From the NCBI GenBank assembly GCA_965204215.1, contig CBDBDZ010000014.1:1324588-1388587 (forward strand): 64,000 bases of DNA, in the 5' to 3' direction. This stretch comes from Pseudomonadales bacterium. Its GTDB lineage: Bacteria; Pseudomonadota; Gammaproteobacteria; Pseudomonadales; GM7GCV1. How positions within the stretch are numbered: position 1 is the first letter of the stretch; each line of letters opens with the position of its first letter. This document shows positions 1-64,000 of this stretch, piece by piece. A program made the translations under genes and the position numbers. The notes beneath the pieces are model-generated. The model had not been told where the DNA came from, did not search any database, and saw only the letters and a program-made list of their open reading frames with translations.

Positions 1-211
1 AAAATATCTATTTAAAAGCCTACGACACAGTCCCTGAAGTACGAGCTGGTATTGATGAGTATTTTCGTTTCTTTAACGAAGACAGACGGCATCAAAATTT
101 GAAGAGGAGACAAACTCCCGATCAGATTTATTATGCCAATTTAACGCTGCCTAAAGCAGCATAAACCTGTCCAAAATATTTCTTAAGCCTCTGTCTGAAA
201 AATGGGGTCCA
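1..211 (+). mobile_element. Right end of an IS3-family insertion sequence (partial; end position approximate)
   Basis: The transposase 3' end is followed by about 47 nt ending ...AATGGGGTCCA. IS3-family right ends typically terminate in CA. The boundary is inferred, not proven. Confidence 0.4.
3..164 (+). CDS. IS3-family transposase (OrfB, integrase-core type), C-terminal fragment truncated by the window edge
   Basis: Frame-3 translation is NIYLKAYDTVPEVRAGIDEYFRFFNEDRRHQNLKRRQTPDQIYYANLTLPKAA*. The tail pattern (Y..FYN..R.H..L...TP...Y) is typical of IS3-type DDE transposases. Confidence 0.6.
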   Translation, partial: NIYLKAYDTVPEVRAGIDEYFRFFNEDRRHQNLKRRQTPDQIYYANLTLPKAA

Positions 212-335
212 TTTCTGAATTAACTGGGGTTCCGAGTTCGAATCCTTAAGTACCAGACTAAAGCAAAGAACAACTGCTAAATTTTCTGGTACATGATACT
301 ATACGCGCCTTATTAAATTTGATTATCTTTCGTTA

Positions 336-881
336 ATGGGCATTGCCACACAACTGACTTTTATGCGTATTGTCCTTATACCATTTTTAGTGATGGCATT
401 CTATTGGCAATCACCCTGGAGTTATTTGCTCTGCGCGTTAATCTACAGTGCTGCAGCAATTTCTGATTGGTTAGACGGTTATTTGGCACGCAAGTTACAA
501 GAAGAAAGTCCCTTTGGTGCATTTCTAGACCCTGTAGCCGATAAACTTATTGTTATTGTGGCGTTAGTATTATTAGTTGAAAGGCATCAGGACATTTTTA
601 TCACCATTCCTGTGATGCTAATTATTACACGCGAAGTTATCGTTACTTCGTTACGGCAGTGGATGGCGCAGCTACTAATGGAAGATAAGGTAAGTGTTTC
701 AAGGCTGGGGAAATGGAAAACCGGGTTTCAAATTGCCGCTATTATTGTTATGTTGTTGTTTAATATTCAATTCTATCCGATCATGCATAATATAGGGGTA
801 ATATTGTTGTATATTGCAACGTCACTAGCACTTTGGTCCATGATTAAATATTTACGTCAGGCCTCTATTCCAATAAAATAG
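336..881 (+). CDS. pgsA: CDP-diacylglycerol--glycerol-3-phosphate 3-phosphatidyltransferase
   Basis: 181-aa multi-TM protein carrying the CDP-alcohol phosphatidyltransferase motif [11 protein letters not shown]...[11 protein letters not shown]. Confidence 0.9.
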
Positions 882-885
882 AGCA

Positions 886-3246
886 ATGAGTGTTATAGCA
901 GGCGAAAGTAAAATTCGCATTCGGAAAATTTTAAGTCAAGGGGCAATGTTTTTGTGGGTGGTGCTCTGTTTATACCTGGTTATATCGCTACTTAGTTTTG
1001 ATAATGGTGATGCAGGCTGGTCGATAACAGGCTCTAACGACTATATCCAAAATGCAGGAGGGCAATTAGGTGCGTTACTAGCTGATATTTGTTATTCACT
1101 GATTGGTTATATGGCAGGGTTAATTCCACTGCTTATCCTGCTGAAAGTAATTCGCCTGTTTAGACAATCAGGCGACGAGGAGTGTTCCTCCGATTGGATA
1201 GATTTCACTATTCATTCCAGCGGAGCAGTTTTGATGATGATAAGCGGTACTATCATTGCTGAATATAATTGGTCACAATCCACCTGGCTGGGTTTTGAGA
1301 TGCCGATGGGCAGTGGGGGCATTTTAGGGTCATTAATGGCAGGAACGGCATTATCGGCGTTGGGTAATCAAGGTGCTAACTTAATATTATTTTCTATCTT
1401 TTTATTTGGCATTACGATTTTTACTGATTTGTCATGGCTGAAAATAGCCGATAAACTAGGCGTTATTATTTTGAATTTTTACCAGAAGCAGGCACTAAAA
1501 GTTAAACAAAAAATGGAGCTTCGCCGACGAGAACAGCAACATGAGAATGTTATTCAAAAGCGTGAAGCATCGCTTGCACCCAAACGTGAAAAGTTTGCTA
1601 AACGCGCGCCAGCCAGAATTGAACCTTTGGTTGAAAAAAACGAAATAGGCAAGAATGCTGAGCAACAGCAAGTACAAACAAGCTTATTTGCTTCAACCAT
1701 TGTTCCAGGGATGAACAGCTTGCCCGATTTGGATTTGTTAGAGTCCAGTGAGAACGATGAAAAGAAAGGGTATTCACCTCAATCGTTAGAGGCATTATCC
1801 AAACAATTAGAGTTAAAGCTGGCTGATTTTGGTATACAAGCGGAAGTTATGTCGATATTGCCAGGACCTGTGGTAACACGTTTTGAAATACAGCCCGCTG
1901 CTGGTGTGAAAGCCAGCCGAATAACAAGTATTAGCAGTGATATAGCGCGCTCACTTGCAGTAATATCGGTTCGCGTGGTTGAAGTGATACCAGGTAAATC
2001 TTTTGTAGGTATTGAAATCCCGAATGAACAACGTGAAATGGTCAGGTTGCGTGATATTGTTGCTTCTAAAATTTTTGAGGAAAGTGCATCACCCTTAACA
2101 TTGGCAATGGGGCATGATATTTCGGGTATGGCGGTCGTAGCCGACCTGGGCAAAATGCCGCATACGTTAGTGGCAGGAACTACGGGTTCGGGTAAATCCG
2201 TAGCTGTTAATGCAATGCTGCTTAGCTTACTTTATAAAGCCACGCCAGAGCAGGTACGTTTAATACTAATTGATCCTAAAATGTTGGAATTATCAGTGTA
2301 TGAAGGTATCCCACATTTGTTAACCCCGGTTATTACTGATATGAAAGATGCTGCCAATGGATTGCGTTGGTCTGTTGGTGAAATGGAGCGACGTTATAAG
2401 TTAATGGCGCAATTGGGCGTTCGCAATTTGACTGGCTATAATCGCAAGGTGAAAGAAGCTATTAATAATGGAGAGCCTATGCAGGACCCATTGTGGAAAC
2501 CATCCGAGGCGGATATAACTTACTATCAATCGCAAGGTGAGGATGTACCACACCCAACTCTGGAGACATTGCCATCCATTGTGATAGTGATTGACGAGTT
2601 TGCTGATATGATGATGATAGTCGGCAAGAAAGTTGAACAATTAATTGCACGAATTGCCCAAAAAGCCAGAGCTGCTGGAATACATTTGGTATTAGCTACA
2701 CAAAGACCTTCAGTGGATGTAATTACGGGATTAATTAAAGCCAATATTCCAACGCGAATGGCATTTCAGGTTTCCTCACGTATTGACTCACGTACTATAT
2801 TGGATCAAGGTGGTGCGGAACAACTATTAGGTCATGGCGATATGTTGTTTTTGCCAGCAGGCACTAGTGTGCCGCAAAGAGTACACGGTGCTTTTGTGGA
2901 TGACCATGAAGTGCATAAGGTGGTATCTGATTGGAAAGCAAGAGGTGAACCCCAATACCTTGAAGCCATTACAGATGAAGCCAGTGTTGAAAACATTATG
3001 GTGCCGGGGGTGAAAGAAGACGGAGGCTCCTCTGATGATAATGGCGAAACAGATAGTCTCTATGATGAGGCAGTAGAATTTGTCTGTCAGTCGCGCAAAG
3101 CCTCTATTTCATCGGTACAGCGTAAGCTTCGTGTTGGCTATAATCGTGCTGCGCGACTGATTGAAACCATGGAAGAAGCGGGCCTGGTATCGCCAATGGG
3201 CAGTAATGGTAATCGCGAAGTATTAGCACCTTCTCCTGGAGAATAG
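886..3246 (+). CDS. ftsK: DNA translocase FtsK
   Basis: 786 aa with N-terminal TM segments and a charged linker. The motor domain has Walker A GTTGSGKS and LATQRPS. The C-terminal gamma winged helix reads [30 protein letters not shown]. Confidence 0.95.
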
Positions 3247-3247
3247 A

Positions 3248-3943
3248 GTGAAAATAAAAGGTTGCCTAAACAACAGAAGCCAAACTAAAGTATGGCATTT
3301 TATAACATTAAGTTTACTATTAATAATACCCGATTTGTTTTCAGTAGCCAATGCCTCGAAAAACGAAGCATTAGAGCATTTTCAGAATTTAATGAGCCAA
3401 TACTTTCAATTCTCAGGAGCGTTTTCGCAAACAACCCGGACAGCCGAAGGTGAAGCTGTTATGGAGCAGGAAGGCTTGTTTATGCTACAGCAACCGAATA
3501 AACTTTATTGGAAAACAAAGCAACCCTGGGAGCAATTGTTAGTTAGTAATGGGCAGCATATATGGCTATATGACAAAGATTTGGAACAGGTTGTTATTCG
3601 CTCAGCATCTGATACAGAACTACAACAAACCCCTGCTATGTTACTATTTGGCAATACACAAATTATTGAAAGCCATTATAAAGTACAGTACGTAGCTACT
3701 ACGGATAACGAACAAATCTTTATCTTTACGCCTCAAGAGCAGATGGATAATCAGCAACTACCCTTAGGAATTAGTCGTATTGTTTTCACCTTTACTGAAA
3801 ACGCTCCTGGTTCTATTGAATTTGATGATGCGTTGCAGCAACGCACTATTATCAAACTGAAGCAATTATCGCAGGAACAAACTATAGATACTTCAATTTT
3901 TGAATTTCAAATACCGGAAGGTACTGAAGTTATAACACAGTAG
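3248..3943 (+). CDS. lolA: Outer-membrane lipoprotein carrier protein LolA (GTG start)
   Basis: Has a signal peptide. The segment LYWKTKQPWEQLLVSNGQHIWLYDKDLEQV matches the LolA core. The gene sits in the conserved ftsK-lolA-rarA position. Confidence 0.82.
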   Translation: MKIKGCLNNRSQTKVWHFITLSLLLIIPDLFSVANASKNEALEHFQNLMSQYFQFSGAFSQTTRTAEGEAVMEQEGLFMLQQPNKLYWKTKQPWEQLLVSNGQHIWLYDKDLEQVVIRSASDTELQQTPAMLLFGNTQIIESHYKVQYVATTDNEQIFIFTPQEQMDNQQLPLGISRIVFTFTENAPGSIEFDDALQQRTIIKLKQLSQEQTIDTSIFEFQIPEGTEVITQ

Positions 3944-3945
3944 AG

Positions 3946-5214
3946 ATGCCCACAACCCTATTTGAACCACTTGCTGCAAGGCAGCGCCCTGACCGGCTTG
4001 AGGGCTTTGTTGGGCAAGAGCATTTGCTGGGGCAGGGGAAACCACTGCATACATCATTGACAAGTGGAATCATCCACTCACTTATTTTGTGGGGACCTTC
4101 AGGTGTCGGGAAAACGACATTGGCTAAAATGATGGCGCATTATGCCAGTGCGGAATTTATGAGTCTGTCAGCAGTAATGTCAGGTGTTAAAGATATTCGT
4201 TCTATTATGCACATTGCAGAACAACGTCAGCAAGTCCATCAACAAAAGACTTTGCTATTTATTGATGAAGTGCATCGATTTAACAAATCACAACAAGATG
4301 CGTTTTTGCCTTATATTGAACAAGGCGTTGTTACCTTCATTGGAGCAACCACTGAAAACCCATCATTTGAATTAAATAATGCGCTGTTGTCGCGGGCTAG
4401 AGTTTATGTATTAAAGCCATTAACACCTGAAAATTTGCAATGTATTATTGGCAACGCGTTAGAAGCTAACCAATGGGATAATCATTTATCTCACGAACAA
4501 ATCAAACTCATTGCCCAGGCAGCCGATGGCGATGCACGTCGTGCATTAAATTTTGTCGAAATTTTGATGGATTTTGATAAAATAGATAATGATACATTCC
4601 TGAGCATTCTGGGCGATGGCAACAGACGTTTTGACAAAGGCGGTGATCAGTTTTACGACCAAATATCAGCATTACATAAATCCGTACGTGGTTCAGACCC
4701 TGACGCAGCACTTTATTGGTTGTGTAGAATGCTGGATGGCGGTTGTGACCCATTGTATCTGGCAAGGCGACTGGTACGTATGGCAGTGGAAGATATTGGC
4801 AATGCAGACCCTAGAGCTTTACAACTTTGCACTGATGCCGCGCAGGCGTATGAGCGTTTAGGCAGCCCAGAGGGTGAATTAGCACTGGCACAAGCGGCTA
4901 TTTATTTAGCGGTGGCAGCCAAAAGCAATGCTGTTTACACAGCGTATAACAGTGTAAATCATGACATCCGCCAGCAGCCCAGTTATGAAGTGCCCAAACA
5001 TTTACGCAATGCACCGACCAAATTAATGAAAAGTCTGGATCACGGGAAAGATTATCGCTATGCTCATAATGAGGCTAATGCCTTCGTAGACGGAGAAAAT
5101 TATTTTCCTGAAGGTATGCAAAAGCCGACTTATTACAAGCCGACAGATAGGGGGTTAGAGCAAAAAATTAAAGCCAAATTAATATTTTTAAATGAGCAAA
5201 ATAACAAAGCGTAA
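3946..5214 (+). CDS. rarA: Replication-associated recombination protein A (AAA+ ATPase RarA/MgsA)
   Basis: 422 aa with Walker A GPSGVGKTT and Walker B LFIDEVHRFNK. The C-terminal MgsA domain includes HKSVRGSDPDAALYWL and LRNAPTKLMK. Confidence 0.93.
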   Translation: MPTTLFEPLAARQRPDRLEGFVGQEHLLGQGKPLHTSLTSGIIHSLILWGPSGVGKTTLAKMMAHYASAEFMSLSAVMSGVKDIRSIMHIAEQRQQVHQQKTLLFIDEVHRFNKSQQDAFLPYIEQGVVTFIGATTENPSFELNNALLSRARVYVLKPLTPENLQCIIGNALEANQWDNHLSHEQIKLIAQAADGDARRALNFVEILMDFDKIDNDTFLSILGDGNRRFDKGGDQFYDQISALHKSVRGSDPDAALYWLCRMLDGGCDPLYLARRLVRMAVEDIGNADPRALQLCTDAAQAYERLGSPEGELALAQAAIYLAVAAKSNAVYTAYNSVNHDIRQQPSYEVPKHLRNAPTKLMKSLDHGKDYRYAHNEANAFVDGENYFPEGMQKPTYYKPTDRGLEQKIKAKLIFLNEQNNKA

Positions 5215-5896
5215 TGCTTTTAGAAATCCTGTTGCGAAATATGCTCGTACATTTAACAAAGCATCGGTGTATGTTGATCGCAAAAAAACTGCGAAATTAG
5301 ATATAGGGAAAAGTAAAGTACAGATTAATTCTAAACTGGAAAGACAAATTAATATCATCGGAGGAACGCATCGCAGCCGTAAAATAACATTCCTTGAGCA
5401 AGAAGGCTTAAGACCTACGGGCAGTCGCATTCGTGAAACCCTGTTTAATTGGCTCGACCCTTACATTGAAGGTGCCAGGGTACTGGATTTATTTGCAGGT
5501 TCTGGTATTTTGGGTTTTGAAGCTTCTTCAAGAAGAGCCAAACAAGTGATATTGATAGAGAACAATAATTTAACCTGCCATTATTTGCAAAAAACTATTG
5601 ATGAATTAGCCCTTGCCAATGTCTCGTTACAGAATGATGATGCCCAAAATTACCTGGAACATCTACCTGAAGAAGGTTTTGATATTATATTATTAGACCC
5701 ACCTTTTGATTTAGCCATACAAGAGCCGATACTGGACTTGATAATTGCTAAAGAAGGGTTAAAACCGAAAGGCTTGATTTATGTTGAAACCATTAAAAAT
5801 CAACCCCTTCGCTACAGTCACCAGTACCAGTTACTTAAAGAAAAGTCGAGTGGCAATGTTAAATTTTATTTATTACAATTAGAGAGTTTTGCATAA
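5192..5896 (+). CDS. rsmD: 16S rRNA (guanine966-N2)-methyltransferase RsmD with a ~50-aa basic N-terminal extension
   Basis: The core IIGGTHRSRKITF..GLRPTGSRIRETLFNWL..LDLFAGSGILGFEASSRRA..LLDPPF aligns with E. coli RsmD. The ATG at 5192 overlaps the rarA 3' end by 23 nt, and an alternative in-frame GTG lies at 5267. The last codons and the stop lie inside a repeat element. Confidence 0.85.
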   Translation: MSKITKRNAFRNPVAKYARTFNKASVYVDRKKTAKLDIGKSKVQINSKLERQINIIGGTHRSRKITFLEQEGLRPTGSRIRETLFNWLDPYIEGARVLDLFAGSGILGFEASSRRAKQVILIENNNLTCHYLQKTIDELALANVSLQNDDAQNYLEHLPEEGFDIILLDPPFDLAIQEPILDLIIAKEGLKPKGLIYVETIKNQPLRYSHQYQLLKEKSSGNVKFYLLQLESFA

Positions 5897-6276
5897 TTAC
5901 TGCGCTCGCTGCGCTCGTTAATACAGCGTTAAATTTTCGCTCAAAATGCTCATTTACTGCCAGTAAACTCCGCTTTTTCGTTCAAATTTGCCTTGTCTTG
6001 ACATCGCTCGTGACATTATCCTAGATTCCGTAGTTGAACCTGGAATTTACAGTTATTTTCAGGAAATAATGCAAGGCATGGCTTGCAGGTAATGGTTGTA
6101 GCCCTTACCAAAAGCCATAACGCAGCAGTGTGAACTGAAAAGGGCTGTAAAGCCAGGTAGCGGTTTGTAATTCACTTATGAAGTGAATCGAAGAATAAGC
6201 GTTTATCAATAACATTCAAACTCTTAGAAGTGAAATTAGCGTTCAACTGCGGAATCTAGGATTATGCAAAGCTCTC
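5882..6276. mobile_element. MITE-A: palindromic non-coding element (~155 bp without its insert), interrupted by a second MITE
   Basis: The left end GAGAGTTTTGCATAATTACTGCGCTCG is the inverted counterpart of the right end CGCTCGTGACATTAT[insert]GCAAAGCTCTC. Arms of the same element recur at 17662, 18211 and 19538. Confidence 0.65.
6020..6260. mobile_element. MITE-B: 241-bp element with 20-bp terminal inverted repeats and a 5-bp ATTAT target duplication
   Basis: CCTAGATTCCGTAGTTGAAC at 6020-6039 is the inverted counterpart of GTTCAACTGCGGAATCTAGG at 6241-6260, with one mismatch. ATTAT flanks both sides (6015-6019 and 6261-6265). Removing the element restores a MITE-A arm. Confidence 0.75.
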
Positions 6277-6284
6277 TAAATATT

Positions 6285-6313
6285 AATAAAATACGCAAGA
6301 GCGATATTTTATT
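6285..6313. repeat. Rep-D hairpin repeat, copy 1 (AATAAAATA-N11-TATTTTATT)
   Basis: AATAAAATACGCAAGAGCGATATTTTATT lies just 3' of aceA. Near-identical copies occur at 19904 and 25812. Confidence 0.55.
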
Positions 6314-6327
6314 GCGAAATCAATAAC

Positions 6328-7872
6328 CTAAAACTGATTCATGGTATTGTCAGCACCACCAGCTTTAAGAGCCTGGTCGCCAGAAAAGTACTCTTTATGG
6401 ACGTCGCCAATATTTGAACCAGCCATATCCTGGTGTTTAACACAAGCTAATTGCTGTCTGATTTCTTCGCGCTGAACCTTCTTTACATAAGCCAGCATGG
6501 CTTCATCTCCAAAATAACCTTTAGCCAGGTTGTCTGTAGAAAGGGCAGCGGTGTGGTAGGTGGGCAAGGTTATCAAATGATGAAAAATTCCAGCTTCGCG
6601 TGATCCATCTCTTTGGAATAATCTAATTTTTTCATCAGCAGCTTGTGATAATTCGCTATCGTCATAACAGACATTCATTAAATCGCTTCGGTCATAAGCA
6701 GACAAGTCTTTGCCAGCATCAGTCCAGTTGTCAAAAATTTGTTGTCTGAAATTTAATGTCCAGTTAAAGGAAGGTGAGTTGTTATAAACCAGTTTGGCAT
6801 TGGGTACTTCTTGCTTAACACCGTTTATCAATTCAGCAATTTGTTGCACATGAGGCTTTTCAGTTTCAATCCAAAGCAAGTCTGCACCGTGCTGTAAACT
6901 GGTGATGCAATCAAGAATTACGCGGTCTTTGTTAGTGCCATCGCGAAATTTGAATAAACCATTGGGCAGACGCGTGGGTTTCTGCAGCTTGCCGTTGCGT
7001 TTAATCAATAATTCACCATCGGTTATGTCATCCATCTCCACTTCCTGGGTTTCCAGAAAATCAATATATTTTGAAGCTAAATCCCCCGCTTGTTGCGAGA
7101 CAGGAATTTTTTGGGTTAAAGTGGCTCCTAATGAATCGGTGCGCGCAACAATAACGCCATCGTTAACGCCTAGTTCAAGAAAAGCATAGCGAACAGCCTT
7201 GATTTTAGCCAAAAAATCTTCATGCGGTACAGTGACTTTGCCGTCCTGATGTCCACATTGTTTGGCATCGGATACCTGATTTTCAATTTGAATACAACAA
7301 GCGCCAGCTTCAATCATTTTTTTGGCTAGTAAATATGTGGCTTCTTCATTGCCAAAGCCTGCGTCGATGTCGGCAACAATAGGTACAACATGGGTTTGAA
7401 AATTGTCAATTTGCTGTTGAATATTTTCCTCCGTTTGTTTATCTTTATTGTTTCGTGAGGCATCCAGAGCGTCAAACAAATGGTTTAGCTCTCTGGCATC
7501 AGCTTGCTTTAAAAAGTCATAAATTTCTTTAATCAAATCAGGGACTGATGTTTTTTCATGCATAGACTGGTCAGGAAGCGGACCAAATTCAGAGCGCATA
7601 GCTGCCACCATCCAGCCAGACAGGTACAGGTAGCGCTTCTGAGTGGATTGGAAATGCTTTTTGATAGCAATCATTTTTTGTTGAGCGACAAAGCCGTGCC
7701 AGCAACCTAAAGATTGTGTATAATTTGCAGAATCAGCATCATATGCTGCCATGTCACGACGCATAATCGAGGCAGTGTATTTGGCAATATCTATGCCGGA
7801 AGTAAAGCGATTTTGCAATCGCATGCGGTTGACTATTTCTGGGTCAATTGAATGATTAAATGAATTTGACAT
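6328..7872 (-). CDS. aceA: Isocitrate lyase (long-form, ~514 aa)
   Basis: Contains the ICL catalytic signature K-x-CGH (DAKQCGHQDGK). The PEP-mutase/ICL fold motifs IVADIDAGFGN and ARTDS are present. Confidence 0.9.
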   Translation of the reverse strand: MSNSFNHSIDPEIVNRMRLQNRFTSGIDIAKYTASIMRRDMAAYDADSANYTQSLGCWHGFVAQQKMIAIKKHFQSTQKRYLYLSGWMVAAMRSEFGPLPDQSMHEKTSVPDLIKEIYDFLKQADARELNHLFDALDASRNNKDKQTEENIQQQIDNFQTHVVPIVADIDAGFGNEEATYLLAKKMIEAGACCIQIENQVSDAKQCGHQDGKVTVPHEDFLAKIKAVRYAFLELGVNDGVIVARTDSLGATLTQKIPVSQQAGDLASKYIDFLETQEVEMDDITDGELLIKRNGKLQKPTRLPNGLFKFRDGTNKDRVILDCITSLQHGADLLWIETEKPHVQQIAELINGVKQEVPNAKLVYNNSPSFNWTLNFRQQIFDNWTDAGKDLSAYDRSDLMNVCYDDSELSQAADEKIRLFQRDGSREAGIFHHLITLPTYHTAALSTDNLAKGYFGDEAMLAYVKKVQREEIRQQLACVKHQDMAGSNIGDVHKEYFSGDQALKAGGADNTMNQF

Positions 7873-7983
7873 CTTGTAAGAATTACTGAGTTAAAGATGT
7901 CAGGAATTCTAATGATTCAAATTCTATTTAGCAAATTTATAAAATGAATCTTTAATATTTGCAAAAATTATATTTGCTCTTTT

Positions 7984-8010
7984 AAACCCAAATTATGCAT
8001 AATCTGGGTT
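7984..8010. repeat. Rep-E motif, palindromic copy (AACCCAAATTATGCATAATCTGGGTT)
   Basis: 27-bp near-perfect palindrome. Read on the minus strand it starts with the TAA stop of the 8009-8611 gene (TAACCCAGATTATGCAT). Confidence 0.55.
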
Positions 8011-8611
8011 AAAGCTCATTCTCGTCTTGTACTTGAGAACTTTGCTCATGGTCATGTAGATCATCCAGTACAATAGTCAAATCATCAGGGTAAGAAGTCA
8101 CTATGTATAAACCAGACTCAGCATCTAACTTATATAATGTATCATAGGCATAGTGATATTCTTCGCCTGCATTGATAATTTTAATACTCTTTTCCGGTAA
8201 TTCTTCAATAGTTGCTCCAATAGGGGCTTCAACAGGGAAATATAGCCCACTTCTGCGTCGAAAATAAGAACCGTGTGAGTAATAATAACGTTTTCCGTCA
8301 AATTTCATTTTAGTGTAGGGCTTTTCGATACGTCGATAACCTGGGTGGTCATAAAAACCTATACGATGACTAAAAGATGGGTAGTAAAAGTGATTAAAAC
8401 TTTTTCGGTGGTGAAAAAAACGAGAAGATCCAAAACCCCTGTGTCCAAAAAAACGGCCTCCATAGTGATTGTAGTGGCTAAATCCATAGGGAGAGAAATG
8501 TTTAAAGTGTCTTTTACCGTTTGCCATCAATGAAGAACTGAACACTAAACTTAGTAATAAAAGGCTTGCGACAAGCGTTAATTTGTATAATAGTGGTTTC
8601 AACATAATCAT
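8009..8611 (-). CDS. Hypothetical secreted protein with a His/Phe/Tyr/Arg/Gly-rich N-terminal half and an acidic tail
   Basis: 200-aa ORF with a clear signal peptide (LLLLSLVFSSSLMA). A low-complexity segment reads HFKHFSPYGFSHYNHYGGRFFGHRGFGSSRFFHHRKSFNHFYYPSFSH. I recognise no family with confidence. Confidence 0.55.
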   Translation of the reverse strand: MIMLKPLLYKLTLVASLLLLSLVFSSSLMANGKRHFKHFSPYGFSHYNHYGGRFFGHRGFGSSRFFHHRKSFNHFYYPSFSHRIGFYDHPGYRRIEKPYTKMKFDGKRYYYSHGSYFRRRSGLYFPVEAPIGATIEELPEKSIKIINAGEEYHYAYDTLYKLDAESGLYIVTSYPDDLTIVLDDLHDHEQSSQVQDENEL

Positions 8612-8655
8612 CTCTGGGTAGTTAGCAATAAATCTTCGACAAATTTAAAATTATT

Positions 8656-9249
8656 TTGGTTCATTATAACTCGATTCATTGCTGTGTTTTAGGGGCTGGC
8701 GCATCAAGCCGTTTTGGTTCTGTCAAGCAACTATATCCTATTGACGGGATTTCGATGATGGATAGGGCATTATTTAATTTACAAACGGTTAAGAGTCATT
8801 TTATAAACTGTTATACATCGGTGATATTGGGTGCCCATTATACGCTGATTCAGCCTGCCATTAAGAGGCAATGTAAAATACAGTCAACTGACATTTTATA
8901 CAATGCTAACTGGCAACAAGGCATCTCAAGTTCCATTCATATAGCAGTGAAACACAGCATGGATAAAGGTTGTAATGGGTTATTAATTACTTTGGCTGAT
9001 CAACCTTATATTGCTGCTGAAGAATTGATCGCATTACTTAAATCAGGTTTGGCAAATAATATTGCAGCGGCTGAGTATGGAGATAGAGTAGGGGTACCTG
9101 CCTATTTTGATAGTAGTTATTTTTCACGGCTATTAATATTGCAGGGCGATTTAGGGGCTGGTAAGTTACTCAATAACGAAAAAGTGCGGAGATGCAAGTT
9201 CAATAATTTAAGTGATATGGACAGGTCGCCTGAGACCTTTTTGCAATAA
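8656..9249 (+). CDS. MobA/MocA-like nucleotidyltransferase (molybdenum cofactor cytidylyl/guanylyl-transferase family), TTG start
   Basis: N-terminal VLGAGASSRFGSVKQL matches the GxGxSxRxG...K NTP-transferase loop. LITLADQPYI matches the DQP motif. The C-terminus ends around DMDRSPE. Confidence 0.7.
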   Translation: MVHYNSIHCCVLGAGASSRFGSVKQLYPIDGISMMDRALFNLQTVKSHFINCYTSVILGAHYTLIQPAIKRQCKIQSTDILYNANWQQGISSSIHIAVKHSMDKGCNGLLITLADQPYIAAEELIALLKSGLANNIAAAEYGDRVGVPAYFDSSYFSRLLILQGDLGAGKLLNNEKVRRCKFNNLSDMDRSPETFLQ

Positions 9250-9427
9250 AATCTTTTTTATTACAAAAATCTCGACCTACATCACCCAATTAATAATGCG
9301 CTCTTCTAACTCGTCAGGGTGATAGTGCTCTTCACTGATAAATTTACCTTTCATTGATATGCCAGCATCAATAACACTTTGAGGGGTTTTGCTAATTAAA
9401 GGGTGCCAATCAAATAACGGTTTACCT
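8950..9427. repeat. 478-bp direct duplication flanking the IS1634-family element, left copy
   Basis: Aligns base for base with 11320-11797 at an offset of 2370. I found only two mismatches (9226 T vs 11596 C; 9327 G vs 11697 A). It abuts the left IS terminus directly. Confidence 0.9.
9277..9427 (-). pseudogene. Duplicated 3' fragment of the ycgN-like gene (copy inside the left direct repeat)
   Basis: This is the 9277-9427 copy of 11647-11797 within the 478-bp direct repeat (offset 2370). It is truncated at the IS boundary, so it has no start codon. Confidence 0.75.
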
Positions 9428-11319
9428 CCCGACTTCGACACTTTTTTTCGTAAGTGATTGATTTTAAAAGAGTCCCAATTTTAGTTAGGCACTACAAGCT
9501 ATTTATTAAGAGTTATTTATAAGTTTCTACGTTAGCTGGAATGGAGTGGTTGAGAGTTTTCGACCCATCACCTGGTAAATTTTGCTGGCCTCAGGGTTAA
9601 CATTGGAAGGAATGCAATAAAGCACTTTCGTTTTGATATGCACCAATAGACTACGCTGAACATGCAATAGCGCATTGCGGATCACAGCAGGTGATAACTT
9701 TCTGTGCTGGAGCTTGACACGATAGCTTAAGAATCGCACTAAGCTAAATGCAACAAAAGAGATAGCCAGATGAGCTTGAATGCGTTTGGGTGTCCAGTGA
9801 TAGATAGGGCGTACTTTCAGATCATGTTTGGTGATGCGAAAACTGTCTTCAACTTGCCATAGCCCTTTGTAATGACCAAAAACGCCCTGTGCTGACATGG
9901 TGTCTAATGACGTTACTACGCCCTTGAGCCCATCCCATTGGGAATCGCGTTCTATTTTGCTCTGGTCAACACTGATATGCGTGTCGCCTGCCATTTTCAA
10001 ATACTTCTTGTAACCAAAATTGCTGAGCAGGCTCTTAGGATTCTTACTTCGCTTAAGTTTTTTAGTAATGCGTTCTATGGATTGCTCCCTATCCTTTCGG
10101 TCTTTCTCTGCTCGGGCATGATTATATTCAACAATCCAGCGTCTACCCTGATATGTAAACTCATAGCTGCGGGGTTCATCGTCATTACCTTGTTTGAGAT
10201 AGCCAACTTGTTTCAAGATGGCTCTTTGCTCTTGTTGGGGTAAGGTCTTGAGTTTAGCCCCCACAATGTAGGGTATCTCCTGAGCTTCAAGATGAGTCAA
10301 ATTATTCTGACTCAGCAACCCTCTGTCAGCAACAAATACAATGCGTTCAATGTCATAGTGTAAGTGTAAATCAGCAATCGCTGCTTGTAACGTATGACCC
10401 TCAAATGTGTTGCCTGGATATACTTCATAACCGACAGGTAACCCATCTTGAGTCACCAATAACGCCAACAGAACCTGAGGCTGGTTAAACTTCATATCCT
10501 TACTATAACCATTGCTTTTTAACTCATCTTCTGTAAAAGATTCAAAATAAAGTGTTGTACAGTCAAAGAACAACACATCAACAGCATGACCTACCAGCTG
10601 ACGTGTTCCTGATAGCACGGTATCCTTTATTCGATTAATCGCTTTATCATCCAATTTATCCATCATCCGATAGACTTTCTCCAATGGGATGCTAATGCCA
10701 AAATCTTGCTCTAATGAGGTCACCGTCTCTCGTTTGCTGACAGGATTAGCAATACGAGCCAATACAATATGGCGGAAAATATCAACAGCACTGACATTAT
10801 GGCTGGGGTGACCAATCGATGAACCAAAACCCAATTCATCGAATAATTGACCATATATCTCATGGATACCCACAGTGACACGCTGTTGTTCACGCAGTTG
10901 TTTTAAATCAACCTGAAGCGGTTTGTTTGATTCAGATTGTGATTTACTTTCAATAACTTGCTGTGCGACCTGCTCTGGATTAAACAAACTGGCCTGATGT
11001 TCAGCCTCAATATTGGCTTTAACATATTCGGCAACTTCTTTTAATTTAACCAGTTCGTCGTCATTCATGGCAACGCCAACGTAGCGTACTATCTTTTGCT
11101 TGACTTTGTTACCATCGCGAATACTTTCAACAATTTGAACAGTTTTGCGTGGGCTATTGGGAGTGGACTTAACTCGAACGAACATAGCGTCATTATAGCA
11201 CAGTGCAAAACGAAAGTAAATAATAAAAATTAACTAGGCACTACAAATCAAAACCCAAGTATTTTGACCAATTTAGTAGCTTTCAAGCTTGATTAGATGA
11301 CAAATCTGTCGAAGTCGGG
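9428..11319 (-). mobile_element. Intact IS1634-family (IS4-like) insertion sequence, ~1.89 kb
   Basis: Perfect 13-bp terminal inverted repeats: CCCGACTTCGACA at 9428-9440 and its reverse complement at 11307-11319. A single 552-aa DDE transposase ORF fills the element. A subterminal TAGGCACTACAA motif occurs near both ends. Confidence 0.9.
9527..11185 (-). CDS. IS1634-family DDE transposase
   Basis: 552 aa. The N-terminus MFVRVKSTPNSPRKTVQIVESIRDGNKVKQKIVRYVG is typical of IS1634-type transposases. Candidate DDE residues lie in LFFDCTTLYFES, IVFVADRGLLS and LWQVEDSFRITKHDLKVRPIYH. Confidence 0.9.
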   Translation of the reverse strand: MFVRVKSTPNSPRKTVQIVESIRDGNKVKQKIVRYVGVAMNDDELVKLKEVAEYVKANIEAEHQASLFNPEQVAQQVIESKSQSESNKPLQVDLKQLREQQRVTVGIHEIYGQLFDELGFGSSIGHPSHNVSAVDIFRHIVLARIANPVSKRETVTSLEQDFGISIPLEKVYRMMDKLDDKAINRIKDTVLSGTRQLVGHAVDVLFFDCTTLYFESFTEDELKSNGYSKDMKFNQPQVLLALLVTQDGLPVGYEVYPGNTFEGHTLQAAIADLHLHYDIERIVFVADRGLLSQNNLTHLEAQEIPYIVGAKLKTLPQQEQRAILKQVGYLKQGNDDEPRSYEFTYQGRRWIVEYNHARAEKDRKDREQSIERITKKLKRSKNPKSLLSNFGYKKYLKMAGDTHISVDQSKIERDSQWDGLKGVVTSLDTMSAQGVFGHYKGLWQVEDSFRITKHDLKVRPIYHWTPKRIQAHLAISFVAFSLVRFLSYRVKLQHRKLSPAVIRNALLHVQRSLLVHIKTKVLYCIPSNVNPEASKIYQVMGRKLSTTPFQLT

Positions 11320-11619
11320 AAACACAGCATGGATAAAGGTTGTAATGGGTTATTAATTACTTTGGCTGATCAACCTTATATTGCTGCTGAAGAATTGATC
11401 GCATTACTTAAATCAGGTTTGGCAAATAATATTGCAGCGGCTGAGTATGGAGATAGAGTAGGGGTACCTGCCTATTTTGATAGTAGTTATTTTTCACGGC
11501 TATTAATATTGCAGGGCGATTTAGGGGCTGGTAAGTTACTCAATAACGAAAAAGTGCGGAGATGCAAGTTCAATAATTTAAGTGATATGGACAGGCCGCC
11601 TGAGACCTTTTTGCAATAA
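11320..11619 (+). pseudogene. Duplicated 3' fragment of the mocA-like gene (the 96-aa ORF at 11329-11619 is a shadow of it)
   Basis: The translation is identical to the C-terminal 96 aa of the 8656-9249 product except for S->P (DRSPETFLQ vs DRPPETFLQ). The NTP-binding N-terminus is absent. Confidence 0.8.
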
Positions 11620-11797
11620 AATCTTTTTTATTACAAAAATCTCGACCTACATCACCCAATTAATAATGCGCTCTTCTAACTCGTCAGGGTGATAGTACTC
11701 TTCACTGATAAATTTACCTTTCATTGATATGCCAGCATCAATAACACTTTGAGGGGTTTTGCTAATTAAAGGGTGCCAATCAAATAACGGTTTACCT
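11320..11797. repeat. 478-bp direct duplication flanking the IS1634-family element, right copy
   Basis: See the left copy at 8950-9427. This copy abuts the right IS terminus directly. Confidence 0.9.
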
Positions 11798-12078
11798 TCA
11801 GCAAGTAGTCGATAGGCACAGGTTTTGGGCAGCCAGTTGAAGTTATCAATATTGTCTTTGGTCAATTGAATACAATCACTGACTAAAAACCTGCGATGGC
11901 TGTAATTTTTACAGTTGCAATCATCGTCTAATAATTTGCAGCTTATTCGAGAGTATTGAATATCGCCAGAATCAATATCTTCAAATTTGTGCAGGCAACA
12001 TTGACCACAGCGGTCGCACAAAGACTCCCATTGGGTATCATTCATTTCTGTCAGTTTAAGTTTTTGCCAAAATGACAT
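11647..12078 (-). CDS. ycgN: YcgN-like UPF0260 cysteine-cluster protein
   Basis: MSFWQKL...WESLCDRCGQCCLHK...CKLLD..CNCKNY..R...DCIQLT...WLPKTCAYRLLAEGKPLFDWHPL is collinear with E. coli YcgN. I place the start at the internal ATG (12078) rather than the ORF-track start at 12255. Confidence 0.8.
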   Translation of the reverse strand: MSFWQKLKLTEMNDTQWESLCDRCGQCCLHKFEDIDSGDIQYSRISCKLLDDDCNCKNYSHRRFLVSDCIQLTKDNIDNFNWLPKTCAYRLLAEGKPLFDWHPLISKTPQSVIDAGISMKGKFISEEYYHPDELEERIINWVM

Positions 12079-12094
12079 GGTGCAAAGCTCTCTA

Positions 12095-12304
12095 TCAGAT
12101 ATCGGTGGGTAAATCGACTGATTGATCACCTGAAATTGACTCGCTGGGAACAAACACTTCAAAGCTATCGGTATTGGCATTTTGTTCTGTGCTGTTTTGT
12201 TGTTGCTCATTAGTCGTTGCTTTGTCATTATTTTCTTCATGGGGCTGCTGGGCAAAAACCACCAAAGTTAGCAAAAGGGTAGTCAGGGTGAATAGTTTTA
12301 TCAT
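12095..12304 (-). CDS. Small hypothetical secreted protein (~69 aa)
   Basis: Signal-peptide-like MIKLFTLTTLLLTLVVFAQQ is followed by a Q/N/E-rich linker and the conserved-looking tail DSFEVFVPSESISGDQSVDLPTDI. It lies in line with the upstream envelope genes. The start is chosen at Met14 of the track ORF. Confidence 0.4.
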   Translation of the reverse strand: MIKLFTLTTLLLTLVVFAQQPHEENNDKATTNEQQQNSTEQNANTDSFEVFVPSESISGDQSVDLPTDI

Positions 12305-12321
12305 TGCTGGATGTAGTAGGT

Positions 12322-12355
12322 CTTTAATGCATAAGGTAACCATAATCTGGGTTTA
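12322..12355 (-). repeat. Rep-E motif, degenerate copy with a small internal insertion
   Basis: The minus strand reads TAAACCCAGATTATGgttaccttATGCATTAAAG. The TAA is the stop of the 12353-14491 gene. Confidence 0.4.
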
Positions 12356-14491
12356 AGGCGTTTTAACACTGCGGGCGATGCGAAATCCTACATCATTTTT
12401 GCCTTTAGCACCAAGGTCTTTGTAAGCCCAGCGCAATTGAGGCAAATAACCACGTAGCCAACTGCTGCCGCGAATGGTATGGCTCTCGCCAATGGCAGGC
12501 CCCCACAGATTATTGTTTTTATGTTCCAGATGCCAATCGCTTTGGTACCAATCATTTATCCACTCTGCGACATTGCCATCCAAATCATAAAGCCCACTGC
12601 TGTGAGCAGGGAAGCTGCCAACATTGGCACTGACACTTTGATTGTCATTGTATTCGGGTTGAATAAACTTAATAATTTTTGCCGCTGAAGCATCGGCTAT
12701 ATTCAATAATGCAGTTTTGGGAGGCTGCACATCATTGCCCCACAAATAGACAGGACGGTCATTTGGAGCTTTTGTATGATAGTAGGTCAACCAAACCCAC
12801 TCAGGTTCGGTTAGTAAACGGTATCCATCTGAATTGATATCAAAGCCACTGATTGCACCTTGCTGGGTCAAGTAGAAAGGTTTTAAATTTTCTTGTTGAC
12901 TGAGCCAGTTACAATAAAGTGCAGCCTGTTGCCAACTGATATTGGCTGCTGGCTGTTTTTCGCCATTTAAGCTATAACCACCAAAGTGACCGCTACTATG
13001 CCTGGAATTATAGTGTCGAAATTGCTCATTAGTGACTTCGTGTAAACTTACATAAAATGGATGACTCAGTTTTACCTGCCATTGCCCCTCGTTGGCTCTT
13101 CTGCCACGCTCAGATTCAGTCGAGCCGACGATGACATTGTCATCAGGTTTAAATAATTTAAATTGGTGATTGTTTTTTGATTGATAAGTTTCAGAAATAG
13201 TTGCCCAGAAGTGTTCTTCAGCCGTTAGTAATTGGGTTTCGATAACAGGAGTCGAACCTATAGTTGGGGTAAATTCAAAAGTCTTGGTGATATAACCGTT
13301 AGCACTAATGCTCACCTGGTGAGAAATTGCAGTAAGCTCAATGCTTTGATTGCCACTACCAGCGCCTCTGTTGTTTATCATAAGTGTAGAGTTTACAGGT
13401 TTTGTAACAAATCTAACAGGTACTTTGATGGGCTTCAATTCAATATTAAGTCTCTGCCGTTTGTTTGGTGATAAGCTGTCGGTAAAACGCTGATAACCTG
13501 CTTTAAATACCGCAACCTGATAGACTTCAGATGGGTTTAATTTGAGATTAACAGGCGTTTGTCCACGAAATTCACCATTGATTAGCACACTGCCATCGCC
13601 AGGGTTGCTGTCAATACTGACTTCAATATCAGCAGGAAGCAGCTTAACAGGTGGGTGCCTGGCTATTATTCCACGTTGAATAAGTACATTAATTTTACTG
13701 GCTTTATAGCCTGGTTTATCAATGATTAACTCCTGGGTTTTATTATGTGCTCTTAAAATATAATTTCCTGTGGAGTTGGTATGAGCGTAAAAAGCATATT
13801 TTGATGCATAAACACTTGCATCATGCGGGTTAATAGACACCTCTAATTGTCCCCAGTTGGGTGTCAGTTGTATGTTTATGTTTTGGTGCTTTGCTCGCCC
13901 AATGACGTTAAACTCGGTAGTGTAGGTTTCATACAAAGATGATTGAACACTAAAGCTATGAGTGCCTCCAAACCAATCATTGACAGTGAATTGGCGTTTG
14001 TTAATATCAAAGCTGTAAGTGCTGCTGTTTGCATGTAACTGCAATGAATTCGCAATGGTTTCTACTGCTAAATCGGTATTGACTATAGTAATAGTAATAA
14101 TACCAGGCAATGGCTCTAAAGCAATATTTGCAACATTGGCATAGCTCGACCCAATTTTAACCTGCTGCTGTTTCGGTTGGTATCCATCGGCAGAGACAGA
14201 AATTTGGTAATCATTGGGCAGCAGTAAATAGCGGTTATTCCATTTCAGGTAAAACCAGCTATTTATTTTTATATCAACATCAGCAACTATTCTGTCTGGA
14301 AACTTTGTATCGGATATTTTTATTTGTAGCGGTTTAACCAGTAAAGTTAAGCTGACAAAAGTCAGCAAAATGGCTACAACCAAACCAGCCCAAAACTTCT
14401 GATTAAACTTTATTCTTTTAACCCTGTTTTGACCCTGTAGGGGAGGAGGATCATAGTCTGCCTCAGGTAATGGCCGGTACTTAACAGGCAT
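12353..14491 (-). CDS. Membrane-anchored PEGA-repeat protein with a C-terminal FGE-sulfatase (SUMF1/EgtB/PvdO-like) domain
   Basis: 712 aa with one N-terminal TM segment. It carries several PEGA-like beta-sandwich repeats (ADGYQPKQQ, KPGYKAS, KAGYQRF, ANGYITK). The C-terminus HEVTNEQF...ISWQQAALYCNWL...GYRLLTEPEW...LYDLDGNVAEW...RGSSW...GFRIARS matches the FGE-sulfatase fold. Confidence 0.8.
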   Translation of the reverse strand: MPVKYRPLPEADYDPPPLQGQNRVKRIKFNQKFWAGLVVAILLTFVSLTLLVKPLQIKISDTKFPDRIVADVDIKINSWFYLKWNNRYLLLPNDYQISVSADGYQPKQQQVKIGSSYANVANIALEPLPGIITITIVNTDLAVETIANSLQLHANSSTYSFDINKRQFTVNDWFGGTHSFSVQSSLYETYTTEFNVIGRAKHQNINIQLTPNWGQLEVSINPHDASVYASKYAFYAHTNSTGNYILRAHNKTQELIIDKPGYKASKINVLIQRGIIARHPPVKLLPADIEVSIDSNPGDGSVLINGEFRGQTPVNLKLNPSEVYQVAVFKAGYQRFTDSLSPNKRQRLNIELKPIKVPVRFVTKPVNSTLMINNRGAGSGNQSIELTAISHQVSISANGYITKTFEFTPTIGSTPVIETQLLTAEEHFWATISETYQSKNNHQFKLFKPDDNVIVGSTESERGRRANEGQWQVKLSHPFYVSLHEVTNEQFRHYNSRHSSGHFGGYSLNGEKQPAANISWQQAALYCNWLSQQENLKPFYLTQQGAISGFDINSDGYRLLTEPEWVWLTYYHTKAPNDRPVYLWGNDVQPPKTALLNIADASAAKIIKFIQPEYNDNQSVSANVGSFPAHSSGLYDLDGNVAEWINDWYQSDWHLEHKNNNLWGPAIGESHTIRGSSWLRGYLPQLRWAYKDLGAKGKNDVGFRIARSVKTP

Positions 14492-14499
14492 ACTTGTTC

Positions 14500-15570
14500 T
14501 TATCTGTCTGCAATAGAATGTTCACAAATAATGGTATATTCGGTAATTGAATCAGGTTTGTTGAGCACAACGGTTATAAGGTTATCACGAAACCCTTTTC
14601 TGCGACCAGTTAATTTATATTCACCGGGTTTAAGCAGCAGCACTTTACGTTCAAATAAACCCAGATTTTGAGGAAGGTAACCAAATTGATGCACTGTAAC
14701 ATCGGTCTTGTTGTCTGAATGCAAAATAACTTGTTGATCTTGCTTAACCCAATCCAATAGTTCTGAAAGTTTTGATGTTTTCTCATTGAGGCGTTTTCCG
14801 GATCGCTCGCCTATTTCATCCAGCAGTATATTGGCTTGGACAGCAACTGAAGGCCTTGTCAATTTAATGGGTTGATTGATAAATTCTTCTAATTTTTTAT
14901 ACCATTGACTGCGTTGTTGCGCTATGGGTAATAGGGCTTGAGCCTGTAGGTGGTGAGGGTCTAATTGGAGCAAAATATTAATATTAGCCAGCGCGTCACT
15001 CCATTGCTCAAATTGTTGATGTTGTTGGATGTTTAACCAGATTTGTTGGAGTTGTTGTTGGTGCAATTTGGATTGCGCCGTTGCTAAACCATTGCTTGCA
15101 GCGTTATTTTGTGGGTATTGCGTGAGTATTTCGTTAAATAATTCTATTGCTGTTTCATATTGATTAGCGGATAAGGCATTAAAGCCCTTTATGAGTTGTT
15201 GGTTGAGTAAATCTTGCACTTTAGCAACATTTTCGGGCTCTATGGTTGTAGCATCTTGAGCATTAATTACCTCAACTGGCGAAATGCTGATAACCTGAGC
15301 AGTCAGAGTAGTATCTTTGGTATTGTCAAGCGATATTCCGTATTGAGCCAAACTGGCATCTATAGCATTAAGTATCGTTTCTTGCTGCTTCGTTTTAACT
15401 TCTGATTGTTGTGTTGTCAATACTTCGGTTTTAGTCTGCAAAGGTTTTGTGTAGCTATTAACAAACCATATAAAAGCGGTAAGTACGGCAATGATCAGAG
15501 TCGCAATGATGACAGAATAGCGTTGTAAAAAACTTTGTTCCTGTTCTAAAGTATCAAATTGGTTAGCCAT
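14500..15570 (-). CDS. Hypothetical membrane-anchored protein with a TPR-like helical region
   Basis: 356-aa ORF with one TM segment (VIIATLIIAVLTAFIWFV) and a Q-rich helical middle (YETAIELFNEILTQYPQNNAA). It overlaps the rsmC start by 8 nt and sits upstream of the PEGA/FGE gene. Confidence 0.55.
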   Translation of the reverse strand: MANQFDTLEQEQSFLQRYSVIIATLIIAVLTAFIWFVNSYTKPLQTKTEVLTTQQSEVKTKQQETILNAIDASLAQYGISLDNTKDTTLTAQVISISPVEVINAQDATTIEPENVAKVQDLLNQQLIKGFNALSANQYETAIELFNEILTQYPQNNAASNGLATAQSKLHQQQLQQIWLNIQQHQQFEQWSDALANINILLQLDPHHLQAQALLPIAQQRSQWYKKLEEFINQPIKLTRPSVAVQANILLDEIGERSGKRLNEKTSKLSELLDWVKQDQQVILHSDNKTDVTVHQFGYLPQNLGLFERKVLLLKPGEYKLTGRRKGFRDNLITVVLNKPDSITEYTIICEHSIADR

Positions 15571-16591
15571 ATAAATAACTCACTTTAAAACCTTTTTCTT
15601 CAATAAACAATTTGTGATTTAAACCCGAATTTTTTGCCATTTCCTCAATGTTGACAAAAGTTTTAGTGACAAAATAGGCATGGCCTTCAGGTTTTAATAA
15701 GCGTTTGGCTGTAATAACAAAGCGTTGGGTTAAATGGGTACTTAATTGAAAGCCATGGTGGTAGGGCGGGTTGCAAATAATGGTATCAAACTGATTGTTA
15801 ATACTCATGGCCACATCATCAGCTACAACGCTATACTGGTTGGCATTCAATCTGCTTTGCAAATTGCGTTTGGTGCATTCAAGTGCAGTGGCGCAATTGT
15901 CAGTTGCTGTAATGTGGGAAGGTTTCAACGCCAGCATTCGCACGGACAGGTACCCATATCCACAACCCAGGTCTAGTAATGTATCTATAGAAATATTGCT
16001 GTTAATTAATGTGTCAGCTAATAATTTTGAACCCGTATCGACTTGTTTCCAACCGTATTGACCTGGCTTGGTGTGTAGTGAAACATCAACTGTAGAAAAG
16101 AGATTGTAGCTATTCGCCAGTTTAGGCTTTTTGCCTGTTTGTGCTCCTTTTTTCAATCGGATTAAGCTATGTTGTTTTTCACCTTTACTTAAGGTAGCAA
16201 TATTGCCTAAATAAAGTTCAGCCTCTTTGTTCAAGGTTTTGATACCTTCATTTTTGAAGCCGCAAAATATAAGTACCTTACCAACGTCAAGTAATTGATT
16301 TGCAAGATAGAGCCAATGGTGATTAATGGCTTTTTCTTTACTTATGCGAAAGGCGATGTAGTCCCAGTGATGATTTGGCACTTCAAAATCATTAAATACT
16401 GCATTGATATTGCGGTTTTGTGCATTGCGGTAATGATGGTAGCGATTTGTACAAATCGTAAGGTTGGTAAGTTGTTGTAATTGATGCCAGTGCTTATCCT
16501 CGACACAATGCTCATCCATCAGTAGCAAAATGGAACTATCGACTATAGGACACAGGGCGTTTATCAAAGAGTTTTGGGCATGGTCAATCAT
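15563..16591 (-). CDS. rsmC: 16S rRNA (guanine1207-N2)-methyltransferase RsmC-like
   Basis: 342 aa, the same length as E. coli RsmC. The C-terminal SAM methyltransferase domain has LLDLGCGYGYLS and ICNPPYHHG (the NPPF/YH motif). Confidence 0.75.
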   Translation of the reverse strand: MIDHAQNSLINALCPIVDSSILLLMDEHCVEDKHWHQLQQLTNLTICTNRYHHYRNAQNRNINAVFNDFEVPNHHWDYIAFRISKEKAINHHWLYLANQLLDVGKVLIFCGFKNEGIKTLNKEAELYLGNIATLSKGEKQHSLIRLKKGAQTGKKPKLANSYNLFSTVDVSLHTKPGQYGWKQVDTGSKLLADTLINSNISIDTLLDLGCGYGYLSVRMLALKPSHITATDNCATALECTKRNLQSRLNANQYSVVADDVAMSINNQFDTIICNPPYHHGFQLSTHLTQRFVITAKRLLKPEGHAYFVTKTFVNIEEMAKNSGLNHKLFIEEKGFKVSYLYG

Positions 16592-16632
16592 ATTTTAACC
16601 AATTATTATAACAATACTCTTATAATATACGT

Positions 16633-17661
16633 ATGAATCAAAATCGTTTTCATCGACAATTTCCTGCAACCCGAATGCGAAGGTTGCGCCATACACAGTG
16701 GATGTTAAATATGCTGCAAGAAAATCATTTAACCAGCGCTGATTTAATTTTGCCACTGTTTGTACACGACAATCAACATAATGTTGGTATTGATGCAATG
16801 CCCGGTATTGAGCGTCATTCTATTAACTCGCTGCTTAAACAGGTAGAATGTGCGGTGAATTTACATATACCAGCTATAGCGTTATTCCCGGCTATTGATG
16901 AGTCATTGAAGAATGAGGAAGGAAGCGAAGCGTGGAATGAGAATAATCTGGTTTGCCGAGCGATAACAGCCATCAAAAAGGAATTTCCGGATATAGGAGT
17001 GATAGCCGACATAGCACTCGACCCATACACTGACCATGGTCAGGACGGTATTATGGTTGATGGTTATATAGCTAATGACCTGTCACTAAAAGCCTTGAAG
17101 AAACAGGCAAGAGTACAGGTTGACGCTGGCTGCGATATTTTGGCACCCTCAGATATGATGGATGGGCGCATTAAAGTAATACGTGATGATATGGAGCAAC
17201 TATCACAACACAATATGCATATTATGAGTTACGCTGCCAAGTATAATTCTGCGTTTTATGGTCCATTTAGAGATGCGGTTGGAGCTGGGAGTAAAAGCAA
17301 TGGAAATAGAAAAGCAGGAGGCAAATCCAGTTATCAAATCAATCCGGCCAATGCTGGCGAAGCAATGAATGAAATTGCTTTAGATATAGCAGAAGGAGCA
17401 GACAGCATTATAGTCAAACCGGGAATGCCTTATTTAGATATTATCAGACAGGTAAAAGACAGATTTGCAATCCCTGTTTTTGCGTATCAGGTTTCAGGGG
17501 AATACTCAATGATTCAAGCAGCAGCAAATAATCGTATGCTAGACTTGCAGCAAACTATGTTAGAAAGTTTGTTAGCGTTTAAACGAGCGGGAGCAACTGG
17601 AATTTGGACGTATTTTGCTTTAGAAGCAGCTCAGATAATTAATTCTGCTGGCAGTAAATGA
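16633..17661 (+). CDS. hemB: Porphobilinogen synthase (delta-aminolevulinate dehydratase), Asp-rich (Mg-type) metal site
   Basis: Contains FPATRMRRLR. DIALDPYTDHGQDG replaces the Cys-rich Zn site. The active-site region SYAAKYNSAFYGPFRD and IIVKPGMPYLDI are present. Confidence 0.93.
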   Translation: MNQNRFHRQFPATRMRRLRHTQWMLNMLQENHLTSADLILPLFVHDNQHNVGIDAMPGIERHSINSLLKQVECAVNLHIPAIALFPAIDESLKNEEGSEAWNENNLVCRAITAIKKEFPDIGVIADIALDPYTDHGQDGIMVDGYIANDLSLKALKKQARVQVDAGCDILAPSDMMDGRIKVIRDDMEQLSQHNMHIMSYAAKYNSAFYGPFRDAVGAGSKSNGNRKAGGKSSYQINPANAGEAMNEIALDIAEGADSIIVKPGMPYLDIIRQVKDRFAIPVFAYQVSGEYSMIQAAANNRMLDLQQTMLESLLAFKRAGATGIWTYFALEAAQIINSAGSK

Positions 17662-17718
17662 GCATTTTGAGCGAAAATTTAACGCTGTATTGGCGAGCGC
17701 AGTAATTATGCAAAACTC

Positions 17719-17720
<2 letters not shown>
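17662..17720 (+). repeat. MITE-A solo arm filling the hemB-glnB gap
   Basis: GCATTTTGAGCGAAAATTTAACGCTGTATTGGCGAGCGCAGTAATTATGCAAAACTCTC is the reverse complement of 5882-5950 apart from a CTGCGCTCG duplication there. Confidence 0.75.
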
Positions 17721-18066
<346 letters not shown>

Positions 18067-18147
18067 CTAAATGTATTTATAGTTAACAAACTACCAATTA
18101 TACTTAGACTGCAACATAATTACTACAATTGGCTGTATTAATTCGGC

Positions 18148-18164
18148 ATGGAAATACCGTGCCA
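18148..18164 (-). promoter_or_regulatory. Candidate sigma-54 (-24/-12) promoter upstream of glnB
   Basis: The minus strand reads TGGCACGGTATTTCCAT, against the consensus TGGCACG-N4-TTGCW. The -24 half and the spacing are perfect, but the -12 GC is CC. It lies ~90 nt upstream of the glnB ATG. Confidence 0.3.
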
Positions 18165-18210
18165 TTTTATTGCCATTTTTGTGTGTAATAGATTTCTAAT
18201 ATAATTTGGG

Positions 18211-18253
18211 TTTAACGCTGTATTGACGAGCGCAGTAATTATGCAAAACTCTC
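18211..18253 (+). repeat. MITE-A solo arm (partial) overlapping the start of the yihY-family gene
   Basis: TTTAACGCTGTATTGACGAGCGCAGTAATTATGCAAAACTCTC. The ATG at 18241 inside the element terminus is the likely start codon. Confidence 0.7.
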
Positions 18254-19470
18254 TAAAGTTTATTTTTCAACAGATAAATAAGGCTTATATTACGCGTTTT
18301 ATTCAACATGTAGTGAAACGCTTTATAGCAGATAATTGCCAGCAACATGCCGCGGCGCTGACTTATATGACTCTGTTTTCAATCGTGCCTTTGTTAAGTG
18401 TGCTCTATGCAGTATTGGCATGGGTGCCAGCCTTTCAGGAAATTGGTGATCAAATACGCAATTTTATTTTTAGTAATTTTGTTCCTAGTGCGGGAAAAGA
18501 AATTACCCGGCATTTAACCGATTTTTCCAACCAAACCAGAACTTTAAGTGGGGCAGGAGCAAGTATTTTATTTGTGACAGTTATGTTGATGATGCGAAAT
18601 ATTGAAATGGTATTTAACCACATTTGGGGAAGCAGCAAAGCGCGACAGGGTTTAACAGGTTTCTTATTGTACTGGGCATTATTGAGCCTGGGTCCACTAC
18701 TTTTGGGGTTAAGCCTGTTAGCAAGCACTTATTTAATATCAGCCCAAGTGTTTGATTTTATCCCGATTATTCCGGGTTTAATTTTAGCGTATTTACCCTT
18801 TTTATTCACCTTCCTGGCGTTGACTCTGCTCTATTACGCTGTGCCCAATTACAAAGTTCCATTTAAACCGGCACTAATTGGTGGTGTAATTATTGCTCTT
18901 GTTATTGAAATGGCAAAGTCTGGCTTTGCATTAATTGTTGTCAATTCCAGCTATACTTCTATTTACGGAGCCTTTGCAATATTACCGCTTTTCCTGTTGT
19001 GGATTTATATCGTATGGGTGATTGTATTAATGGGCGCTGAAATAGTCAGAACAATGGAAACGCTGTCTGGCAAGTATCATTTTATGCAATGTAGCGATTT
19101 CTGTGTAGCGTTACAAGCACTGTGGTTAATGCGCCAGGAACAATTTAGCCATCATGGAATTTCAGATAAATCCTTGTTGAATTTAGGTTTGGATTTTGGT
19201 CAATGGGTAAAGGTAAGGGATAAATTGCTTGCGAATCGAATTATTACCGTTGCAGATAATCAGCGCTATATTATCCTGGCTAATTTAGACCAGCTTAATC
19301 TTTGGCAGTTAATGAATATAAGCGACAGCCGCTTTACCAATATTGATAATGTCAGTGGTATCAATGTACCGTGGAAAAACCAACTTGCTGCAATATTGCA
19401 GTCGATAGATATCCATTCTCAACAACAAATGGAACAAAGTGTTTTGGCGTTTTTTAAAGAGCCTTATTAA
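18241..19470 (+). CDS. YihY/BrkB (virulence factor BrkB / former RNase BN) family inner-membrane protein
   Basis: AAALTYMTLFSIVPLL, LGPLLLG and YGAFAILPLFLLWIYIVWVIVLMGAEI are collinear with E. coli YihY. A start at MQNSLKF gives the N-terminal length expected for the family. Confidence 0.85.
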   Translation: MQNSLKFIFQQINKAYITRFIQHVVKRFIADNCQQHAAALTYMTLFSIVPLLSVLYAVLAWVPAFQEIGDQIRNFIFSNFVPSAGKEITRHLTDFSNQTRTLSGAGASILFVTVMLMMRNIEMVFNHIWGSSKARQGLTGFLLYWALLSLGPLLLGLSLLASTYLISAQVFDFIPIIPGLILAYLPFLFTFLALTLLYYAVPNYKVPFKPALIGGVIIALVIEMAKSGFALIVVNSSYTSIYGAFAILPLFLLWIYIVWVIVLMGAEIVRTMETLSGKYHFMQCSDFCVALQALWLMRQEQFSHHGISDKSLLNLGLDFGQWVKVRDKLLANRIITVADNQRYIILANLDQLNLWQLMNISDSRFTNIDNVSGINVPWKNQLAAILQSIDIHSQQQMEQSVLAFFKEPY

Positions 19471-19490
19471 CCCAGATTATGCATTAGAAA
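19469..19490 (+). repeat. Rep-E motif copy (AACCCAGATTATGCATTAGAAA)
   Basis: It overlaps the TAA stop of the yihY-family gene (TTATTAACCCAGATTATGCATTAGAAA). Confidence 0.55.
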
Positions 19491-19537
19491 CCTGTTATAT
19501 CCAAAAATAACTTCAAAACACCAGATTGTTCAAAAAA

Positions 19538-19727
19538 TTAACGCTGTATTGACAAGCACAGTAATTATACCATTCCTAAAAATATCAGTATGATTAGTGT
19601 TATAGATGATTTTAAAAACTTGAGAGGCAGGATAGCCTCGACAAAGCTACAGGGATGTACTTGTGCGGTTTTTAAAATCATCTATAACACTAAATATTTA
19701 TTGTGATTGGTATTATGCAAAACTCTC
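19538..19727 (+). mobile_element. MITE-A arm interrupted by MITE-C at the ATTAT site
   Basis: TTAACGCTGTATTGACAAGCACAGTAATTAT [143-bp insert] ATTATGCAAAACTCTC. This is the same position that MITE-B hit in the 5882-6276 copy. Confidence 0.7.
19569..19711. mobile_element. MITE-C: 143-bp hairpin element with an ATTAT target duplication
   Basis: Flanked by ATTAT at 19564-19568 and 19712-19716. Contains a perfect internal 25-bp inverted repeat, TAGTGTTATAGATGATTTTAAAAAC and its reverse complement. The outer ends ACCATTCCTAAAAATAT... and ...ATATTTATTGTGATTGGT are imperfectly inverted. Confidence 0.7.
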
Positions 19728-19903
19728 AGGTTAATAATAAATTTATAACAAAATAACTATACTCCAGTTTGTGAGATACTCAAAATCGGCGATAATACCG
19801 AGCTAATATGTGGCGCGAAGAAATGCCACCGACGAGCGATAGCTCGCGAACCCTTGAAATACAAGAAAATCCGCATATTTTCGCCAGTATTTTAATGGTG
19901 ACT

Positions 19904-19932
19904 AATAAAATACGCAGGAGCGATATTTTATT
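19904..19932. repeat. Rep-D hairpin repeat, copy 2
   Basis: AATAAAATACGCAGGAGCGATATTTTATT followed by ACCAGGTTAATAA, about 30 nt upstream of the leuS ATG. Confidence 0.55.
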
Positions 19933-19963
19933 ACCAGGTTAATAATTGAATCACCCCTTTTTA

Positions 19964-22537
19964 ATGATAAGAGACTATAACCCACAAGAAGTCGAAGCTG
20001 CGGCTCAGCAATATTGGCAAGAAGCGAATCAATTTGAAGTCAGTGAAGATAGCAGTAAAGAAAAATTTTATTGTTTGGCAATGTTTCCATACCCCAGCGG
20101 TAAATTGCATATGGGACATGTTCGCAATTACACAATAAGTGATGTAATAAGCCGCTTTCAAATCATGCTGGGTAAGAATGTGTTACACCCTATGGGTTGG
20201 GATGCTTTTGGACTGCCAGCAGAAAACGCCGCTGTACAAAATAAAACGGCTCCAGCTAAATGGACCTACGGTAATATTGAATATATGAAACGGCAACTCA
20301 ATAGACTGGGGTTTGGTTTTGACTGGTCACGTGAACTCGCCACCTGTAAGTCAGATTACTACCTCTGGGAACAATGGTTTTTTACCCGTCTGTTTGAAAA
20401 AGGGCTCGTTTACAAAAAAATGGCAATAGTAAACTGGGATCCGGTTGATCAAACTGTATTAGCAAATGAGCAAGTAATTGATGGCCGCGGCTGGCGTTCT
20501 GGTGCTGTTGTTGAACGCAAGGAAATACCTCAATGGTTTATTAAAATTACTGATTATGCTGAACAACTGCTTAATGATTTGGACCATCTTAAAGGCTGGC
20601 CTGAACAAGTCGTACAAATGCAACGTAACTGGATTGGTAAAAGCAAAGGCATGGAAATAGATTTTGATTTAGAGCAGTCAACAGCAGCTTACAGCCGGCT
20701 AAGAGTCTATACCACCAGGCCCGATACCTTAATGGGTGTAACCTATATAGCAATAGCGCCAGAACATCCTGTCAGTTTACACCTTGCAGAAACAAATAAC
20801 GAATTACAACAATTTATTACAGAATGCAAACAAAGTGCCTCGTCAGAAGCTGCTATTGCCAAACAAGAGAAAAAGGGCTGCGCCACAGGCATTAATGTGT
20901 GCCACCCCATTACGGGTGAATTATTGCCTGTATGGGTTGGTAATTTTGTGTTAATGGAATACGGTCACGGCGCGGTAATGTCAGTGCCGGCTCATGATCA
21001 ACGTGATTGGGGATTTGCCAGACGCTACAACCTGCCCATTATTCAGGTTATTGAGTCAAATATTGATGTCTCAACAGATACAGCAGCTATTGTTGAACGC
21101 GGTAAGCTGATTAATTCAGCTCAATTTAACGGGATGGATTTTGAAACAGCTTTTGCAGCAATAACAGAGATATTGGAACAAGCAGGAAAGGGCAATGCAA
21201 CAGTACAATACCGCTTGCGTGACTGGGGTGTTTCAAGGCAGCGTTACTGGGGAGCTCCTATTCCCATGTTAAAGCTGGATAGTGGTGAAGATATTGCCGT
21301 TCCTGCCAATCGCTTGCCTGTGCTGTTACCTGAAGATGTGATAATGGATGGGATTAATTCCCCGATTAAGCAAGATGTCAGTTGGCGACAAACAGATTAT
21401 AATGGTCAAGCAGCAGAGCGTGAAACAGATACCTTTGACACCTTTATGGAATCATCGTGGTACTACGCTCGCTATACCTGTCCTGATTACAATGAGGCAA
21501 TGCTTGATACTGACAAAGCCAATTACTGGTTGCCGGTAGATCAATATGTAGGTGGTATCGAACACGCTATTTTACATTTGCTCTACGCTCGTTTTTTCCA
21601 CAAACTAATGCGCGATGAAGGCATGGTAAATAGCGACGAGCCTTTCAAACGCCTGCTTTGTCAAGGCATGGTATTAGCCAATTCCTATAGCTATGAAGAG
21701 CAAGGCACTAAACAATGGATCAAGCCTGAATCAGTAGAACTGCAACACGATGCTAAAGGTAAAGTGATAGCTGCTATAGAGAAATCATCAGGTAAAAAGT
21801 TGAATATTGAAGGCATGACAAAAATGTCCAAGTCAAAAAATAACGGTGTAGACCCACAACAAGCTATAGAACAATACGGAGCTGATAGTGTACGCTTGTT
21901 TATTATGTTTGCAGCACCACCAGAACAAACTTTGGAATGGTCGGAAAGTGGGCTACAAGGCGCGTGGCGGTTTTTGCGTAGGCTCTGGTCAACTTGTCAA
22001 CAATATGCTAATGTAAAGAACTTACAAGAAATAGAAATATCTGCAATCCATAAAGGTTTGCGCCGCAAAACACATGAAACCATTAACAAAGTTAGCGACG
22101 ATTATCAACGCCGTCAAACCTATAACACCGCTATAGCCGCAGTGATGGAACTGCTAAATCAAACCCGAACAATACTGGATAAGGAAGGTGCCACCGCTGC
22201 CGTAGGTGAAGCATTAAATACAACGCTATTATTGTTAAACCCTGTTGCGCCCCATATTTGCCATCAGCTTTGGAGCGATTTGGGCAATTCAGGTAATATT
22301 GCTATTCAGCCCTGGCCAGAAGTGGATAGCAGCGCCTTAAGTGTCGATACTATTACTTATGTATTACAGGTTAATGGCAAATTACGCAGCAAAATAGAGG
22401 TGGCAGCAGGTAGCGCCCAATCAAGCGTCGAAGAACAAGCAAAAGCTGATAGCAACATTGTGACCTGGCTGGAAAGCAAGCAAATTGTCAAAGTGATTTT
22501 TGTACCCAATAAACTGGTTAATATTGTTGTGCAGTGA
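19964..22537 (+). CDS. leuS: Leucine--tRNA ligase
   Basis: Contains the HIGH motif ([15 protein letters not shown]), the KMSKS motif ([11 protein letters not shown]) and the CP1 editing domain. I place the start at ATG 19964 ([11 protein letters not shown]...) rather than the TTG at 19946. Confidence 0.95.
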
Positions 22538-22538
22538 T

Positions 22539-22585
22539 ACTATTCCTAAAAAATATTAGCATGACACTAAATATTCGTGATTGGT
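22539..22585. repeat. Mini MITE-C (47 bp) filling the leuS-lptE gap
   Basis: ACTATTCCTAAAAAATATTAGCATGACACTAAATATTCGTGATTGGT equals the two outer ends of MITE-C without the central 25-bp-stem hairpin. The lptE ATG follows immediately. Confidence 0.6.
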
Positions 22586-23089
22586 ATGAAACGGTTAATT
22601 AATATTTGTCTCATTTTTTCGTTTTTACTGCTGACTGGTTGCGGCTGGCAGTTTCGCGGTGCTGGAACTAACCAGCAGTACGACAATATTTTTATTGAAC
22701 TGTCAACACCGCAGTATCTAAACTCGCAGCAGCAGAACTTTGTTGAGCAATTAACACTATTTATTCAGCGCAATAACTCGCCTCAAGCGCCAACGCATTA
22801 TCAATTGACACTGGGCAATTATTGGATCGAAACACGCAATAATTCACTAAGTAGCAGTAATACAGTACGGCAGCGTATCTTGTCAGCCAACTTGACTTAT
22901 ATAGTTAATGGTAATACTTATGAACATAACGCTCAGCGTTACTACTTTGAAAACGAGGAGAATGTACTGGCATCTGAAAACGAAAAACAGCGTTTGTTAA
23001 AATCACTTAATGACGAGTTAAGCCGTGCGGTATGGAGGCAAATCCAGCTTCTGCAACAATTGTCGACAACTTCTGAAATTACTCAATAA
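22586..23089 (+). CDS. lptE: LPS-assembly lipoprotein LptE (RlpB)
   Basis: Lipoprotein signal with lipobox LLLTGCGWQFRG, compared with E. coli AGCGWHLRD. It occupies the conserved leuS-lptE-holA position. The track's GTG at 22577 lies inside the repeat, so I prefer ATG 22586. Confidence 0.8.
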   Translation: MKRLINICLIFSFLLLTGCGWQFRGAGTNQQYDNIFIELSTPQYLNSQQQNFVEQLTLFIQRNNSPQAPTHYQLTLGNYWIETRNNSLSSSNTVRQRILSANLTYIVNGNTYEHNAQRYYFENEENVLASENEKQRLLKSLNDELSRAVWRQIQLLQQLSTTSEITQ

Positions 23090-23091
23090 CA

Positions 23092-24171
23092 ATGGATTTG
23101 CGTTTAGAACAACTCGACGATCACCTGGCGCAAAACCAGTTATTACCTGTTTATATTGTGCATGGTAATGAACCTCTATTGCACCAGGAAGCGCTGGATA
23201 AAATTCGGCAAAGCGCAGCGGCTCAAGGTTATACGGAGCGCAAACAGTTTCACGTTGACCAATATTTTGATTGGGATACGCTTACTGTTGAATCACAGTC
23301 GATGTCACTATTTGCTGAACACAAAATTATTGAATTGCGAATGCCCAAAGGTAAACCTGGTAGTACAGGTTCAAAAGCCTTACTGGAGTACTGCAATCAT
23401 ATACCTGAAGACCAGTTACTCATTGTCGCTATCGAAACCCTGGAAGCTCCCAGTAAGTCGAGTAAATGGTTTAAGGCATTAACCCAAAAGGGGGCGAACA
23501 TTACAATATGGCAGATTAACGGGCAAAACCTGGAGCGCTGGATACGCCAACGCTGTCAACAATCGCAATTAACCATTGAAAATGAAGCCTTAACCATACT
23601 TTGCCAACATATTGAAGGCAACTTGTTGGCGGCGCATCAGGCACTGGAAAAAATAAAACTGGAACGTGATGCCAGGGCGCAGGAAACCTTGCATATAACA
23701 ATGGATATGATACAACAGCGTATTAGTGATAGCGCGCGTTTTAACGTCTATCAGCTAGTAGATAAAGCATTACAGGGTAGTGCTCAGGAAGCCAGGCGTA
23801 TTTTACAATCCTTAAAGTTGGAAGGTTCCAGTACGCTTGCTATCATCGCGCCACTAACAGCAGAAGTTCAACGCCTGCTATTATTGTCAAACAAACAAAA
23901 AAGCGGTGAACATTTAGATGATAAAACATTAATGCAAAACGGTATATGGAAAAGCCGTCAACCTGTTGTGCTAGGTGCAATCAAACGTCTTTCTTATAAT
24001 CAATTGCAAATCATACATCGACAAGTTAAACACCTGGACAATGCAGCCAAAGGTCTGTTGAAAATGGATGTGTGGTTAGAAATTGATATACTCATCTGCA
24101 TGTTAGTGGGTATGCAACTGCATGATAAAACCACGCAAAAGCTCTGTTTGCAGCGCTATTACCAGAGATGA
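23092..24171 (+). CDS. holA: DNA polymerase III subunit delta
   Basis: 359 aa collinear with E. coli HolA. Matching segments include LPVYIVHGNEPLL.QEA, MSLFAEHKIIEL, EGNLLAAHQALEKI and RFNVYQLVDKAL. Confidence 0.88.
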   Translation: MDLRLEQLDDHLAQNQLLPVYIVHGNEPLLHQEALDKIRQSAAAQGYTERKQFHVDQYFDWDTLTVESQSMSLFAEHKIIELRMPKGKPGSTGSKALLEYCNHIPEDQLLIVAIETLEAPSKSSKWFKALTQKGANITIWQINGQNLERWIRQRCQQSQLTIENEALTILCQHIEGNLLAAHQALEKIKLERDARAQETLHITMDMIQQRISDSARFNVYQLVDKALQGSAQEARRILQSLKLEGSSTLAIIAPLTAEVQRLLLLSNKQKSGEHLDDKTLMQNGIWKSRQPVVLGAIKRLSYNQLQIIHRQVKHLDNAAKGLLKMDVWLEIDILICMLVGMQLHDKTTQKLCLQRYYQR

Positions 24172-25196
24172 AAACATTAACCATAACCCAACCAGACGAT
24201 TGGCACATTCATTTGCGCGACGGGCAGGCATTGGCTCATACTGTTGCCGCGGTTAGTGAGCATTTTGCTCGGGCTATTGTTATGCCTAATTTAGCGCCAC
24301 CAGTCACTAATGTAATTATGGCATTGGATTATTATCAGCGTATCAAAAATATCAACCCGAATTTTGAACCTTTGATGACACTGTATCTCACAGATGATAC
24401 AACAGAACAGGATATTGTGCAGGCGGCATCGGCAAAACAGGTACAGGCAATTAAATTATATCCCGCTGGCGCAACGACCAATTCAGCCTATGGTGTAAGT
24501 GATATCAACAAGCGTTACCGCATATTGGAGGCAATGCAAACTTATAATGTTCCATTGTTGGTTCACGCCGAAGTTGTTGAAGATACTGTGGATATTTTTG
24601 ACAGAGAAGCGGTATTTATCGAGCGTTACTTAAACGATATTGTCAAACAGTTCCCACAACTGCGTGTGGTGGTAGAACATATCACCACTAAAGATGCGGT
24701 TGATTTTGTTTCAGCACAACAAACAGGGCAGGTGGCGGCAACCATAACACCACAGCATTTATTGTTTAATCGTAATCATTTATTGGTGGGGGGTATCAAG
24801 CCCCATTTTTATTGCTTACCTGTCTTAAAACGCAACAGTCACCAGCAGGCATTGATAACTGCCGCTGTATCGGGCAGCCCCCAATTCTTTTTAGGTAGCG
24901 ATTCAGCGCCCCATGTTAAATCGCAAAAAGAATCAGCCTGTGGTTGTGCGGGTTGTTACAGCGCGAATCATACGTTACAACTCTACTCCATGGCATTTGA
25001 GCAAGCTGGTGCATTGGATAAACTGGAAGGTTTTACATCATTTTATGGTGCAGATTTTTATCAATTATCGCGCAATACAAAGAAAATACAACTAACGCAG
25101 CACCCCTACATTGTGAAAGACAGTATGCCGTTGGGTAGCTCGAGTGTCGTACCCTTACTGGCAGGTTGCGACCTGGGTTGGAGCGTTGTAACCTGA
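24168..25196 (+). CDS. pyrC: Dihydroorotase (homodimeric type II)
   Basis: Contains PDDWHIHLRDG, AIVMPNL, KLYPAGATTNS, VHAEV and GSDSAPH. Its ATGA start overlaps the holA stop. Confidence 0.93.
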   Translation: MKTLTITQPDDWHIHLRDGQALAHTVAAVSEHFARAIVMPNLAPPVTNVIMALDYYQRIKNINPNFEPLMTLYLTDDTTEQDIVQAASAKQVQAIKLYPAGATTNSAYGVSDINKRYRILEAMQTYNVPLLVHAEVVEDTVDIFDREAVFIERYLNDIVKQFPQLRVVVEHITTKDAVDFVSAQQTGQVAATITPQHLLFNRNHLLVGGIKPHFYCLPVLKRNSHQQALITAAVSGSPQFFLGSDSAPHVKSQKESACGCAGCYSANHTLQLYSMAFEQAGALDKLEGFTSFYGADFYQLSRNTKKIQLTQHPYIVKDSMPLGSSSVVPLLAGCDLGWSVVT

Positions 25197-25801
25197 TGCA
25201 AATTAAAGATCGTTTTCGGGGGTTTCTACCCGTTATTATTGATGTAGAAACCGCAGGCTTTAATGCCGAGACAGATGCGCTGTTACAAGTAGCTGCTGTC
25301 ACATTGAAGCTGGATAATCAAAATAATTTTAAAATTCATTCAAGTGAGTCTTTTAATATCAGACCTTTTGATGGTGCAAATATCGAACCCAAAGCACTGG
25401 AGTTTAATAGTATCAAAAATCCGTTTGATGAAAACAGAAATCTCTACAGTGAAAAAGATGCATTAAAAGCCCTGTTTCAACCCATCCGCCAGCAAGTCAA
25501 ATTATACGGCTGTAGCAGAGCAGTTATGGTGGCGCACAATGCACATTTTGATTTGACCTTTATCAATGCTGCCTGTAAGCGTCAAAATTATAAACGCAAT
25601 CCATTTCATCCTTTTTCATGTTTCGATACCGTATCGTTGGCAGGACTGGCTTACGGGCAAACTGTATTATCCAGGGCTTGCCAAATAGCGGGTTTAGGGT
25701 TTGATAATAGTCAAGCTCATAATGCATTGTACGATGCTGAAAAAACTGCACAATTATTTTGTGTTATAACCAATCAATGGAAGTTGGAAAACAAATATTG
25801 A
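25196..25801 (+). CDS. rnt: Ribonuclease T
   Basis: RFRGFLPVIIDVETAGFNAETDALLQVAAV, VAHNAHFDLTF and AHNALYDAEKTA are the DEDDh exonuclease motifs. The ATG at 25196 overlaps the pyrC TGA by 1 nt and is preferred over the track start at 25166. Confidence 0.9.
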   Translation: MQIKDRFRGFLPVIIDVETAGFNAETDALLQVAAVTLKLDNQNNFKIHSSESFNIRPFDGANIEPKALEFNSIKNPFDENRNLYSEKDALKALFQPIRQQVKLYGCSRAVMVAHNAHFDLTFINAACKRQNYKRNPFHPFSCFDTVSLAGLAYGQTVLSRACQIAGLGFDNSQAHNALYDAEKTAQLFCVITNQWKLENKY

Positions 25802-25811
25802 GATATTTGGC

Positions 25812-25840
25812 AATAAAATACGCAGGAGCGATACTTTATT
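25812..25840. repeat. Rep-D hairpin repeat, copy 3
   Basis: AATAAAATACGCAGGAGCGATACTTTATT followed by GGCAGGTTAATAG, 11 nt after the rnt stop. Confidence 0.55.
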
Positions 25841-25968
25841 GGCAGGTTAATAGTGCTATGCTCCTGGTTTAAACACAATATATAGTGGTCTTATGATTTA
25901 TTTACCTCTTATATTATTGTTTAGTCATTTTTTTTAATGTAATATGGGCATTGTACTTATGAATTTTT

Positions 25969-25990
25969 AACCTAAATTATGCATTAGAAA
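25969..25990 (+). repeat. Rep-E motif copy (AACCTAAATTATGCATTAGAAA)
   Basis: Same 22-mer as 19469-19490 with 2 mismatches. It lies in the long AT-rich region upstream of the giant gene. Confidence 0.5.
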
Positions 25991-26448
25991 TTGTAGCGAA
26001 AACAAAAATGTCAGTAAAAATAGTAGCTCGTGCAGGGATAATAAGCGGCAGCATAGCAAGTCTGTGCTGAGCATTATGTTTTGAGCAAGTTGATGTTTTG
26101 AACATCTTTTTGGGATGTAGCAGGTTGCTGGTGTATAATCTGGATCTAAGCTTTTCAATAAAGTCTACACACTTATTTATTCAGTCTTTGAAAACAAAAA
26201 ATAAAACTATAAAAGGATTTTCGTCAATTCATGGCTTTGTCACCAGCACTTTTTTTATGCTGTTGATAAGGATTGTTATTTGCTTTATTTTTTTGTTTTC
26301 CATGCAGCTTCATTCGCAGAGTAACGCTACGACAGTTGTTACCTTCCTCGGTACTGTCACTGAGATTGTAGAACCTACAGGCGGCAACTTTTTCTGAGGA
26401 AGTCGTGAAATTTTTAAACCCTGCCAGGTTAAAGGAATAATTCCCTAT

Positions 26449-28596
26449 ATGAATAAGCTAATATTTCTATCCACTTGGGTTGCGAAACTCTGCCTTTTGT
26501 ATCTTCTGGAAATGACTCAGGCTTATGCTCAGACGACTGAGGTGTTCCGTCAGGACTTTGGTGAGGGTACCACTGCCGTTGATGTGTCTGCATTTTCTGG
26601 CTTGGAGGCATTTATAGTGCAATTTACTGCGGTCCCAAGTTTTGTGACTACTGGCTATGCGATACGCGATGAACTTAACTTTAGTGGGGGAGCCATGGCT
26701 AATGAGGACTTTACACCTGGAGATACGAATGGGCGCATGTTATTTGTCAATCCGGACACAGGAGCTACTGTGAATCAGGTAATATTTGCCCTGGCACTTG
26801 ATAATCTATGTGCTAATACTACATTTACTCTCAGCTACCAGATTGTTTCTTTGTTTAACGGAACAAACCCTAATATTCTTGGCAATATTCGCCTTTTAAA
26901 TCCGGGTGCTGCCCTTAACAGCACAACAGGTAATTTAATTGCCACTGTAGGAGGGGTGAATATTCCCTACACGGCTAATAACAATGGAGGCAATGTAATT
27001 GATCCTGATGAGTACATTACACAAGCAGTAACTTTTACGACTCCTAGTCTGGGTGGTCCGACACTGTCAGCAGTGCTTCAACTTGTGCAAAACCAAGCTT
27101 TGGTTGCTCTAGGTAATGATAGTGGGATAGATCATTTTATAATGACAGCAAATCAGGCTGATATCTGCCTGGCGGCGACCAATACAGTTAGCGTCGAGAG
27201 TTCTCCAGCGGTTGCCAATAATGCCGATACGGTGCCTATCACGGCTGCTGTTACTGGTCTGGCTAATTCCGCTGGTAATGGTGTCACTGTTACATTTGAC
27301 TTTGAACCAGCGACTTCATCGGCAGGTAGCAGTGCATCCTGTGTTACTGACAGTAGCGGTATGTGCAGTGTTAATGTGACTTCTTCGGTAGCAGGTACCT
27401 TCAGTGTAACGGCGTCGTTTGAGTCTACGGTGCTGGATACAGGTACATTCACCTTTGAAAATACTATCGATTTTACGCTTGCGCAGACGACGGTTAATTT
27501 AACAGAGGATGAAGATGCTATTGATCGTTTCACCATAGATATTACCAATGTCAGTAGCGTATCGGGTGGGGTAGGTACGTTTTCGGTGGCAATTGCCTCA
27601 GGTTCTATTTTCGCAACGACGAATACAGAACCCGAAGTGTCTTTTGATAATGTTGAAGTTATAACTTCGAGCAACTTATCCACAGCGCAAACAGCCACAT
27701 TATATTTTACGGTCAAGCCAGATACTTTCGGTACTGGTGTTTTGAGAGTCACCTTAACGCAAGGGGCAGAGCAAATACAACAAGATGTCACAGTCAATGT
27801 CACGCAGGCAGGCAATGCACCGGTTATTGTTGCGTCTTTCCCGTTTGCTGGCGTTGTCACCAATCCGAGAGTTTTTGGTGGTAACATTTACGGACTTAAT
27901 ACCACAGCACAGGGTTGGTTTACTCATAGAAATCAGGTGACTGCCATTGCCGGCGCAAATGGTGATATGCTGACCATTTATAGCGATGAAGAGAATGGTT
28001 TTATAGCGAATAATTATGCCTCTGGGCTTTTTATTGGCATCACTGAAGGTGTTAATGGTGCAAGCAGAAACGGTGCAAATGCAGAGTGGTATTGGCTGGC
28101 TGAAGGTACAGAACTATTCGCTAGAGGTGATAACATTAGAAATTCATCTGATGTAGCACCCGGGTTTTATTTTCCTGGTGGTCTTATAAATGATTTTGAT
28201 TCTAATGCTAGTGGAACTGATGGAAGTAACGGCCCTTTTGCGGTGATTTATTCTAATGCTAATAATTGGGGAGATATATTTGAGGGTAATAACCGAAGTG
28301 CAGTCTATGAGTTCCAGGGTGCAGGTACTGCGCTAAGTAGTATTGTTGCCAGTAGCAGCGTTAATGAAGACAGCGGGCAAATAACGGTTATTACCCTCTC
28401 AGGAGCTGATCTGGATGGTGATAGCTTAAGCTGGAGTGCAAGCAGTGACTCTGGTAGTGTTAGTCTGGGCACCCCCACGCTTAGTGTGGCAGGGTTATCA
28501 GGTGATATTCCTGTGAATTTTACACCTGCCTCAATTTTTCAGGTACAGCTACCATTACTGTTACCTTGTCGGCTAATGCAGATGCAACCTCAGTGA
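26449..28596 (+). CDS. Giant Calx-beta/cadherin-like surface protein, N-terminal reading frame (frame 1), interrupted by a 1-nt frame break near 28532
   Basis: AAGGAA lies 12 nt upstream of the ATG. The signal peptide is MNKLIFLSTWVAKLCLLYLLEMTQAYA/QT. A Big_1-like Ig domain follows (VPITAAVTG..GNGVTVTF...CVTDSSGMCSVNVTSSVAGTFSVTASF), then the first lectin-like plus cadherin-like module. The last ~20 aa (IFQVQLPLLLPCRLMQMQPQ*) are out-of-frame relative to the paralogous copy at ~30010. Confidence 0.8.
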   Translation: MNKLIFLSTWVAKLCLLYLLEMTQAYAQTTEVFRQDFGEGTTAVDVSAFSGLEAFIVQFTAVPSFVTTGYAIRDELNFSGGAMANEDFTPGDTNGRMLFVNPDTGATVNQVIFALALDNLCANTTFTLSYQIVSLFNGTNPNILGNIRLLNPGAALNSTTGNLIATVGGVNIPYTANNNGGNVIDPDEYITQAVTFTTPSLGGPTLSAVLQLVQNQALVALGNDSGIDHFIMTANQADICLAATNTVSVESSPAVANNADTVPITAAVTGLANSAGNGVTVTFDFEPATSSAGSSASCVTDSSGMCSVNVTSSVAGTFSVTASFESTVLDTGTFTFENTIDFTLAQTTVNLTEDEDAIDRFTIDITNVSSVSGGVGTFSVAIASGSIFATTNTEPEVSFDNVEVITSSNLSTAQTATLYFTVKPDTFGTGVLRVTLTQGAEQIQQDVTVNVTQAGNAPVIVASFPFAGVVTNPRVFGGNIYGLNTTAQGWFTHRNQVTAIAGANGDMLTIYSDEENGFIANNYASGLFIGITEGVNGASRNGANAEWYWLAEGTELFARGDNIRNSSDVAPGFYFPGGLINDFDSNASGTDGSNGPFAVIYSNANNWGDIFEGNNRSAVYEFQGAGTALSSIVASSSVNEDSGQITVITLSGADLDGDSLSWSASSDSGSVSLGTPTLSVAGLSGDIPVNFTPASIFQVQLPLLLPCRLMQMQPQ

Positions 28597-30430
28597 CAGT
28601 GAGCGTAACAGTCAATGAGGTAAATGATGAACCCTCTTTCACAGTGGGCAATGCCATCACACGAAGTGCGGATACCAACCCTCAAACAGTAACGGCTTTT
28701 ATTACCGATGCAACGCCTGTGGAAGCAGGTCAGACTCTGGCATTCATTGTCAGCAACAATAATAACAGTCTTTTTTCGAGCCAACCGGCAATTGATGCCA
28801 ATGGCACATTGAGCTTTACGTTTGCCAGCGATGCAGCAGGCAGCGCAACGGTTTCAGTAGTTTTGATGGATAATGGCGGTACGGCTAATGGTGGGGATAA
28901 CCTTTCCGATGCTCAAAGCTTTGTGATTACGGCTGCGGGGCCGCCTGCTTTTACGCTTGCGCAGACGACGGTTAATTTAACAGAGGATGAAGATGCTATT
29001 GATCGTTTCACCATAGCTATTACCAATGTCAGTAGCGAATTGGGCGAGACAGGTACGTTTTCGGTGGCAATTGCCTCAGGTTCTATTTTCGCAACGACGG
29101 ATACAGAACCCGAAGTGTCTTTTGATAATGTTGAAGTTATCACTTCGAGAGACTTATCCACAGCGCAAACAGCCACATTATATTTTACTGTCAAGCCAGA
29201 TACTTTCGGTAGCGGTGTTTTGACCATAACCTTAACGCAAGGTGCGCAGCAAATACAACAAGATGTCACAGTCAATGTCACGCAGGCAGCCAATGCACCG
29301 GTTATTGTTGCGTCTTTCCCGTTTGCTGGCGTTGTCACCAACCCGAGAGTTTTTGGTGGTAACATTTACGGACGTAATAACACATCACAGGATTGGTTTG
29401 CTCATAGAAATCAGGTGACTGCCATTCCCGGTGTCAATGGTGATATGGTGACCATTTACAGCACTGAAGAATTTTTGTTTCTATTGAATGCTTTTAGTCC
29501 TGTCAACACTGCTTTTCTGGGCATCACTGAAGGTGTTAATGGAGCAAGCAGAAATGATGCGGATGCAGAGTGGTATTGGCTGTCTGAAGGGACAGAACTA
29601 TTAGCCAGAGGTGGTGCTATCAATGGTCCATCTGATGTAGCACCCGGGTTTTATTTTAGAAATGGTAGTATTTTCGATGAGTTTGATTCTAATTTTTTTA
29701 CTACTCCTGATCGAAATGATGGACCTTTTGTAGGGGCGTTTCTTTTTAATGGTGGCTGGATAGATTTTGCTGCGGCTAACGTGCGTGATGCAGTCTATGA
29801 GTTCCAGGCGCCAGGCACTGCGTTAACCAGTATTGTTGCTGGTACCAGCGTTACTCAAGGCAGCACAGAGCAAACAACGGTTATTACCCTCTCAGGGGCT
29901 GATCTGGATGGTGATAACTTAAGCTGGAGTGCAAGTAGCGACGATGGCAGTGTTAGTCTGGGCACCCCCACGCTTAGTGTGGCAGGGTTATCAGGCGATA
30001 TTCCTGTAAATTTTACACCTGACTCCAATTTTTCAGGTATAGCCACCATTACTGTTACCTTGTCAGCTAATGCAGAGGCAACCTCAGTGACAGTGAGCGT
30101 AACAGTCAATGAGGTAAATAATGAGCCCTCTTTCACAGTGGGCAGTGCCATCACACGAAGTGCGGATACCAACCCTCAAACAGTAACGGCTTTTATTACC
30201 GATGCAACGCCTGTAGAAGCAGGTCAAACTCTGGCATTCATTGTCAGCAACAATAATAACAGTCTTTTTTCGAGCCAACCGGCAATTGATGCCAGTGGCA
30301 CCTTGAGCTTTACGTTTGCCAGCAATGCAGCAGGCAGCGCAACGGTTTCAGTAGTTTTGATGGATAATGGCGGTGGCGATGATTTATCAGATACGCAAAG
30401 CTTTGTGATTACGGCTGTGGCGGCATCGGC
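27472..30430 (+). repeat. Two tandem copies of a ~1.48-kb coding module (Ig-like + lectin-like + two cadherin-like segments)
   Basis: 27472-28948 and 28949-30430 both begin TTTACGCTTGCGCAGACGACGGTTAATTTAACAGAGGATGAAGATGC and end ...CAAAGCTTTGTGATTACGGCTG. The flanks are near-identical while the central ~450 bp is strongly diverged. Confidence 0.85.
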
Positions 30431-33400
30431 TACACTAACGCCAGCAAACCTGATTTTAACAGAAGGCGCGACAGCCAGCTTTACAGTGAGTTTAGGCAGT
30501 CAGCCTAATAACCCGGTAACGGTATCGGTGGCAAATCCAGATACCAGTCAATTAACAGTATCACCTCAGACATTAACATTTTCAACTTCTAATTTTAACA
30601 TAGCCCAGACAGTAACAATAGTAACAGTAGAAAATACAATTGTAGAAGCCAGTGAGACCGTGCCGATTCATTTAAACTTTATCAGCACAGATACGAATTT
30701 TAATACGTTGTCAGATACTGTGAGTGTGGTTATTATTGATAATGATACCGCCACATTTAGCGTAGCTGATGTGACGGTGTCAGAGACAGCAGGCGCTGCG
30801 ACTGTCACTGTTGCGCTGGACTTGCCGATTGAAGGCGGTGCTACACTTACCTTGATGAGTGCAGACTTTGCTCCGGTTGATGCTGCTGCCGGAAGTGATT
30901 ACAGCGCAACCACCGCAACGCTGTTTTTTGCCAGTAACAGCACCACAGCTCAAAGTTTCAGTGTTGGCATTATTGACGATACCCTGGTTGAAAACCTGGT
31001 TGAGGGCACTGAGCAGTTTCGCATTGATATCACTGCGGTTAACCCGGTTGAAGCTATTGCAGCAAGTGCATTTAATCTGGGTGATACGGCGACGGTATCC
31101 ATTACCGATAATGACACCACTACCATCACCATAGCAGATGTAAGTGCAGCAGAAGGTGATGGGCCTAACAATGTGACGGTCACCATTAGCTTGAGTAACC
31201 CGGTTGAGGGCGGACTGACTGCCACCATTGCCAGCAGCGGCAATTCAGCTCTCAGTGGCAGTGATTTTTCAGCACTGAGTCAGGTTATCAGTTTTGCCGA
31301 TAGCAGCACCGCCAGTAGCAGTGTGCAGTTGACTGTTTTAGGTGATGCAATTATTGAAGCAGATGAGACCTTGCAACTGTTTGTTGCCAGTGTTGCCGCA
31401 GCCGAGGCCTCGAACAGCCAGATACTCAGACAAACTGGCACCTTTACTATTGAAAATGATGATTTTGCTGCCATCACCATTGCTGATGCCAGTGGCAGTG
31501 AGTCGTCAGGCACTATCAGTGTCCGCTTTAATGTGAATTTGGCGGTTGCCGGTGGTTTTACCCTGACAGTGCAGAGCGATAGTGGCAGTGCGATAGAAGG
31601 CGTCGACTTTAGCTCTGTTGATTCACAGCAAGTTGCTTTTGCCGGTAGTGCCAATGAAACCCAGACCCTGGTATTGACAGTTACTAACGATACGATTATT
31701 GAGGCTAATGAAACCTTGCGTATTCGTATCAGTGCAGTAAACCCTGGTGTTGCACAGGCTGGCGATTTTAATATTAGCGACACCGCAACGCTGACGATAA
31801 TAAACGATGATACCGCCACATTTAGCGTAGCCGATGTGACGGTGTCAGAGACAGCTGGCGCTGCGACTGTCACTGTTGCGCTGGATTTGCCGATTGAAGG
31901 CGGTGCTACGCTTACCTTGATGAGTGCAGACTTTGCTCCGGTTGATGCCGCTGCTGGCAGCGATTACAGCGCAACCACAGCAACGCTGTTTTTTGCCAGT
32001 AACAGCACCACAGCTCAAAGTTTCAGTGTTGGCATTATTGACGATACCCTGGTTGAAAATCTGGTTGAGGGCACTGAGCAGTTTCGCATTGATATCACTG
32101 CGGTTAACCCGGTTGAAGCTATTGCAGCAAGTGCATTTAATCTGGGTGATACGGCGACGGTATCCATTACCGATAATGACACCACTACCATCACCATAGC
32201 AGATGTAAGTGCAGCAGAAGGTGATGGGCCTAACAATGTGACGGTCACCATTAGCCTGAGTAACCCGGTTGAGGGCGGACTGACTGCCACCATTGCCAGC
32301 AGTGGCAATTCAGCTCTCAGTGGCAGTGATTTTTCAGCACTGAGTCAGGTTATCAGTTTTGCCGATAGCAGCACCGCCAGTAGCAGTGTGCAGTTAACTG
32401 TTTTAGGTGATGCAATCATTGAAGCAGATGAGACCTTGCAACTGTTTGTTGCCAGTGTTGCTGCAGCCGAGGCCTCGAATAGCCAGATACTCAGACAAAC
32501 CGGCACCTTTACTATTGAAAATGATGATTTTGCTACTATTAGTATTGCTGATGTCAGTGCGAGTGAGTCGTCTGGCACTATCAGTATTGGCTTGAGTGTG
32601 GATTTGGCGGTTGCCGGTGGTTTTACCCTGACAGTACAGAGCGATAGTGGCAGTGCGATAGAAGGCGACGACTTTAGCTCTGTTGATTCACAGCAAGTTG
32701 CTTTTGCCGGTAGTGCCAATGAAACCCAGACCCTGGTATTGACAGTTACTAACGATACGATTATTGAAGCCAATGAAACCTTGCGTATTCGTATCAGTGC
32801 AGTCGACCCTGGTGTTGCACTGGCTGGCGATTTTAATATTAGCGACACCGCAACGCTGACGATAATAAACGATGATACCGCCACATTTAGCGTAGCTGAT
32901 GTGACGGTGTCAGAGACAGCTGGCGCTGCGACTGTCACTGTTGCGCTGGATTTGCCGATTGAAGGCGGTGCTACACTTACCTTGATGAGTGCAGACTTTG
33001 CTCCGGTTGATGCTGCTGCTGGCAGCGATTATAGCGCAACCACCGCAACGCTGTTTTTTGCCAGTAACAGCACCACAGCTCAAAGTTTCAGTGTTGGCAT
33101 TATTGACGATACCCTGGTTGAAAACCTGGTTGAGGGCACTGAGCAGTTTCGCATTGATATCACTGCGGTTAACCCGGTTGAAGCTATTGCAGCAAGTGCA
33201 TTTAATCTGGGTGATACGGCGACGCTATTCATTACCGATAATGATACCACTACCATCACCATAGCAGATGTAAGTGCAGCAGAAGGTGATGGGCCTAACA
33301 ATGTGACGGTCACCATTAGCTTGAGTAACCCGGTTGAGGGCGGACTGACTGCCACCATTGCCAGCAGTGGCAATTCAGCTCTCAGTGGCAGTGATTTTTC

Positions 33401-36400
33401 AGCATTGAGTCAGGTTATTAGTTTTGCCGATAGCAGCACTGCCAGTAGCAGTGTGCAGTTAACTATTTTAGGTGATGCAATCATTGAAGCAGATGAGACC
33501 TTGCAACTGTTTGTTGCCAGTGTTGCCGCAGCCGAGGCCTCGAACAGCCAGATACTCAGACAAACTGGCACCTTTACTATTGAAAATGATGATTTTGCTG
33601 CCATCACCATTGCTGATGCCAGTGGCAGTGAGTCGTCAGGCACTATCAGTGTCCGCTTTAATGTGAATTTGGCGGTTGCCGGTGGTTTTACCCTGACAGT
33701 GCAGAGCGATAGTGGCAGTGCGATAGAAGGCGACGACTTTAGCTCTGTTGATTCACAGCAAGTTGCTTTTGCCGGTAGTGCCAATGAAACCCAGACCCTG
33801 GTATTGACAGTTACTAACGATACGATTATTGAAGCCAATGAAACCTTGCGTATTCGTATCAGTGCAGTCGACCCTGGTGTTGCACAGGCTAGTGATTTTA
33901 ATATTAGCGACACCGCAACGCTGACGATAATAAACGATGATACCGCCACATTTAGCGTAGCTGATGTGACGGTGTCAGAGACAGCTGGCGCTGCGACTGT
34001 CACTGTTGCGCTGGATTTGCCGATTGAAGGCGGTGCTACACTTACCTTGATGAGTGCAGACTTTGCTCCGGTTGATGCTGCTGCTGGCAGCGATTACAGC
34101 GCAACCACCGCAACGCTGTTTTTTGCCAGTAACAGCACCACAGCTCAAAGTTTCAGTGTTGGCATTATTGACGATACCCTGGTTGAAAATCTGGTTGAGG
34201 GCACTGAGCAGTTTCGCATTGATATCACTGCGGTTAACCCGGTTGAAGCTATTGCAGCAAGTGCATTTAATCTGGGTGATACGGCGACGGTATCCATTAC
34301 CGATAATGACACCACTACCATCACCATAGCAGATGTAAGTGCAGCAGAAGGTGATGGGCCTAACAATGTGACGGTCACCATTAGCCTGAGTAACCCGGTT
34401 GAGGGCGGACTGACTGCCACCATTGCCAGCAGCGGCAATTCAGCTCTCAGTGGCAGTGATTTTTCAGCACTGAGTCAGGTTATCAGTTTTGCCGATAGCA
34501 GCACCGCCAGTAGCAGTGTGCAGTTGACTGTTTTAGGTGATGCAATCATTGAAGCAGATGAGACCTTGCAACTGTTTGTTGCCAGTGTTGCCGCAGCCGA
34601 GGCCTCGAACAGCCAGATACTCAGACAAACTGGCACCTTTACTATTGAAAATGATGATTTTGCTGCCATCACCATTGCTGATGCCAGTGGCAGTGAGTCG
34701 TCAGGCACTATCAGTGTCCGCTTTAATGTGAATTTGGCGGTTGCCGGTGGTTTTACCCTGACAGTGCAGAGCGATAGTGGCAGTGCGATAGAAGGCGACG
34801 ACTTTAGCTCTGTTGATTCACAGCAAGTTGCTTTTGCCGGTAGTGCCAATGAAACCCAGACCCTGGTATTGACAGTTACTAACGATACGATTATTGAAGC
34901 CAATGAAACCTTGCGTATTCGTATCAGTGCAGTAAACCCTGGTGTTGCACTGGCTAGCGATTTTAATATTAGCGACACCGCAACGCTGACGATAATAAAC
35001 GATGATACCGCTACCTTTAGCGTAGCTGATGTGACGGTGTCAGAGACAGCTGGCGCTGCGACTGTCACTGTTGCGCTGGATTTGCCGATTGAAGGCGGTG
35101 CTACACTTACCTTGATGAGTGCAGACTTTGCTCCGGTTGATGCTGCTGCTGGCAGCGATTACAGCGCAACCACCGCAACGCTGTTTTTTGCCAGTAACAG
35201 CACCACAGCTCAAAGTTTCAGTGTTGGCATTATTGACGATACCCTGGTTGAAAATCTGGTTGAGGGCACTGAGCAATTTCGTATTGATATCAGCGCGGTT
35301 AACCCGGTTGAAGCTATTGCAGCAAGTGCGTTTAATCTGGGTGATACGGCGACGGTATCCATTACCGATAATGACACCACTACCATCACCATAGCAGATG
35401 TAAGTGCAGCAGAAGGCAATGGGCCTAACAATGTGACGGTCACCATTAGCTTGAGTAACCCGGTTGAGGGCGGACTGACTGCGACCATTGCCAGCAGTGA
35501 AAACTCGGCTCTCAGTGGCAGTGACTTTTCAACACTGAGTCAGGTTATCAGTTTTGCCGATAGCAGCACCGCCAGTAGCAGTGTGCAGTTAACTATTTTA
35601 GGTGATGCAATCATTGAAGCAGATGAGACCTTGCAACTGTTTGTTGCCAGTGTTGCTGCAGCCGAGGCCTCGAATAGCCAGATACTCAGACAAACTGGCA
35701 CCTTTACTATTGAAAATGATGATTTTGCTGCCATCACCATTGCTGATGTCAGTGGCAGTGAGTCTGGGACTATCAGTATTGGCTTGAGTGTGAATTTGGC
35801 GGTTGCCGGTGGGTTTACCCTGACAGTGCAGAGCGATAGTGGTAGCGCGATAGAAGGCGACGACTTTAGCTCTGTTGATTCACAGCAAGTTGCTTTTGCC
35901 GGTAGTGCCAATGAAACCCAGACCCTGGTATTGACAGTTACTAACGATACGATTATTGAAGCCAATGAAACCTTGCGTATTCGTATCAGTGCAGTCGACC
36001 CTGGTGTTGCACTGGCTGGCGATTTTAATATTAGCGACACCGCAACGCTGACGATAATAAACGATGATACCGCCACATTTAGCGTAGCTGATGTGACGGT
36101 GTCAGAGACAGCTGGCGCTGCCACTATTTCTGTTACTCTGGACTTGCCGATTGAAGGAGGGGCTACGCTTACCTTGATGAGTGCAGACTTTGCTCCGGTT
36201 GATGCCGCTGCTGGCAGCGATTATAGCGCAACCACCGCAACGCTGTTTTTTGCCAGTAACAGCACCACAGCTCAAAGTTTCAGTGTTGGCATTATTGACG
36301 ATACCCTGGTTGAAAACCTGGTTGAGGGCACTGAGCAATTTCGTATTGATATCAGCGCGGTTAACCCGGTTGAAGCTATTGCAGCAAGTGCGTTTAATCT

Positions 36401-39400
36401 GGGTGATACGGCGACGGTATTCATTACCGATAATGATACCACTACCATCACCGTAGCAGATGTGAGTGCAGCAGAAGGCAATGTGTCTAACAATGTGACG
36501 GTCACCATTAGCCTGAGTAACCCGGTTGAGGGCGGACTGACTGCGACCATTGCCAGCAGTGAAAACTCGGCTCTCAGTGGCGATGACTTTTCAGCACTGA
36601 GTCAGGTTATCAGTTTTGCCGATAGCAGCACTGCCAGTAGCAGTGTGCAGTTGACTGTTTTAGGTGATGCAATTATTGAAGCAGATGAGACCTTGCAACT
36701 GTTTGTTGCCAGTGTTGCCGCAGCCGAGGCCTCGAATAGCCAGATACTCAGACAAACTGGTACCTTTAGCATTGTAAATGATGATTTTGCTGCCATCACC
36801 ATTGATGATGTCAGTGGCAGTGAGTCTGGGACTATCAGTATTGGCTTGAGTGTGAATTTGGCGGTTGCCGGTGGTTTTACCCTGACAGTACAGAGCGATA
36901 GTGGCAGTGCAGTAGAGGGCGTCGACTTTAGCTCTGCTGACTCTCAGCAGGTTGCTTTTGCCGGTAGTGCCAATGAAACCCAGACCCTGGTATTGACAGT
37001 TACTAACGATACGATTATTGAGGCCAATGAAACCTTGCGTATTCGTATCAGTGCAGTCGACCCTGGTGTTGCACAGGCTGGCGATTTTAATATTAGCGAC
37101 ACCGCAACGCTGACGATAATAAACGATGATACCGCTACCTTTAGCGTAGCTGATGTGACGGTGTCAGAGACAGCTGGCGCTGCGACTGTCACTGTTGCGC
37201 TGGATTTGCCGATTGAAGGCGGTGCTACACTTACCTTGATGAGTGCAGACTTTGCTCCGGTTGATGCTGCTGCTGGCAGCGATTACAGCGCAACCACCGC
37301 AACGCTGTTTTTTGCCAGTAACAGCACCACAGCTCAAAGTTTCAGTGTTGGCATTATTGACGATACCCTGGTTGAAAATCTGGTTGAGGGCACTGAGCAG
37401 TTTCGCATTGATATCACTGCGGTTAACCCGGTTGAAGCTATTGCAGCAAGTGCATTTAATCTGGGTGATACGGCGACGGTATCCATTACCGATAATGACA
37501 CCACTACCATCACCATAGCAGATGTAAGTGCAGCAGAAGGCAATGGGCCTAACAATGTGACGGTCACCATTAGCTTGAGTAACCCGGTTGAGGGCGGACT
37601 GACAGCAACCATTGCCAGCAGTGGCAATTCAGCTCTCAGTGGCAGTGATTTTTCAGCACTGAGTCAGGTTATCAGTTTTGCCGATAGCAGCACCGCCAGT
37701 AGCAGTGTGCAGTTAACTGTTTTAGGTGATGCAATTATTGAAGCAGATGAGACCTTGCAACTGTTTGTTGCCAGTGTTGCCGCAGCCGAGGCCTCGAACA
37801 GCCAGATACTCAGACAAACTGGCACCTTTACTATTGAAAATGATGATTTTGCTGCCATCACCATTGATGATGTCAGTGGCAGTGAGTCTGGGACTATCAG
37901 TATTGGCTTGAGTGTGAATTTGGCGGTTGCCGGTGGTTTTACCCTGACAGTACAGAGCGATAGTGGCAGTGCGATAGAAGGCGTCGACTTTAGCTCTGTT
38001 GATTCACAGCAAGTTGCTTTTGCCGGTAGTGCCAATGAAACCCAGACCCTGGTATTGACAGTTACTAACGATACGATTATTGAAGCCAATGAAACCTTGC
38101 GTATTCGTATCAGTGCAGTCGACCCTGGTGTTGCACAGGCTGGCGATTTTAATATTAGCGACACCGCAACGCTGACGATAATAAACGATGATAGCGCCAC
38201 ATTTAGCGTAGCTGATGTGACGGTGTCAGAGACAGCTGGCGCTGCGACTGTCACTGTTGCGCTGGATTTGCCGATTGAAGGCGGTGCTACACTTACCTTG
38301 ATGAGTGCAGACTTTGCTCCGGTTGATGCTGCTGCCGGAAGTGATTACAGCGCAACCACAGCAACGCTGTTTTTTGCCAGTAACAGCACCACAGCTCAAA
38401 GTTTCAGTGTTGGCATTATTGACGATACCCTGGTTGAAAACCTGGTTGAGGGCACTGAGCAGTTTCGCATTGATATCACTGCGGTTAACCCGGTTGAAGC
38501 TATTGCAGCAAGTGCGTTTAATCTGGGTGATACGGCGACGGTATCCATTACCGATAATGACACCACTACCATCACCATAGCAGATGTAAGTGCAGCAGAA
38601 GGTGATGGGCCTAACAATGTGACGGTCACCATTAGCCTGAGTAACCCGGTTGAGGGCGGACTGACTGCGACCATTGCCAGCAGCGGCAATTCAGCTCTCA
38701 GTGGCAGTGATTTTTCAGCACTGAGTCAGGTTATCAGTTTTGCCGATAGCAGCACCGCCAGTAGCAGTGTGCAGTTAACTGTTTTAGGTGATGCAATTAT
38801 TGAAGCAGATGAGACCTTGCAACTGTTTGTTGCCAGTGTTGCCGCAGCCGAGGCCTCGAATAGCCAGATACTCAGACAGACTGGGACTTTTAGCATTGAA
38901 AATGATGATTTTGCTGCCATCACCATTGCTGATGTCAGTGGCAGTGAGTCTGGGACTATCAGTATTGGCTTGAGTGTGAATTTGGCGGTTGCCGGTGGTT
39001 TTACCCTGACAGTACAGAGCGATAGTGGCAGTGCAGTAGAGGGCGTCGACTTTAGCTCTGCTGACTCGCAGCAGGTTGCTTTTGCCGGTAGTGCCAATGA
39101 AACCCAGACCCTGGTATTGACACTTACTAACGATACGGTTATTGAGGCCAATGAAACCTTGCGTATTCGTATCAGTGCAGTCGAGCCTGGTGTTGCACAG
39201 GCTGGCGATTTTAATATTAGCGACACCGCAACGCTGACGATAATAAACGATGATAGCGCCACATTTAGCGTAGCTGATGTGACGGTGTCAGAGACAGCTG
39301 GCGCTGCCACTATTTCTGTTACTCTGGACTTGCCGATTGAAGGAGGGGCTACGCTTACCTTGATGAGTGCAGACTTTGCTCCGGTTGATGCCGCTGCTGG

Positions 39401-42400
39401 CAGCGATTATAGCGCAACCACCGCAACGCTGTTTTTTGCCAGTAACAGCACCACAGCTCAAAGTTTCAGTGTTGGCATTATTGACGATACCCTGGTTGAA
39501 AACCTGGTTGAGGGCACTGAGCAATTTCGTATTGATATCAGCGCGGTTAACCCGGTTGAAGCTATTGCAGCAAGTGCGTTTAATCTGGGTGATACGGCGA
39601 CGGTATTCATTACCGATAATGATACCACTACCATCACCATAGCAGATGTAAGTGCAGCAGAAGGTGATGGGCCTAACAATGTGACGGTCACCATTAGCTT
39701 GAGTAACCCGGTTGAGGGCGGACTGACTGCGACCATTGCCAGCAGTGAAAACTCGGCTCTCAGTGGCAGTGACTTTTCAGCACTGAGTCAGGTTATCAGT
39801 TTTGCCGATAGCAGCACCGCCAGTAGCAGTGTGCAGTTAACTATTTTAGGTGATGCAATCATTGAAGCAGATGAGACCTTGCAACTGTTTGTTGCCAGTG
39901 TTGCTGCAGCCGAGGCCTCGAATAGCCAGATACTCAGACAAACTGGCACCTTTACTATTGAAAATGATGATTTTGCTGCCATCACCATTGCTGATGTCAG
40001 TGGCAGTGAGTCTGGGACTATCAGTATTGGCTTGAGTGTGAATTTGGCGGTTGCCGGTGGGTTTACCCTGACAGTGCAGAGCGATAGTGGTAGCGCGATA
40101 GAAGGCGACGACTTTAGCTCTGTTGATTCACAGCAAGTTGCTTTTGCCGGTAGTGCCAATGAAACCCAGACCCTGGTATTGACAGTTACTAACGATACGA
40201 CTATTGAGGCCAATGAAACCTTGCGTATTCGTATCAGTGCAGTCGAGCCTGGTGTTGCACAGGCTGGCGATTTTAATATTAGCGACACCGCAACGCTGAC
40301 GATAATAAACGATGATAGCGCCACATTTAGCGTAGCTGATGTGACGGTGTCAGAGACAGCTGGCGCTGCCACTATTTCTGTTACTCTGGACTTGCCGATT
40401 GAAGGAGGGGCTACGCTTACCTTGATGAGTGCAGACTTTGCTCCGGTTGATGCCGCTGCTGGCAGCGATTATAGCGCAACCACCGCAACGCTGTTTTTTG
40501 CCAGTAACAGCACCACAGCTCAAAGTTTCAGTGTTGGCATTATTGACGATACCCTGGTTGAAAACCTGGTTGAGGGCACTGAGCAATTTCGTATTGATAT
40601 CAGCGCGGTTAACCCGGTTGAAGCTATTGCAGCAAGTGCGTTTAATCTGGGTGATACGGCGACGGTATTCATTACCGATAATGATACCACTACCATCACC
40701 GTAGCAGATGTGAGTGCAGCAGAAGGCAATGTGTCTAACAATGTGACGGTCACCATTAGCTTGAGTAACCCGGTTGAGGGCGGACTGACTGCGACCATTG
40801 CCAGCAGTGGCAATTCAGCTCTCAGTGGCAGTGATTTTTCAGCACTGAGTCAGGTTATCAGTTTTGCCGATAGCAGCACCGCCAGTAGCAGTGTGCAGTT
40901 AACTGTTTTAGGTGATGCAATTATTGAAGCAGATGAGACCTTGCAACTGTTTGTTGCCAGTGTTGCCGCAGCCGAGGCCTCGAACAGCCAGATACTCAGA
41001 CAAACTGGCACCTTTACTATTGAAAATGATGATTTTGCTGCCATCACCATTGCTGATGCCAGTGGCAGTGAGTCGTCAGGCACTATCAGTGTCCGCTTTA
41101 ATGTGAATTTGGCGGTTGCCGGTGGTTTTACCCTGACAGTACAGAGCGATAGTGGCAGTGCAGTAGAGGGCGTCGACTTTAGCTCTGTTGATTCACAGCA
41201 AGTTGCTTTTGCCGGTAGTGCCAATGAAACCCAGACCCTGGTATTGACAGTTACTAACGATACGATTATTGAAGCCAATGAAACCTTGCGTATTCGTATC
41301 AGTGCAGTAAACCCTGGTGTTGCACTGGCTAGTGATTTTAATATTAGCGACACCGCAACGCTGACGATAATAAACGATGATAGCGCCACATTTAGCGTAG
41401 CTGATGTGGCGGTGTCAGAGACAGCTGGCGCTGCCACTATTTCTGTTACTCTGGACTTGCCGATTGAAGGTGGGGCTACGCTTACCTTGATGAGTGCAGA
41501 CTTTGCTCCGGTTGATGCCGCTGCCGGAAGTGATTACAGCGCAACCACAGCAACGCTGTTTTTTGCCAGTAACAGCACCACAGCTCAAAGTTTCAGTGTT
41601 GGCATTATTGACGATACCCTGGTTGAAAATCTGGTTGAGGGCACTGAGCAATTTCGTATTGATATCAGCGCGGTTAACCCGGTTGAAGCTATTGCAGCAA
41701 GTGCGTTTAATCTGGGTGATACGGCGACGGTATCCATTACCGATAATGACACCACTACCATCACCATAGCAGATGTAAGTGCAGCAGAAGGTGATGGGCC
41801 TAACAATGTGACGGTCACCATTAGCTTGAGTAACCCGGTTGAGGGCGGACTGACTGCGACCATTGCCAGCAGTGGCAATTCAGCTCTCAGTGGCAGTGAT
41901 TTTTCAGCACTGAGTCAGGTTATCAGTTTTGCCGATAGCAGCACCGCCAGTAGCAGTGTGCAGTTAACTGTTTTAGGTGATGCAATTATTGAAGCAGATG
42001 AGACCTTGCAACTGTTTGTTGCCAGTGTTGCCGCAGCCGAGGCCTCGAACAGCCAGATACTCAGACAAACTGGCACCTTTACTATTGAAAATGATGATTT
42101 TGCTGCCATCACCATTGCTGATGCCAGTGGCAGTGAGTCGTCAGGCACTATCAGTGTCCGCTTTAATGTGAATTTGGCGGTTGCCGGTGGTTTTACCCTG
42201 ACAGTACAGAGCGATAGTGGCAGTGCGATAGAAGGCGACGACTTTAGCTCTGTTGATTCACAGCAAGTTGCTTTTGCCGGTAGTGCCAATGAAACCCAGA
42301 CCCTGGTATTGACAGTTACTAACGATACGATTATTGAGGCCAATGAAACCTTGCGTATTCGTATCAGTGCAGTCGACCCTGGTGTTGCACAGGCTGGCGA

Positions 42401-45400
42401 TTTTAATATTAGCGACACCGCAACGCTGACGATAATAAACGATGATAGCGCCACATTTAGCGTAGCTGATGTGACGGTGTCAGAGACAGCTGGCAATACC
42501 AATATCACTGTTTCCTTAAATCTGCCGATTGAAGGTGGGGCTACGCTTACCTTGATGAGTGCAGACTTTGCTCCGGTTGATGCTGCTGCCGGAAGTGATT
42601 ACAGCGCAACCACAGCAACGCTGTTTTTTGCCAGTAACAGCACCACAGCTCAAAGTTTCAGTGTTGGCATTATTGACGATACCCTGGTTGAAAATCTGGT
42701 TGAGGGCACTGAGCAGTTTCGCATTGATATCACTGCGGTTAACCCGGTTGAAGCTATTGCAGCAAGTGCATTTAATCTGGGTGATACGGCGACGGTATCC
42801 ATTACCGATAATGACACCACTACCATCACCATAGCAGATGTAAGTGCAGCAGAAGGTGATGGGCCTAACAATGTGACGGTCACCATTAGCCTGAGTAACC
42901 CGGTTGAGGGCGGACTGACTGCGACCATTGCCAGCAGCGGCAATTCAGCTCTCAGTGGCAGTGATTTTTCAGCACTGAGTCAGGTTATCAGTTTTGCCGA
43001 TAGCAGCACTGCCAGTAGCAGTGTGCAGTTAACTGTTTTAGGTGATGCAATTATTGAAGCAGATGAGACCTTGCAACTGTTTGTTGCCAGTGTTGCCGCA
43101 GCCGAGGCCTCGAACAGCCAGATACTCAGACAAACTGGTACCTTTAGCATTGTAAATGATGATTTTGCTACTATTAGTATTGCTGATGTCAGTGCGAGTG
43201 AGTCGTCTGGCACTATCAGTATTCAGTTTAGTGTGGATTTGGCGGTTGCCGGTGGGTTTACCCTGACAGTACAGAGCGATAGTGGCAGTGCGATAGAAGG
43301 CGACGACTTTAGCTCTGTTGATTCACAGCAAGTTGCTTTTGCCGGTAGTGCCAATGAAACCCAGACCCTGGTATTGACAGTTACTAACGATACGACTATT
43401 GAAGCCAATGAAACCTTGCGTATTCGTATCAGTGCAGTCGACCCTGGTGTTGCACTGGCTGGCGATTTTAATATTAGCGACACCGCAACGCTGACGATAA
43501 TAAACGATGATACCGCTACCTTTAGCGTAGCTGATGTGACGGTGTCAGAGACAGCAGGCGCTGCGACTGTCACTGTTGCGCTGGACTTGCCGATTGAAGG
43601 AGGGGCTACACTTACCTTGATGAGTGCAGACTTTGCTCCGGTTGATGCCGCTGCTGGCAGCGATTACAGCGCAACCACAGCAACGCTGTTTTTTGCCAGT
43701 AACAGCACCACAGCTCAAAGTTTCAGTGTTGGCATTATTGACGATACCCTGGTTGAAAACCTGGTTGAGGGCACTGAGCAATTTCGTATTGATATCACTG
43801 CGGTTAACCCGGTTGAAGCTATTGCAGCAAGTGCGTTTAATCTGGGTGGTACGGCGACGGTATTCATTACCGATAATGATACCACTACCATCACCGTAGC
43901 AGATGTGAGTGCAGCAGAAGGCAATGTGTCTAACAATGTGACGGTCACCATTAGCTTGAGTAACCCGGTTGAGGGCGGACTGACTGCGACCATTGCCAGC
44001 AGTGAAAACTCGGCTCTCAGTGGCAGTGACTTTTCAGCACTGAGTCAGGTTATCAGTTTTGCCGATAGCAGCACCGCCAGTAGCAGTGTGCAGTTAACTA
44101 TTTTAGGTGATGCAATCATTGAAGCAGATGAGACCTTGCAACTGTTTGTTGCCAGTGTTGCTGCAGCCGAGGCCTCGAATAGCCAGATACTCAGACAAAC
44201 TGGCACCTTTACTATTGAAAATGATGATTTTGCTGCCATCACCATTGCTGATGTCAGTGGCAGTGAGTCTGGGACTATCAGTATTGGCTTGAGTGTGAAT
44301 TTGGCGGTTGCCGGTGGGTTTACCCTGACAGTGCAGAGCGATAGTGGTAGCGCGATAGAAGGCGACGACTTTAGCTCTGTTGATTCACAGCAAGTTGCTT
44401 TTGCCGGTAGTGCCAATGAAACCCAGACCCTGGTATTGACAGTTACTAACGATACGACTATTGAGGCCAATGAAACCTTGCGTATTCGTATCAGTGCAGT
44501 CGAGCCTGGTGTTGCACAGGCTGGCGATTTTAATATTAGCGACACCGCAACGCTGACGATAATAAACGATGATAGCGCCACATTTAGCGTAGCTGATGTG
44601 ACGGTGTCAGAGACAGCTGGCGCTGCCACTATTTCTGTTACTCTGGACTTGCCGATTGAAGGAGGGGCTACGCTTACCTTGATGAGTGCAGACTTTGCTC
44701 CGGTTGATGCCGCTGCTGGCAGCGATTATAGCGCAACCACCGCAACGCTGTTTTTTGCCAGTAACAGCACCACAGCTCAAAGTTTCAGTGTTGGCATTAT
44801 TGACGATACCCTGGTTGAAAACCTGGTTGAGGGCACTGAGCAATTTCGTATTGATATCAGCGCGGTTAACCCGGTTGAAGCTATTGCAGCAAGTGCGTTT
44901 AATCTGGGTGATACGGCGACGGTATTCATTACCGATAATGATACCACTACCATCACCGTAGCAGATGTGAGTGCAGCAGAAGGCAATGTGTCTAACAATG
45001 TGACGGTCACCATTAGCTTGAGTAACCCGGTTGAGGGCGGACTGACTGCGACCATTGCCAGCAGTGGCAATTCAGCTCTCAGTGGCAGTGATTTTTCAGC
45101 ACTGAGTCAGGTTATCAGTTTTGCCGATAGCAGCACCGCCAGTAGCAGTGTGCAGTTAACTGTTTTAGGTGATGCAATCATTGAAGCAGATGAGACCTTG
45201 CAACTGTTTGTTGCCAGTGTTGCCGCAGCCGAGGCCTCGAATAGCCAGATACTCAGACAAACTGGTACCTTTAGCATTGTAAATGATGATTTTGCCAACA
45301 TTAGCATTGCCGATGCCAGTGGCAGTGAATCGGCTACTATCAGTATTCAGTTTAGTGTGGATTTGGCGGTTGCCGGTGGTTTTACCCTGACAGTACAGAG

Positions 45401-48400
45401 CGATAGTGGCAGTGCAGTAGAGGGCGTCGACTTTAGCTCTGCTGACTCGCAGCAGGTTGCTTTTGCCGGTAGTGCCAATGAAACCCAGACCCTGGTATTG
45501 ACAGTTACTAACGATACGATTATTGAGGCCAATGAAACCTTGCGTATTCGTATCAGTGCAGTCGACCCTGGTGTTGCACAGGCTGACGATTTTAATATTG
45601 CTGATAGCGCTACGGTCACCATCATTAACGATGATACCGCTACCTTTAGCGTAGCTGATGTGACGGTGTCAGAGACAGCTGGCAATGCCACTATTTCTGT
45701 TACTCTGGACTTGCCGATTGAAGGCGGTGCTACGCTTACCTTGATGAGTGCAGACTTTGCTCCGGTTGATGCTGCTGCCGGAAGTGATTACAGCGCAACC
45801 ACAGCAACGCTGTTTTTTGCCAGTAACAGCACCACAGCTCAAAGTTTCAGTGTTGGCATTATTGACGATACCCTGGTTGAAAATCTGGTTGAGGGCACTG
45901 AGCAGTTTCGCATTGATATCACTGCGGTTAACCCGGTTGAAGCTATTGCAGCAAGTGCATTTAATCTGGGTGATACGGCGACGGTATCCATTACCGATAA
46001 TGACACCACTACCATCACCATAGCAGATGTAAGTGCAGCAGAAGGCAATGTGTCTAACAATGTGACGGTCACCATTAGCTTGAGTAACCCGGTTGAGGGC
46101 GGACTGACTGCCACCATTGCCAGCAGTGGCAATTCAGCTCTCAGTGGCAGTGATTTTTCAGCACTGAGTCAGGTTATCAGTTTTGCCGATAGCAGCACTG
46201 CCAGTAGCAGTGTGCAGTTAACTGTTTTAGGTGATGCAATTATTGAAGCAGATGAGACCTTGCAACTGTTTGTTGCCAATGTTGCCGCAGCCGAGGCCTC
46301 GAACAGCCAGATACTCAGACAAACTGGCACCTTTACTATTGAAAATGATGATTTTGCTGCCATCACCATTGCTGATGCCAGTGGCAGTGAGTCTGGCACT
46401 ATCAATATTGGCTTGAGTGTGGATTTAGCTGTTGCCGGTGGTTTTACCCTGACAGTACAGAGCGATAGTGGCAGTGCGATAGAAGGCGACGACTTTAGCT
46501 CTGTTGATTCACAGCAAGTTGCTTTTGTCGGTAGTGCCAATGAAACCCAGACCCTGGTATTGACACTTACTAACGATACGATTATTGAAGCCAATGAAAC
46601 CTTGCGTATTCGTATCAGTGCAGTCGACCCTGGTGTTGCACAGGCTGGCGATTTTAATATTAGCGACACCGCAACGCTGACGATAATAAACGATGATACC
46701 GCTACCTTTAGCGTAGCTGATGTGACGGTGTCAGAGACAGCTGGCAATGCCAATATCACTGTTTCCTTAAATCTGCCGATTGAAGGTGGGGCTACGCTTA
46801 CCTTGATGAGTGCAGACTTTGCTCCGGTTGATGCTGCTGCCGGAAGTGATTACAGCGCAACCACAGCAACGCTGTTTTTTGCCAGTAACAGCACCACAGC
46901 TCAAAGTTTCAGTGTTGGTATTATTGACGATACCCTGGTTGAAAATCTGGTTGAGGGCACTGAGCAGTTTCGCATTGATATCACTGCGGTTAACCCGGTT
47001 GAAGCTATTGCAGCAAGTGCATTTAATCTGGGTGATACGGCGACGGTATCCATTACCGATAATGATACCACTACCATCACCGTAGCAGATGTGAGTGCAG
47101 CAGAAGGTGATGGGTCTAACAATGTGACGGTCACCATTAGCCTGAGTAACCCGGTTGAGGGCGGACTGACTGCCACCATTGCCAGCAGTGAAAACTCGGC
47201 TCTCAGTGGCGATGACTTTTTAGCACTGAGTCAGGTTATCAGTTTTGCCGATAGCAGCACTGCCAGTAGCAGTGTGCAGTTAACTGTTTTAGGTGATGCA
47301 ATTATTGAAGCAGATGAGACCTTGCAACTGTTTGTTGCCAGTGTTGCCGCAGCCGAGGCCTCGAACAGCCAGATACTCAGACAAACTGGCACCTTTACTA
47401 TTGAAAATGATGATTTTGCTGCCATCACCATTGATGATGTCAGTGGCAGTGAGTCTGGGACTATCAGTATTGGCTTGAGTGTGAATTTGGCGGTTGCCGG
47501 TGGTTTTACCCTGACAGTACAGAGCGATAGTGGCAGTGCGATAGAAGGCGTCGACTTTAGCTCTGTTGATTCACAGCAAGTTGCTTTTGCCGGTAGTGCC
47601 AATGAAACTCAAACTTTTGTTATAATCCCTGTGGAAGATAATATCGTTGAACGTAATGAAACACTACTGATAAGTATTGATATATCAGACTCTGGAATTG
47701 CGTTGGTTAGCGACTTTACAACGGATACGGCTGAAATTACCATTAATAATAATGATACGGCTACATTTATGGTAAATGATGCCTCTGAAGCGGAGAGTGC
47801 AGGCTCGATAACTGTCAGTGTCACATTGGATAACCCAATTGATGGAGGTGCCAGTGTTACAGTGGCTACCATGTTTATTGCTAACGATGCATCAGCTAAT
47901 GACTTTGTGACTTCTACTGTGATTGTTTTCTTTTCGGATGATAGTACCGCTACACAACTGATTAATATTATGCTTAATGACGAAAATGTGGTTGAAGCTG
48001 ATGAAAGGGCAGAAATTCGAATATTAGCGGTCACACCCACATTTGAGATAGCTTCTGGCTTTTTTAATAGTAACGACACTGGAACGATTACTATAATCAA
48101 TGATGATGCTGCAAGTTTTACTGTTGTCGATATTAGCCCGGTTGAAGGAGATAATACAGCTACAATAAGTGTGATAGTAGAATTAAGCGCCCCTGTTGAA
48201 GGCGGGGTGAGCGCGACTTACCAAACCATTGGTGTCGATACAGAATCTGATGACTTTGTCGCATTTACTCAAACTGTTTTTTATGCGGATACTAGTACTA
48301 CTGATGATACCCTGGCACTGGTTATTTTGGGTGATACTCTTGTTGAGGCCGATGAGTCTTTGCTTATTAGCCTGGTTTCCATTAACCCGGCTGAAGCTTC

Positions 48401-51400
48401 ACCAGCGTTTTTTAGCAGCAATACGGGAACTATTGTTATTGTAAATGATGACATGATTACAGTGTCGATCAGCTCAAACGGTGATGCCGCAGAATCGAAT
48501 ACCCAAACCAGTAGTTTTAATGTATCGCTATCCAATGCTTCTGATCAGGTTATCGTGATTGGCTATTCAATCGAAGGAGTAGCGCAAAATATTACTGATT
48601 ATCAGGAAATTGGCATGACTATTGAATTTGCTGCTAACGCTTTTAATCAGATAATTACTATAACGCCTGTTGATGACAACCTTGTAGAAGGTAATGAGAC
48701 AGTGCAATTGCGTTTAAATACGGCGATTCAAGGGCCATTGGATGTTATCAGTATCAGTAGTAGTGCTGATGTAGCGTCATTGCTGATTATTGATAATGAC
48801 GAATTAGTCGCCAGTATTGAAGCTGTTGATACGACAGCGTCAGAGGTCAATGCTGGTATAGAGACAGCCATTTTTGAAATAGGGTTAGAAGCACCCAGTG
48901 TAAATGTCACTAATTTTGAGTATACAGCACTAAGCATTAGTAGTGCATCCAACGGGCTGGATTATGCCACTTTGACCTTTACAGCTACCATTCCGGCAAT
49001 GAGTCTGACTACAACAGTGGTAATCACCGCATTAGCCGATGATATTGGTGAAGGTACAGAAATCTTGCGTTTGCGCCTTGATACAATAACTGGAGTTCCG
49101 ACAGGTATTACTCAAAGCATATCAACTAATGCTGACACTATAAGTATTTTTGATGAAGATGTTGATTTGGATTTATCTATCAGTTCGATAGACGCTACGG
49201 CGACAGAAGATACAGATGTTGAAAGCAGAGAGGCTGTATTCAGCATTGGTTTTGATAACAATATTGTTATCACACAGGATTTATCCGTATCTTATTCAAT
49301 TGGCGGTACTGCCATTAATGGGGAAGATTACGATGCTATTGCCGGTTTGGCGGTGATTAGTGCTTTTGATAACAGCACCACCATAGTTATTAGCCCGGTT
49401 GATGATTTCCTAACCGAATCGCCTGAAAGTGTTGAATTGACTTTGTCAACTAATGCAGGCGCTCCAGCAGGGGTTTCTGTTTTTAATTCCACCAACAGCA
49501 CAGCTGTGGTAGAAATTATGGACAATGATAATGATCTGATTCTGTCATTGGTAGCTGATGATGCTTCAGCGGGGGAAGATATGAACAATGGAACTGGTGC
49601 AAATACAGGTGTATTTGTTATATTCCTTGGAGTACGTGACCAAAACGTCTCATCAACCACTTTGACGATAGATTATTCGATACGCGGGACAGCTACTAAT
49701 GGCAGTGACTATGAGATTATCAGTTCACAAGTTGCTTTGCCCGCTAATCAAAACAGTATTGCTATTATTATTACGCCAGAAGATGATAATATTGGCGAAG
49801 GTTTGGAAATGGTTGATTTATTACTGGAACCCAATGGTATAGCAGGCATACCTGATGGTGTAACCATCACCCCATCCACGAGCAATGCGGTTATAGAAAT
49901 TGAAGATGAAGACAGATTGGTTATTCTGTTTATCCAATCTGATGATCCCACGGCTATGGAGGATAATGATACAGCAGTTTTCAATATTGCACTTGATAGA
50001 CAATTGGCAACTGCGCTATCCATTGAGTATTTAATACTGGGTGAAGCAGTCAACAATACAGACTATAATGCTCTTGCCGATAATGGTATATTCCCGGCGT
50101 TGTCAACGGCAATCAATTTGACGGTTACACCGATACCCGATGACATCGGCGAGGGCAATGAGTCCATTGTTATAAGATTAACTTCTTTGAGCGGCGCACC
50201 CGTTGGCGTTAGCGTCCTGATTAGTACGACTCAAGACACTCAGGAAAATATTCTTGTCGATGATCCTCTTGATACCGATTTAAGAATATCGGTGTTACTG
50301 CTTGATCCCACTGCAATGGAAGGAGATGCTTCACTGGCAGAGAGTGCCACGATACGATTGCGAATTGATCAGGTTGGAGGTATCGACAGGACATTGAGTC
50401 GGGATATTCTCATAGAATATGCACTTATTAATGGCTTGCTGGGATTTGCTGACAATGGCGTTGACTATGTTTCTATTGGAACTTCGCGAATTATCTCTGA
50501 AGGTTCAACATTTATTGATATTGAAATCAGTCCTGTTGATGATGCTGCCATTGAAGGTAGTGAATCCATTCAATTACAGCTGGGTAATATTAGTGGACAG
50601 CCACAAGGCGTAACTCTCATTGCCTCTGCGGCCAATACGGTTGAAGCGACCTTGTTCGATGATGATAACACCTTAACCATTAATATTGAGGTGACGGATG
50701 GAAGTAGTGCTGAACCAGCATTGAGAAATGATACGGGTCAATTCAGAGTCTTTACAGAGAGTGGTTCCATAGTAGCAACTGACTTGACACTATTCTATTC
50801 TTTGGAAGGGCTTCCCAGCGCCGGAAATGACTACCAGACTATTGCGTTGCAAAATATGATTGAAGCGGGTACGACAGATTTCTCGGTTACTATTACACCG
50901 CTGGATGATAATATTGCCGAGGGTGTGGAAACGCTGATAATACGCTTAAATACTTTGACTGGCGCCCCTTCAGGCGTAAATGTTGTACTTTCCACTTTTG
51001 TTGCGATGATTGCTATTGATGATGCTGATACTTCCGTTGCAGTGAGTCTGATTTCAAATGATAGCAGCGCCCTGGAAAGCCCGCTGGATGTAGCGACATA
51101 CAACATCAGCTTTCGAGATCCAAACAATGTTGATGCTATCCTGGAAATAGCTACAGATACGCAATTGACATACAGCATTTTGGGTACTGCTATTGGTGGA
51201 TCAGGTTTTGATTATGTGTCGTTACCTACAAGCAGTTTAATCACTGCGGGGAGCACTGAGTTAGACTTTGTGTTAACGCCTATCAACGATATTATTGCCG
51301 AAGGTGATGAGAGTGTTGTCATCAGTTTGCAAAGCATTACGGGCTTACCTAATGGTGTTAACGCTTTCTTTATTGACCCATCTAATATAAGCTTAATCAT

Positions 51401-54400
51401 TGGAGACGATGATACCACTGTTAATACCACATTGACTGTTGTCAGTGCTACTGCGCAGGAAAGTAACGGCGCAACCGCCTTGTATCGCATCGAGTTTGAT
51501 AGACCCATAGCAACCGATGTCGTGGTGACATATACAACTGCTGGTACTGCAGAGTCGGGAATTGATTATACTGATATAGGTACCAGCAAATTGCTGGCAA
51601 GTGGTAATACAGAGGTTGAATTGGTTATTGTACCTGTGGTTAATGATAATCTGGCAGAAGGCAATGAAACGATAGTATTGACATTAGAAACCTTTAGTGG
51701 GCAACCTTCGCAAGTCAGTATTGTTCGTGATACCAATTCAGGTAATACTGTGATTGTAGATAATCCTGATGATTCCCAGATCATTGCAAGTTTGACGGTT
51801 TCAGATAACAGTGCTGGTGAAGCCGTTGCTGATGATGAAACAGCGAACACAGGTAGTTTCAGAGTGTCCCTGGATAATCCTGCAGATGAAATAATTACGG
51901 TTAGTTATCAGATAAATTCCGACTCAAGTGCACTCAATGCATTAGATTATTCAGAACTTACCTTGTCGGCATTTATCCCTGCATTTAGCGATTTTATTGA
52001 TATTGTTATCACGCCATTGGATGATGATTTAGGTGAAGGCACTGAATCAGTGGGACTGATCTTAACTACTGCTCCCACTACAATGATATCAGGAGTGACT
52101 TTACAAATTAATGCTTCAAGTCAATCGGCAGTTTTAGATATTGTTGATGACCCTCGCGATTTACAAATTAATGTTGAAGTCGATGCGATAGATGCATCCA
52201 TTTTTGAACAGGGTACTACTTCTGGTAACTTCAGAATAAGTATTGCCAATCCACTCACTAACGATTTGGTGGTATTTTATACTTATACAGGTAATGCGTC
52301 TTTAGGCGAGGACTTTGATGCCCTTGGTACTTCTGCAACCATAGCAGGTAACGCTAGCTCGACTTTCGTTGATGTCATCATTACAGCGATAGATGATTTG
52401 ATAGCAGGCGAGGGCGATGAAACTGTGGGGCTTGAACTCACCACTGCTACTTTCCCCAATCCTTTATTTGATGTGATTGTTAGTACAGATGCAGCGGTAA
52501 TGAATGTAGTTGACAATGATATAGAAATTACATTGCGTTTGGTTTCTGATGATTCAACGGCAGACGAAAATGGCGATACAGCAGTTTTTGAAATTTCAAT
52601 TCAGGAAGGCACATTTCTGGTAGACCCATTGACTATTATTTATAGTACGGGAGGAAGTAGCGCTAATAACTTTAGTGACTATAATATTGTACCTGTTACA
52701 GCAATTATCAATGCGGGGCAAACGAATACTTTCTTAACCTTAATACCTGTGGATGACAATATAGCAGGAGAGGGTAATGAAAGCGTTCAATTGAGCTTGA
52801 CTTCGCACATGGGGGCGCCAGAAGACTTACTGGTAATTTTAAGCACTGATAGTTTGGTGGTTAATATTGAGGATAATGATACTGAACTTAGAGTCGATCT
52901 TAATATTGCACTGTCACCAGCACAAGAAGCCCCTGTTGGCGATCCAGAATTTCAGACAGGTATTTTCCAGATTCAACTGGATAGGCTGTTAGAGCAAAAC
53001 CTTACGGTTGAATTTAGCGTTAGTGGTAGTGCTCTTCAGGGACAGCGTTATAATACGTTAACCAATACTGCCAATTTAGCTAATGATAACATTGTCGTTT
53101 TGGCGGGCGACGCAACGGCTAATATTGTAATTACGCCAATAGACGATAATAGAATTGATGGCGTCCAAAATGTCATTTTAGAATTATCAACTGTTACAGG
53201 TGCGCCTTCGGCTTCAGTGTTAACCGTCACTTTGGAACGGGGCACATCGTCTATTGATATTATTGATGATGATGATGAAATTACTTTATTTATAGAGGCT
53301 ACAGATACATCGGTATCTGAAAGAGGCCAAAACACAGGAAGCTTTTTGATAGCTATTGTAGAAGATGTATTGTTATCACAAAATTTGACCGTGGCGGTAA
53401 TACCATCGTCAAATTTTGCTATCGAAGGCGAAGATTATGCAGATATTGCGGATAATGTGATTATCATCCCACCTAGTACCTTTACTGAAATTACTATTAC
53501 ACCACTAATCGATGGCATAGCAGAGGGTGATGAAACAGTCACATTAAGTTTAGCTACCATAAGTGGTGCGCCTGTGGGTGTTACTGCACAGGTTAGTGCA
53601 AGTAGTTCCAGCGACTTTGTCATCATAGAAGATGCCGACAGAGATGTTAGTATAGAAATTAATAATACAATAGCCACTGCTAATGAAAACGGAGCGCAAG
53701 GTATATTTACTATTAATTCCAGTTCGAGATTTAATGAACCAATAACCATTTTCTATAGCATTGGAGGTAGCGCAAAAAATACGCTTGATTACACCACCAT
53801 ATCTAACTCTGTAGTAATTGCTGGTAATACAACAGAACAAATTATCGTTATCAATGCATTCAGTGATGGTATTGGCGAAGGCTTTGAAACGGTGGTGCTG
53901 CAATTGACATCCACTGATAATATACCAGCTATGGTTAATCTTACACTTCAATCGACACCATCAACCATAGTGATAATGGACGATCCAGACGATGCTTTGG
54001 TGCTTGTGTCTTTACAAATGGGTGATGCAACTGCAGCAGAGGCAGATAGCAACACGGGCACCTTCTTAATTAGCCTGGATAATCCACTGGCTAATAGCCT
54101 GACTATTGCCTTTACTTTGAGCGGCAGTGCTCAAAATGGCATTGATTATGACAACATTACAGGCACAATTCTGTTACCTGCATTATCAAATAATGTATTT
54201 GTGGTTATTACTCCTATTGAAGGTGATAATCTTGCAGAAGGTGTAGAAACGGTCAGTCTGACTTTTGAATCATTTGCTGGAGTTGCCAATGGCGTCACCA
54301 TTATCAGTTCAAATCCTGCAATTTTAGTCAATATTATTGATAATCCACTGGATGCTAATGTCATGTTAACTATTGAAGCCATTGATGATTCGGCTATGGA

Positions 54401-57400
54401 AAACTTAAGTAATTCAGAGACAGGGATTATACGTTTTTCAACTAATAGGCTGTTATCGAATGACTTAACGGTATTTTATTCGTTAAGTGGTTTCAATACT
54501 GCAATAGAATCACAAGATTATGTGTCTTTATCTGATAATATTGTGATATCAGGCGCTATGGGTAGCACAGAGACTTTGTTGGTGATAACCCCTGTAGATG
54601 ATATGATAGCAGAAGGTCTTGAATCAATAGTGGTAAGTTTAGCCAGTACCAGTGAGCCAGCCACTGGAATTAGCTTAACTCTTAGCACCGATAGCGCTTT
54701 GGTTAATATTGAAGATAATGACACTGATTTGGCGATTGCAGTTATAGCTCAGGATGCAACGATTATTGAGGATAATGGGAATAGTGAATTTAATTTTACG
54801 TTAAATGATGGTGAATCATCTGCCAGTGATTTAACCATTTTTTATTCATTACTGGGAGGTGCCAGCTTATTGAATAATGACTTTCTTATTGCTCAAACTA
54901 ACTCTATTGTTCTGCCTGCGCTTAGTAACTCTTTAACGATAGCAATTACTGCACTTTCTGATAATGTTGCTGGAGAGGAGACTGAAAGTGTCAATATCAC
55001 CATTACAACGGTTAGCGGACTTCCAGCAGGAGTGACCATCAATACTGATGCTGGCAGTGATACAGTGGGAATTATTGATTCCGATATTAATGTGATAGGC
55101 ACACTGACGTTAGTTGATGGCAGCGCGGCAGAAGCCAGTACACTCAACCCTTCGGTAGGCGACCCTGCCAGTTTTGGCTTTTCTCTGGATAGAGAGTTTG
55201 CACAAGATGTCAGTCTGAGTTATGTGCTTTCAGGTACAGCAGATTTAACCGATTTTACATCATCTGCAGCTAATCCTTTTACTATTCTAGCAGGCAGTTC
55301 AGTTATAGCCCTCAATTTTGAACCCTTTAGTGATGGTATTGGTGAAGGTTTAGAAAATCTGATTTTAACTTTAGATACTTTAACGGGTGCTCCATCTTCT
55401 GTTTTCATACAGTTTAATTTACCCATTTCACAACAATTCGATATTATTGATAACCCTGTTGAATCGGAGCTTATCGTCACATCCAATGCCTTGGCAGCTA
55501 CAGTCAATGAAGCCGTAACCAATGTCGCGTTTGGCGTGCAATTGAGTAGCGCCCTTAATCAAACAATCACAGTTACTTATTCATTGGGAGGTACTGCGCA
55601 ATCACCAGATGACTATAACTCAGTGCCACTCTCGCTTCTTTTTCCTCCCAGAGTCAACACTCAAGTCCTTACACTAACATTGGTTGATGATAACCTGATT
55701 GAATTTGATGAATCCATCGAGTTAATTTTAAGTACGGTAACGGGTTCACCTGCCTCTGTTACCCGTACAGTATCTACTGACAATTCGGTCATTGTTATTG
55801 AAGATAATGATACCACTTTGACGGTTTCACTCAATTTGGCGGGTAATGATGCCAGCGCATCTGAAATAGGTACCATTGAAAATGGTAATTTTATTATTGT
55901 AGCGTCAAACCCGGCGGATTTTGACTACACCATTTTCTATTCATTATCAGGTAGCGCTTTGAATATAATGGATTACGCAACGCTGACGAACTCAGTCATC
56001 GTCAGCGTGGGTCAGGTTAACAGCACTATTGTGATTGATCCGCAAGATGATTTCATTGCAGAGGGTGATGAAACGATTGGTTTGAACCTGACAACCGTTA
56101 TTGGTGTTATTAATGGTGTTAGCGTTTTAATTTCAACGGTTGGAGATACTGTCGTCATTAGTGATGCAGACTTAAATTTAAACGTGAGTTTGCAACCGGC
56201 AATCGGTACAGGCAGTGAGGATAATGTGACAGCAGCCTATGCTATTGGTTTTGATGGTGATTTGGTTACAGTTTCCGATGTGATGGTAAGCTACACATTA
56301 AGTGGTTCAGCAGCCAATGGCTCTGATTATGTAGCAGTGTCTGGAACAACAGTGATACCAGCATTTACGAATCAATTGATATTTCCTGTTACCGTGATTG
56401 ATGATTTTGTAGGCGAAGGCACTGAAAATGTTGTCGTCACTTTACTGAATGTCAGCTCATCAAACCTGCCAGCGGAGATTGTATTGGGTATTGGTTCATC
56501 GACTTTAATTCCTGCTATCGAGATACTGGATAACGATACCATTCTCCCTCTTCAGTTATTAACATTTGACATAGATGCTCAGGAAGAAAATGAGAACTCC
56601 GGCTCTTTTAGAATACGCATAGGTAACAATGATAATACAACTCTGGCGAGTAGCTTAACCGTCGCTTATAGCGTATTTGGCAGCGCTGAAATTAATCAGG
56701 CTGACCCTGCAGAGGATGATTATGTCATAGACTTTGGCCCTGTGGTAATCCCCGCTGGTAACAATGATATATTGGTAGTCTTTACGCCTGTTGATGATGT
56801 TCGTCTGGTTGAAGGTAATGAAACTGTAGTGTTGCGATTGGTGTCGTCAGCTGGACAACCTGTAGGGGTATCGATTATTGAGAGTAGCGCCCCACAATCT
56901 ATAGCCATTACAGAAAATGATACTAATGTGATAATTCTTTTGGATGTATTAGATGGCAGTGTTTCGGAGTCAGGACCTAACAATGGTTCATTTATATTCC
57001 AGACTAATAATGGTCAAAGCCTGGTTGATGATTCCGTTATCATTTTCTATTCGGTAGCAGGCAGTGCTGATAATGGAAGCGATTATATACAGATAGGCAA
57101 CAGCGTTGTATTGCCTCGAAACTCGACATCTATTGTTCTTGCTATTGAAGTTATCAGTGGCGATAGTACGGTTGAAGGTGACGAAACCGTTGCTCTAATG
57201 CTTAACACCATTGTTACAACCGCTGCTGTTGTTATTGAAATTGATTCTGAATCTTCCGAAATTGTGATAGAGGATCAAGACGATACTATTAGTCTGGGTG
57301 TCAATACATTACAGGCTGATGCAATAGAAGGTGAAGGCTCCAATGGTATTTTCACTATTGCACTAGACGATGATTTAGTCTCTCAAGCACCGTTAATAAT

Positions 57401-60400
57401 AGCTTACAGTCTGGTCGGCGAGGCCGTTAATGGTAGTGATTATAATCCAATAGGCAATACGATTGTACTGGGTTCGGAAGAAGCTTTTGTGCAAGTATCG
57501 ATAGACGCCATAGCTGATTTTAGCGCAGAAGGTCTGGAAACAGTCAGCTTAATACTGACGACATTCAGTGGTTTCGCCCCCAACATTAATGCATCCATAA
57601 GCAGCGCTAATTCTGCTACCGTTAATATCATAGATAGTGATGCAACTGTTACCTTTTCTATTGTTGCATCCATCGTACAAGGCGATGAAAATTCATTGGG
57701 TATTAATATTCCCCAGTTTACGGTTTTTATTGCCGATAGCTTGGTGGTTGATGAAGCAACCCTGCTGGAATATAGAATTTCAGGTAGCGCTGATAATATC
57801 ATTGATTATGAATTGATTGGAACGAGCGTCGTTATTAATGCCAACAGCAATAACGCTTTGATAAGTATTCTGCCGATTAATGATAATGAAGCCGAAGGTG
57901 TAGAGAGTGTTGTTTTAACCCTGGTTACAGTTAGTGATATAGCAAGTGGTGTTAATGGTTTAATCAGCGCTACTACCGCAACAGCCAGCGTTATTATTAA
58001 TGACGATGACGATAATCTCCAGGCTTTTATTACTGCGCCTGATGCCATTGCAGAGGAATCAGGAAATACTACAGCTACCTTCAGAATCACATTAGGCGTT
58101 GACAATACAGTGAGTGATCCTGTAACTATTTCCTATTCGTTAATGGGCTCTGTGACAAATGCTCTGGATACTAACAATCTTACTTTACAACAATTAATTC
58201 CCGCGAATACCAATTTTGTAGATATAGTGGTAACAGCAGTGGATGACAGTGTTTCTGAAGGCATCGAGACCTTGCAAATACAGCTAACCTCAATTAATGG
58301 CACGCCCGAGGGTGTCACGGTTTTTGTCACTACGCAAACCGCATTGATTACTATTATTGATAATGATCTTACTGTCAACCATTTTGTCACGGTTGCTAAC
58401 AATCCTGCTTTTGAACAACCCAATAGTGCAGGGCAATTTAATCTGGTTTTAAGTAATCCATTTGAAGTGGATGTGGTTAGTCGTTTTTCATTGCTGGGTA
58501 CTGCCCGTGTTAGTGATGACTATGCCACGCTTGCAATTACACAATTAATTAATGCAGCTACAACTCAGATCGAGCTTATTATTAGTCCTGTTGCGGATAT
58601 CATTGCAGAGGGCACAGAATCTGTACAATTGTCTCTGACGACTCTGGTAGGAGTACCCAAAGGCATCAGTATTACCATTCCTGCTACTTCAAGTCTGGGT
58701 ACGATTGCTATTATTGATGATCCGAATGATAGTCCTGTATCGGTGATTATTGAAGCGGTTGATGATCTGGCAAGTGAAACGCCAGGAAACGATGCTGAGT
58801 TTACAATCGCCCTTGACAGCGGCAGGTTAATTGGTACAACCATTACAGTGACTATCAGTTTAAGTGGTTCAGCTACTAATGGAGCTGATTACAATACATT
58901 AGCTACAACTGTAGTGTTGCCATTGGAATCGTCTTCTGTGAATGTGGCTATTGCCACGATTGACGATGTTTCAGCCGAAGGACAGGAGAACATAATCATC
59001 AGCATAGGTACTGTCATTGGGGTGCCAGCTGGCGTGGTTGCTGCTCTCAATGCCAACAGTTCAACCGTTAACATTTTTATTGACGATAACGACAATATTT
59101 TGGATTTTGGGTTTGCCGCTACAGATAATGTCGCATCAGAAGTTGGTGGTGATTTTGGCATTTTCCAAATTGCTATTAGGGGGTCCGCTATTCCTCAGGA
59201 CAACCTGATATTTAGTTATATCATTGGTGGCAGCGCCAGGAACGCAGATGATTATAGCAGGATAGGAACAACAGTATTGTATCCATCTGGTAGCAGTTTT
59301 GTTAATATTAATATACAGCCGTTATCTGATAACGTGAGTGAAGGTGTTGAGTCGATATCCATCACTTTAGTTACGGTGACAGGTGCTGCAGAGGGTATTA
59401 TGATTAGCTTTGATTCTCAGACAGAAGTTGTTGCCATTAATGATGACCCGGATGATTTGAATATCACTATCGATTTTTCTGTCAGTAACCCCAATGCTTC
59501 AGAAGCTAATTTAACGACCGCTACTTATAGTATTACGATGAATCGATTGCTGAGCACTGAGTTGAGTGTTGATTACTCATTGGCAGGTAGTGCTGCAAGT
59601 GGTATTGACTACCAAAGTTTTGACAGACCTATTATTGTACCAATGGAAACCAGCCGTTTTATTCTGGTAGTAACGCCTGTTGAGGATAATCTGATTGAGG
59701 TGGACGAAACCATTGTGATACAAAACGTAACCTATAGCGGAATACCCAGAGGTGTTACTGCATTTTTCACTTCATCGGGCTTATTGTCAAGTATTGCAGA
59801 TAATGATGATCTGTTAGCGGTTACATCATTATCACTGGATTCAACCATTAGTGAAGCAGGTGCTATTGCTGGTAATTTTGCAATTACTCTCAATTCCGGT
59901 TTATCAAAAGACATTACAGTTGAATACACTTTTGCAGGTGCTGCTACAGCTAATCAGGATTTCAATGTTAACGCTACCACTGTATTAGTCAGTGCGGGAT
60001 TGACGAATGTACAGCTACCAATAGCACCTTTGGATGATAACCTTATCGAAGCAGATGAAAATGTGATATTGGATTTAGTTAGCGTATCGGGAGTAGCATC
60101 TGATGTCACTGTCACTATTTCCAGTGTCAACCCTCAACTGATTATTATTGATGACGACCAAGCGTTGACTATTACGTTTAGTGTTAATGATATAACGGCT
60201 AGTGAATCGGGAGATACTGCCAGTTTTGCAATATCGTTAAGCAACCCTGTCAACAATGATGTTACCATATACTACAGTATCGCAGGCACTGCACTTGAAG
60301 GTGTTGACTATCAGCCTATTGGCAATACGTTAGTCATTCCTTCGAGCACTACAATGGAATTAATTGTAATAGATCCCCTTGCCGATGCCTTGGGTGATGG

Positions 60401-63400
60401 TATGGAAAATGTGAGTATTAATCTTACATCGGTCACAGGAATCAGCTCTGATATATCCCTTGGTCTGGACACCAGTTCCGAGCAAATAACCATACTTGAC
60501 AGTTTAATTTCATTGAGATCGGTCACTATTGATAACCTTGTATCGGAGCTTGCGGATAATACGGCGCTGGTATCATTTATATTGGATCAATCCTTATCGA
60601 GTGTCAATCTCATTGTGTCTTACACGATTACAGGCACAGCTGTAAATGGTACCGATTACACGTTATTGCCTGGTACTATTGCGATTCCCCCATCAAGTAC
60701 TCAAGTTGATTTAATCATTGCAGGTATAGGCGATAATGATATTGAAGGCACTGAGACAATTGGTTTAATGATCACCTCCCATAATGGAGCATCCCAAGGA
60801 GCCAATATTCAGCTTGATAGCACTTTTGAATTACTAACGCTACTTGATACAACAGTACTGACATTGAACGCTGTTGCAGACGATGAACTTGCCGCTGAAA
60901 TTAATAATAATCCGGGTATTTTCAATATACAAATTGATCAGTCTCGTCTGGCACCATCGGATTTGACGGTTGTATACTCGCTGATTGGAACTGCACAAAA
61001 TGGTGTTGACTATAATTTGATTGGCACTACTCTACTATTGAGGCAAAGTGCAAATGCAACTTCTCTGGAAATTAGACCCATCACTGACAACCTTAATGAA
61101 GGCAACGAGACAATTGGTTTGCAATTGAGCAGTTTGATTGGTGCCCCAGACGGTTCCAACATTAATATTAGCACTACAGTGGCAATTATCACCATTATTG
61201 ACAGTACGATGATAGAATTGTCAGTAGTAGCTACCGACAATAGTGCTTCTGAAAATTCACTGAGCGAGGAAGGGCAGTTTAGTATTCAGGTTGACGAGGC
61301 GATACCATCAGAATTGGTGGTTATCTATACTGTTAGAGGCACAGCCAGTAATGGTGTTGACTATGAGTTACTGGATGATAGAGTCACTATTTTGGAAAAT
61401 GAACGCTCAGCCGTTATTACTGTTAATCCTATTGTTGATGACCTGGTTGAAGGTACTGAGAGTATTACTATCAGTGATTTAACGCTGGCCTCAGTACCTT
61501 TGGGAGTTAGTGCTGCGATTAGCACTGGTTCCGATTCAGCGGTGGTAGATTTGTTTGATGCTCCCGTGGCACTATCCGTTTTCAGAACCGGTGGTACTAC
61601 ACAAGCCTCTGAGTCTCCGAGAGCAAATACGTTCTTTTTTGAATTGAGCGGCGCTTTGGACAATAATTTAATTGTGACTTACAGCATCACTGGCAGTGCG
61701 TTAAATGGCATTGATTATAGACAGATACCTTATACCATTGTTATTGGTAATAGTGCACTGCAATCAGCAGAGGTTTCAATACTGCCTTTATCTGATGACA
61801 TTATTGAAGGAGCAGAGTCGGTAGTGATTACCATCTTGTCGACATCTTCGCCACAACCCTCTGGTGTGCAAATTGATTTCAGTATAACGTCAACTGAAAT
61901 AGTCATTGCAGATGAGGATGTTAATGAAACGTTGACGATTATTGCTAACTCGGCCACTATTGACGAAGATAATGGTACAGCTACATTTGAAATCAGAGCA
62001 GGTAAAATAAGTGTACTACCGCTAACGGTTGTATACACTGCTAATGGAATTGCAGGTGGAGCGACTTTAAATGCTGACTATTTGATTGATACAGGTCCCG
62101 TTGTGATACCGGCTAACAGCACACAGGCTTTCATTGTTGTGACGGCGATAAGCGATTTTAATGTGGAAGATGATGAGACTATACAGGTTTCCATTGGTGC
62201 TGTATCAGGGCAGCCAGATGGCGTTACCTACTCGCAGGTACAACAATCAGCTCAAATGGTCATTATTAACGACCTTGAATTAATCGTCTCTATTGACAGT
62301 TTTGATGCGACAGCTTCTGAGCTACCTGTCCAAAACGGCAGGTTTGTTTTAGCTATCGAAAATGGGTTGATCACAGATTTCAATACGCTTGTGACCTATA
62401 GCATTACAGGTTCAGCCAGCCCAGGTGATTATGTGTCTATTGCCAATACAGCTATCATTTTGGCAGGCACGACTTCAGTTAATGTTATTATTACACCGAT
62501 TAATGATACTTTATCAGAGGGTGTTGAATTTGTACGTATTGATTTGGTAAGTGCTGAACTCTCCAACGCAGTGCCAGTTTTAATTGGAGCAACTAATACG
62601 GCTACAATGATTATTGAAGATGGCCAGCAAGCGTTATCGATTGGACTGAATACAACGGTACCAAGTCTCAATGAAACGAGTGTGGTTAATTCTGGCAATG
62701 TTCAAGTCGTGCTCGACAACCCTGTTGCAACCGACATATTATTTAGTTACACCTTGCGAGGAACTGCTACAGCAGGGGTTGACTATCAAGCGTTATCAGG
62801 CACTGGCGCTATTCCCAGCGGCAACACTTCCATCGATTTGCTTTTTGTTCCGGTTATTAATGATTTGCTGACGGAAGGTACAGAAAGCATTGTTGTAGTA
62901 CTGACAGCGTTTACAGGGGAACCCACAGGAGTATCATTGACGGCTGCTGTTACTGAAACTTTATTAACTATCATTGATGCCGACCTCAATGTAACAATTA
63001 ACACGACAGTTAATGATTTCACTGCATCCGAACCGGCTTTAGCAAATGACACTGCATCGTTTACCCTATCCCTGAATAGAAATATCGTTAATCCCGTTAC
63101 GGTATCTCTGAGTATAGGCGGCAGCGCTCAAAATGGTACGGACTATGTGGCATTGCCTACTACATTGGTGATACCGCAGCGAACTCAAATTTTGACATTG
63201 ACTATTAATGCCTTGGATGATGTGGTCAATGAAATTAATGGGGAAAGTATCACTATTGATATTGTTACTGTGACCAATGCTCCTGATGAGGCCATTATTA
63301 CTATAGTAAATAATGATGATGCTATCAATATTCTGGATGACCCTGCAGACTCGCAACTTGTTTTTGATGTTGATATTCAAGACACTCAAATTAATGAGGT

Positions 63401-64000
63401 TGGTTCGCCTGATAGTACTTCGGTGACCTTTTCCATAAGCTCAATCTTCAGTACGACATTGACATTGTATTATTCGTTACAAGGAAACGCTGATAATGGA
63501 CTGGATTACGAGCTTATACCTACTACTGTTGTGTTCCCGGCAGGTAGTACTTCACAGTTTTTAATCATTACAAGCATTGATGACAATCTTATTGAAAACA
63601 TTCAAGAGCAGTTAATCATTAGTCTTGATACAGTAGTGGGGACTCCTGTTGGAACGGTTGTCTCTTTTGATACGGATCAGACTCTTAATATTATGAGTAA
63701 TGAAACGAGTGTCGCATTAAATTTGAGTGTTGTCGATGCGACAGCAACCGAAGATTTAATTGACAATGCGGTGTATCGTATAGCTACTGATGGGTCTATA
63801 GCATTTGATGATCCTATTTTGCTAACTTATACATTATCTGGAAGTGCGAGCAATAGTTTTGATTATTCTGCATTAATTGGCAGGTTGTTATTCCCTGCTA
63901 AAACCACTTTTACAGACATTAGCATTGTACCAATCAGTGATACTATTGGTGAAGGTGATGAAACGGTGGTACTCCAGCTGACTTCAATTGCGACTCCGCC
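28506..64000 (+). CDS. Giant Calx-beta repeat protein, main reading frame (frame 3), open to the window end (3'-partial, more than 11,800 codons)
   Basis: No stop occurs in the frame whose codon starts are divisible by 3, from 28506 onwards. I hand-translated from 28506 to about 51.4 kb and spot-checked further on. The ORF track lists no frame-3 plus-strand ORF here, as expected if ORFs without a stop are omitted. The translation gives cadherin-like modules (VNEVNDEPSF) and then roughly 90 Calx-beta domains (G.DY...F......D...EG.E....L). Confidence 0.85.
30741..47608 (+). repeat. Homogenised tandem array: ~15.85 units of 1062/1065 bp, each encoding three Calx-beta domains (~355 aa)
   Basis: The same landmark (GTGCAGACTTTGCTCC) recurs at 30859, 31924, 32989, 34054, 35119, 36181, 37243, 38305, 39367, 40429, 41494, 42559, 43624, 44686, 45748 and 46810. 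The spacings are 1065 x4, 1062 x5, 1065 x3 and 1062 x3. The units differ only at scattered cassette-like sites. Confidence 0.95.
47609..64000 (+). repeat. Divergent Calx-beta domain array (~45 domains, period ~355-400 bp), protein-level repeats only
   Basis: The D..(I/L).EG.E motif recurs at about 48687, 49050, 49415, 49795, 50150, 50552, 50918, 51298, 51655, 52035, 52410, 52770, 53155, 53525, 53878, 54238, 54612 and onward. Each is preceded by Y.(I/L).G(T/S)A..G.DY. Confidence 0.85.

Follow-up and report, generated by a model that had tools for sequence, protein, structure and literature searches.

Intergenic imperfect palindromes known as ERIC or IRU elements occur in Enterobacteriaceae, where they form long hairpins, often overlap gene ends, and include truncated as well as interrupted forms (PMC2229807, PMC2759123, PMC3184786). 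In Pseudomonas syringae, MITEPsy1 and MITEPsy2 are small MITEs of genomes and plasmids that are often nested in mobile elements and duplicate 4 nt (CTAG/YTAA) or a stretch of unknown length (PMC3189936). Insertion of IS1397 and ISKpn1 into REP, a palindromic unit, is a subject cited in PMC3184786. In the window analyzed here (the whole 64-kb stretch of DNA), two small elements interrupt copies of a third, palindromic one.

IS1397 and ISKpn1 are autonomous IS3-family elements that recognize the palindrome itself. ISEcp1 generates a 5-bp target duplication. Members of the IS1380 family duplicate 4-5 bp of their targets (ISfinder). At the present locus, the best explanation is a layering of three non-coding, transposase-dependent families of miniature elements (MITEs), here called A, B, and C, and the nested insertion is ordinary nested transposition under a five-base target preference.

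Layout of the nested elements

The elements identified in the window, with their coordinates and strands, were as follows.

5882..5963, minus strand: first arm of the full copy of element A, with AACGCTGTATT...GAGCGCAG and the terminus GAGAGTTTTGCATAAT (5882-5897)
5964..6019, minus strand: other arm of the full copy of A, ending in a duplicated ATTAT (6015-6019)
6020..6260, plus strand: element B, a MITE of 241 bp whose terminal inverted repeats, 20 bp each, read CCTAGATTCCGTAGTTGAAC / GTTCAACTGCGGAATCTAGG
6261..6276, minus strand: second ATTAT (6261-6265) and the remainder of the A terminus, ATTATGCAAAGCTCTC
17648..17720, plus strand: 73-nt half copy of A that extends from apical loop to terminus
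18211..18253, plus strand: fragment of A, 43 nt, TTTAACGCTGTATTGACGAGCGCAGTAATTATGCAAAACTCTC, with the ATTAT site intact, upstream of a yihY-like gene
19533..19568, plus strand: inner part of a fragment of A, ending in ATTAT (19564-19568), the left of the two pentamers duplicated by C
19569..19711, plus strand: element C, a hairpin of 143 bp whose ends, ACCATTCC... / ...GATTGGT, are imperfect repeats
19712..19727, plus strand: right copy of ATTAT (19712-19716) and the A terminus ATTATGCAAAACTCTC
22539..22585, plus strand: mini-C, a 47-bp internal-deletion derivative of C

One interrupted full copy of A (5882-6276) and three fragments (17648-17720, 18211-18253, and 19533-19727) were therefore present in the window, and B and C each lay 11 bases inside an A terminus, bracketed by duplicates of ATTAT. 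The terminus GAGAGTTTTGCATAAT was found without mismatch at 5882(+), 17720(-), 18253(-), and 19727(-), and with one mismatch at 6276(-). When up to three mismatches were allowed, six matches were obtained in the window against 1.2 expected, a number reached in none of 100 shuffles. With its 16-bp ends, a length of 139-149 bp (~140 bp), and four copies or fragments in the window, A shows the terminal inverted repeats, small size, and multiplicity expected of a MITE. The best explanation for this part of the source genome is one full copy of A together with several truncated copies at gene ends.

At the insertion site, the fragments that lack an insertion have the sequence CAGTAATTATGCAAAACTCTC (17700-17720 and 18233-18253), and its mirror image, GAGAGTTTTGCATAATTACTG, is found in the undisturbed terminus of the full copy (5882). 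The empty-site sequence is thus available from the uninterrupted termini of three A copies. B and C are therefore simple insertions with a 5-bp duplication, and the ATTAT duplication of C was established against the empty A termini. The initial annotation had placed two elements in the same ATTAT site of different copies of A, with B (241 bp, 20-bp terminal inverted repeats) between the pentamers at 6015-6019 and 6261-6265 and C (143 bp, 19569-19711) between duplicated pentamers at the homologous position. These coordinates hold, the pentamers around C lie at 19564-19568 and 19712-19716, and the two positions are mirror-equivalent in the terminal repeat of A. Its inventory of one full copy and three shorter ones was also retained, while two of the fragments were found to start at ~19533 and at 17648 (not 17662), and the palindrome proved imperfect.

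It is very improbable that 5882-6276 is something other than an insertion into A, namely a stray 16-nt A terminus beside an independent B, or the product of recombination between copies. Such an origin would agree with the flanks of the full copy (AATTA / TAAAT), which form no clean target duplication of its own, and with the existence of truncated A fragments of many lengths. However, deletion of B and one ATTAT restored a colinear sequence that matched the covariance model of A homologues from end to end (112 bits, E 7e-32), and the two sides of the restored junction, ...GCATAAT / GTCACGAGCG, adjoin each other in every homologue. A perfect 5-bp repeat is also the usual product of the B family elsewhere.

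Elements B and C and their common insertion site

The terminal inverted repeats of B (6020-6039 / 6241-6260) agreed at 19 of 20 bp; no such pair was expected by chance, and this was the sole one in the window, in which B occurs once. The element has no coding capacity (no ORF of at least 80 aa in 5897-6327) and adopts a long hairpin structure (DNA fold z = -7.6). Its 20-bp end was found in at least 120 metagenome contigs, many of which stop ~100 nt inside the element, as expected of a repeat that breaks assemblies. Among the matches listed, 39 complete copies were measured, 20 of them 236 bp in length, and 29 of the 39 were flanked by perfect 5-bp duplications. The copy in the window shares ~60% identity with the metagenomic copies over its whole length, the first 128 nt being free of gaps, and the stems change in a compensating way between them.

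A precise target rule was obtained from the flanks of metagenomic B ends. Among the matches listed, 76 of 82 distinct 5' flanks conform to W-T-N-A-W, with T at -4 in all 82, A at -2 in 81, and W at -5 and -1 in 79. The commoner targets included ATTAT (seven times), which fits the rule, and ATAAT (six times), and the logo contained less than 0.15 bits at positions -6 to -15. These results provide a rule (W-T-N-A-W with a 5-bp duplication) for an abundant family of IS1380-type MITEs.

Over its first 9 nt, CCTAGATTC, the end of B is identical to the left end of ISEcp1, which on pCTX-M3 lies 150 bp upstream of a gene annotated as 'IS1380-like element ISEcp1 family transposase'. At the other side, B finishes with ...GGAATCTAGG and ISEcp1 with ...GGAATTTAGG, the latter located 1656 bp from the left end on pCTX-M3. 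Both elements thus begin with CCTAGATTC..., finish with ...GGAAT(C/T)TAGG, duplicate 5 bp, and use AT-rich targets. Because its ends match those of ISEcp1, B is, as judged from sequence, an IS1380-type MITE; it also begins with CC and is similar to a family member, as is typical of IS1380-family ends. In contrast to the 1656-bp ISEcp1 with its transposase, B comprises 241 bp without a transposase gene, and identity between the ends is confined to the first 9-10 nt. The strict W-T-N-A-W rule comes from the B-family flanks analyzed here and is not known to have been described for ISEcp1, whose copy on pCTX-M3 follows TGCAG.

An autonomous partner of B would be an IS1380-family transposase gene bounded by CCTAGATTCCG... 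Among the 120 loci listed, no ends were found 1-3 kb apart and no ORF of transposase size adjoined an end, a weak negative given that repeats break assemblies. The search for an autonomous element with B or C ends, as proposed in the initial annotation, yielded none in the window or in any fetched locus, and no transposase for C was found.

Element C is strongly self-folding (DNA fold z = -8.8) and contains a perfect 26-bp internal inverted repeat (19594-19619 / 19668-19693). Its imperfect terminal inverted repeats, 5-bp duplication, and second, deleted copy are features of a MITE. That copy, mini-C, had been reported at 22539-22585 as a shortened version of C, and the joined ends of C indeed align with it at 42 of 47 positions (z = 9 against random 47-mers of the window). 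It fills the entire gap between the leuS stop codon (22535-22537) and the lptE ATG (22586), and its flanks (GTGAT / ATGAA) form no perfect repeat, agreeing at the central TGA. C and mini-C were the only two copies found, both in the window; a search of 1.36 Mb of fetched DNA for relatives of C returned only chance seeds. The ATTAT of C fits W-T-N-A-W and the flanks of mini-C fit it in part. From these two sites, one of them imperfect, we infer that C was probably moved by the same enzyme as B or a related one.

The use of one site by B and C probably reflects a shared preference for a pentamer together with the tolerance of insertions in a neutral repeat. A transposase acting in trans would cut W-T-N-A-W pentamers with a 5-bp stagger, leaving the pentamer duplicated around B. 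C, as a second hairpin MITE, would likewise produce a 5-bp duplication, its two known sites being compatible with the same rule. The A terminus of this AT-rich lineage reads CATAAT/ATTATG and that of relatives CATAAC/GTTATG; the homologous pentamer of the relatives, ATAAC/GTTAT, does not fit W-T-N-A-W. A change from CATAAC to CATAAT would accordingly create a preferred pentamer where an insertion costs the cell nothing, and a preferred pentamer in neutral A DNA would therefore allow independent insertions of B and C at mirror-equivalent pentamers of two A copies. The cause would then lie in target preference and in the survival of insertions within neutral repeats rather than in any recognition of A itself. 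Coincidences at the "same site" can thus follow from a pentamer preference.

Alternatively, the site may be a true hot spot, in which the A hairpin attracts the transposase or transposases of B and C by cruciform extrusion, bending, or a bound host protein; we consider this unlikely. The ~3.8 kb of intergenic DNA in the 64-kb window contains ~185 W-T-N-A-W sites, five of them at A termini, and these five received two of the three B- or C-type insertions in the window (roughly p = 0.003, post hoc). Of the ~5 such pentamers in a complete A element, two are the terminal ATAAT/ATTAT, yet both insertions occurred in the terminal one. Furthermore, an extra mini-hairpin of ~18 nt lies no more than a few bases from the homologous position in A copies of Nitrincola and an Oceanospirillales MAG (L050, L076, L077, L090). 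The clustering in A termini exceeds the uniform prediction, and some attraction to A is therefore possible. Nevertheless, the window provides few events, the comparison is post hoc, and purifying selection in a gene-dense genome would produce such clustering as well.

Elsewhere, an A-like core was found beside the B end in none of the 120 listed metagenomic contigs, and the logo was without signal beyond the pentamer. The initial annotation had offered shared transposase specificity and an insertion hot spot as explanations, and had proposed a logo of the flanking duplications of all three elements. Such a logo was obtained for B, from 82 metagenomic flanks, with ATTAT among the commoner targets. 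Shared specificity was upheld for B by these flanks and its 5-bp duplications, with C only compatible with it, and the hot spot specific to A found no support outside the window. Since no metagenomic copy of B among the matches listed lies in an A-like element, pentamer preference with tolerance is favored over homing to A. The hot-spot reading recalls IS1397 and ISKpn1 in REP, where a mobile element is likewise found repeatedly at one position of a repeated palindrome. However, those elements recognize the palindrome, whereas the evidence for B indicates a preference for the bare pentamer, and copies of B elsewhere are not in palindromic repeats.

Element A as a hairpin family and its core motif

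Homologues of A were retrieved by scanning one genome per species with an A-internal motif, and ~49 of the 61 loci returned were clear homologues. Their hosts include Pseudomonas, Halomonas, Nitrincola (5 copies), an Oceanospirillales MAG (4 copies), Endozoicomonas, Zooshikella, Zhongshania, and others. BLAST also located A on plasmids of Pseudomonas and Halomonas, some of them conjugative (16 plasmid records), and one partial match was found on the plasmid of an Enterobacterales symbiont. The view that A and B are repeated element families is borne out by these homologues and by the recurrence of the B end in metagenomes. A search of viral contigs with the 16-mer A terminus gave 31 single matches, which were set aside as being at chance level for a 16-mer in a collection of that size. 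The family was not found described in a literature search with core sequence strings.

A covariance model was built from 31 full-length homologues of other genomes. The family forms a long imperfect hairpin, with compensatory changes in 30 of 43 predicted pairs across genera. Its left core, CGAGCGAAGGCAAGACAAGGC, which played no role in retrieving the copies, is conserved at 93%, against 57% for the termini. Element A is thus a hairpin family that extends from Pseudomonas to Halomonas and conjugative plasmids, and conservation is much higher in its interior than at its transposition ends.

Differing 5-bp repeats (TTACT, AAAGG, TCAGT, and GAGAC) border the copies with GAGACC-type ends, and the Halomonas-type copies are located at TA/CTAG. 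These direct repeats, of 5 bp or at TA/CTAG depending on the lineage, suggest that A spreads by transposition, and the enzyme that moves it apparently varies between lineages. No parent IS was found adjoining A ends.

A further explanation of the insertions is that A is a selected structured nucleic acid, acting either as DNA or, in the manner proposed for ERIC, as a co-transcribed hairpin of RNA, and that insertions survive only where the fold remains intact; the shared site would then reflect structural tolerance instead of targeting. The compensatory changes and the conservation of the left core over the termini speak for a selected structure, as do the copies that abut or overlap gene ends, and a composite would still be a branched hairpin because B and C are self-folding. 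We nevertheless regard this explanation as quite improbable. Structural tolerance leaves the 5-bp duplications of B and C unexplained, and the target-site duplications at A copies point to spread by transposition. Moreover, no orientation bias relative to neighboring genes was observed (nine co-directional sense copies against seven antisense), which weakens a strand-specific RNA role. In Rfam, the window gave no match at gathering score for A, B, or C, the region 5850-6300 gave nothing up to E 10, and an A homologue gave only a chance-level match to dinG. Neutral repeat DNA with a preferred pentamer remains our preferred explanation for the insertions; if the conservation of the core does reflect function, the A family would be a tractable counterpart of ERIC for asking about the roles of such hairpins.

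In form, A is close to ERIC: both are intergenic imperfect palindromes of ~130-140 bp with short terminal inverted repeats and a long hairpin, both frequently overlap gene ends, and both occur in truncated and interrupted variants. Longer ERICs with ~70-bp insertions at specific internal sites were reportedly described by Wilson & Sharp in 2006 and Cromie et al. in 1997. The centers also look alike by eye, with GGAGyTTAC...GTAArTGA followed by TGAGC and AACGC. This attractive identification was dropped, and A is not called ERIC here, because homology to ERIC, whose consensus measures 127 bp, was non-significant both under the covariance model (10.5 bits for an E. coli ERIC, E 0.83, rank 3 in 49 kb) and in pairwise local alignment (p = 0.03-0.29 against shuffles). 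In its strict form, the motif AAGGC-stem...stem-AACGC did not occur in 50 kb of E. coli. The target duplication is TA for ERIC but 5 bp for A copies with ends of the type seen in the window, and ERIC inhabits Enterobacteriaceae and Vibrionaceae, in contrast to the Pseudomonadales, Oceanospirillales, and Halomonadaceae that carry A.

The A matches on Pseudomonas plasmids were also considered as MITEPsy1 or MITEPsy2, an assignment rejected because the ends of the latter are unlike those of A; the sequences and ends of both differ from A, B, and C. One described element has a partial likeness, in that the end of ISPsy19 (IS5 family), GAGGGTGTAGACAAAAT (PMC3189936), resembles some ends of the A family, such as GAGGGTGTTTACAAATT in locus L059.

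The covariance model of A also matched metagenomic copies of B at the homologous internal position (E down to 1.7e-5), and all of the top 10 such matches were IS1380-type MITEs, comprising nine copies of B and a variant with related ends (L120). A and B have in common the succession of AAGGC, a 7-bp stem, the complementary stem, and AACGC. The A loci contain 42 occurrences of the strict motif, the B loci 29, and the window two (one A, one B), against 2, 2, and 0 in shuffles; elsewhere, it occurred twice in 281 kb of unrelated viral loci and, as stated above, not in E. coli. A reciprocal model of the B core found 7 of 12 A copies, weakly and on the correct strand. In a single Endozoicomonas locus, it also matched two more hairpin elements (42 and 39 bits), whose ends are different. 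However, one match of the A model was an IS1380-type MITE without the motif; hairpin shape alone thus adds to the scores, and a core common to the A and B families is suggestive only. The elements had initially been described as unrelated, which must be qualified for the interior of B on account of this structured motif.

As a tentative and rather doubtful proposal, the hairpin core (...CAAGGC, a 7-9 bp stem, an apical hairpin, the stem, and AACGC(Y)G...) may be a portable module refitted with the ends of unrelated transposase families. The core was found with GAGACC-type ends and 5-bp duplications in the A copy of the window, Nitrincola, and Zhongshania, with GGCTTTGTA-type ends at TA/CTAG in Halomonas, with IS1380-type ends in the B family, and with two further types of ends in the one Endozoicomonas locus. 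If this proposal is true, the core and not the ends would be the unit under selection, and it could be a structured RNA or DNA element that spreads across Gammaproteobacteria, plasmids, and marine sediment communities by means of any transposase present. In that case, the insertion of B into A would have placed one superfamily member within another.

Gene ends in the window

The two arms of A differ from each other in a conserved way, making A an imperfect palindrome. The seemingly odd arm at 5964-6019 was recognized from homologues as the conserved second half of A, and its reverse complement, GTCACGAGCGATGTCAAGACAAGGCAAATTTGAACGAAAAAGCGGAGTTTA, is the conserved left core of the family. The copy at 5882 also contains a 9-bp tandem duplication, CTGCGCTCG, at 5900-5917.

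Several genes end within A. The last four codons and the stop codon of an rsmD-like ORF (5192-5896) lie inside the A terminus at 5882-5897. Likewise, the half copy at 17648-17720, which sits between convergent genes, contributes the last four codons and the stop codon of hemB (to 17661), and its terminus overlaps the stop codon of a P-II (glnB-like) gene (17719-17721). A match of the A model that extended back to 17563 was considered as a degenerate arm and rejected, since it corresponds to the conserved C-terminus of HemB, and the boundary was put at 17648. The repeat therefore accounts for the odd ends of rsmD and hemB, whose stop codons it supplies, which is useful for annotation. With regard to the host, a gammaproteobacterium, HemB had no relative above 64%, and LeuS, encoded next to mini-C, was 63-67% identical to proteins of Microbulbifer and Cellvibrionaceae.

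Core motif and nested copies

The motif AAGGC - stem ... stem - AACGC was found as a common core of element A (an imperfect-palindrome hairpin MITE of about 140 bp), of the B family (metagenomic copies of element B, a MITE with IS1380/ISEcp1-type ends), and of two further hairpin elements with ends of other types, both located in one Endozoicomonas locus. The positions of the core motif and the interrupted copies of the B family are as follows.

Core motif and interrupted B-family copies
6072-6123: core motif, window
5926-5994, minus strand: core motif, window
L098, L103, L150, and others: core motif, B family
L046:582-709 and L046:4228-4373: core motif, Endozoicomonas
L099, L107, L118, L124, L128, L176, L193, and L197 (metagenome contigs): B-family copies with an interruption

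This shared occurrence suggests that the core is a portable hairpin module borne by differing kinds of ends. In the interrupted B-family copies, the interruption point was the apical loop, after ...GCAGCTAATGG, and the inserted sequence began with TTAGCCCGCATTTCTCATCAGGGG...; the copy in L107 measured 399 bp versus the commonest 236 bp. Nesting is frequent in the B family, too.

Additionally, four copies of element A (L050, L076, L077, and L090), from Nitrincola sp. OZ251574 and Oceanospirillales MAG-10, had in common an extra mini-hairpin of about 18 nt (TATCATACCCTCTGGGTA), located a few bases at most from the homologue of the ATTAT site, the pentamer that is duplicated by elements B and C in different A copies. 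In L076 and L077, the apical loop carried an additional hairpin besides this one, and composite variants of element A thus seem to have undergone amplification. In the window, the A fragments at 18211 and 19533, which are the two shortest, both start at or beside the internal TTTAA/ATTAA pentamer of element A, which conforms to the B-type target W-T-N-A-W; these truncations might be scars left by earlier insertions and a subsequent deletion.

Host range and conservation of element A

Members of the A family were identified in Pseudomonas, Halomonas, Oceanospirillales, Endozoicomonas, and Zhongshania (loci L032-L092), as well as in conjugative Pseudomonas plasmids, and a partial match was found in a plasmid of Candidatus Fukatsuia (Enterobacterales); the plasmid matches are H11-H26. 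Conservation was 93% in the interior of the element versus 57% at its ends. Element A was multi-copy in Nitrincola and Halomonas, whereas P. mandelii and five unnamed Pseudomonas strains (L045, L055, L065, L074, L086, and L091) each had one copy at the same conserved locus, with nearly identical flanks. The single Pseudomonas copy looks like an old fixed insertion passed on by vertical inheritance. For the window itself, the nearest named relatives of its LeuS were Microbulbifer/Cellvibrionaceae (63-67%), and the source lineage is without a close sequenced relative.

Gene ends and a tandem array in the window

Repeat elements furnish gene ends in the window at the following positions.

Gene ends in repeat elements
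5882-5896: final four codons and stop of an rsmD-like ORF, inside an A terminus
17648-17661: final four codons and stop of hemB, inside an A half-copy
17719-17721: stop of the P-II gene, overlapping an A terminus
22535-22588: leuS-lptE gap, wholly occupied by mini-C (the internal-deletion derivative of hairpin element C), whose flanks form TGA and ATG

Separately, 16 tandem copies of a 1062-1065-bp unit, whose length is a multiple of three, form a giant array at 30742-47760. Identity was 93-99% across most of the array and 72-76% in the final second-register copy. The array is probably a very large repeat-containing gene of the surface or adhesin type.

Follow-up and report, generated by a model that had tools for sequence, protein, structure and literature searches.

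An IS1634-family insertion sequence flanked by a 478-bp direct repeat between two convergent genes, and the long repeats of its relatives

The element and the genes beside it

Within the 64-kb window, which is the whole stretch of DNA that was analysed and derives from a gammaproteobacterium-like genome, two convergent genes, one mocA-like and the other ycgN, are separated by an insertion sequence (IS) that carries a copy of the same host segment on either side (Table 1). A preliminary description of this DNA had proposed a 1.89-kb IS1634-family element with perfect 13-bp terminal inverted repeats, bracketed by a duplicated 478-bp segment that has 2 mismatches, abuts the IS exactly and spans the convergent 3' ends of the two genes, with the left copy completing the mocA-like gene, the right copy completing ycgN, and redundant 3' fragments of both lying next to the IS. 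Each of these points was upheld: the tips were located by comparison, the repeat agreed in every detail when the sequence was compared with itself at an offset of +2370, the genes and their fragments were recovered as ORFs and by Pfam and NCBIfam matches, and the family assignment follows from the score of the transposase, the length of the element, its tips and a missing arginine in the YREK motif. The 2.85 kb thus comprise a single mobile element together with the target duplication that belongs to it.

Table 1. Coordinates of the features at the insertion locus, numbered from the first base of the window
Feature	Position	Strand	Remarks
Intact mocA-like (MobA-like NTP transferase) gene	8656..9249	+	197-aa ORF; last 300 bp within left repeat copy
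Left copy of 478-bp direct repeat (target-site duplication)	8950..9427	no strand	ends at IS tip
Redundant ycgN 3' fragment (last ~50 codons and stop)	9277..9427	-	within left repeat copy, against IS
IS1634-family insertion sequence	9428..11319	- (transposase)	1,892 bp, 41% G+C; bounded by inverted and direct repeats
Terminal inverted repeat, right tip in transposase orientation, CCCGACTTCGACA	9428..9440	+	perfect 13 bp
Subterminal conserved motif, copy 2	9481..9497	-	direct orientation to copy 1; downstream of transposase stop
Transposase gene, 552 aa, the element's one long ORF	9527..11185	-	NCBIfam NF033559 and Pfam DDE_Tnp_1
Promoter-like site, TTTACT-17 nt-TG-TATAAT	11192..11220	-	ends 6 nt before transposase ATG
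Subterminal conserved motif, copy 1, TGTAGTGCCTA on transposase strand	11230..11246	-	upstream of promoter-like site
Terminal inverted repeat, left tip in transposase orientation	11307..11319	-	perfect 13 bp
Right copy of 478-bp direct repeat	11320..11797	no strand	begins at IS tip
Redundant mocA-like 3' fragment (last ~99 codons)	11320..11619	+	within right repeat copy, against IS
Intact ycgN, 143 aa from ATG at 12078	11647..12078	-	last ~50 codons within right repeat copy

The mocA-like protein matches Pfam PF12804 at 7.3e-22 and shows a weak similarity to TIGR03310 (MocA/YgfJ); its best homologue, likewise of 197 aa, aligns with 98% coverage and only 39% identity. On the other side of the element, NCBIfam YcgN models match residues 60-201 of a 202-aa ORF with up to 190 bits and through to the models' last residues, and the closest YcgN homologue (P0130) is 80% identical. 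As for the remnants, the ORF at 9277-9441 reads ...GKPLFDWHPLISKTPQSVIDAGISMKGKFISEEHYHPDELEERIINWVM, which is the YcgN C-terminus except for an H/Y difference, and the ORF at 11329-11619 corresponds to the last 96 residues of the 197-aa mocA-like protein except for an S/P difference. These gene fragments are by-products of the insertion and not separately arisen pseudogenes, and both neighbouring genes are intact.

The element begins CCCGACTTCGACA and finishes TGTCGAAGTCGGG, and the tip 13-mer is found at just two places in the window versus an expectation of 0.02. The core of the tip, CCYGACTT, is kept at both tips in all relatives; IS1634 itself reportedly has 13-bp inverted repeats. Of the two subterminal motifs, copy 1 occupies the same position in 28 of 29 related elements. 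The promoter-like site, a pattern match only that came from a consensus scan, shows 10 of 12 consensus matches together with an extended -10, and relatives carry a TTGAC-like -35 at the corresponding place; the transposase mRNA may possibly be leaderless.

Against the NCBIfam model NF033559 (transpos_IS1634; cut-off 100) the transposase scores 361.8 bits over profile positions 1-481 of 483, whereas the runner-up family, IS1380, reaches 38.4 bits and stays below its cut-off of 180. Pfam DDE_Tnp_1 also matches (1.9e-11), and tblastn matches on plasmids carry the annotation 'IS1634 family transposase'. Motif inspection points to D208, D287 and E446 as candidate catalytic residues, with 159 residues from the second D to E, and to a C1 motif, YKGLWQVEDSFRITK, without the R of YREK, which is replaced by L (Y439-KG-L-WQV-E446-DSFRIT-K453). 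In their review of the family, De Palmenaer et al. (2008; PMC2266710) gave IS1634-family elements a length of 1500-2000 bp, the tip consensus C-----YT, a YREK motif from which the arginine is usually absent, and a norm of 5-6-bp AT-rich target duplications. The window element agrees in its length and one transposase ORF (1,892 bp, 552 aa), in its tips, which begin with C and have T at both positions 7 and 8, and, by motif inspection, in its DDE domain, long N3-C1 spacer and incomplete YREK, but its repeat of 478 bp departs from the norm. This departure is no bar to membership, because IS1634 and IS1549 depart likewise: the same review (PMC2266710) gives their direct repeats as long and variable, 8-514 bp, a range within which the repeat in the window falls and which documents the property that the preliminary description had ascribed to IS1634.

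Two more copies of the IS, with 99.5% nucleotide identity, are present in an independent metagenome (L060, L061); both lack their left ends, having been cut short by an IS1380-like insertion or the end of the contig. Six transposases, of which four are full-length, make up the 90% cluster and lie on 1.2-1.4-Mb contigs; the source genome's other transposase copies are P0001, P0121, P0123 and P0124, on contigs of 1.43 and 1.24 Mb. Beyond this cluster, the nearest transposase is 68% identical. A scan of the genome collection returned no element closer than 54%, and an exact search for the tip in JGI metagenomes gave no match.

The direct repeat and an IS-free counterpart

The two copies of the repeat, 99.6% identical, differ only at 9226/11596 (T/C) and 9327/11697 (G/A), and each abuts an IS tip exactly; a 478-bp repeat at this level of identity cannot have arisen by chance. 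Position 8949 holds a G, as does the final position of the IS (11319), and the repeat may therefore be counted as 478 bp, or as 479 bp if that G is assigned to the target; the former is favoured because the tips are then symmetrical. The T that precedes each tip was also considered as a base of the IS and was rejected, as it is part of the repeat and appears again where the right copy ends, away from the IS.

A single copy of the 478 bp had been expected at the empty site of related genomes. While the search with the mocA-like protein gave no relative close enough for such a comparison (best 39%), that with YcgN gave one, the metagenomic scaffold L056, in which ycgN and a mocA-like/NTP-transferase gene are convergent and present in single copy, with no IS between them. 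The scaffold is colinear with the window across both repeat boundaries, with YcgN 80% and the DNA ~75% identical, and it belongs to another species of a related lineage, such that the expectation was confirmed in a relative and not in a conspecific strain. Judged by this lineage, the repeat appears to have been made by the insertion event itself.

Repeats and joints in related elements

IS1634 of Mycoplasma mycoides subsp. mycoides SC, the founder of the family (Vilei, Nicolet & Frey 1999), shares with the window element its transposase family, a single ORF and a length of about 1.9 kb; its host is a mollicute, whereas the window element resides in a gammaproteobacterium-like genome of another phylum. 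IS1549 of Mycobacterium smegmatis, after which the family was originally named, generates long direct repeats on insertion (Plikaytis, Crawford & Shinnick 1998, as cited in PMC2266710), and its host, unlike that of the window element, is an actinobacterium. ISGka5 of Geobacillus kaustophilus and other typical family members likewise resemble the window element in their DDE family, similar size and tips starting with C, yet ISGka5 made a duplication of 6 bp in an observed transposition (PMC8024623), and the 5-6 bp of typical members compare with 19 to about 1,190 bp in the clade of the window element.

These last figures come from a survey of relatives with CCYGACTT tips and transposases about 40-60% identical, which are found in Melioribacteraceae, Chlorobium, Gammaproteobacteria, Bdellovibrionales, Bacteroidales and metagenomes, and which supplied 23 independent insertions with abutting repeats. 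Computed from tip-defined ends, the repeats are 19, 28, 29, 42, 52, 56, 68, 72, 80, 85, 110, 120, 145, ~180, 185, 209, ~220, ~527, 590, 780, 894, 1078 and ~1190 bp long. None of the 23 insertions has a repeat of 5-6 bp. The preliminary description had called for flanking repeats to be measured at other copies of the IS; the repeats measured here, at relatives of the IS, are long and variable. The two copies of older repeats differ from each other, with 96-98% identity in L012, L018 and L088 and 99.6% in the window, and are therefore real and separate. Several relatives with good flanking sequence show no direct repeat (L009, L014, L017, L019, L023, L059); either the clade does not behave uniformly, or these copies were rearranged later. 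Among the closer relatives, L058 (68% identical) sits in a cluster of IS fragments and is not interpretable, L059 is one of those with no repeat, and L142 is missing one end.

The bases adjoining the tips were compiled from 78 left and 86 right distinct junctions, read 5' to 3' into each tip. The base is T at -1 in 88-90% of them and a pyrimidine (Y) in 84-87% at -2 and in 76-80% at -3, and the junctions in the window, with GTTT ahead of one tip and CCT ahead of the other, fit this YYT pattern. The YYT half-site adjoins each tip regardless of the length of the repeat. With such a preference at both tips, the junctions are thus sequence-selected joints and not random recombination breakpoints.

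Origin of the duplication

A genuine long target-site duplication is the most likely identity of the 478-bp duplication, because of the structure of the locus, the family of the element, the IS-free single-copy relative, the long repeats throughout the clade and the half-site preference at both tips. The best explanation as a whole, in which we place high confidence, is that of one transposition between the convergent 3' ends, with the repeat as its target-site duplication and a wide stagger between the two joints; that the stagger spans one duplex, and the route of its repair, we infer. In the IS4 family (IS10, IS50/Tn5), whose DDE_Tnp_1 catalytic domain is related to that of the window element, target duplications arise by 5'-staggered attack by both transposon 3'-OH ends, and this chemistry serves as the template for the proposed mechanism. 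A single transposition would have brought the IS into the convergent 3' region of the mocA-like gene and ycgN, with the 3'-OH groups of the two tips attacking opposite strands of the target, each at a separate YYT half-site, and with the two joining sites 478 bp apart in a 5' stagger as opposed to the family's usual 5-6 bp. The two target 3' ends left free would then have primed host DNA synthesis, either by strand displacement or at a passing replication fork, and the 478 bp would have been copied on both sides. The two cuts would lie in different genes, and the mocA-like gene would therefore remain complete with the left copy and ycgN with the right. The IS4 members possess a complete YREK, and in them a single synaptic complex fixes the stagger at 9 bp, whereas the window element lacks the R (YKGL...E......K) and the spacing in its clade is not fixed. 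We know of no structural precedent among DDE transposases for a stagger of hundreds of bp, and the 2008 review of the family stated that no model exists for the long repeats (PMC2266710).

A single transposition might instead have joined one tip to each of the sister duplexes in the wake of a replication fork, or the tips to some fork or gap structure, with an offset of 478 bp, in which case the duplication would consist of sister A up to x+478 joined to sister B from x onward. Such a route would dispense with the melting or displacing of hundreds of bp between nicks and would fit one YYT half-site per tip equally as well as joining to one duplex. It also predicts offsets of either sign, and thus deletions as well as duplications, and the repeat-less copies listed above do exist; furthermore, the observed maximum of about 1.2 kb is of the order of bacterial Okazaki fragments. 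Nevertheless, the sister-duplex route needs extra breakage and repair of the uncut strands, and the repeats of 19-30 bp equally fit a continuous distribution of spacings on one duplex; we consider it unlikely.

By its end structure alone, a long target duplication is indistinguishable from the outcome of two same-orientation insertions 478 bp apart, on sister chromosomes or within a population, that were followed by unequal crossover between the IS copies, with a deletion as the reciprocal product. The IS is indeed multi-copy, as seen from the six-member cluster with its four full-length members and the extra copies in another sample, and recombination between copies would also yield repeat-less relatives. 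We regard this history as very improbable, however, for it needs a same-orientation pair within 478 bp and a repetition of that coincidence for each of 23 independent insertions from unrelated genomes, a simple insertion with a short repeat was seen in no relative examined, and published members of the family produce long repeats upon insertion (PMC2266710). That the repeat is an assembly artefact, or an older tandem duplication with the IS inserted at its junction, is scarcely credible: although assemblies classically go wrong at repeats beside a multi-copy IS, and in some relatives assembled as MAGs the two repeat copies agree at 100% (L034, L114), the copies in the window differ at two positions and were therefore assembled from distinct reads, the tips meet the junction exactly here and in 23 other insertions obtained with different assemblers and technologies, one of these insertions lies on a circular contig covered 417x (L143) and was found again in a second sample (L144), and an insertion exactly at a tandem junction would have to recur each time.

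Read as a long target-site duplication, the insertion in the window is a clean and unsurprising example, since long repeats in the IS1634 family are already known. The relatives suggest that long repeats could be a trait of a large and widespread clade that extends beyond the Mycoplasma and Mycobacterium elements; the repeats in the survey exceed any reported length, and a clade-wide trait would ease study of the mechanism. With slightly more doubt than belief, we put forward the broader proposal that an IS1634-family clade spanning several phyla, recognizable by its CCYGACTT tips and directly repeated TGTAGTGCCTA, never makes short duplications, and that its tips join independently at YYT, from 19 bp to ~1.2 kb apart. 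If this were true, joints up to about 1.2 kb apart would amount to more than twice the published maximum, insertions would often spare genes and could be reversed by recombination between the repeats, and a large natural data set with defined cis and trans components would be at hand for kilobase-scale duplication by a DDE transposase. With a long target duplication, a gene cut at only one site survives in one copy, and homologous recombination between the flanking repeats can remove the IS without a scar, in principle reversing the insertion.

A tandem array elsewhere in the window (30.7-47.8 kb) is contained in a giant open frame, and its reading as non-coding DNA was rejected.

Anatomy and family of the element

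A reading of positions 8700–12100 and a self-comparison at an offset of 2,370 bp revealed a 478-bp segment that is present twice, with the two copies differing at only two positions, 9226/11596 (T/C) and 9327/11697 (G/A). The repeat boundary is ambiguous by one base (G8949 = G11319). The DNA between the copies is bounded by CCCGACTTCGACA at its start and by the exact reverse complement at its end; elsewhere in the 64-kb window the 13-mer is absent (0.02 matches expected). A repeat finder gave the same direct-repeat and inverted-repeat pair, and the near-identical duplication and perfect 13-bp terminal inverted repeats of the preliminary description are both borne out.

Coordinates of the element, its neighbours and other features in the window
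Feature	Position	Strand	Detail
DUF6515 gene	8009–8611	minus	200 aa
MobA/MocA-like NTP transferase gene (mocA-like), left neighbour	8656–9249		197 aa
Repeat, left copy	8950–9427		478 bp
Redundant gene fragment	9277–9427		ORF listing
IS1634-family element	9428–11319		1,892 bp
TGTAGTGCCTA, copy 2	9481–9497		10–11 nt, on the transposase strand
Transposase ORF	9527–11185	minus	552 aa; sole long ORF in the element
Promoter-like site	11192–11220	minus	extended -10 ending 6 nt before the transposase ATG
TGTAGTGCCTA, copy 1	11230–11246		10–11 nt, on the transposase strand
Repeat, right copy	11320–11797		478 bp
Redundant gene fragment	11320–11619		ORF listing
ycgN, right neighbour	11647–12078		CxxCxxCC cysteine-cluster protein
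Open frame without stop	~28566 to beyond 64000	plus	>35 kb (>11,700 codons), off the window end
Tandem array	30742–47760		at least 16 units of 1062–1065 bp, 93–99% identity

The element belongs to the IS1634 family, as had been proposed. Its transposase matches essentially the whole NCBIfam profile NF033559 'IS1634 family transposase' (361.8 bits; cut-off 100) as well as Pfam DDE_Tnp_1, and motif inspection points to D208, D287 and E446 as candidate catalytic residues, with a 159-residue spacer. In the C1 motif, YKGLWQVEDSFRITK, a leucine replaces the YREK arginine, whose loss is a distinguishing trait of this family (De Palmenaer et al., PMC2266710); the element size and tips (C at position 1, TT at 7–8) also agree with the table in that review. 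A tblastn search of plasmids with the transposase returned, among the matches listed, only distant relatives (≤35% identity), of which the annotated ones were all named IS1634-family transposase and several carried no annotated feature. The 90% cluster of the transposase comprises six proteins, of which four are full-length, encoded on contigs of 1.24–1.43 Mb.

Two more copies of the same IS (99.5% nucleotide identity) occupy other sites in the ENA metagenome ERZ25068762 (L060:1-1278 and L061:145-3009). In each, the left end is missing and an IS1380-like element (Pfam DDE_Tnp_1_4) has inserted, which suggests that the IS is a preferred or tolerated target of this second element. The IS1380-like element in L061 is flanked by a 9-bp duplication, AGTAAGGAT.

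The insertion site and its neighbouring genes

The mocA-like gene and ycgN are convergent, separated by a 27-bp spacer, and the repeat covers this spacer and both 3′ ends, so that the mocA-like gene has its full 3′ end in the left copy and ycgN has its own in the right. Family-profile matches of both products run to the end, which together with the ORFs upholds the earlier claim that the two genes are intact and that only redundant 3′ fragments adjoin the IS, of ycgN at 9277–9427 and of the mocA-like gene at 11320–11619.

Homologue searches identified none above 39% identity for the mocA-like protein and one at 80% identity for YcgN, a protein (P0130) encoded on a 2.3-kb metagenomic scaffold (L056/L057; ENA and JGI). 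On this scaffold, ycgN and an NTP_transf_3 gene are convergent and in single copy without an IS, and the outer neighbours match those in the window, with isocitrate lyase at one end and an FGE-sulfatase-domain gene at the opposite end. A three-way alignment of the left copy, right copy and L056 is colinear through both repeat boundaries, with L056 tracking the outer flank of the left copy at one end and that of the right copy at the other. Hence the segment was ancestrally present once, as anticipated for the empty site in related genomes. The DUF6515 gene, situated between isocitrate lyase and the mocA-like gene and encoding a His/Tyr/Phe/Arg-rich protein with a signal-like N-terminus, has no counterpart in L056, where the interval is ~590 bp shorter.

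The first mismatch between the repeat copies falls in a gap of the alignment with L056. At the second, which corresponds to a His-to-Tyr change in YcgN, the outgroup has G, as does the redundant ycgN fragment; the change therefore probably arose in the intact gene and not in the fragment.

A gene cut at only one of the two sites would remain whole in one copy, and such sparing holds for both genes at the window locus. By an ORF-level check, major ORFs are apparently spared at related loci L002, L004, L021, L022 (with two large convergent ORFs, as in the window), L034 and L046, and a large ORF spans both cuts and is disrupted at L001 and L018; small ORFs lie across both cuts at L022 (135 aa) and L028 (110 aa). 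The 478-bp repeat would also be more than long enough for RecA-dependent recombination to remove the IS with one copy and restore the original site; the two mismatches indicate that such loss has not happened for some time.

Long repeats and conserved motifs among relatives

Relatives with transposases ~40–60% identical were surveyed in a genome collection, a metagenome collection and the encoding contigs. Their hosts include Melioribacteraceae, Chlorobium, Bacteroidales, Gammaproteobacteria and Bdellovibrionales, and all share the tip core CCYGACTT, by which element ends were set independently of any repeat. Direct repeats abut both tips in 23 independent insertions, with lengths of 19, 28, 29, 42, 52, 56, 68, 72, 80, 85, 110, 120, 145, ~180, 185, 209, ~220, ~527, 590, 780, 894, 1078 and ~1190 bp and copies 96% to 100% identical; the window's repeat is mid-range. 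One insertion of this set, recovered in two samples, is carried on a circular contig with 417x coverage. None of the surveyed insertions has a 5–6-bp repeat, and six copies with intact tips (L009, L014, L017, L019, L023, L059) have no direct repeat, not even of 2 bp, within ~1.3–2.9 kb of flank on each side. One element (L027/L123) measures 4,039 bp tip to tip, ~2.1 kb above its relatives, and retains an abutting 56-bp repeat; the extra length may be an insertion or passenger DNA.

The long repeat in the window differs from the family norm of 5–6 bp (PMC2266710) and from the 6 bp of ISGka5 in an observed transposition (PMC8024623), but is like the 8–514-bp direct repeats of IS1634 and IS1549 (PMC2266710), a range that bears out the long, variable repeats ascribed to the founder in the preliminary description. 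The arrangement is thus a known type of behaviour, and the family fit, the single copy in L056 and the long repeats of relatives support its interpretation as an IS1634-type long target duplication. Four repeats (L012, ~1190; L034, 1078; L088, 780; L114, 894 bp) are well above the 514-bp maximum of the 2008 review (PMC2266710), and two of the four consist of 100% identical copies, in MAG or metagenome assemblies.

Target preference was tallied from distinct junctions (78 left, 86 right) read 5′ to 3′ into the tip: T predominates at position -1 (88–90%) and pyrimidines at -2 (84–87%) and -3 (76–80%), with an extra T preference at -4 and -5 of the left end. The preferred bases lie inside the repeats and therefore belong to the target, not the IS. 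The window junctions (…GTGTTT|tip and …TTTACCT|tip) fit this preference; so do both additional copies of the element in ERZ25068762, whose right tips are followed by AGG… and AG…. This preference indicates that both junctions are chosen by sequence, as expected for two transposase-catalysed joints and unexpected for breakpoints of homologous or illegitimate recombination.

A subterminal motif, TGTAGTGCCTA, forms a direct rather than an inverted repeat: one copy lies ~85–95 bp inward from the left tip, immediately upstream of the promoter-like site, and the other ~58–70 bp inward from the right tip, beyond the transposase stop codon. It is kept at the same positions in 28 of 29 related elements, in surroundings that are not conserved, and may serve as a binding site for the transposase or a regulator, by which the two ends would differ. 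At the place of the promoter-like site, relatives carry a TTGAC-like -35, and the position of the -10 in the window suggests a leaderless transposase mRNA.

With respect to the literature, the apparent novelty comes from the survey, and not from the window locus, and is based on metagenome-derived assemblies: long repeats seem to mark the whole clade with conserved tips, to reach about 1.2 kb, and to be accompanied by a YYT half-site per tip and the directly repeated subterminal motif.

Proposed route to long repeats, and a giant open frame

The established chemistry of IS4-type DDE transposases serves as a template for a possible mechanism. The 3′-OH of each tip would attack opposite target strands with 5′ polarity, at the window site hundreds of bp apart, and synthesis from the free target 3′ ends would copy the interval on both sides. 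Joining of one tip to each sister duplex at a fork would yield the same product in sequence, and we consider it a quite improbable route beside the widely staggered attack. The repeat-less copies might stem from opposite polarity (a deletion) in either route, from later IS-by-IS recombination, or from insertions whose repeats exceed the fetched flanks. No mechanistic model for long repeats had been proposed as of the 2008 review (PMC2266710), and our literature searches found none since.

Elsewhere in the window, the long open frame with its internal tandem array probably encodes a giant repetitive surface protein, with units that may, from their sequence, be Calx-beta-like.

Follow-up and report, generated by a model that had tools for sequence, protein, structure and literature searches.

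Positions 26449 to 64000 of the window (the whole stretch of 64,000 nucleotides that was analysed) raise the question of whether they belong to a single giant gene and, if so, what kind of protein it encodes. The gene is chromosomal and belongs to a poorly sampled, Cellvibrionales-like gammaproteobacterium. We consider it probable that these 37.5 kb represent the 5' part of a gene for a giant, Ca2+-stiffened fibrillar surface adhesin with lectin heads, which would either be intact, its single frame break being an assembly error, or have been inactivated very recently. The features on which this reading is built are the following:

26449..26529, forward strand: start codon and predicted Sec-type signal peptide, residues 1-27, MNKLIFLSTWVAKLCLLYLLEMTQAYA with cleavage before QT (read from the sequence)
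26530..27183, forward strand: orphan N-terminal domain of ~220 aa, without a recognised fold (no database match)
27184..27456, forward strand: Big_1 bacterial Ig-like domain (Pfam PF02369, residues 246-336 of the first ORF)
27472..28949, forward strand: cassette 1, comprising Ig-like, C-type lectin-like (27817-28344), Big_9 (28327-28640) and Ig-like domains; contains the frame break
28529..28533, forward strand: frame break within the Big_9 domain of cassette 1, at a point where copy 2 has one base more
28950..30419, forward strand: cassette 2, comprising Ig-like, C-type lectin-like (29295-29834), Big_9 (29817-30134) and Ig-like domains
30429..30737, forward strand: divergent leader β-sandwich domain, weakly Calx-beta-like (local profile, E=1e-8)
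30750..47759, forward strand: homogenised array of 16 tandem units of 1059-1065 nt, each with 3 Calx-beta domains, 48 domains in all (k-mer periods, domain table)
47760..63998, forward strand: 45 divergent Calx-beta domains with a mean pairwise identity of 28.7%, the last truncated at the window end

The forward frame whose codon starts are divisible by 3 runs from 28506 to 64000 through 11,831 codons with 0 stops, as an earlier sequence-only reading of this DNA had claimed; within this interval the other two forward frames contain 765 and 1,516 stops. That reading had also described the gene as invisible among the listed ORFs, and across the giant frame the list indeed holds just periodic antisense ORFs of 194-197 aa, the giant frame being missing because an ORF still open at the end of the window is not listed. 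Its direct join of this frame to the start codon at 26449, however, fails, as the ORF at 26449-28596 (closed by the stop at 28594-28596) has codon starts equal to 1 modulo 3 and thus lies in a different frame, so that one base must be restored. The size given for the joined gene, more than 37.5 kb and 12,500 codons, holds after this repair (12,517 codons, a count that applies only to the repaired gene from 26449 to the window end) but not for the DNA as sequenced, where the longest unbroken frame is 35.5 kb and no domain boundary in it supplies a start codon. The repaired gene has a minimum length of 37.5 kb, and its product comprises 12,517 aa or more, with a mass of about 1.28 MDa within the window, a pI of about 4 and 1,640 D+E residues versus 178 K+R. 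The product is ordered as a signal-like N-terminus, the orphan domain, Big_1, the two cassettes and the Calx-beta stalk, and Pfam, structure-profile and fold searches showed the architecture proposed earlier to be essentially correct. Database searches found no close homologue of the whole protein, which leaves conservation of this architecture without a comparison partner.

At the frame break, codons pass from frame 1 upstream to frame 0 downstream. Copy 1 reads CCTGCCTC-AATTTTT and the duplicated copy 2 reads CCTGACTCCAATTTTT; once repaired, copy 1 gives P-A-S-N-F-S-G, the counterpart of P-D-S-N-F-S-G in copy 2. We judge an error of assembly or polishing slightly more likely here than a genuine mutation, and if the break is genuine it must be very recent, since the 35.5 kb downstream are stop-free, with conserved motifs and third-position-biased variation. 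It is possible, if somewhat doubtful, that the missing base is real, and that the locus is either a fresh pseudogene or a two-part locus making and secreting only a 715-aa N-terminal fragment (signal peptide, orphan domain, Big_1, Ig-like domain and one C-type lectin-like domain), with the 35.5-kb remainder untranslated. The deposited assembly carries the break and splits the gene there, its annotated product being a separate protein of 715 aa, and the giant product was not found in the protein database searched. Furthermore, the site lies outside any long homopolymer, the usual place of long-read indel errors, and the indel error rate of the assembly looks low, because no other gene is broken in the approximately 26 kb of upstream coding sequence or within the 35.5-kb frame; genuine adhesin frameshifts are also documented in other species (bioRxiv 10.1101/2025.09.30.679566). 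Against a real break stands, besides the absence of stops and further frameshifts downstream, the 93-98% identity between the cassettes over the ~450 nt flanking it, a stretch in which mis-mapping and polishing errors are expected, and for long repetitive adhesin genes, unique frameshifts are reported to be frequent artefacts of assembly (bioRxiv 10.1101/2025.09.30.679566).

The same site might be bridged by ribosomes that slip by -1 on its U-run (A AUU UUU C), in a programmed or leaky manner, yielding mostly the 715-aa protein and few giant fibres, but this seems very improbable. A tRNA-Phe slipping from UUU (28537-28539) to UUU (28536-28538) would re-pair perfectly, and the product ...PASIFSGTAT..., as read from the sequence, would be one residue off copy 2. 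However, the P-site Ile codon is unable to re-pair, so that the heptamer departs from the canonical X XXY YYZ site. Shuffled versions of the 98 nt downstream fold just as well (z = -0.32), the U-run also occurs in copy 2, whose frame is intact, and there are no relatives for a conservation comparison.

Returning to a giant adhesin, its N-terminus starts with MNK and a basic n-region, reaches 1.81 on the Kyte-Doolittle scale in its hydrophobic core, and has an A-x-A motif (AYA) before Q28; AGGA lies 12 nt 5' of the ATG at 26449. A Lys and a Glu within or beside the hydrophobic core weigh against a signal peptide. As all eight relatives that share the cassette also have signal-like N-termini, a Sec-type signal peptide at residues 1-27 is plausible by inspection and by analogy. 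The orphan domain has no Pfam match even at E<=1, no NCBIfam match and no PDB sequence match, and a HMMER search against 1.84 billion representatives gave no match within the first ~170 residues of the ORF. The Big_1 domain that follows had been recognised from the letters alone, and is recovered by Pfam at E=1.6e-11 (44.6 bits, cutoff 34.9).

The two cassettes are ~490 aa each and 85.5% identical in DNA. Their lectin-like part, suspected as such earlier, is a C-type lectin-like domain as judged by family profile and predicted fold: the family profile A1 matches solved C-type lectins in the PDB (mannose receptor, 1.9e-15; DC-SIGN, 1e-8), and for the AF2 model of 29295-29816 (pLDDT 65.8, pTM 0.65) the top 50 Foldseek matches are all C-type lectin-like domains. 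In the homologous cassettes of two relatives Lectin_C scores above cutoff. The window's domains may bind sugars, although they are Cys-free, so that the paired Cys residues typical of classical C-type lectins are absent, and show FDSN where the relatives show EPNN. The modules first called cadherin-like are better described as the Big_9 bacterial Ig domain (30.4 bits in cassette 2 scanned alone, cutoff 23.6, E=7.5e-7), the cadherin match on this region (Cadherin_5) being weaker.

Within the window the stalk consists of 94 contiguous Calx-beta domains (30429-63998), defined with a local profile seeded from the window: one leader, 48 homogenised and 45 divergent copies, in keeping with the ~48 and ~45 counted previously. 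The leader gives only sub-threshold fn3_6 and Big_2 matches in Pfam. For the Calx-beta assignment itself, likewise proposed earlier, three pieces score 171.8, 264.5 and 314.7 bits in Pfam (cutoff 27), and a profile built from the domains found here picks up the CBD1/CBD2 structures of the Na+/Ca2+-exchanger NCX1 (2.7e-12). This part is acidic and Cys-free, as had been noted for a portion of it, with no Trp, hardly any Lys or His and about 13% D+E, and is only about 30% identical to the best database proteins found. The homogenised block (GC 0.49 vs about 0.40) has k-mer periods of 1062/1065 nt and units that are 92.5-98.8% identical, the last about 88%. Differences among its units are concentrated at third codon positions (29/29/79 by position), which indicates selection on the protein. 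Despite overall identity of about 29%, the positions E12, G41, A43, D48, Y49, D74, E78, G79 and E81 (G.A..G.DY ... D...EG.E) are kept in 78-100% of the divergent domains. As the last domain is cut by the window end, the gene runs on past it.

The C-terminus, on which the secretion route and anchoring depend, thus lies outside the window. One alternative is a type I-secreted RTX-type adhesin, in which the hydrophobic segment and orphan domain would form an outer-membrane retention module rather than a cleaved Sec signal, with RTX repeats and a T1SS signal at the C-terminus beyond the window. Most giant adhesins described so far from gammaproteobacteria are RTX/T1SS substrates (1,500-15,000 aa) whose extender domains are tandem and depend on Ca2+, the C-terminus and downstream genes do lie beyond the window, and the authors of BapP could not choose between a Sec signal and T1SS for their protein (PMC12153261). 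We nevertheless regard this alternative as unlikely: the 12,517 residues contain no RTX nonapeptide array (a single GGxGxD match is consistent with chance), the first 300 residues have no LapG-type [TPA]AAG site, and no T1SS genes occur in the 26 kb upstream. Moreover, the ligand-binding-type domains are N-terminal here and near the C-terminus in RTX adhesins, and the cassette relatives show clean signal peptides and non-RTX C-termini.

For the favoured fibrillar adhesin, we envisage that the protein would be exported by Sec and anchored on the cell by an element at its C-terminus, beyond the window. Counting against this reading, secretion-system genes of any kind are absent from the 26 kb upstream. 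Ca2+ at the conserved D/E positions would stiffen the Calx-beta chain into a rod, roughly 0.4 μm long if each domain contributes 4-5 nm as in other adhesin extenders, placing the lectin-type cassettes at the distal tip, where their ligands might be glycans or other molecules on surfaces. Unequal recombination or gene conversion could keep the 48 near-identical domains homogeneous, and would also let the stalk length vary.

Known systems show that the novelty originally claimed for this gene was overstated. The "giant gene" of Kordia antarctica IMCC3317 (50,835 bp) encodes a protein of 16,944 aa with a signal peptide and >100 tandem Calx-beta domains, and large flavobacterial relatives have 3,864-12,288 aa (PMC7477175). 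Like the window protein, it exceeds 1 MDa and has a predicted signal peptide before about 100 tandem Calx-beta domains; both genes deviate in G+C from the genome average, and the marine host and presumed cell-surface location are also shared. Unlike it, the Kordia protein belongs to a Bacteroidota host, carries a T9SS/gliding-type C-terminal domain (TIGR04131) and has no reported C-type lectin-like/Big_1 head. To our knowledge, this secretion route is not used by gammaproteobacteria.

RTX adhesins reach 15,000 aa (bioRxiv 10.1101/2025.09.30.679566), and carry Ca2+-rigidified extender arrays (PMC7493085, PMC4083281). MpIBP, LapA, SiiE and FrhA resemble the window protein in megadalton size, lectin-type ligand-binding domains, long arrays of near-identical ~100-aa Ca2+-stiffened β-sandwich extenders, and frequent mis-annotation or frameshifts in assemblies. 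They begin with a retention module, bind their ligands through C-terminal domains, and have RTX repeats as well as a T1SS signal, with transporter genes next to their own, whereas the window protein combines a signal-like N-terminus and N-terminal binding-type domains with no RTX motif in 12.5k residues and no T1SS genes upstream. BapP of Pseudoalteromonas tunicata (EAR30327), a Ca2+-dependent adhesin of a marine gammaproteobacterium, shares a predicted Sec/SPI signal and Calx-beta and Big_9 β-sandwich repeats (PMC12153261), but lacks the lectin-type cassettes and is far smaller.

The eight cassette relatives (P0247-P0251, P0254, P0257, P0260) are secreted proteins of 1,000-6,000 aa with signal-like N-termini and 1-10 copies of a homologous ~470-aa Ig-like/C-type lectin-like/Big_9 cassette, about 30% identical to that of the window; two have Lectin_C above cutoff. 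None of the eight has Calx-beta domains, their stalks being He_PIG/Big_2-type repeats, and none matches the window protein's first ~170 residues. Their C-termini carry tandem D-x-D-G-N Ca-loop (dockerin-like) repeats, FG-GAP-like repeats or an OmpA-type barrel. One relative also matches Invasin_D3.

The intimin/invasin proteins (inverse autotransporters) have Big_1 Ig-like domains and a C-type lectin-like tip domain, a combination that recurs in the window protein. However, they begin with a 12-stranded β-barrel and carry the lectin-like domain at the C-terminal tip, while the window protein has no match in its first 250 residues and places these domains near the N-terminus, ahead of a Calx-beta stalk. 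Among these systems the giant Calx-beta gene is therefore notable though not unprecedented, and it is the combination of head and stalk that is new.

The giant gene that begins at position 26449 is real and large, and in the assembly it is split by a single base. The plus-strand frame with codon starts at multiples of 3 contains no stop between 28506 and the end of the window (35,498 nt, 11,831 codons), as a previous sequence-only reading had claimed; the remaining two plus-strand frames contain 765 and 1,516 stops in the same stretch, and the open frame is therefore not due to chance. That reading had also described the gene as invisible in the ORF track. This is indeed the case, because ORFs running past the window end go unlisted, and the ORFs listed there are only periodic antisense ones of 194–197 aa. 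The latter form a ladder on the minus strand (31280-46759), with GTG starts and one ORF per repeat unit, and are shadows of the repeat rather than genes. The ORF at 26449-28596 (715 aa) has codon starts at 1 mod 3 and terminates in a TGA at 28594-28596, with its frame overlapping the giant frame over 28506-28593. As sequenced, the giant ORF and the start at 26449 do not share a frame, and the previously proposed join to this start is valid only after one base is restored. Likewise, the proposed size of over 37.5 kb and 12,500 codons describes the repaired gene, which reads without stops from 26449 to 63998 (12,517 codons), and not the sequence as it stands.

The frame break is exposed by comparing the two copies of a ~1.48-kb cassette that is duplicated within the locus. 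The protein of copy 2 is encoded in a single frame (...VNFTPDSNFSGIATITV...), whereas copy 1 reads ...VNFTPAS in frame 1 and NFSGTATITV... in frame 0. At the DNA level copy 1 has CCTGCCTC-AATTTTT against CCTGACTCCAATTTTT in copy 2; the break site spans 28525-28543 and the missing base lies within 28529-28533. With the extra C restored copy 1 would read CCTGCCTCCAATTTTT. The ~450 nt at the break are 93–98% identical between the cassettes, so mis-mapping or polishing errors are to be expected here, and, according to a recent survey, long-read assemblies often contain unique frameshifts in adhesin genes that are long and repetitive, which are difficult to distinguish from genuine ones (bioRxiv 10.1101/2025.09.30.679566). 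We lean towards an assembly error as the origin of the break. A real mutation is a plausible, if less favored, explanation: the site is not in a long homopolymer, and none of the remaining genes of the window appears broken, which suggests that the assembly is otherwise clean. Such a mutation would have to be very recent, given that the 35.5 kb downstream still lack stops. Programmed -1 slippage on the U-run, which would bridge the two frames, is highly improbable, as the canonical slippery heptamer is absent and there is no stimulatory structure downstream (z = -0.32).

The break is present in the public assembly (source contig of 1,428,071 bp), and its 715-aa product, P0001, is found in the protein database as a singleton (NCBI/ENA). 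A query with the last 1,000 residues encoded in the window did not recover the giant product from the same database, the best matches being proteins of under 1,800 aa with ~30% identity. These observations indicate that the annotators predicted a protein from the N-terminal fragment alone and assigned none to the other 35.5 kb. The public annotation shows a 715-aa protein, and at least 35.5 kb of coding sequence have gone unreported. A scan of genome contigs with the window-end peptide recovered only distant Calx-beta proteins of 770–1,800 aa, and two scans of metagenomes, with a DNA pattern over the frame break and with cassette 2 as protein, gave no match. Assemblies and annotations systematically miss or break the genes for megadalton adhesins, and this locus provides a clean example. 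With the missing base restored, the product has at least 12,517 residues and displays the following features:

Residues 1-27: MNKLIFLSTWVAKLCLLYLLEMTQAYA|QT, a Sec-like signal with an A-x-A site and putative cleavage before QT, judged by eye
Residues 28-245 (26530-27183, plus strand): orphan domain of ~220 residues
Residues 246-336: Big_1 domain (Pfam, E=1.6e-11)
27472-28949, plus strand: cassette 1
28950-30419, plus strand: cassette 2
Start of the stalk: one leader domain with a weak Calx-beta match
30750-47759: homogenised block of 48 domains, arranged as 16 tandem units of 3 (unit 1059–1065 nt)
47760-63998: divergent block of 45 domains with a mean pairwise identity of 28.7%, the last one cut by the window end

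The N-terminus looks like a Sec-type signal peptide and is directly followed by the orphan domain, in which T, A, N and G are abundant. This domain has no match in Pfam (E<=1), NCBIfam or the PDB sequences, and HMMER against 1.84 billion representatives matched nothing to the first ~170 residues. The actual distal tip of the fibre may be formed by this domain. We also considered an inverse-autotransporter barrel or an RTX retention module for this region, and both are unsupported by the Pfam (E<=1), NCBIfam and PDB searches. The succeeding Big_1 domain had been correctly recognized in the sequence-only reading.

The two cassettes are 85.5% identical in DNA and comprise four parts each, namely an Ig-like domain, a domain previously termed "lectin-like", another termed "cadherin-like", and a second Ig-like domain. 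While Pfam Lectin_C gave no match at E<=0.01 on either window piece, homologues of the cassette occur in 1–10 copies in each of eight large proteins, and Lectin_C scores above its cutoff of 22.6 in the homologous cassettes of two of them (P0251, 41.0 bits; P0250, 40.1 bits). Direct phmmer searches of the PDB sequences with the cassette gave nothing significant; a profile was needed. The profile of the lectin-like segment built from the window copies and their relatives (A1) recovered the mannose receptor (1.9e-15) and DC-SIGN (1e-8), as well as PLA2R and dectin-1. Single-sequence AlphaFold modeling of the whole cassette gave a pLDDT of 33 and was left out; instead, the lectin-like domain of copy 2 was modeled alone with AF2 on the A1 alignment (pLDDT 65.8, pTM 0.65). 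In a Foldseek search with this model the top 50 matches were all structures of C-type lectin-like domains (CTLDs), with a target-normalised TM-score of up to 0.73. Taken together, the Lectin_C matches in the relatives, the profile matches to structures and the fold search identify the lectin-like domains of the window (27817-28344 and 29295-29834) as atypical CTLDs, which bears out the earlier term by family profile and fold, without a direct Lectin_C match. Both contain no cysteine, and hence none of the conserved disulfides, and have FDSN aligned to the EPNN sugar/Ca2+ motif of the relatives. These residue patterns suggest that the Cys-free CTLDs are either non-canonical binders or structural modules. 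The "cadherin-like" part corresponds to Big_9 (30.4 bits against a cutoff of 23.6 with the segment scanned alone), which matches 14 of 18 family members; Cadherin_5 matches the same segment more weakly, and a profile of this segment against the PDB gave only a marginal match (0.03).

The eight proteins that share the cassette (P0247, P0248, P0249, P0250, P0251, P0254, P0257 and P0260; 1,000–6,000 aa) apparently constitute an undescribed secreted family. All of them have signal-like N-terminal peptides, and their C-termini contain tandem D-x-D-G-N Ca-loop repeats, FG-GAP-like repeats or an OmpA-type barrel: five of the eight end in two tandem D-x-D-G-N...DGL.I..YL repeats, and one in a GlyGly-like segment followed by an OmpA-type barrel. 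The D-x-D-G-N repeats appear dockerin-like by eye and have no Pfam match as dockerins. By analogy, these relatives lend support to a Sec-dependent, C-terminally attached design for the window protein. None of the eight has a Calx-beta domain. In the window protein a Calx-beta stalk is joined to a lectin-type head cassette for which the only other known examples are a few uncharacterised proteins.

This stalk is one of the longest on record. A profile seeded from the window delineates 94 contiguous domains of ~110 residues between 30429 and 63998, in good agreement with the ~48 homogenised and ~45 divergent domains estimated earlier, with the leader domain in addition. Pfam Calx-beta (PF03160) scores 171.8, 264.5 and 314.7 bits on the three pieces searched, all far above the gathering threshold of 27, as expected from the earlier assignment; Pfam alone resolves 6, 8 and 14 stretches, and the rest are linked by the window-derived profile. 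Direct phmmer searches of the PDB sequences with three of the domains returned nothing significant; here too a profile was needed, and A2, the Calx-beta profile, recovered CBD1/CBD2 of the Na+/Ca2+ exchanger NCX1, on which the Calx-beta family was founded, at 2.7e-12 with the G.A..G.DY and DD...E motifs aligned. The motif positions are 78–100% conserved over the 45 divergent domains, with E12, D48, D74, E78 and E81 at 96–100%, and the differences among homogenised units fall mostly at third codon positions (29/29/79). The conserved acidic positions and the third-position bias together point to selection on the translated protein, and the domains are predicted from their sequence to bind Ca2+.

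The homogenised units are 92.5–98.8% identical, with the last at ~88%. Their period was derived from k-mer spacing, as Tandem Repeats Finder with a maximum period of 500 reported nothing. Along the array the unit lengths fall in blocks (4 x 1065, 5 x 1062, 3 x 1065, 3 x 1062 and 1 x 1059 nt); units 5, 9 and 13 resemble one another (97.6–98%) more than they do the adjacent units, and there is an excess of k-mer spacings near 4,250 nt. These patterns hint that blocks of 4 units were duplicated at a higher order. The homogenised block has a G+C of 0.48–0.49 and a GC3 of 43.8%, as against a GC3 of 32.4% in the divergent Calx-beta part and 36.9% in housekeeping genes; its raised G+C may stem from gene conversion with a GC bias inside the array, or the amplified triplet may have come from elsewhere. 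The joined product is extremely acidic (pI ~4; 1,640 D+E vs 178 K+R; partial mass 1.28 MDa), and its 12,517 residues include only 0.08% Lys, 0.06% His, 0.09% Trp and 0.04% Cys. With so few Lys and Arg residues, it would nearly escape detection by tryptic proteomics and largely withstand trypsin-like proteases.

The 26 kb upstream contain ordinary chromosomal genes and none for a secretion system. These include pgsA-like, ftsK, lolA, rarA, rsmD-like, isocitrate lyase, DDE transposase, FGE-sulfatase/PEGA protein, hemB, brkB-like, leuS, holA, amidohydrolase and RNase T genes. Three features of this region are:

9527-11185, minus strand: DDE_Tnp_1 transposase of an IS element (552 aa), amid housekeeping genes and 15 kb upstream of the giant gene
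12353-15570, minus strand: 712-aa protein with CarboxypepD_reg-like, PEGA and FGE-sulfatase domains, adjoining a TPR protein
25802-26448: AT-rich spacer of 648 nt, directly before the ATG of the giant gene

The juxtaposition of the 712-aa protein and the TPR protein is an unusual pairing. Several sigma-70-like sites, of which the best is at 26110-26139, lie in the spacer together with two very small ORFs (at 26232 and 26303-26397); no Rfam match to a regulatory RNA was found in it or anywhere in the window, and it offers room enough for an uncharacterised leader or regulator. The host has a G+C of ~40%. Its LeuS is 63–67% identical to proteins of the Cellvibrionales (Microbulbifer, Cellvibrionaceae, Halieaceae) and at most 67% identical to anything else in the collections searched, and each of the five window proteins located by exact look-up is alone in its cluster at 90% identity. 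It follows that the host is a poorly sampled gammaproteobacterium, from a lineage without close sequenced relatives in these collections.

The known features of the protein fit the plan of a fibrillar adhesin, with a long tandem β-sandwich stalk and binding-type domains at one end. Megadalton adhesins of this type govern the attachment of marine bacteria to particles, algae and hosts. The protein would be exported by Sec, and Ca2+ bound at the conserved acidic positions would stiffen the Calx-beta chain, as has been demonstrated for other adhesin extenders (PMC7493085, PMC4083281). At 4–5 nm per domain the resulting rod might reach ~0.4 µm in length. A C-terminal anchor encoded beyond the window is proposed to hold it to the cell, in which case the distal tip would carry the orphan domain together with the CTLD cassettes. 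Ongoing unequal recombination or gene conversion may maintain the homogenised block; such events in repeats are a known source of variation in stalk length. In its strongest form, this proposal is of an intact gammaproteobacterial gene for a fibre above 1.3 MDa that is exported by Sec and is of neither the RTX nor the T9SS type, its ~100-domain Calx-beta stalk being tipped by Cys-free CTLD heads and the orphan domain, with a mode of C-terminal anchoring undescribed for giant adhesins. We consider this full combination unlikely; if true, it would add a third way of making megadalton surface fibres to T1SS and T9SS. If the gene is intact and the product Sec-dependent, the question arises as to how a 1.3-MDa acidic rod crosses the gammaproteobacterial outer membrane.

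Among known giant adhesins, the RTX proteins (MpIBP, LapA, SiiE and FrhA) resemble the window protein in size (up to 15,000 aa), in a homogenised extender, which is Ca2+-dependent in the RTX proteins, and in lectin-type domains, but differ in topology and secretion signals. That the window protein is itself a T1SS-secreted RTX-type adhesin is quite doubtful: the 12,517 residues encoded in the window contain just one isolated GGxGxD match to the RTX motif, the N-terminus is hydrophobic and signal-like, the first 300 residues lack a LapG-type [TPA]AAG site, residues 1-250 have neither family nor structure matches and show no likeness to a retention module, and the 26 kb upstream have no ABC transporter, MFP or TolC-like genes. 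The intimin/invasin proteins share the pairing of Big_1 with CTLDs; however, they possess an N-terminal barrel that the window protein lacks, there being no Pfam match to the inverse-autotransporter barrel (IAT_beta) at E<=1 in residues 1-250. A small gammaproteobacterial analogue is BapP of Pseudoalteromonas tunicata, which combines a Sec signal with Calx-beta and Big_9 repeats (PMC12153261). The closest published match in kind is a giant gene of Kordia antarctica (50,835 bp; 16,944 aa). This gene has a deviant G+C, and its product carries a signal peptide, over 100 Calx-beta domains in tandem and a C-terminal domain of the T9SS type; large related proteins of 3,864 to 12,288 aa occur in Flavobacteriaceae (PMC7477175). 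The window protein likewise combines a signal-like N-terminus, as judged by inspection, with ~100 tandem Calx-beta domains, and its array, with a raised G+C, also deviates in composition, as the Kordia gene is reported to do. For a gammaproteobacterial protein, a C-terminal sorting domain of the T9SS type (TIGR04131) is unlikely. The sequence-only reading was accurate overall with respect to domains. Its claim of novelty holds for the domain combination, though not for giant signal-peptide-bearing Calx-beta surface proteins as such, which were already published. What is new is the union of the orphan domain, Big_1, two Cys-free CTLD cassettes and a stalk of 94 or more Calx-beta domains, and its occurrence in an unsampled gammaproteobacterial lineage. 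As it stands, the locus does not open a new class but widens a published one.

Follow-up and report, generated by a model that had tools for sequence, protein, structure and literature searches.

A 16.9-kb array of tandem repeats lies within a single giant gene of more than 12,500 codons in a 64,000-nt stretch of a Pseudomonadales genome (contig CBDBDZ010000014.1; hereafter, the window). The array is likely to form the homogenized extender, or stalk, of a giant Sec-exported adhesin, rich in Calx-beta domains and either secreted or located at the cell surface, in a marine gammaproteobacterium of an uncultured type. Its 16 tandem copies encode 48 Calx-beta domains, and its unit of homogenization (three domains) is clearly separate from its unit of folding (one domain).

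When the window was searched with unit 1 by BLASTN, 16 consecutive head-to-tail matches appeared between 30741 and 47608, namely 15 full units and a 917-bp partial one. The unit lengths are, in order, 1065 bp (four units), 1062 bp (five), 1065 bp (three), 1062 bp (three) and 917 bp (0.86 unit), and every unit starts in frame with the long open reading frame. The tandem-repeat finder (TRF) search recommended by the first-pass annotation, run with a maximum period of 2000, detected a repeat at 30742-47608 with a period of 1062, 15.9 copies, 95% matches, 0% indels and a score of 29,953. Both results bear out the layout proposed there, that is, 15 full units plus one of about 0.85 spanning 30741-47608. 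In the partial unit, high identity ends at unit column 917, inside domain C, resulting in a hybrid C domain. The right edge of the array falls within this domain and is followed by a degenerate triplet, A'B'C'.

Features of the giant gene within the window
Feature	Position	Strand	Content
5' part of giant gene	26449..28596	+	signal-peptide-like N-terminus MNKLIFLSTWVAKLCLLYLLEMTQAYAQ, Big_1 (Pfam), copy 1 of ~490-aa module
Giant gene, +1 frame continuation	28506..30740	+	module copy 2, one divergent Calx-like domain directly before the array
Units U01-U15 (1065/1062 bp)	30741..46691	+	domains A (122 aa), B (116 aa), C (116/117 aa)
Partial 16th unit	46692..47608	+	A, B and first ~70 residues of C
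Divergent tail of hybrid C domain, then degenerate A'B'C' triplet	47609..48800	+	
~42 further divergent Calx-beta-like domains, same gene	48801..63998	+	pairwise identity ~30%

Pairwise DNA identity among the 16 units averages 95.5% (range, 91.9-98.7%). No two units are identical and the closest pair differs at 14 sites; the earlier description of the units as near-identical was therefore too strong, and "similar" is the better word. By contrast, the A, B and C domains of a unit share 34.5-41.6% protein identity with one another and have no detectable DNA similarity, in agreement with the proposal that the triplet is what has been homogenized. Since the rest of the window gave no BLASTN match to the unit at E<=1e-5 and the downstream domains are about 30% identical to each other in amino-acid sequence, the array is far more homogeneous than the downstream domains, as the first-pass annotation had expected an alignment of the units to reveal. 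What separates the two length classes is a single codon, in alignment columns 762-764 (SGSESSGT versus SGSE-SGT); this is the Ser codon to which the 3-bp difference had been ascribed. As a separate observation, lag-4 identity is 96.3% versus 95.5% (uncorrected P=0.006), a possible four-unit higher-order repeat.

The Pfam Calx-beta profile (PF03160) matched three stretches in each 355-aa unit, with 100.8 bits against a cut-off of 27, and an AlphaFold2 model of the unit consists of three beta-sandwiches (pLDDT 90.2). When this model was searched with Foldseek, the best matches were the CBD12 tandem domains of NCX1/CALX (E 5e-14 to 1e-11), and single CBD1 domains aligned to it with a TM of 0.77-0.81 and an rmsd of 2.5-4.5 A, showing that the array domains have the Calx-beta fold. 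Structure 6xi3, an extender tetra-repeat of a large adhesin, was also among the matches. The acidic motifs IIDD..E and DxD are kept in the alignment to NCX1 CBD1, and eleven D/E columns (80, 88, 91, 125, 202, 206, 209, 241, 317, 321 and 324) are at least 90% conserved among 64 homologues and invariant across the array units. Judging from these conserved residues only, the array domains are predicted to bind Ca2+.

The product of the open reading frame at the 5' end of the gene is identical to database protein P0103, and its N-terminus, judged by eye, resembles a classical hydrophobic signal peptide ending in AYA-Q. This frame ends because of a 1-nt deletion near 28529, which was located by aligning copy 1 of the ~490-aa module with copy 2; the giant gene may be inactive, or the missing base may be an assembly error. 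The +1 frame is open from 28506 to the end of the window, running for 11,831 codons without a stop, and positions 27471-28880 and 28949-30374 are 87.8% identical. Module copy 2 comprises Big_9/tandem-95 domains (Pfam, NCBIfam) and a possible C-type-lectin-like segment, whose similarity to the DC-SIGN CRD is weak and sub-threshold (E 0.36-0.7). Downstream of the array, the A'B'C' triplet has 37% amino-acid identity to the unit, its A' and B' domains being best scored by the A and B profiles, and it may be an old, non-homogenized relative of the unit. No three-domain periodicity was found in the remaining domains at 48801..63998. The gene extends past the window end, beyond which its C-terminal end lies, and within the window it encodes at least 94 Calx-like domains, including the 48 of the array.

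Among the units, third codon positions hold 80 of the 140 variable sites, dN/dS is about 0.19 and no stretch of 20 codons reaches a pN/pS of 1, showing that purifying selection acts on every unit. Considering the third-position bias, the dN/dS and the stop-free frame together, all units are translated and constrained. The variation is mosaic: 101 of the 140 variable sites (72%) are common to more than one unit, most have two alleles only, and haplotype blocks are common to non-adjacent units. All four gametes are present at 2,426 of 3,655 informative site pairs (66%), the Hudson-Kaplan Rm is at least 30, and linkage decays within about 60 bp (r2 is 0.52 for sites less than 10 bp apart and 0.12 for those 60-100 bp apart). 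Identity does not decay along the array (95.7% for adjacent units and 95.5% for all pairs), and any two units have in common an exact in-register tract of 62 bp or more (median, 151 bp). The mosaic and the linkage pattern point to long-running short-tract exchange between units. The first-pass annotation had offered "recent expansion or ongoing concerted evolution" as alternatives; the mosaic blocks, the four-gamete failures, Rm and the linkage decay support concerted evolution, while recent expansion is contradicted by a mean dS of about 0.12 and by the fact that no two units are identical.

A second array was found on an independent 10.7-kb, 2x long-read contig (L001), which lies wholly inside such an array, both contig ends included, and contains at least 10 consecutive units. 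All of its alleles at informative sites are also present in the window (998/998), and it differs at 0.22% of window-invariant sites. The same alleles occur there in another order and combination: L001 and the window array have no matching register, and none of the L001 units is identical to one in the window. This result shows that the second array was drawn from the same allele pool and is differently arranged; it belongs to another strain or is a paralogue.

The unit matched 11,477 library proteins at E<=0.001, and arrays with at least 80% identity were present in 80 of the 150 best-scoring of these. These 80 proteins, together with L083 and L086, belong to the same class as the window gene and carry homogenized arrays as it does. 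The surveyed arrays have units of about one domain (84 arrays), two domains (22), three domains (12, besides the window array) or four domains (2), and the 12 with about three domains reach at most 3.2 copies each, versus 15.9 in the window array. As a first rough picture, homogenized arrays occur in about half of the giant Calx-beta proteins surveyed, and about 30% of these arrays have units of several domains. No relative more than 42% identical to the unit was found among 1.84 billion representative proteins. The L083 array has a three-domain unit of about 1024 bp in about 8.7 copies. All three of its domains resemble domain C and have about 69.5% mutual DNA identity; this triplet arose independently, in an unrelated organism. 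Identity in L083 decays with distance, whereas the window array is a flat mosaic.

GC3 rises sharply in the array and only there (0.439, versus 0.325 in the rest of the same gene); neighbouring genes have a GC3 of 0.36, and the array stands above every other gene and block in the window. The L083 three-domain array has a GC3 excess likewise (0.64 versus 0.50). We put forward, as a tentative idea that is more doubtful than probable, that the cassettes of this one gene behave like a small recombining population, in which short-tract GC-biased conversion between units would maintain the mosaic and would also have raised GC3 specifically in the homogenized segment. If so, giant adhesin arrays would be natural intragenic reporters from which the tract length and the GC bias of conversion could be measured in uncultured bacteria. 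The GC3 step is an inexpensive and testable lead to biased gene conversion in bacteria.

Tandem units that are 95% identical over 17 kb are known to be hazardous to assemble, and the warning to this effect in the first-pass annotation was reasonable. Faulty assembly or polishing might have collapsed or inflated the number of units, or created the mosaic by placing reads wrongly in the consensus. The assembly may hold indel errors, given the 1-nt frame break in the gene, and the unit order of the window is not reproduced by L001. However, any pair of the 16 units has at least 14 differences; because every unit is unique, long reads can place the units, making a long-read assembly plausible, and the 1.43-Mb length of the source contig suggests that it is one. 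Furthermore, all units are in frame in 11,831 stop-free codons, the third-position bias and dN/dS mark the variants as biological instead of errors, and the same alleles and blocks recur in 10 consecutive units of L001 with few differences at invariant sites. We consider such an artefact unlikely. Far less credible still is that one cassette was amplified in a recent burst and that its copies have since diverged by independent point mutation alone, never exchanging sequence with one another. The high overall identity and the sharp array edges would be expected from a burst, but most variable sites are common to units in conflicting combinations, the four-gamete and Rm values are high, linkage falls with distance, and dS is too large for a recent event. 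In addition, identity is flat along the array, whereas L083 shows the decay expected of stepwise duplication.

It is also improbable that the mosaic arose mainly by recombination with arrays of other strains or with paralogous arrays, and that the GC-rich composition identifies a foreign cassette. L001 is indeed a second array with the same allele pool from another strain or a paralogue, the GC3 of the array tops that of all other window genes and blocks, as that of imported DNA might, and the predominance of two alleles per variable site fits a few diverged parental cassette types. Nevertheless, linkage decay over tens of base pairs and blocks common to non-adjacent units mean that repeated exchange between units was needed wherever the alleles first arose. 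The similar GC3 excess of L083 would require a foreign origin twice, and no donor-like sequence above 42% identity exists among the representative proteins searched. Exchange with other strains, or errors in the consensus of a repeat assembly, could account for part of the mosaic.

In our preferred reading, a homogenized stalk of a giant adhesin of the Periscope Protein or RTX-extender type, the 48 domains of the array, along with 46 or more other Calx-like domains, would form beta-sandwich beads, probably stiffened by Ca2+ at conserved acidic clusters near the domain junctions. The beads would make a rod several hundred nanometres long, keeping ligand-binding modules away from the cell. The 1062/1065-bp three-domain cassette would act as one recombination unit, and RecA-type unequal recombination or replication slippage, as candidate pathways, would add or remove whole cassettes with the frame intact; the long exact in-register tracts in every unit pair would allow cassettes to be gained or lost without breaking the frame. 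Frequent short-tract gene conversion would hold the units about 95% alike while shuffling a limited pool of old alleles. By such putative changes in copy number, the array would probably let the bacterium resize a very long adhesin.

Although large, the array is a rather ordinary case of the repeat "stalks" with which bacteria build very long adhesins, and the accepted view of how such adhesins work is unchanged by our findings. It is a clean, very large case of concerted evolution within a single bacterial gene, and it indicates that repeat arrays can be old, selected mosaics instead of fresh duplications. Annotations of such loci should take gene length and copy number only from long reads that span them.

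In surface proteins, repeats of high DNA identity make it possible for the gene to recombine internally and for the protein to vary in length (PMC8201768, PMC9704523). The Periscope Proteins (Whelan et al. 2021, PMC8201768; reviewed in PMC9704523), which include the E-G5 arrays of SasG/Aap, Rib/alpha C, the SHIRT arrays of Sgo_0707, and CdrA, resemble the window gene in having tandem folded domains with highly DNA-identical repeats in a large exported protein with non-repetitive N-terminal modules. In both, the repeats are ideally suited to recombining within the gene without loss of frame, and in SasG/Aap a composite unit (E plus G5) is repeated instead of a single domain, as here. By contrast, the unit described here comprises three full Calx-beta domains (355 aa), in 16 units and a gene of >12,500 codons, and the units form an old recombining mosaic at 95.5% identity, whereas the named examples are at about 100%. 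Periscope Proteins are defined by strain-to-strain length variation, which for the window array is a prediction, and the host here is an environmental marine gammaproteobacterium and not a pathogen. They are also surface proteins with a functional head at one end and an anchor at the other; of such a plan, the window shows the signal-peptide-like N-terminus and the possible lectin-like module.

The giant RTX/T1SS adhesins (MpIBP, LapA, SiiE and the Marinobacter extender 6xi3, PMC7493085) likewise have marine gammaproteobacterial hosts and long runs of beta-sandwiches forming a Ca2+-stiffened spacer, a property predicted for the window protein; stiffening of adhesin extender repeats by linker Ca2+ has been reported (PMC7493085, PMC4083281). 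Region II of MpIBP consists of about 120 identical 104-aa BIg repeats (PMC4083281, PMC5550230), which are nearly identical at the DNA level, and 6xi3 resembles the predicted unit structure, as its Foldseek match indicates. Unlike in these adhesins, the domains here are Calx-beta (PF03160) and not BIg, and the unit spans three of them. The N-terminus is Sec-signal-like and not a T1SS retention module (no Pfam or NCBIfam profile of such a module matched), and the 26 kb upstream contain none of the T1SS genes (ABC transporter, MFP, TolC-like), their 20 open reading frames being housekeeping genes and one transposase. In these adhesins RTX nonapeptide repeats and a T1SS secretion signal sit at the C-terminus, a part that in the window gene would fall beyond 63998. 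Titin super-repeats, the adhesin megasatellites of Candida glabrata (PMC2566889) and spidroin homogenization (PMC3933166) also involve long in-frame coding repeats, some of them several domains long, which intragenic recombination keeps similar in structural or adhesion proteins, but they are analogies only, differing in kingdom, fold and recombination machinery.

BapP of Pseudoalteromonas tunicata, which is needed for Ca2+-dependent biofilm formation, combines Calx-beta with Big_9 repeats and is predicted to start with a Sec signal peptide (PMC12153261). The window protein shares with it the predicted Sec signal peptide, beta-sandwich repeats of the Calx-beta and Big_9 types, a marine gammaproteobacterial host and a predicted role as a Ca2+-dependent adhesin. 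In BapP, a protein of 1,600 aa with a beta-propeller at its N-terminal end, the 12 repeats are divergent and no homogenized array is reported (PMC12153261), whereas the window gene encodes at least 94 Calx-like domains, of which 48 are homogenized.

When the long open frame was compared with itself at a series of lags, DNA self-identity at 1065 or 1062 bp reached 0.9–1.0 from ~30.75 to ~46.55 kb, against a background of ~0.3 elsewhere. With the first unit as query, BLASTN against the window returned 16 consecutive matches of 93.4–98.8% identity and no further match at E≤1e-5, and TRF, run at a maximum period of 2000, recovered the array with 95% matches, 0% indels and a score of 29,953. Every unit starts in frame with the long ORF. 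Along the array, four units of 1065 bp are followed by five of 1062 bp, three of 1065 bp, three of 1062 bp and a partial unit; the two lengths differ by a single codon (SGSESSGT versus SGSE-SGT), and no other length polymorphism occurs. Because the array ends within a C domain, a hybrid domain is formed at its right edge. These results agree with the array described in the first-pass annotation from the sequence alone. The near-identity ascribed to its units needs correction: the identity between units is ~95%, not nearly 100%. Each unit also carries an antisense ORF; these ORFs were rejected as genes, being not conserved and interrupted in U06, U12 and U14, and are most likely a spurious by-product of the repeated sense sequence.

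Coordinates of the features described (window positions unless another locus is named)
Feature	Coordinates	Strand	Details
Array, units U01–U16	30741-47608		15 full units and a 917-bp partial unit
Array as delimited by TRF	30742-47608		period 1062, 15.9 copies
High self-identity in lag scan	~30.75-46.55 kb		
Units U05–U16	35001-47608		includes U05, U09 and U13
Antisense ORFs, one per unit	31280-46759	minus	194-197 aa, GTG start
Giant gene, first ORF	26449..28596		ATG start; 715 aa
Giant gene, array-bearing frame	28506 to window end		11,831 codons
1-nt deletion	near 28529 (28520-28535)		
N-terminal tandem duplication	27471-28880 / 28949-30374		period 1478 bp; 87.8% identity over 1,434 bp
Downstream 1065-nt blocks, same gene	47609-63998		15 blocks; GC3 0.325 +/- 0.020
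Flanking ORFs	1-26448		20 ORFs; GC3 0.363 +/- 0.036, maximum 0.433
479-bp direct repeat	8949-9427 / 11319-11797		99.6% identical
DDE transposase ORF	9527..11185	minus	
Short intergenic repeat	5882-5963, 17648-17723, 18211-18257		~45-85 bp, 88-96% identical; direct and inverted
Arrays of L083, locus of a relative	1-2637, 5296-14192		
Array of L086, locus of another relative	1-21833		

Pfam identified three Calx-beta stretches in each unit, domains A (122 aa), B (116 aa) and C (116 or 117 aa), which are 34.5–41.6% identical to one another; the view that the homogenised unit is the three-domain triplet was upheld. An AlphaFold2 model of the unit, built from a 64-sequence alignment, consists of three beta-sandwiches (pLDDT 90.2). 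The structures closest to this predicted model were the tandem Ca2+-binding domains CBD12 of NCX1 and CALX, and it also matched 6xi3, an adhesin extender-region tetra-repeat. The Ca2+-binding acidic motifs of NCX1 CBD1 align with the unit, and the aligned motifs are at least 90% conserved across homologues and invariant among the units. An iterated HMM parse of the part of the gene in the window yielded 94 Calx-like domains, with 1 before, 48 within and 45 after the array. The possibility that the 45 downstream domains retain an ancient three-domain periodicity was rejected, since their mean identity is ~30% at every lag; a single degenerate triplet, A'B'C', follows the array, with 37% identity to the unit.

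The annotation had offered recent expansion or ongoing concerted evolution as the origin of the similarity between units. DNA identity between units averages 95.5% (range, 91.9–98.7), no two units are identical, and adjacent units (95.7%) are no closer than distant ones. Of the 1065 alignment columns, 140 are variable, 80 of them at third codon positions, and 101 variable columns are common to at least two units. Mean dN is 0.023 and mean dS 0.121 (ratio, 0.19), and residues 31–95 of the unit show no amino-acid differences although pS there is 0.13–0.19. Diversifying selection on variable patches was considered and rejected, pN/pS exceeding 0.66 in none of the 20-codon windows. It follows from these substitution patterns that the units have had time for substantial synonymous divergence and that purifying selection has acted on all of them; the array is no fresh amplification. 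Recent expansion was accordingly not borne out, and the data point to an old recombining mosaic.

Ongoing concerted evolution, by contrast with recent expansion, was supported. Variant blocks recur, differently combined, in non-adjacent units; all four gametes are present at 2,426 of 3,655 informative site pairs, the Hudson-Kaplan Rm is at least 30, and r2 is 0.52 for sites less than 10 bp apart but 0.12 for those 60–100 bp apart. This pattern of blocks, gametes and linkage disequilibrium is what repeated exchange of short tracts between units (gene conversion) leaves behind. Any two units have in common an exact tract, in register, of 62 bp or more (median, 151 bp). In E. coli, ~25–30 bp of identity suffices for efficient RecA-dependent recombination, a requirement exceeded even by the shortest of these tracts. 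There is also a hint of a four-unit, ~4.25-kb higher-order repeat: units at lag 4 are 96.3% identical, compared with 95.5 +/- 0.3 in permutations (uncorrected P=0.006), and U05, U09 and U13 are 97.6–98.0% identical.

A second array provides an independent view of this variation. The sole close relative of the unit among 5.8 billion proteins was a 253-aa fragment encoded on an ENA long-read contig (ctg49504_2x_l, 10,727 bp; hereafter L001), which holds 10 units and lies wholly within such an array. All 998 of the 998 L001 alleles readable at the 101 informative sites are seen in the window, and L001 departs from window-invariant sites at 0.22%. In no register does L001 reproduce the window array (informative-site match, 0.53–0.66), and none of its units equals a window unit, best matches being 0.74–0.89. 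These allele data indicate that a second array exists, drawn from the same allele pool in another arrangement. The L001 array is either another strain's or a paralogous one, and it supports the view that both the variants and their shuffling are biologically real.

The array also differs in composition from its surroundings. Its GC is 0.49 and its GC3 0.439, with domains A, B and C each at 0.43–0.47, and GC3 falls sharply at the right array edge (downstream blocks and flanking ORFs are in the table). In L083, GC3 is 0.64 in the array domains versus 0.50 in non-array Calx domains, each array counting as roughly one independent observation in such comparisons. GC-biased gene conversion has been proposed for bacteria (PMC4450053), and the GC3 excess fits such a process but is an unexplained lead; the step may reflect either GC-biased gene conversion or foreign origin. 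S alleles are weakly over-represented among the array polymorphisms (60 sites versus 41, P=0.07). A "dose-response" of GC to the degree of homogenisation was rejected, because the 88%-identical N-terminal duplication has an ordinary GC3 of 0.33–0.37.

The giant gene spans at least 12,516 codons within the window, and its C-terminal end falls beyond the window. Its true start is the ATG of the first ORF, which is followed by a signal-peptide-like N-terminus. Alignment of this region with its duplicated downstream copy revealed a frame-shifting 1-nt deletion (CCTG-CCTCAAT versus CCTGACTCCAAT in the copy), outside any homopolymer run, that splits the gene into the first ORF and the array-bearing frame. 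A database protein (P0103), encoded on a 1.43-Mb NCBI/ENA contig, matches the product of the first ORF exactly; hence the frame break belongs to the deposited assembly. Either the deletion is genuine, as a frameshift or pseudogene lesion, or the assembly is in error at this base. The duplicated element is a ~490-aa N-terminal module that includes a Big_9/tandem-95 domain. Since a ~180-aa segment of this module resembles C-type lectin CRDs (DC-SIGN) at sub-threshold scores (E 0.36–0.7), a putative lectin head at the N-terminus is a lead rather than a finding. No relative of the N-terminal region was found among GTDB representative genomes.

Upstream of the giant gene lie housekeeping genes (pgsA-like, ftsK, lolA, rarA, hemB, leuS, holA and rnt). 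LeuS shares no more than 66% identity with that of any GTDB species representative; the best match is Microbulbifer, and the top matches are marine Cellvibrionales and Alteromonadales. Placed by LeuS alone, the host is a marine gammaproteobacterium to which none of these representatives is closely related. Amid the housekeeping genes, a 479-bp direct repeat on both sides of a DDE transposase ORF looks like an insertion-sequence-related duplication, and a short intergenic repeat may be a REP-like element.

When 1.84 billion representative proteins were searched exhaustively with HMMER, 11,477 matched the unit at E≤0.001, none above 42% identity. A lag scan detected arrays of at least 80% identity in 80 of the best 150 matches; those in the best 150 comprise 84 arrays with units of ~1 domain, 22 of ~2, 12 of ~3 (window excluded) and 2 of ~4. 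The other three-domain arrays hold 2–3.2 copies each, and many of those assemblies may contain collapsed repeats. JGI metagenomes yielded no close unit relative, only one 31% match (locus L082) lacking an array. The L083 protein, 37% identical to the unit, carries a ~1024-bp three-domain array of ~8.7 copies, whose DNA identity declines with distance, being 93.9% at lag 1 and only 76.5% by lag 8. The three domain types of L083 all score best against domain C, so orthology of the two triplets was rejected; the L083 triplet arose independently. L083 also bears a 288-bp-period array of Cadherin_4/Big_9 type (~94% identity). On L086, a noisy contig, a 343-bp single-domain array exceeds 21.8 kb at ~82% identity. 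Homogenised arrays, multi-domain ones included, therefore occur regularly in giant Calx-beta proteins, among which the window array stands out by its copy number in this assembly and its flat mosaic structure. The idea that a triplet serves to keep neighbouring domains below 40% identity, avoiding misfolding, is weakened by this survey, because single-domain arrays dominate: among 121 arrays in relatives, 84 consist of one domain repeated at 80–99% identity.

The array most likely forms the extender or stalk of a giant exported adhesin, a predicted function. Membership of the T1SS/RTX adhesins is not supported by the parts lying in the window, because the N-terminus is Sec-like and no T1SS genes were found upstream of the giant gene within the window. 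The array has analogues in the extender regions of RTX adhesins, which are stiffened by Ca2+ (PMC7493085, PMC4083281), and in the Periscope Proteins (PMC8201768, PMC9704523), and BapP of Pseudoalteromonas tunicata, likewise with a predicted Sec signal, is a smaller relative in kind (PMC12153261). Overall, this is a large further case of a known kind of feature, in which the homogenised triplet forms an old recombining mosaic.
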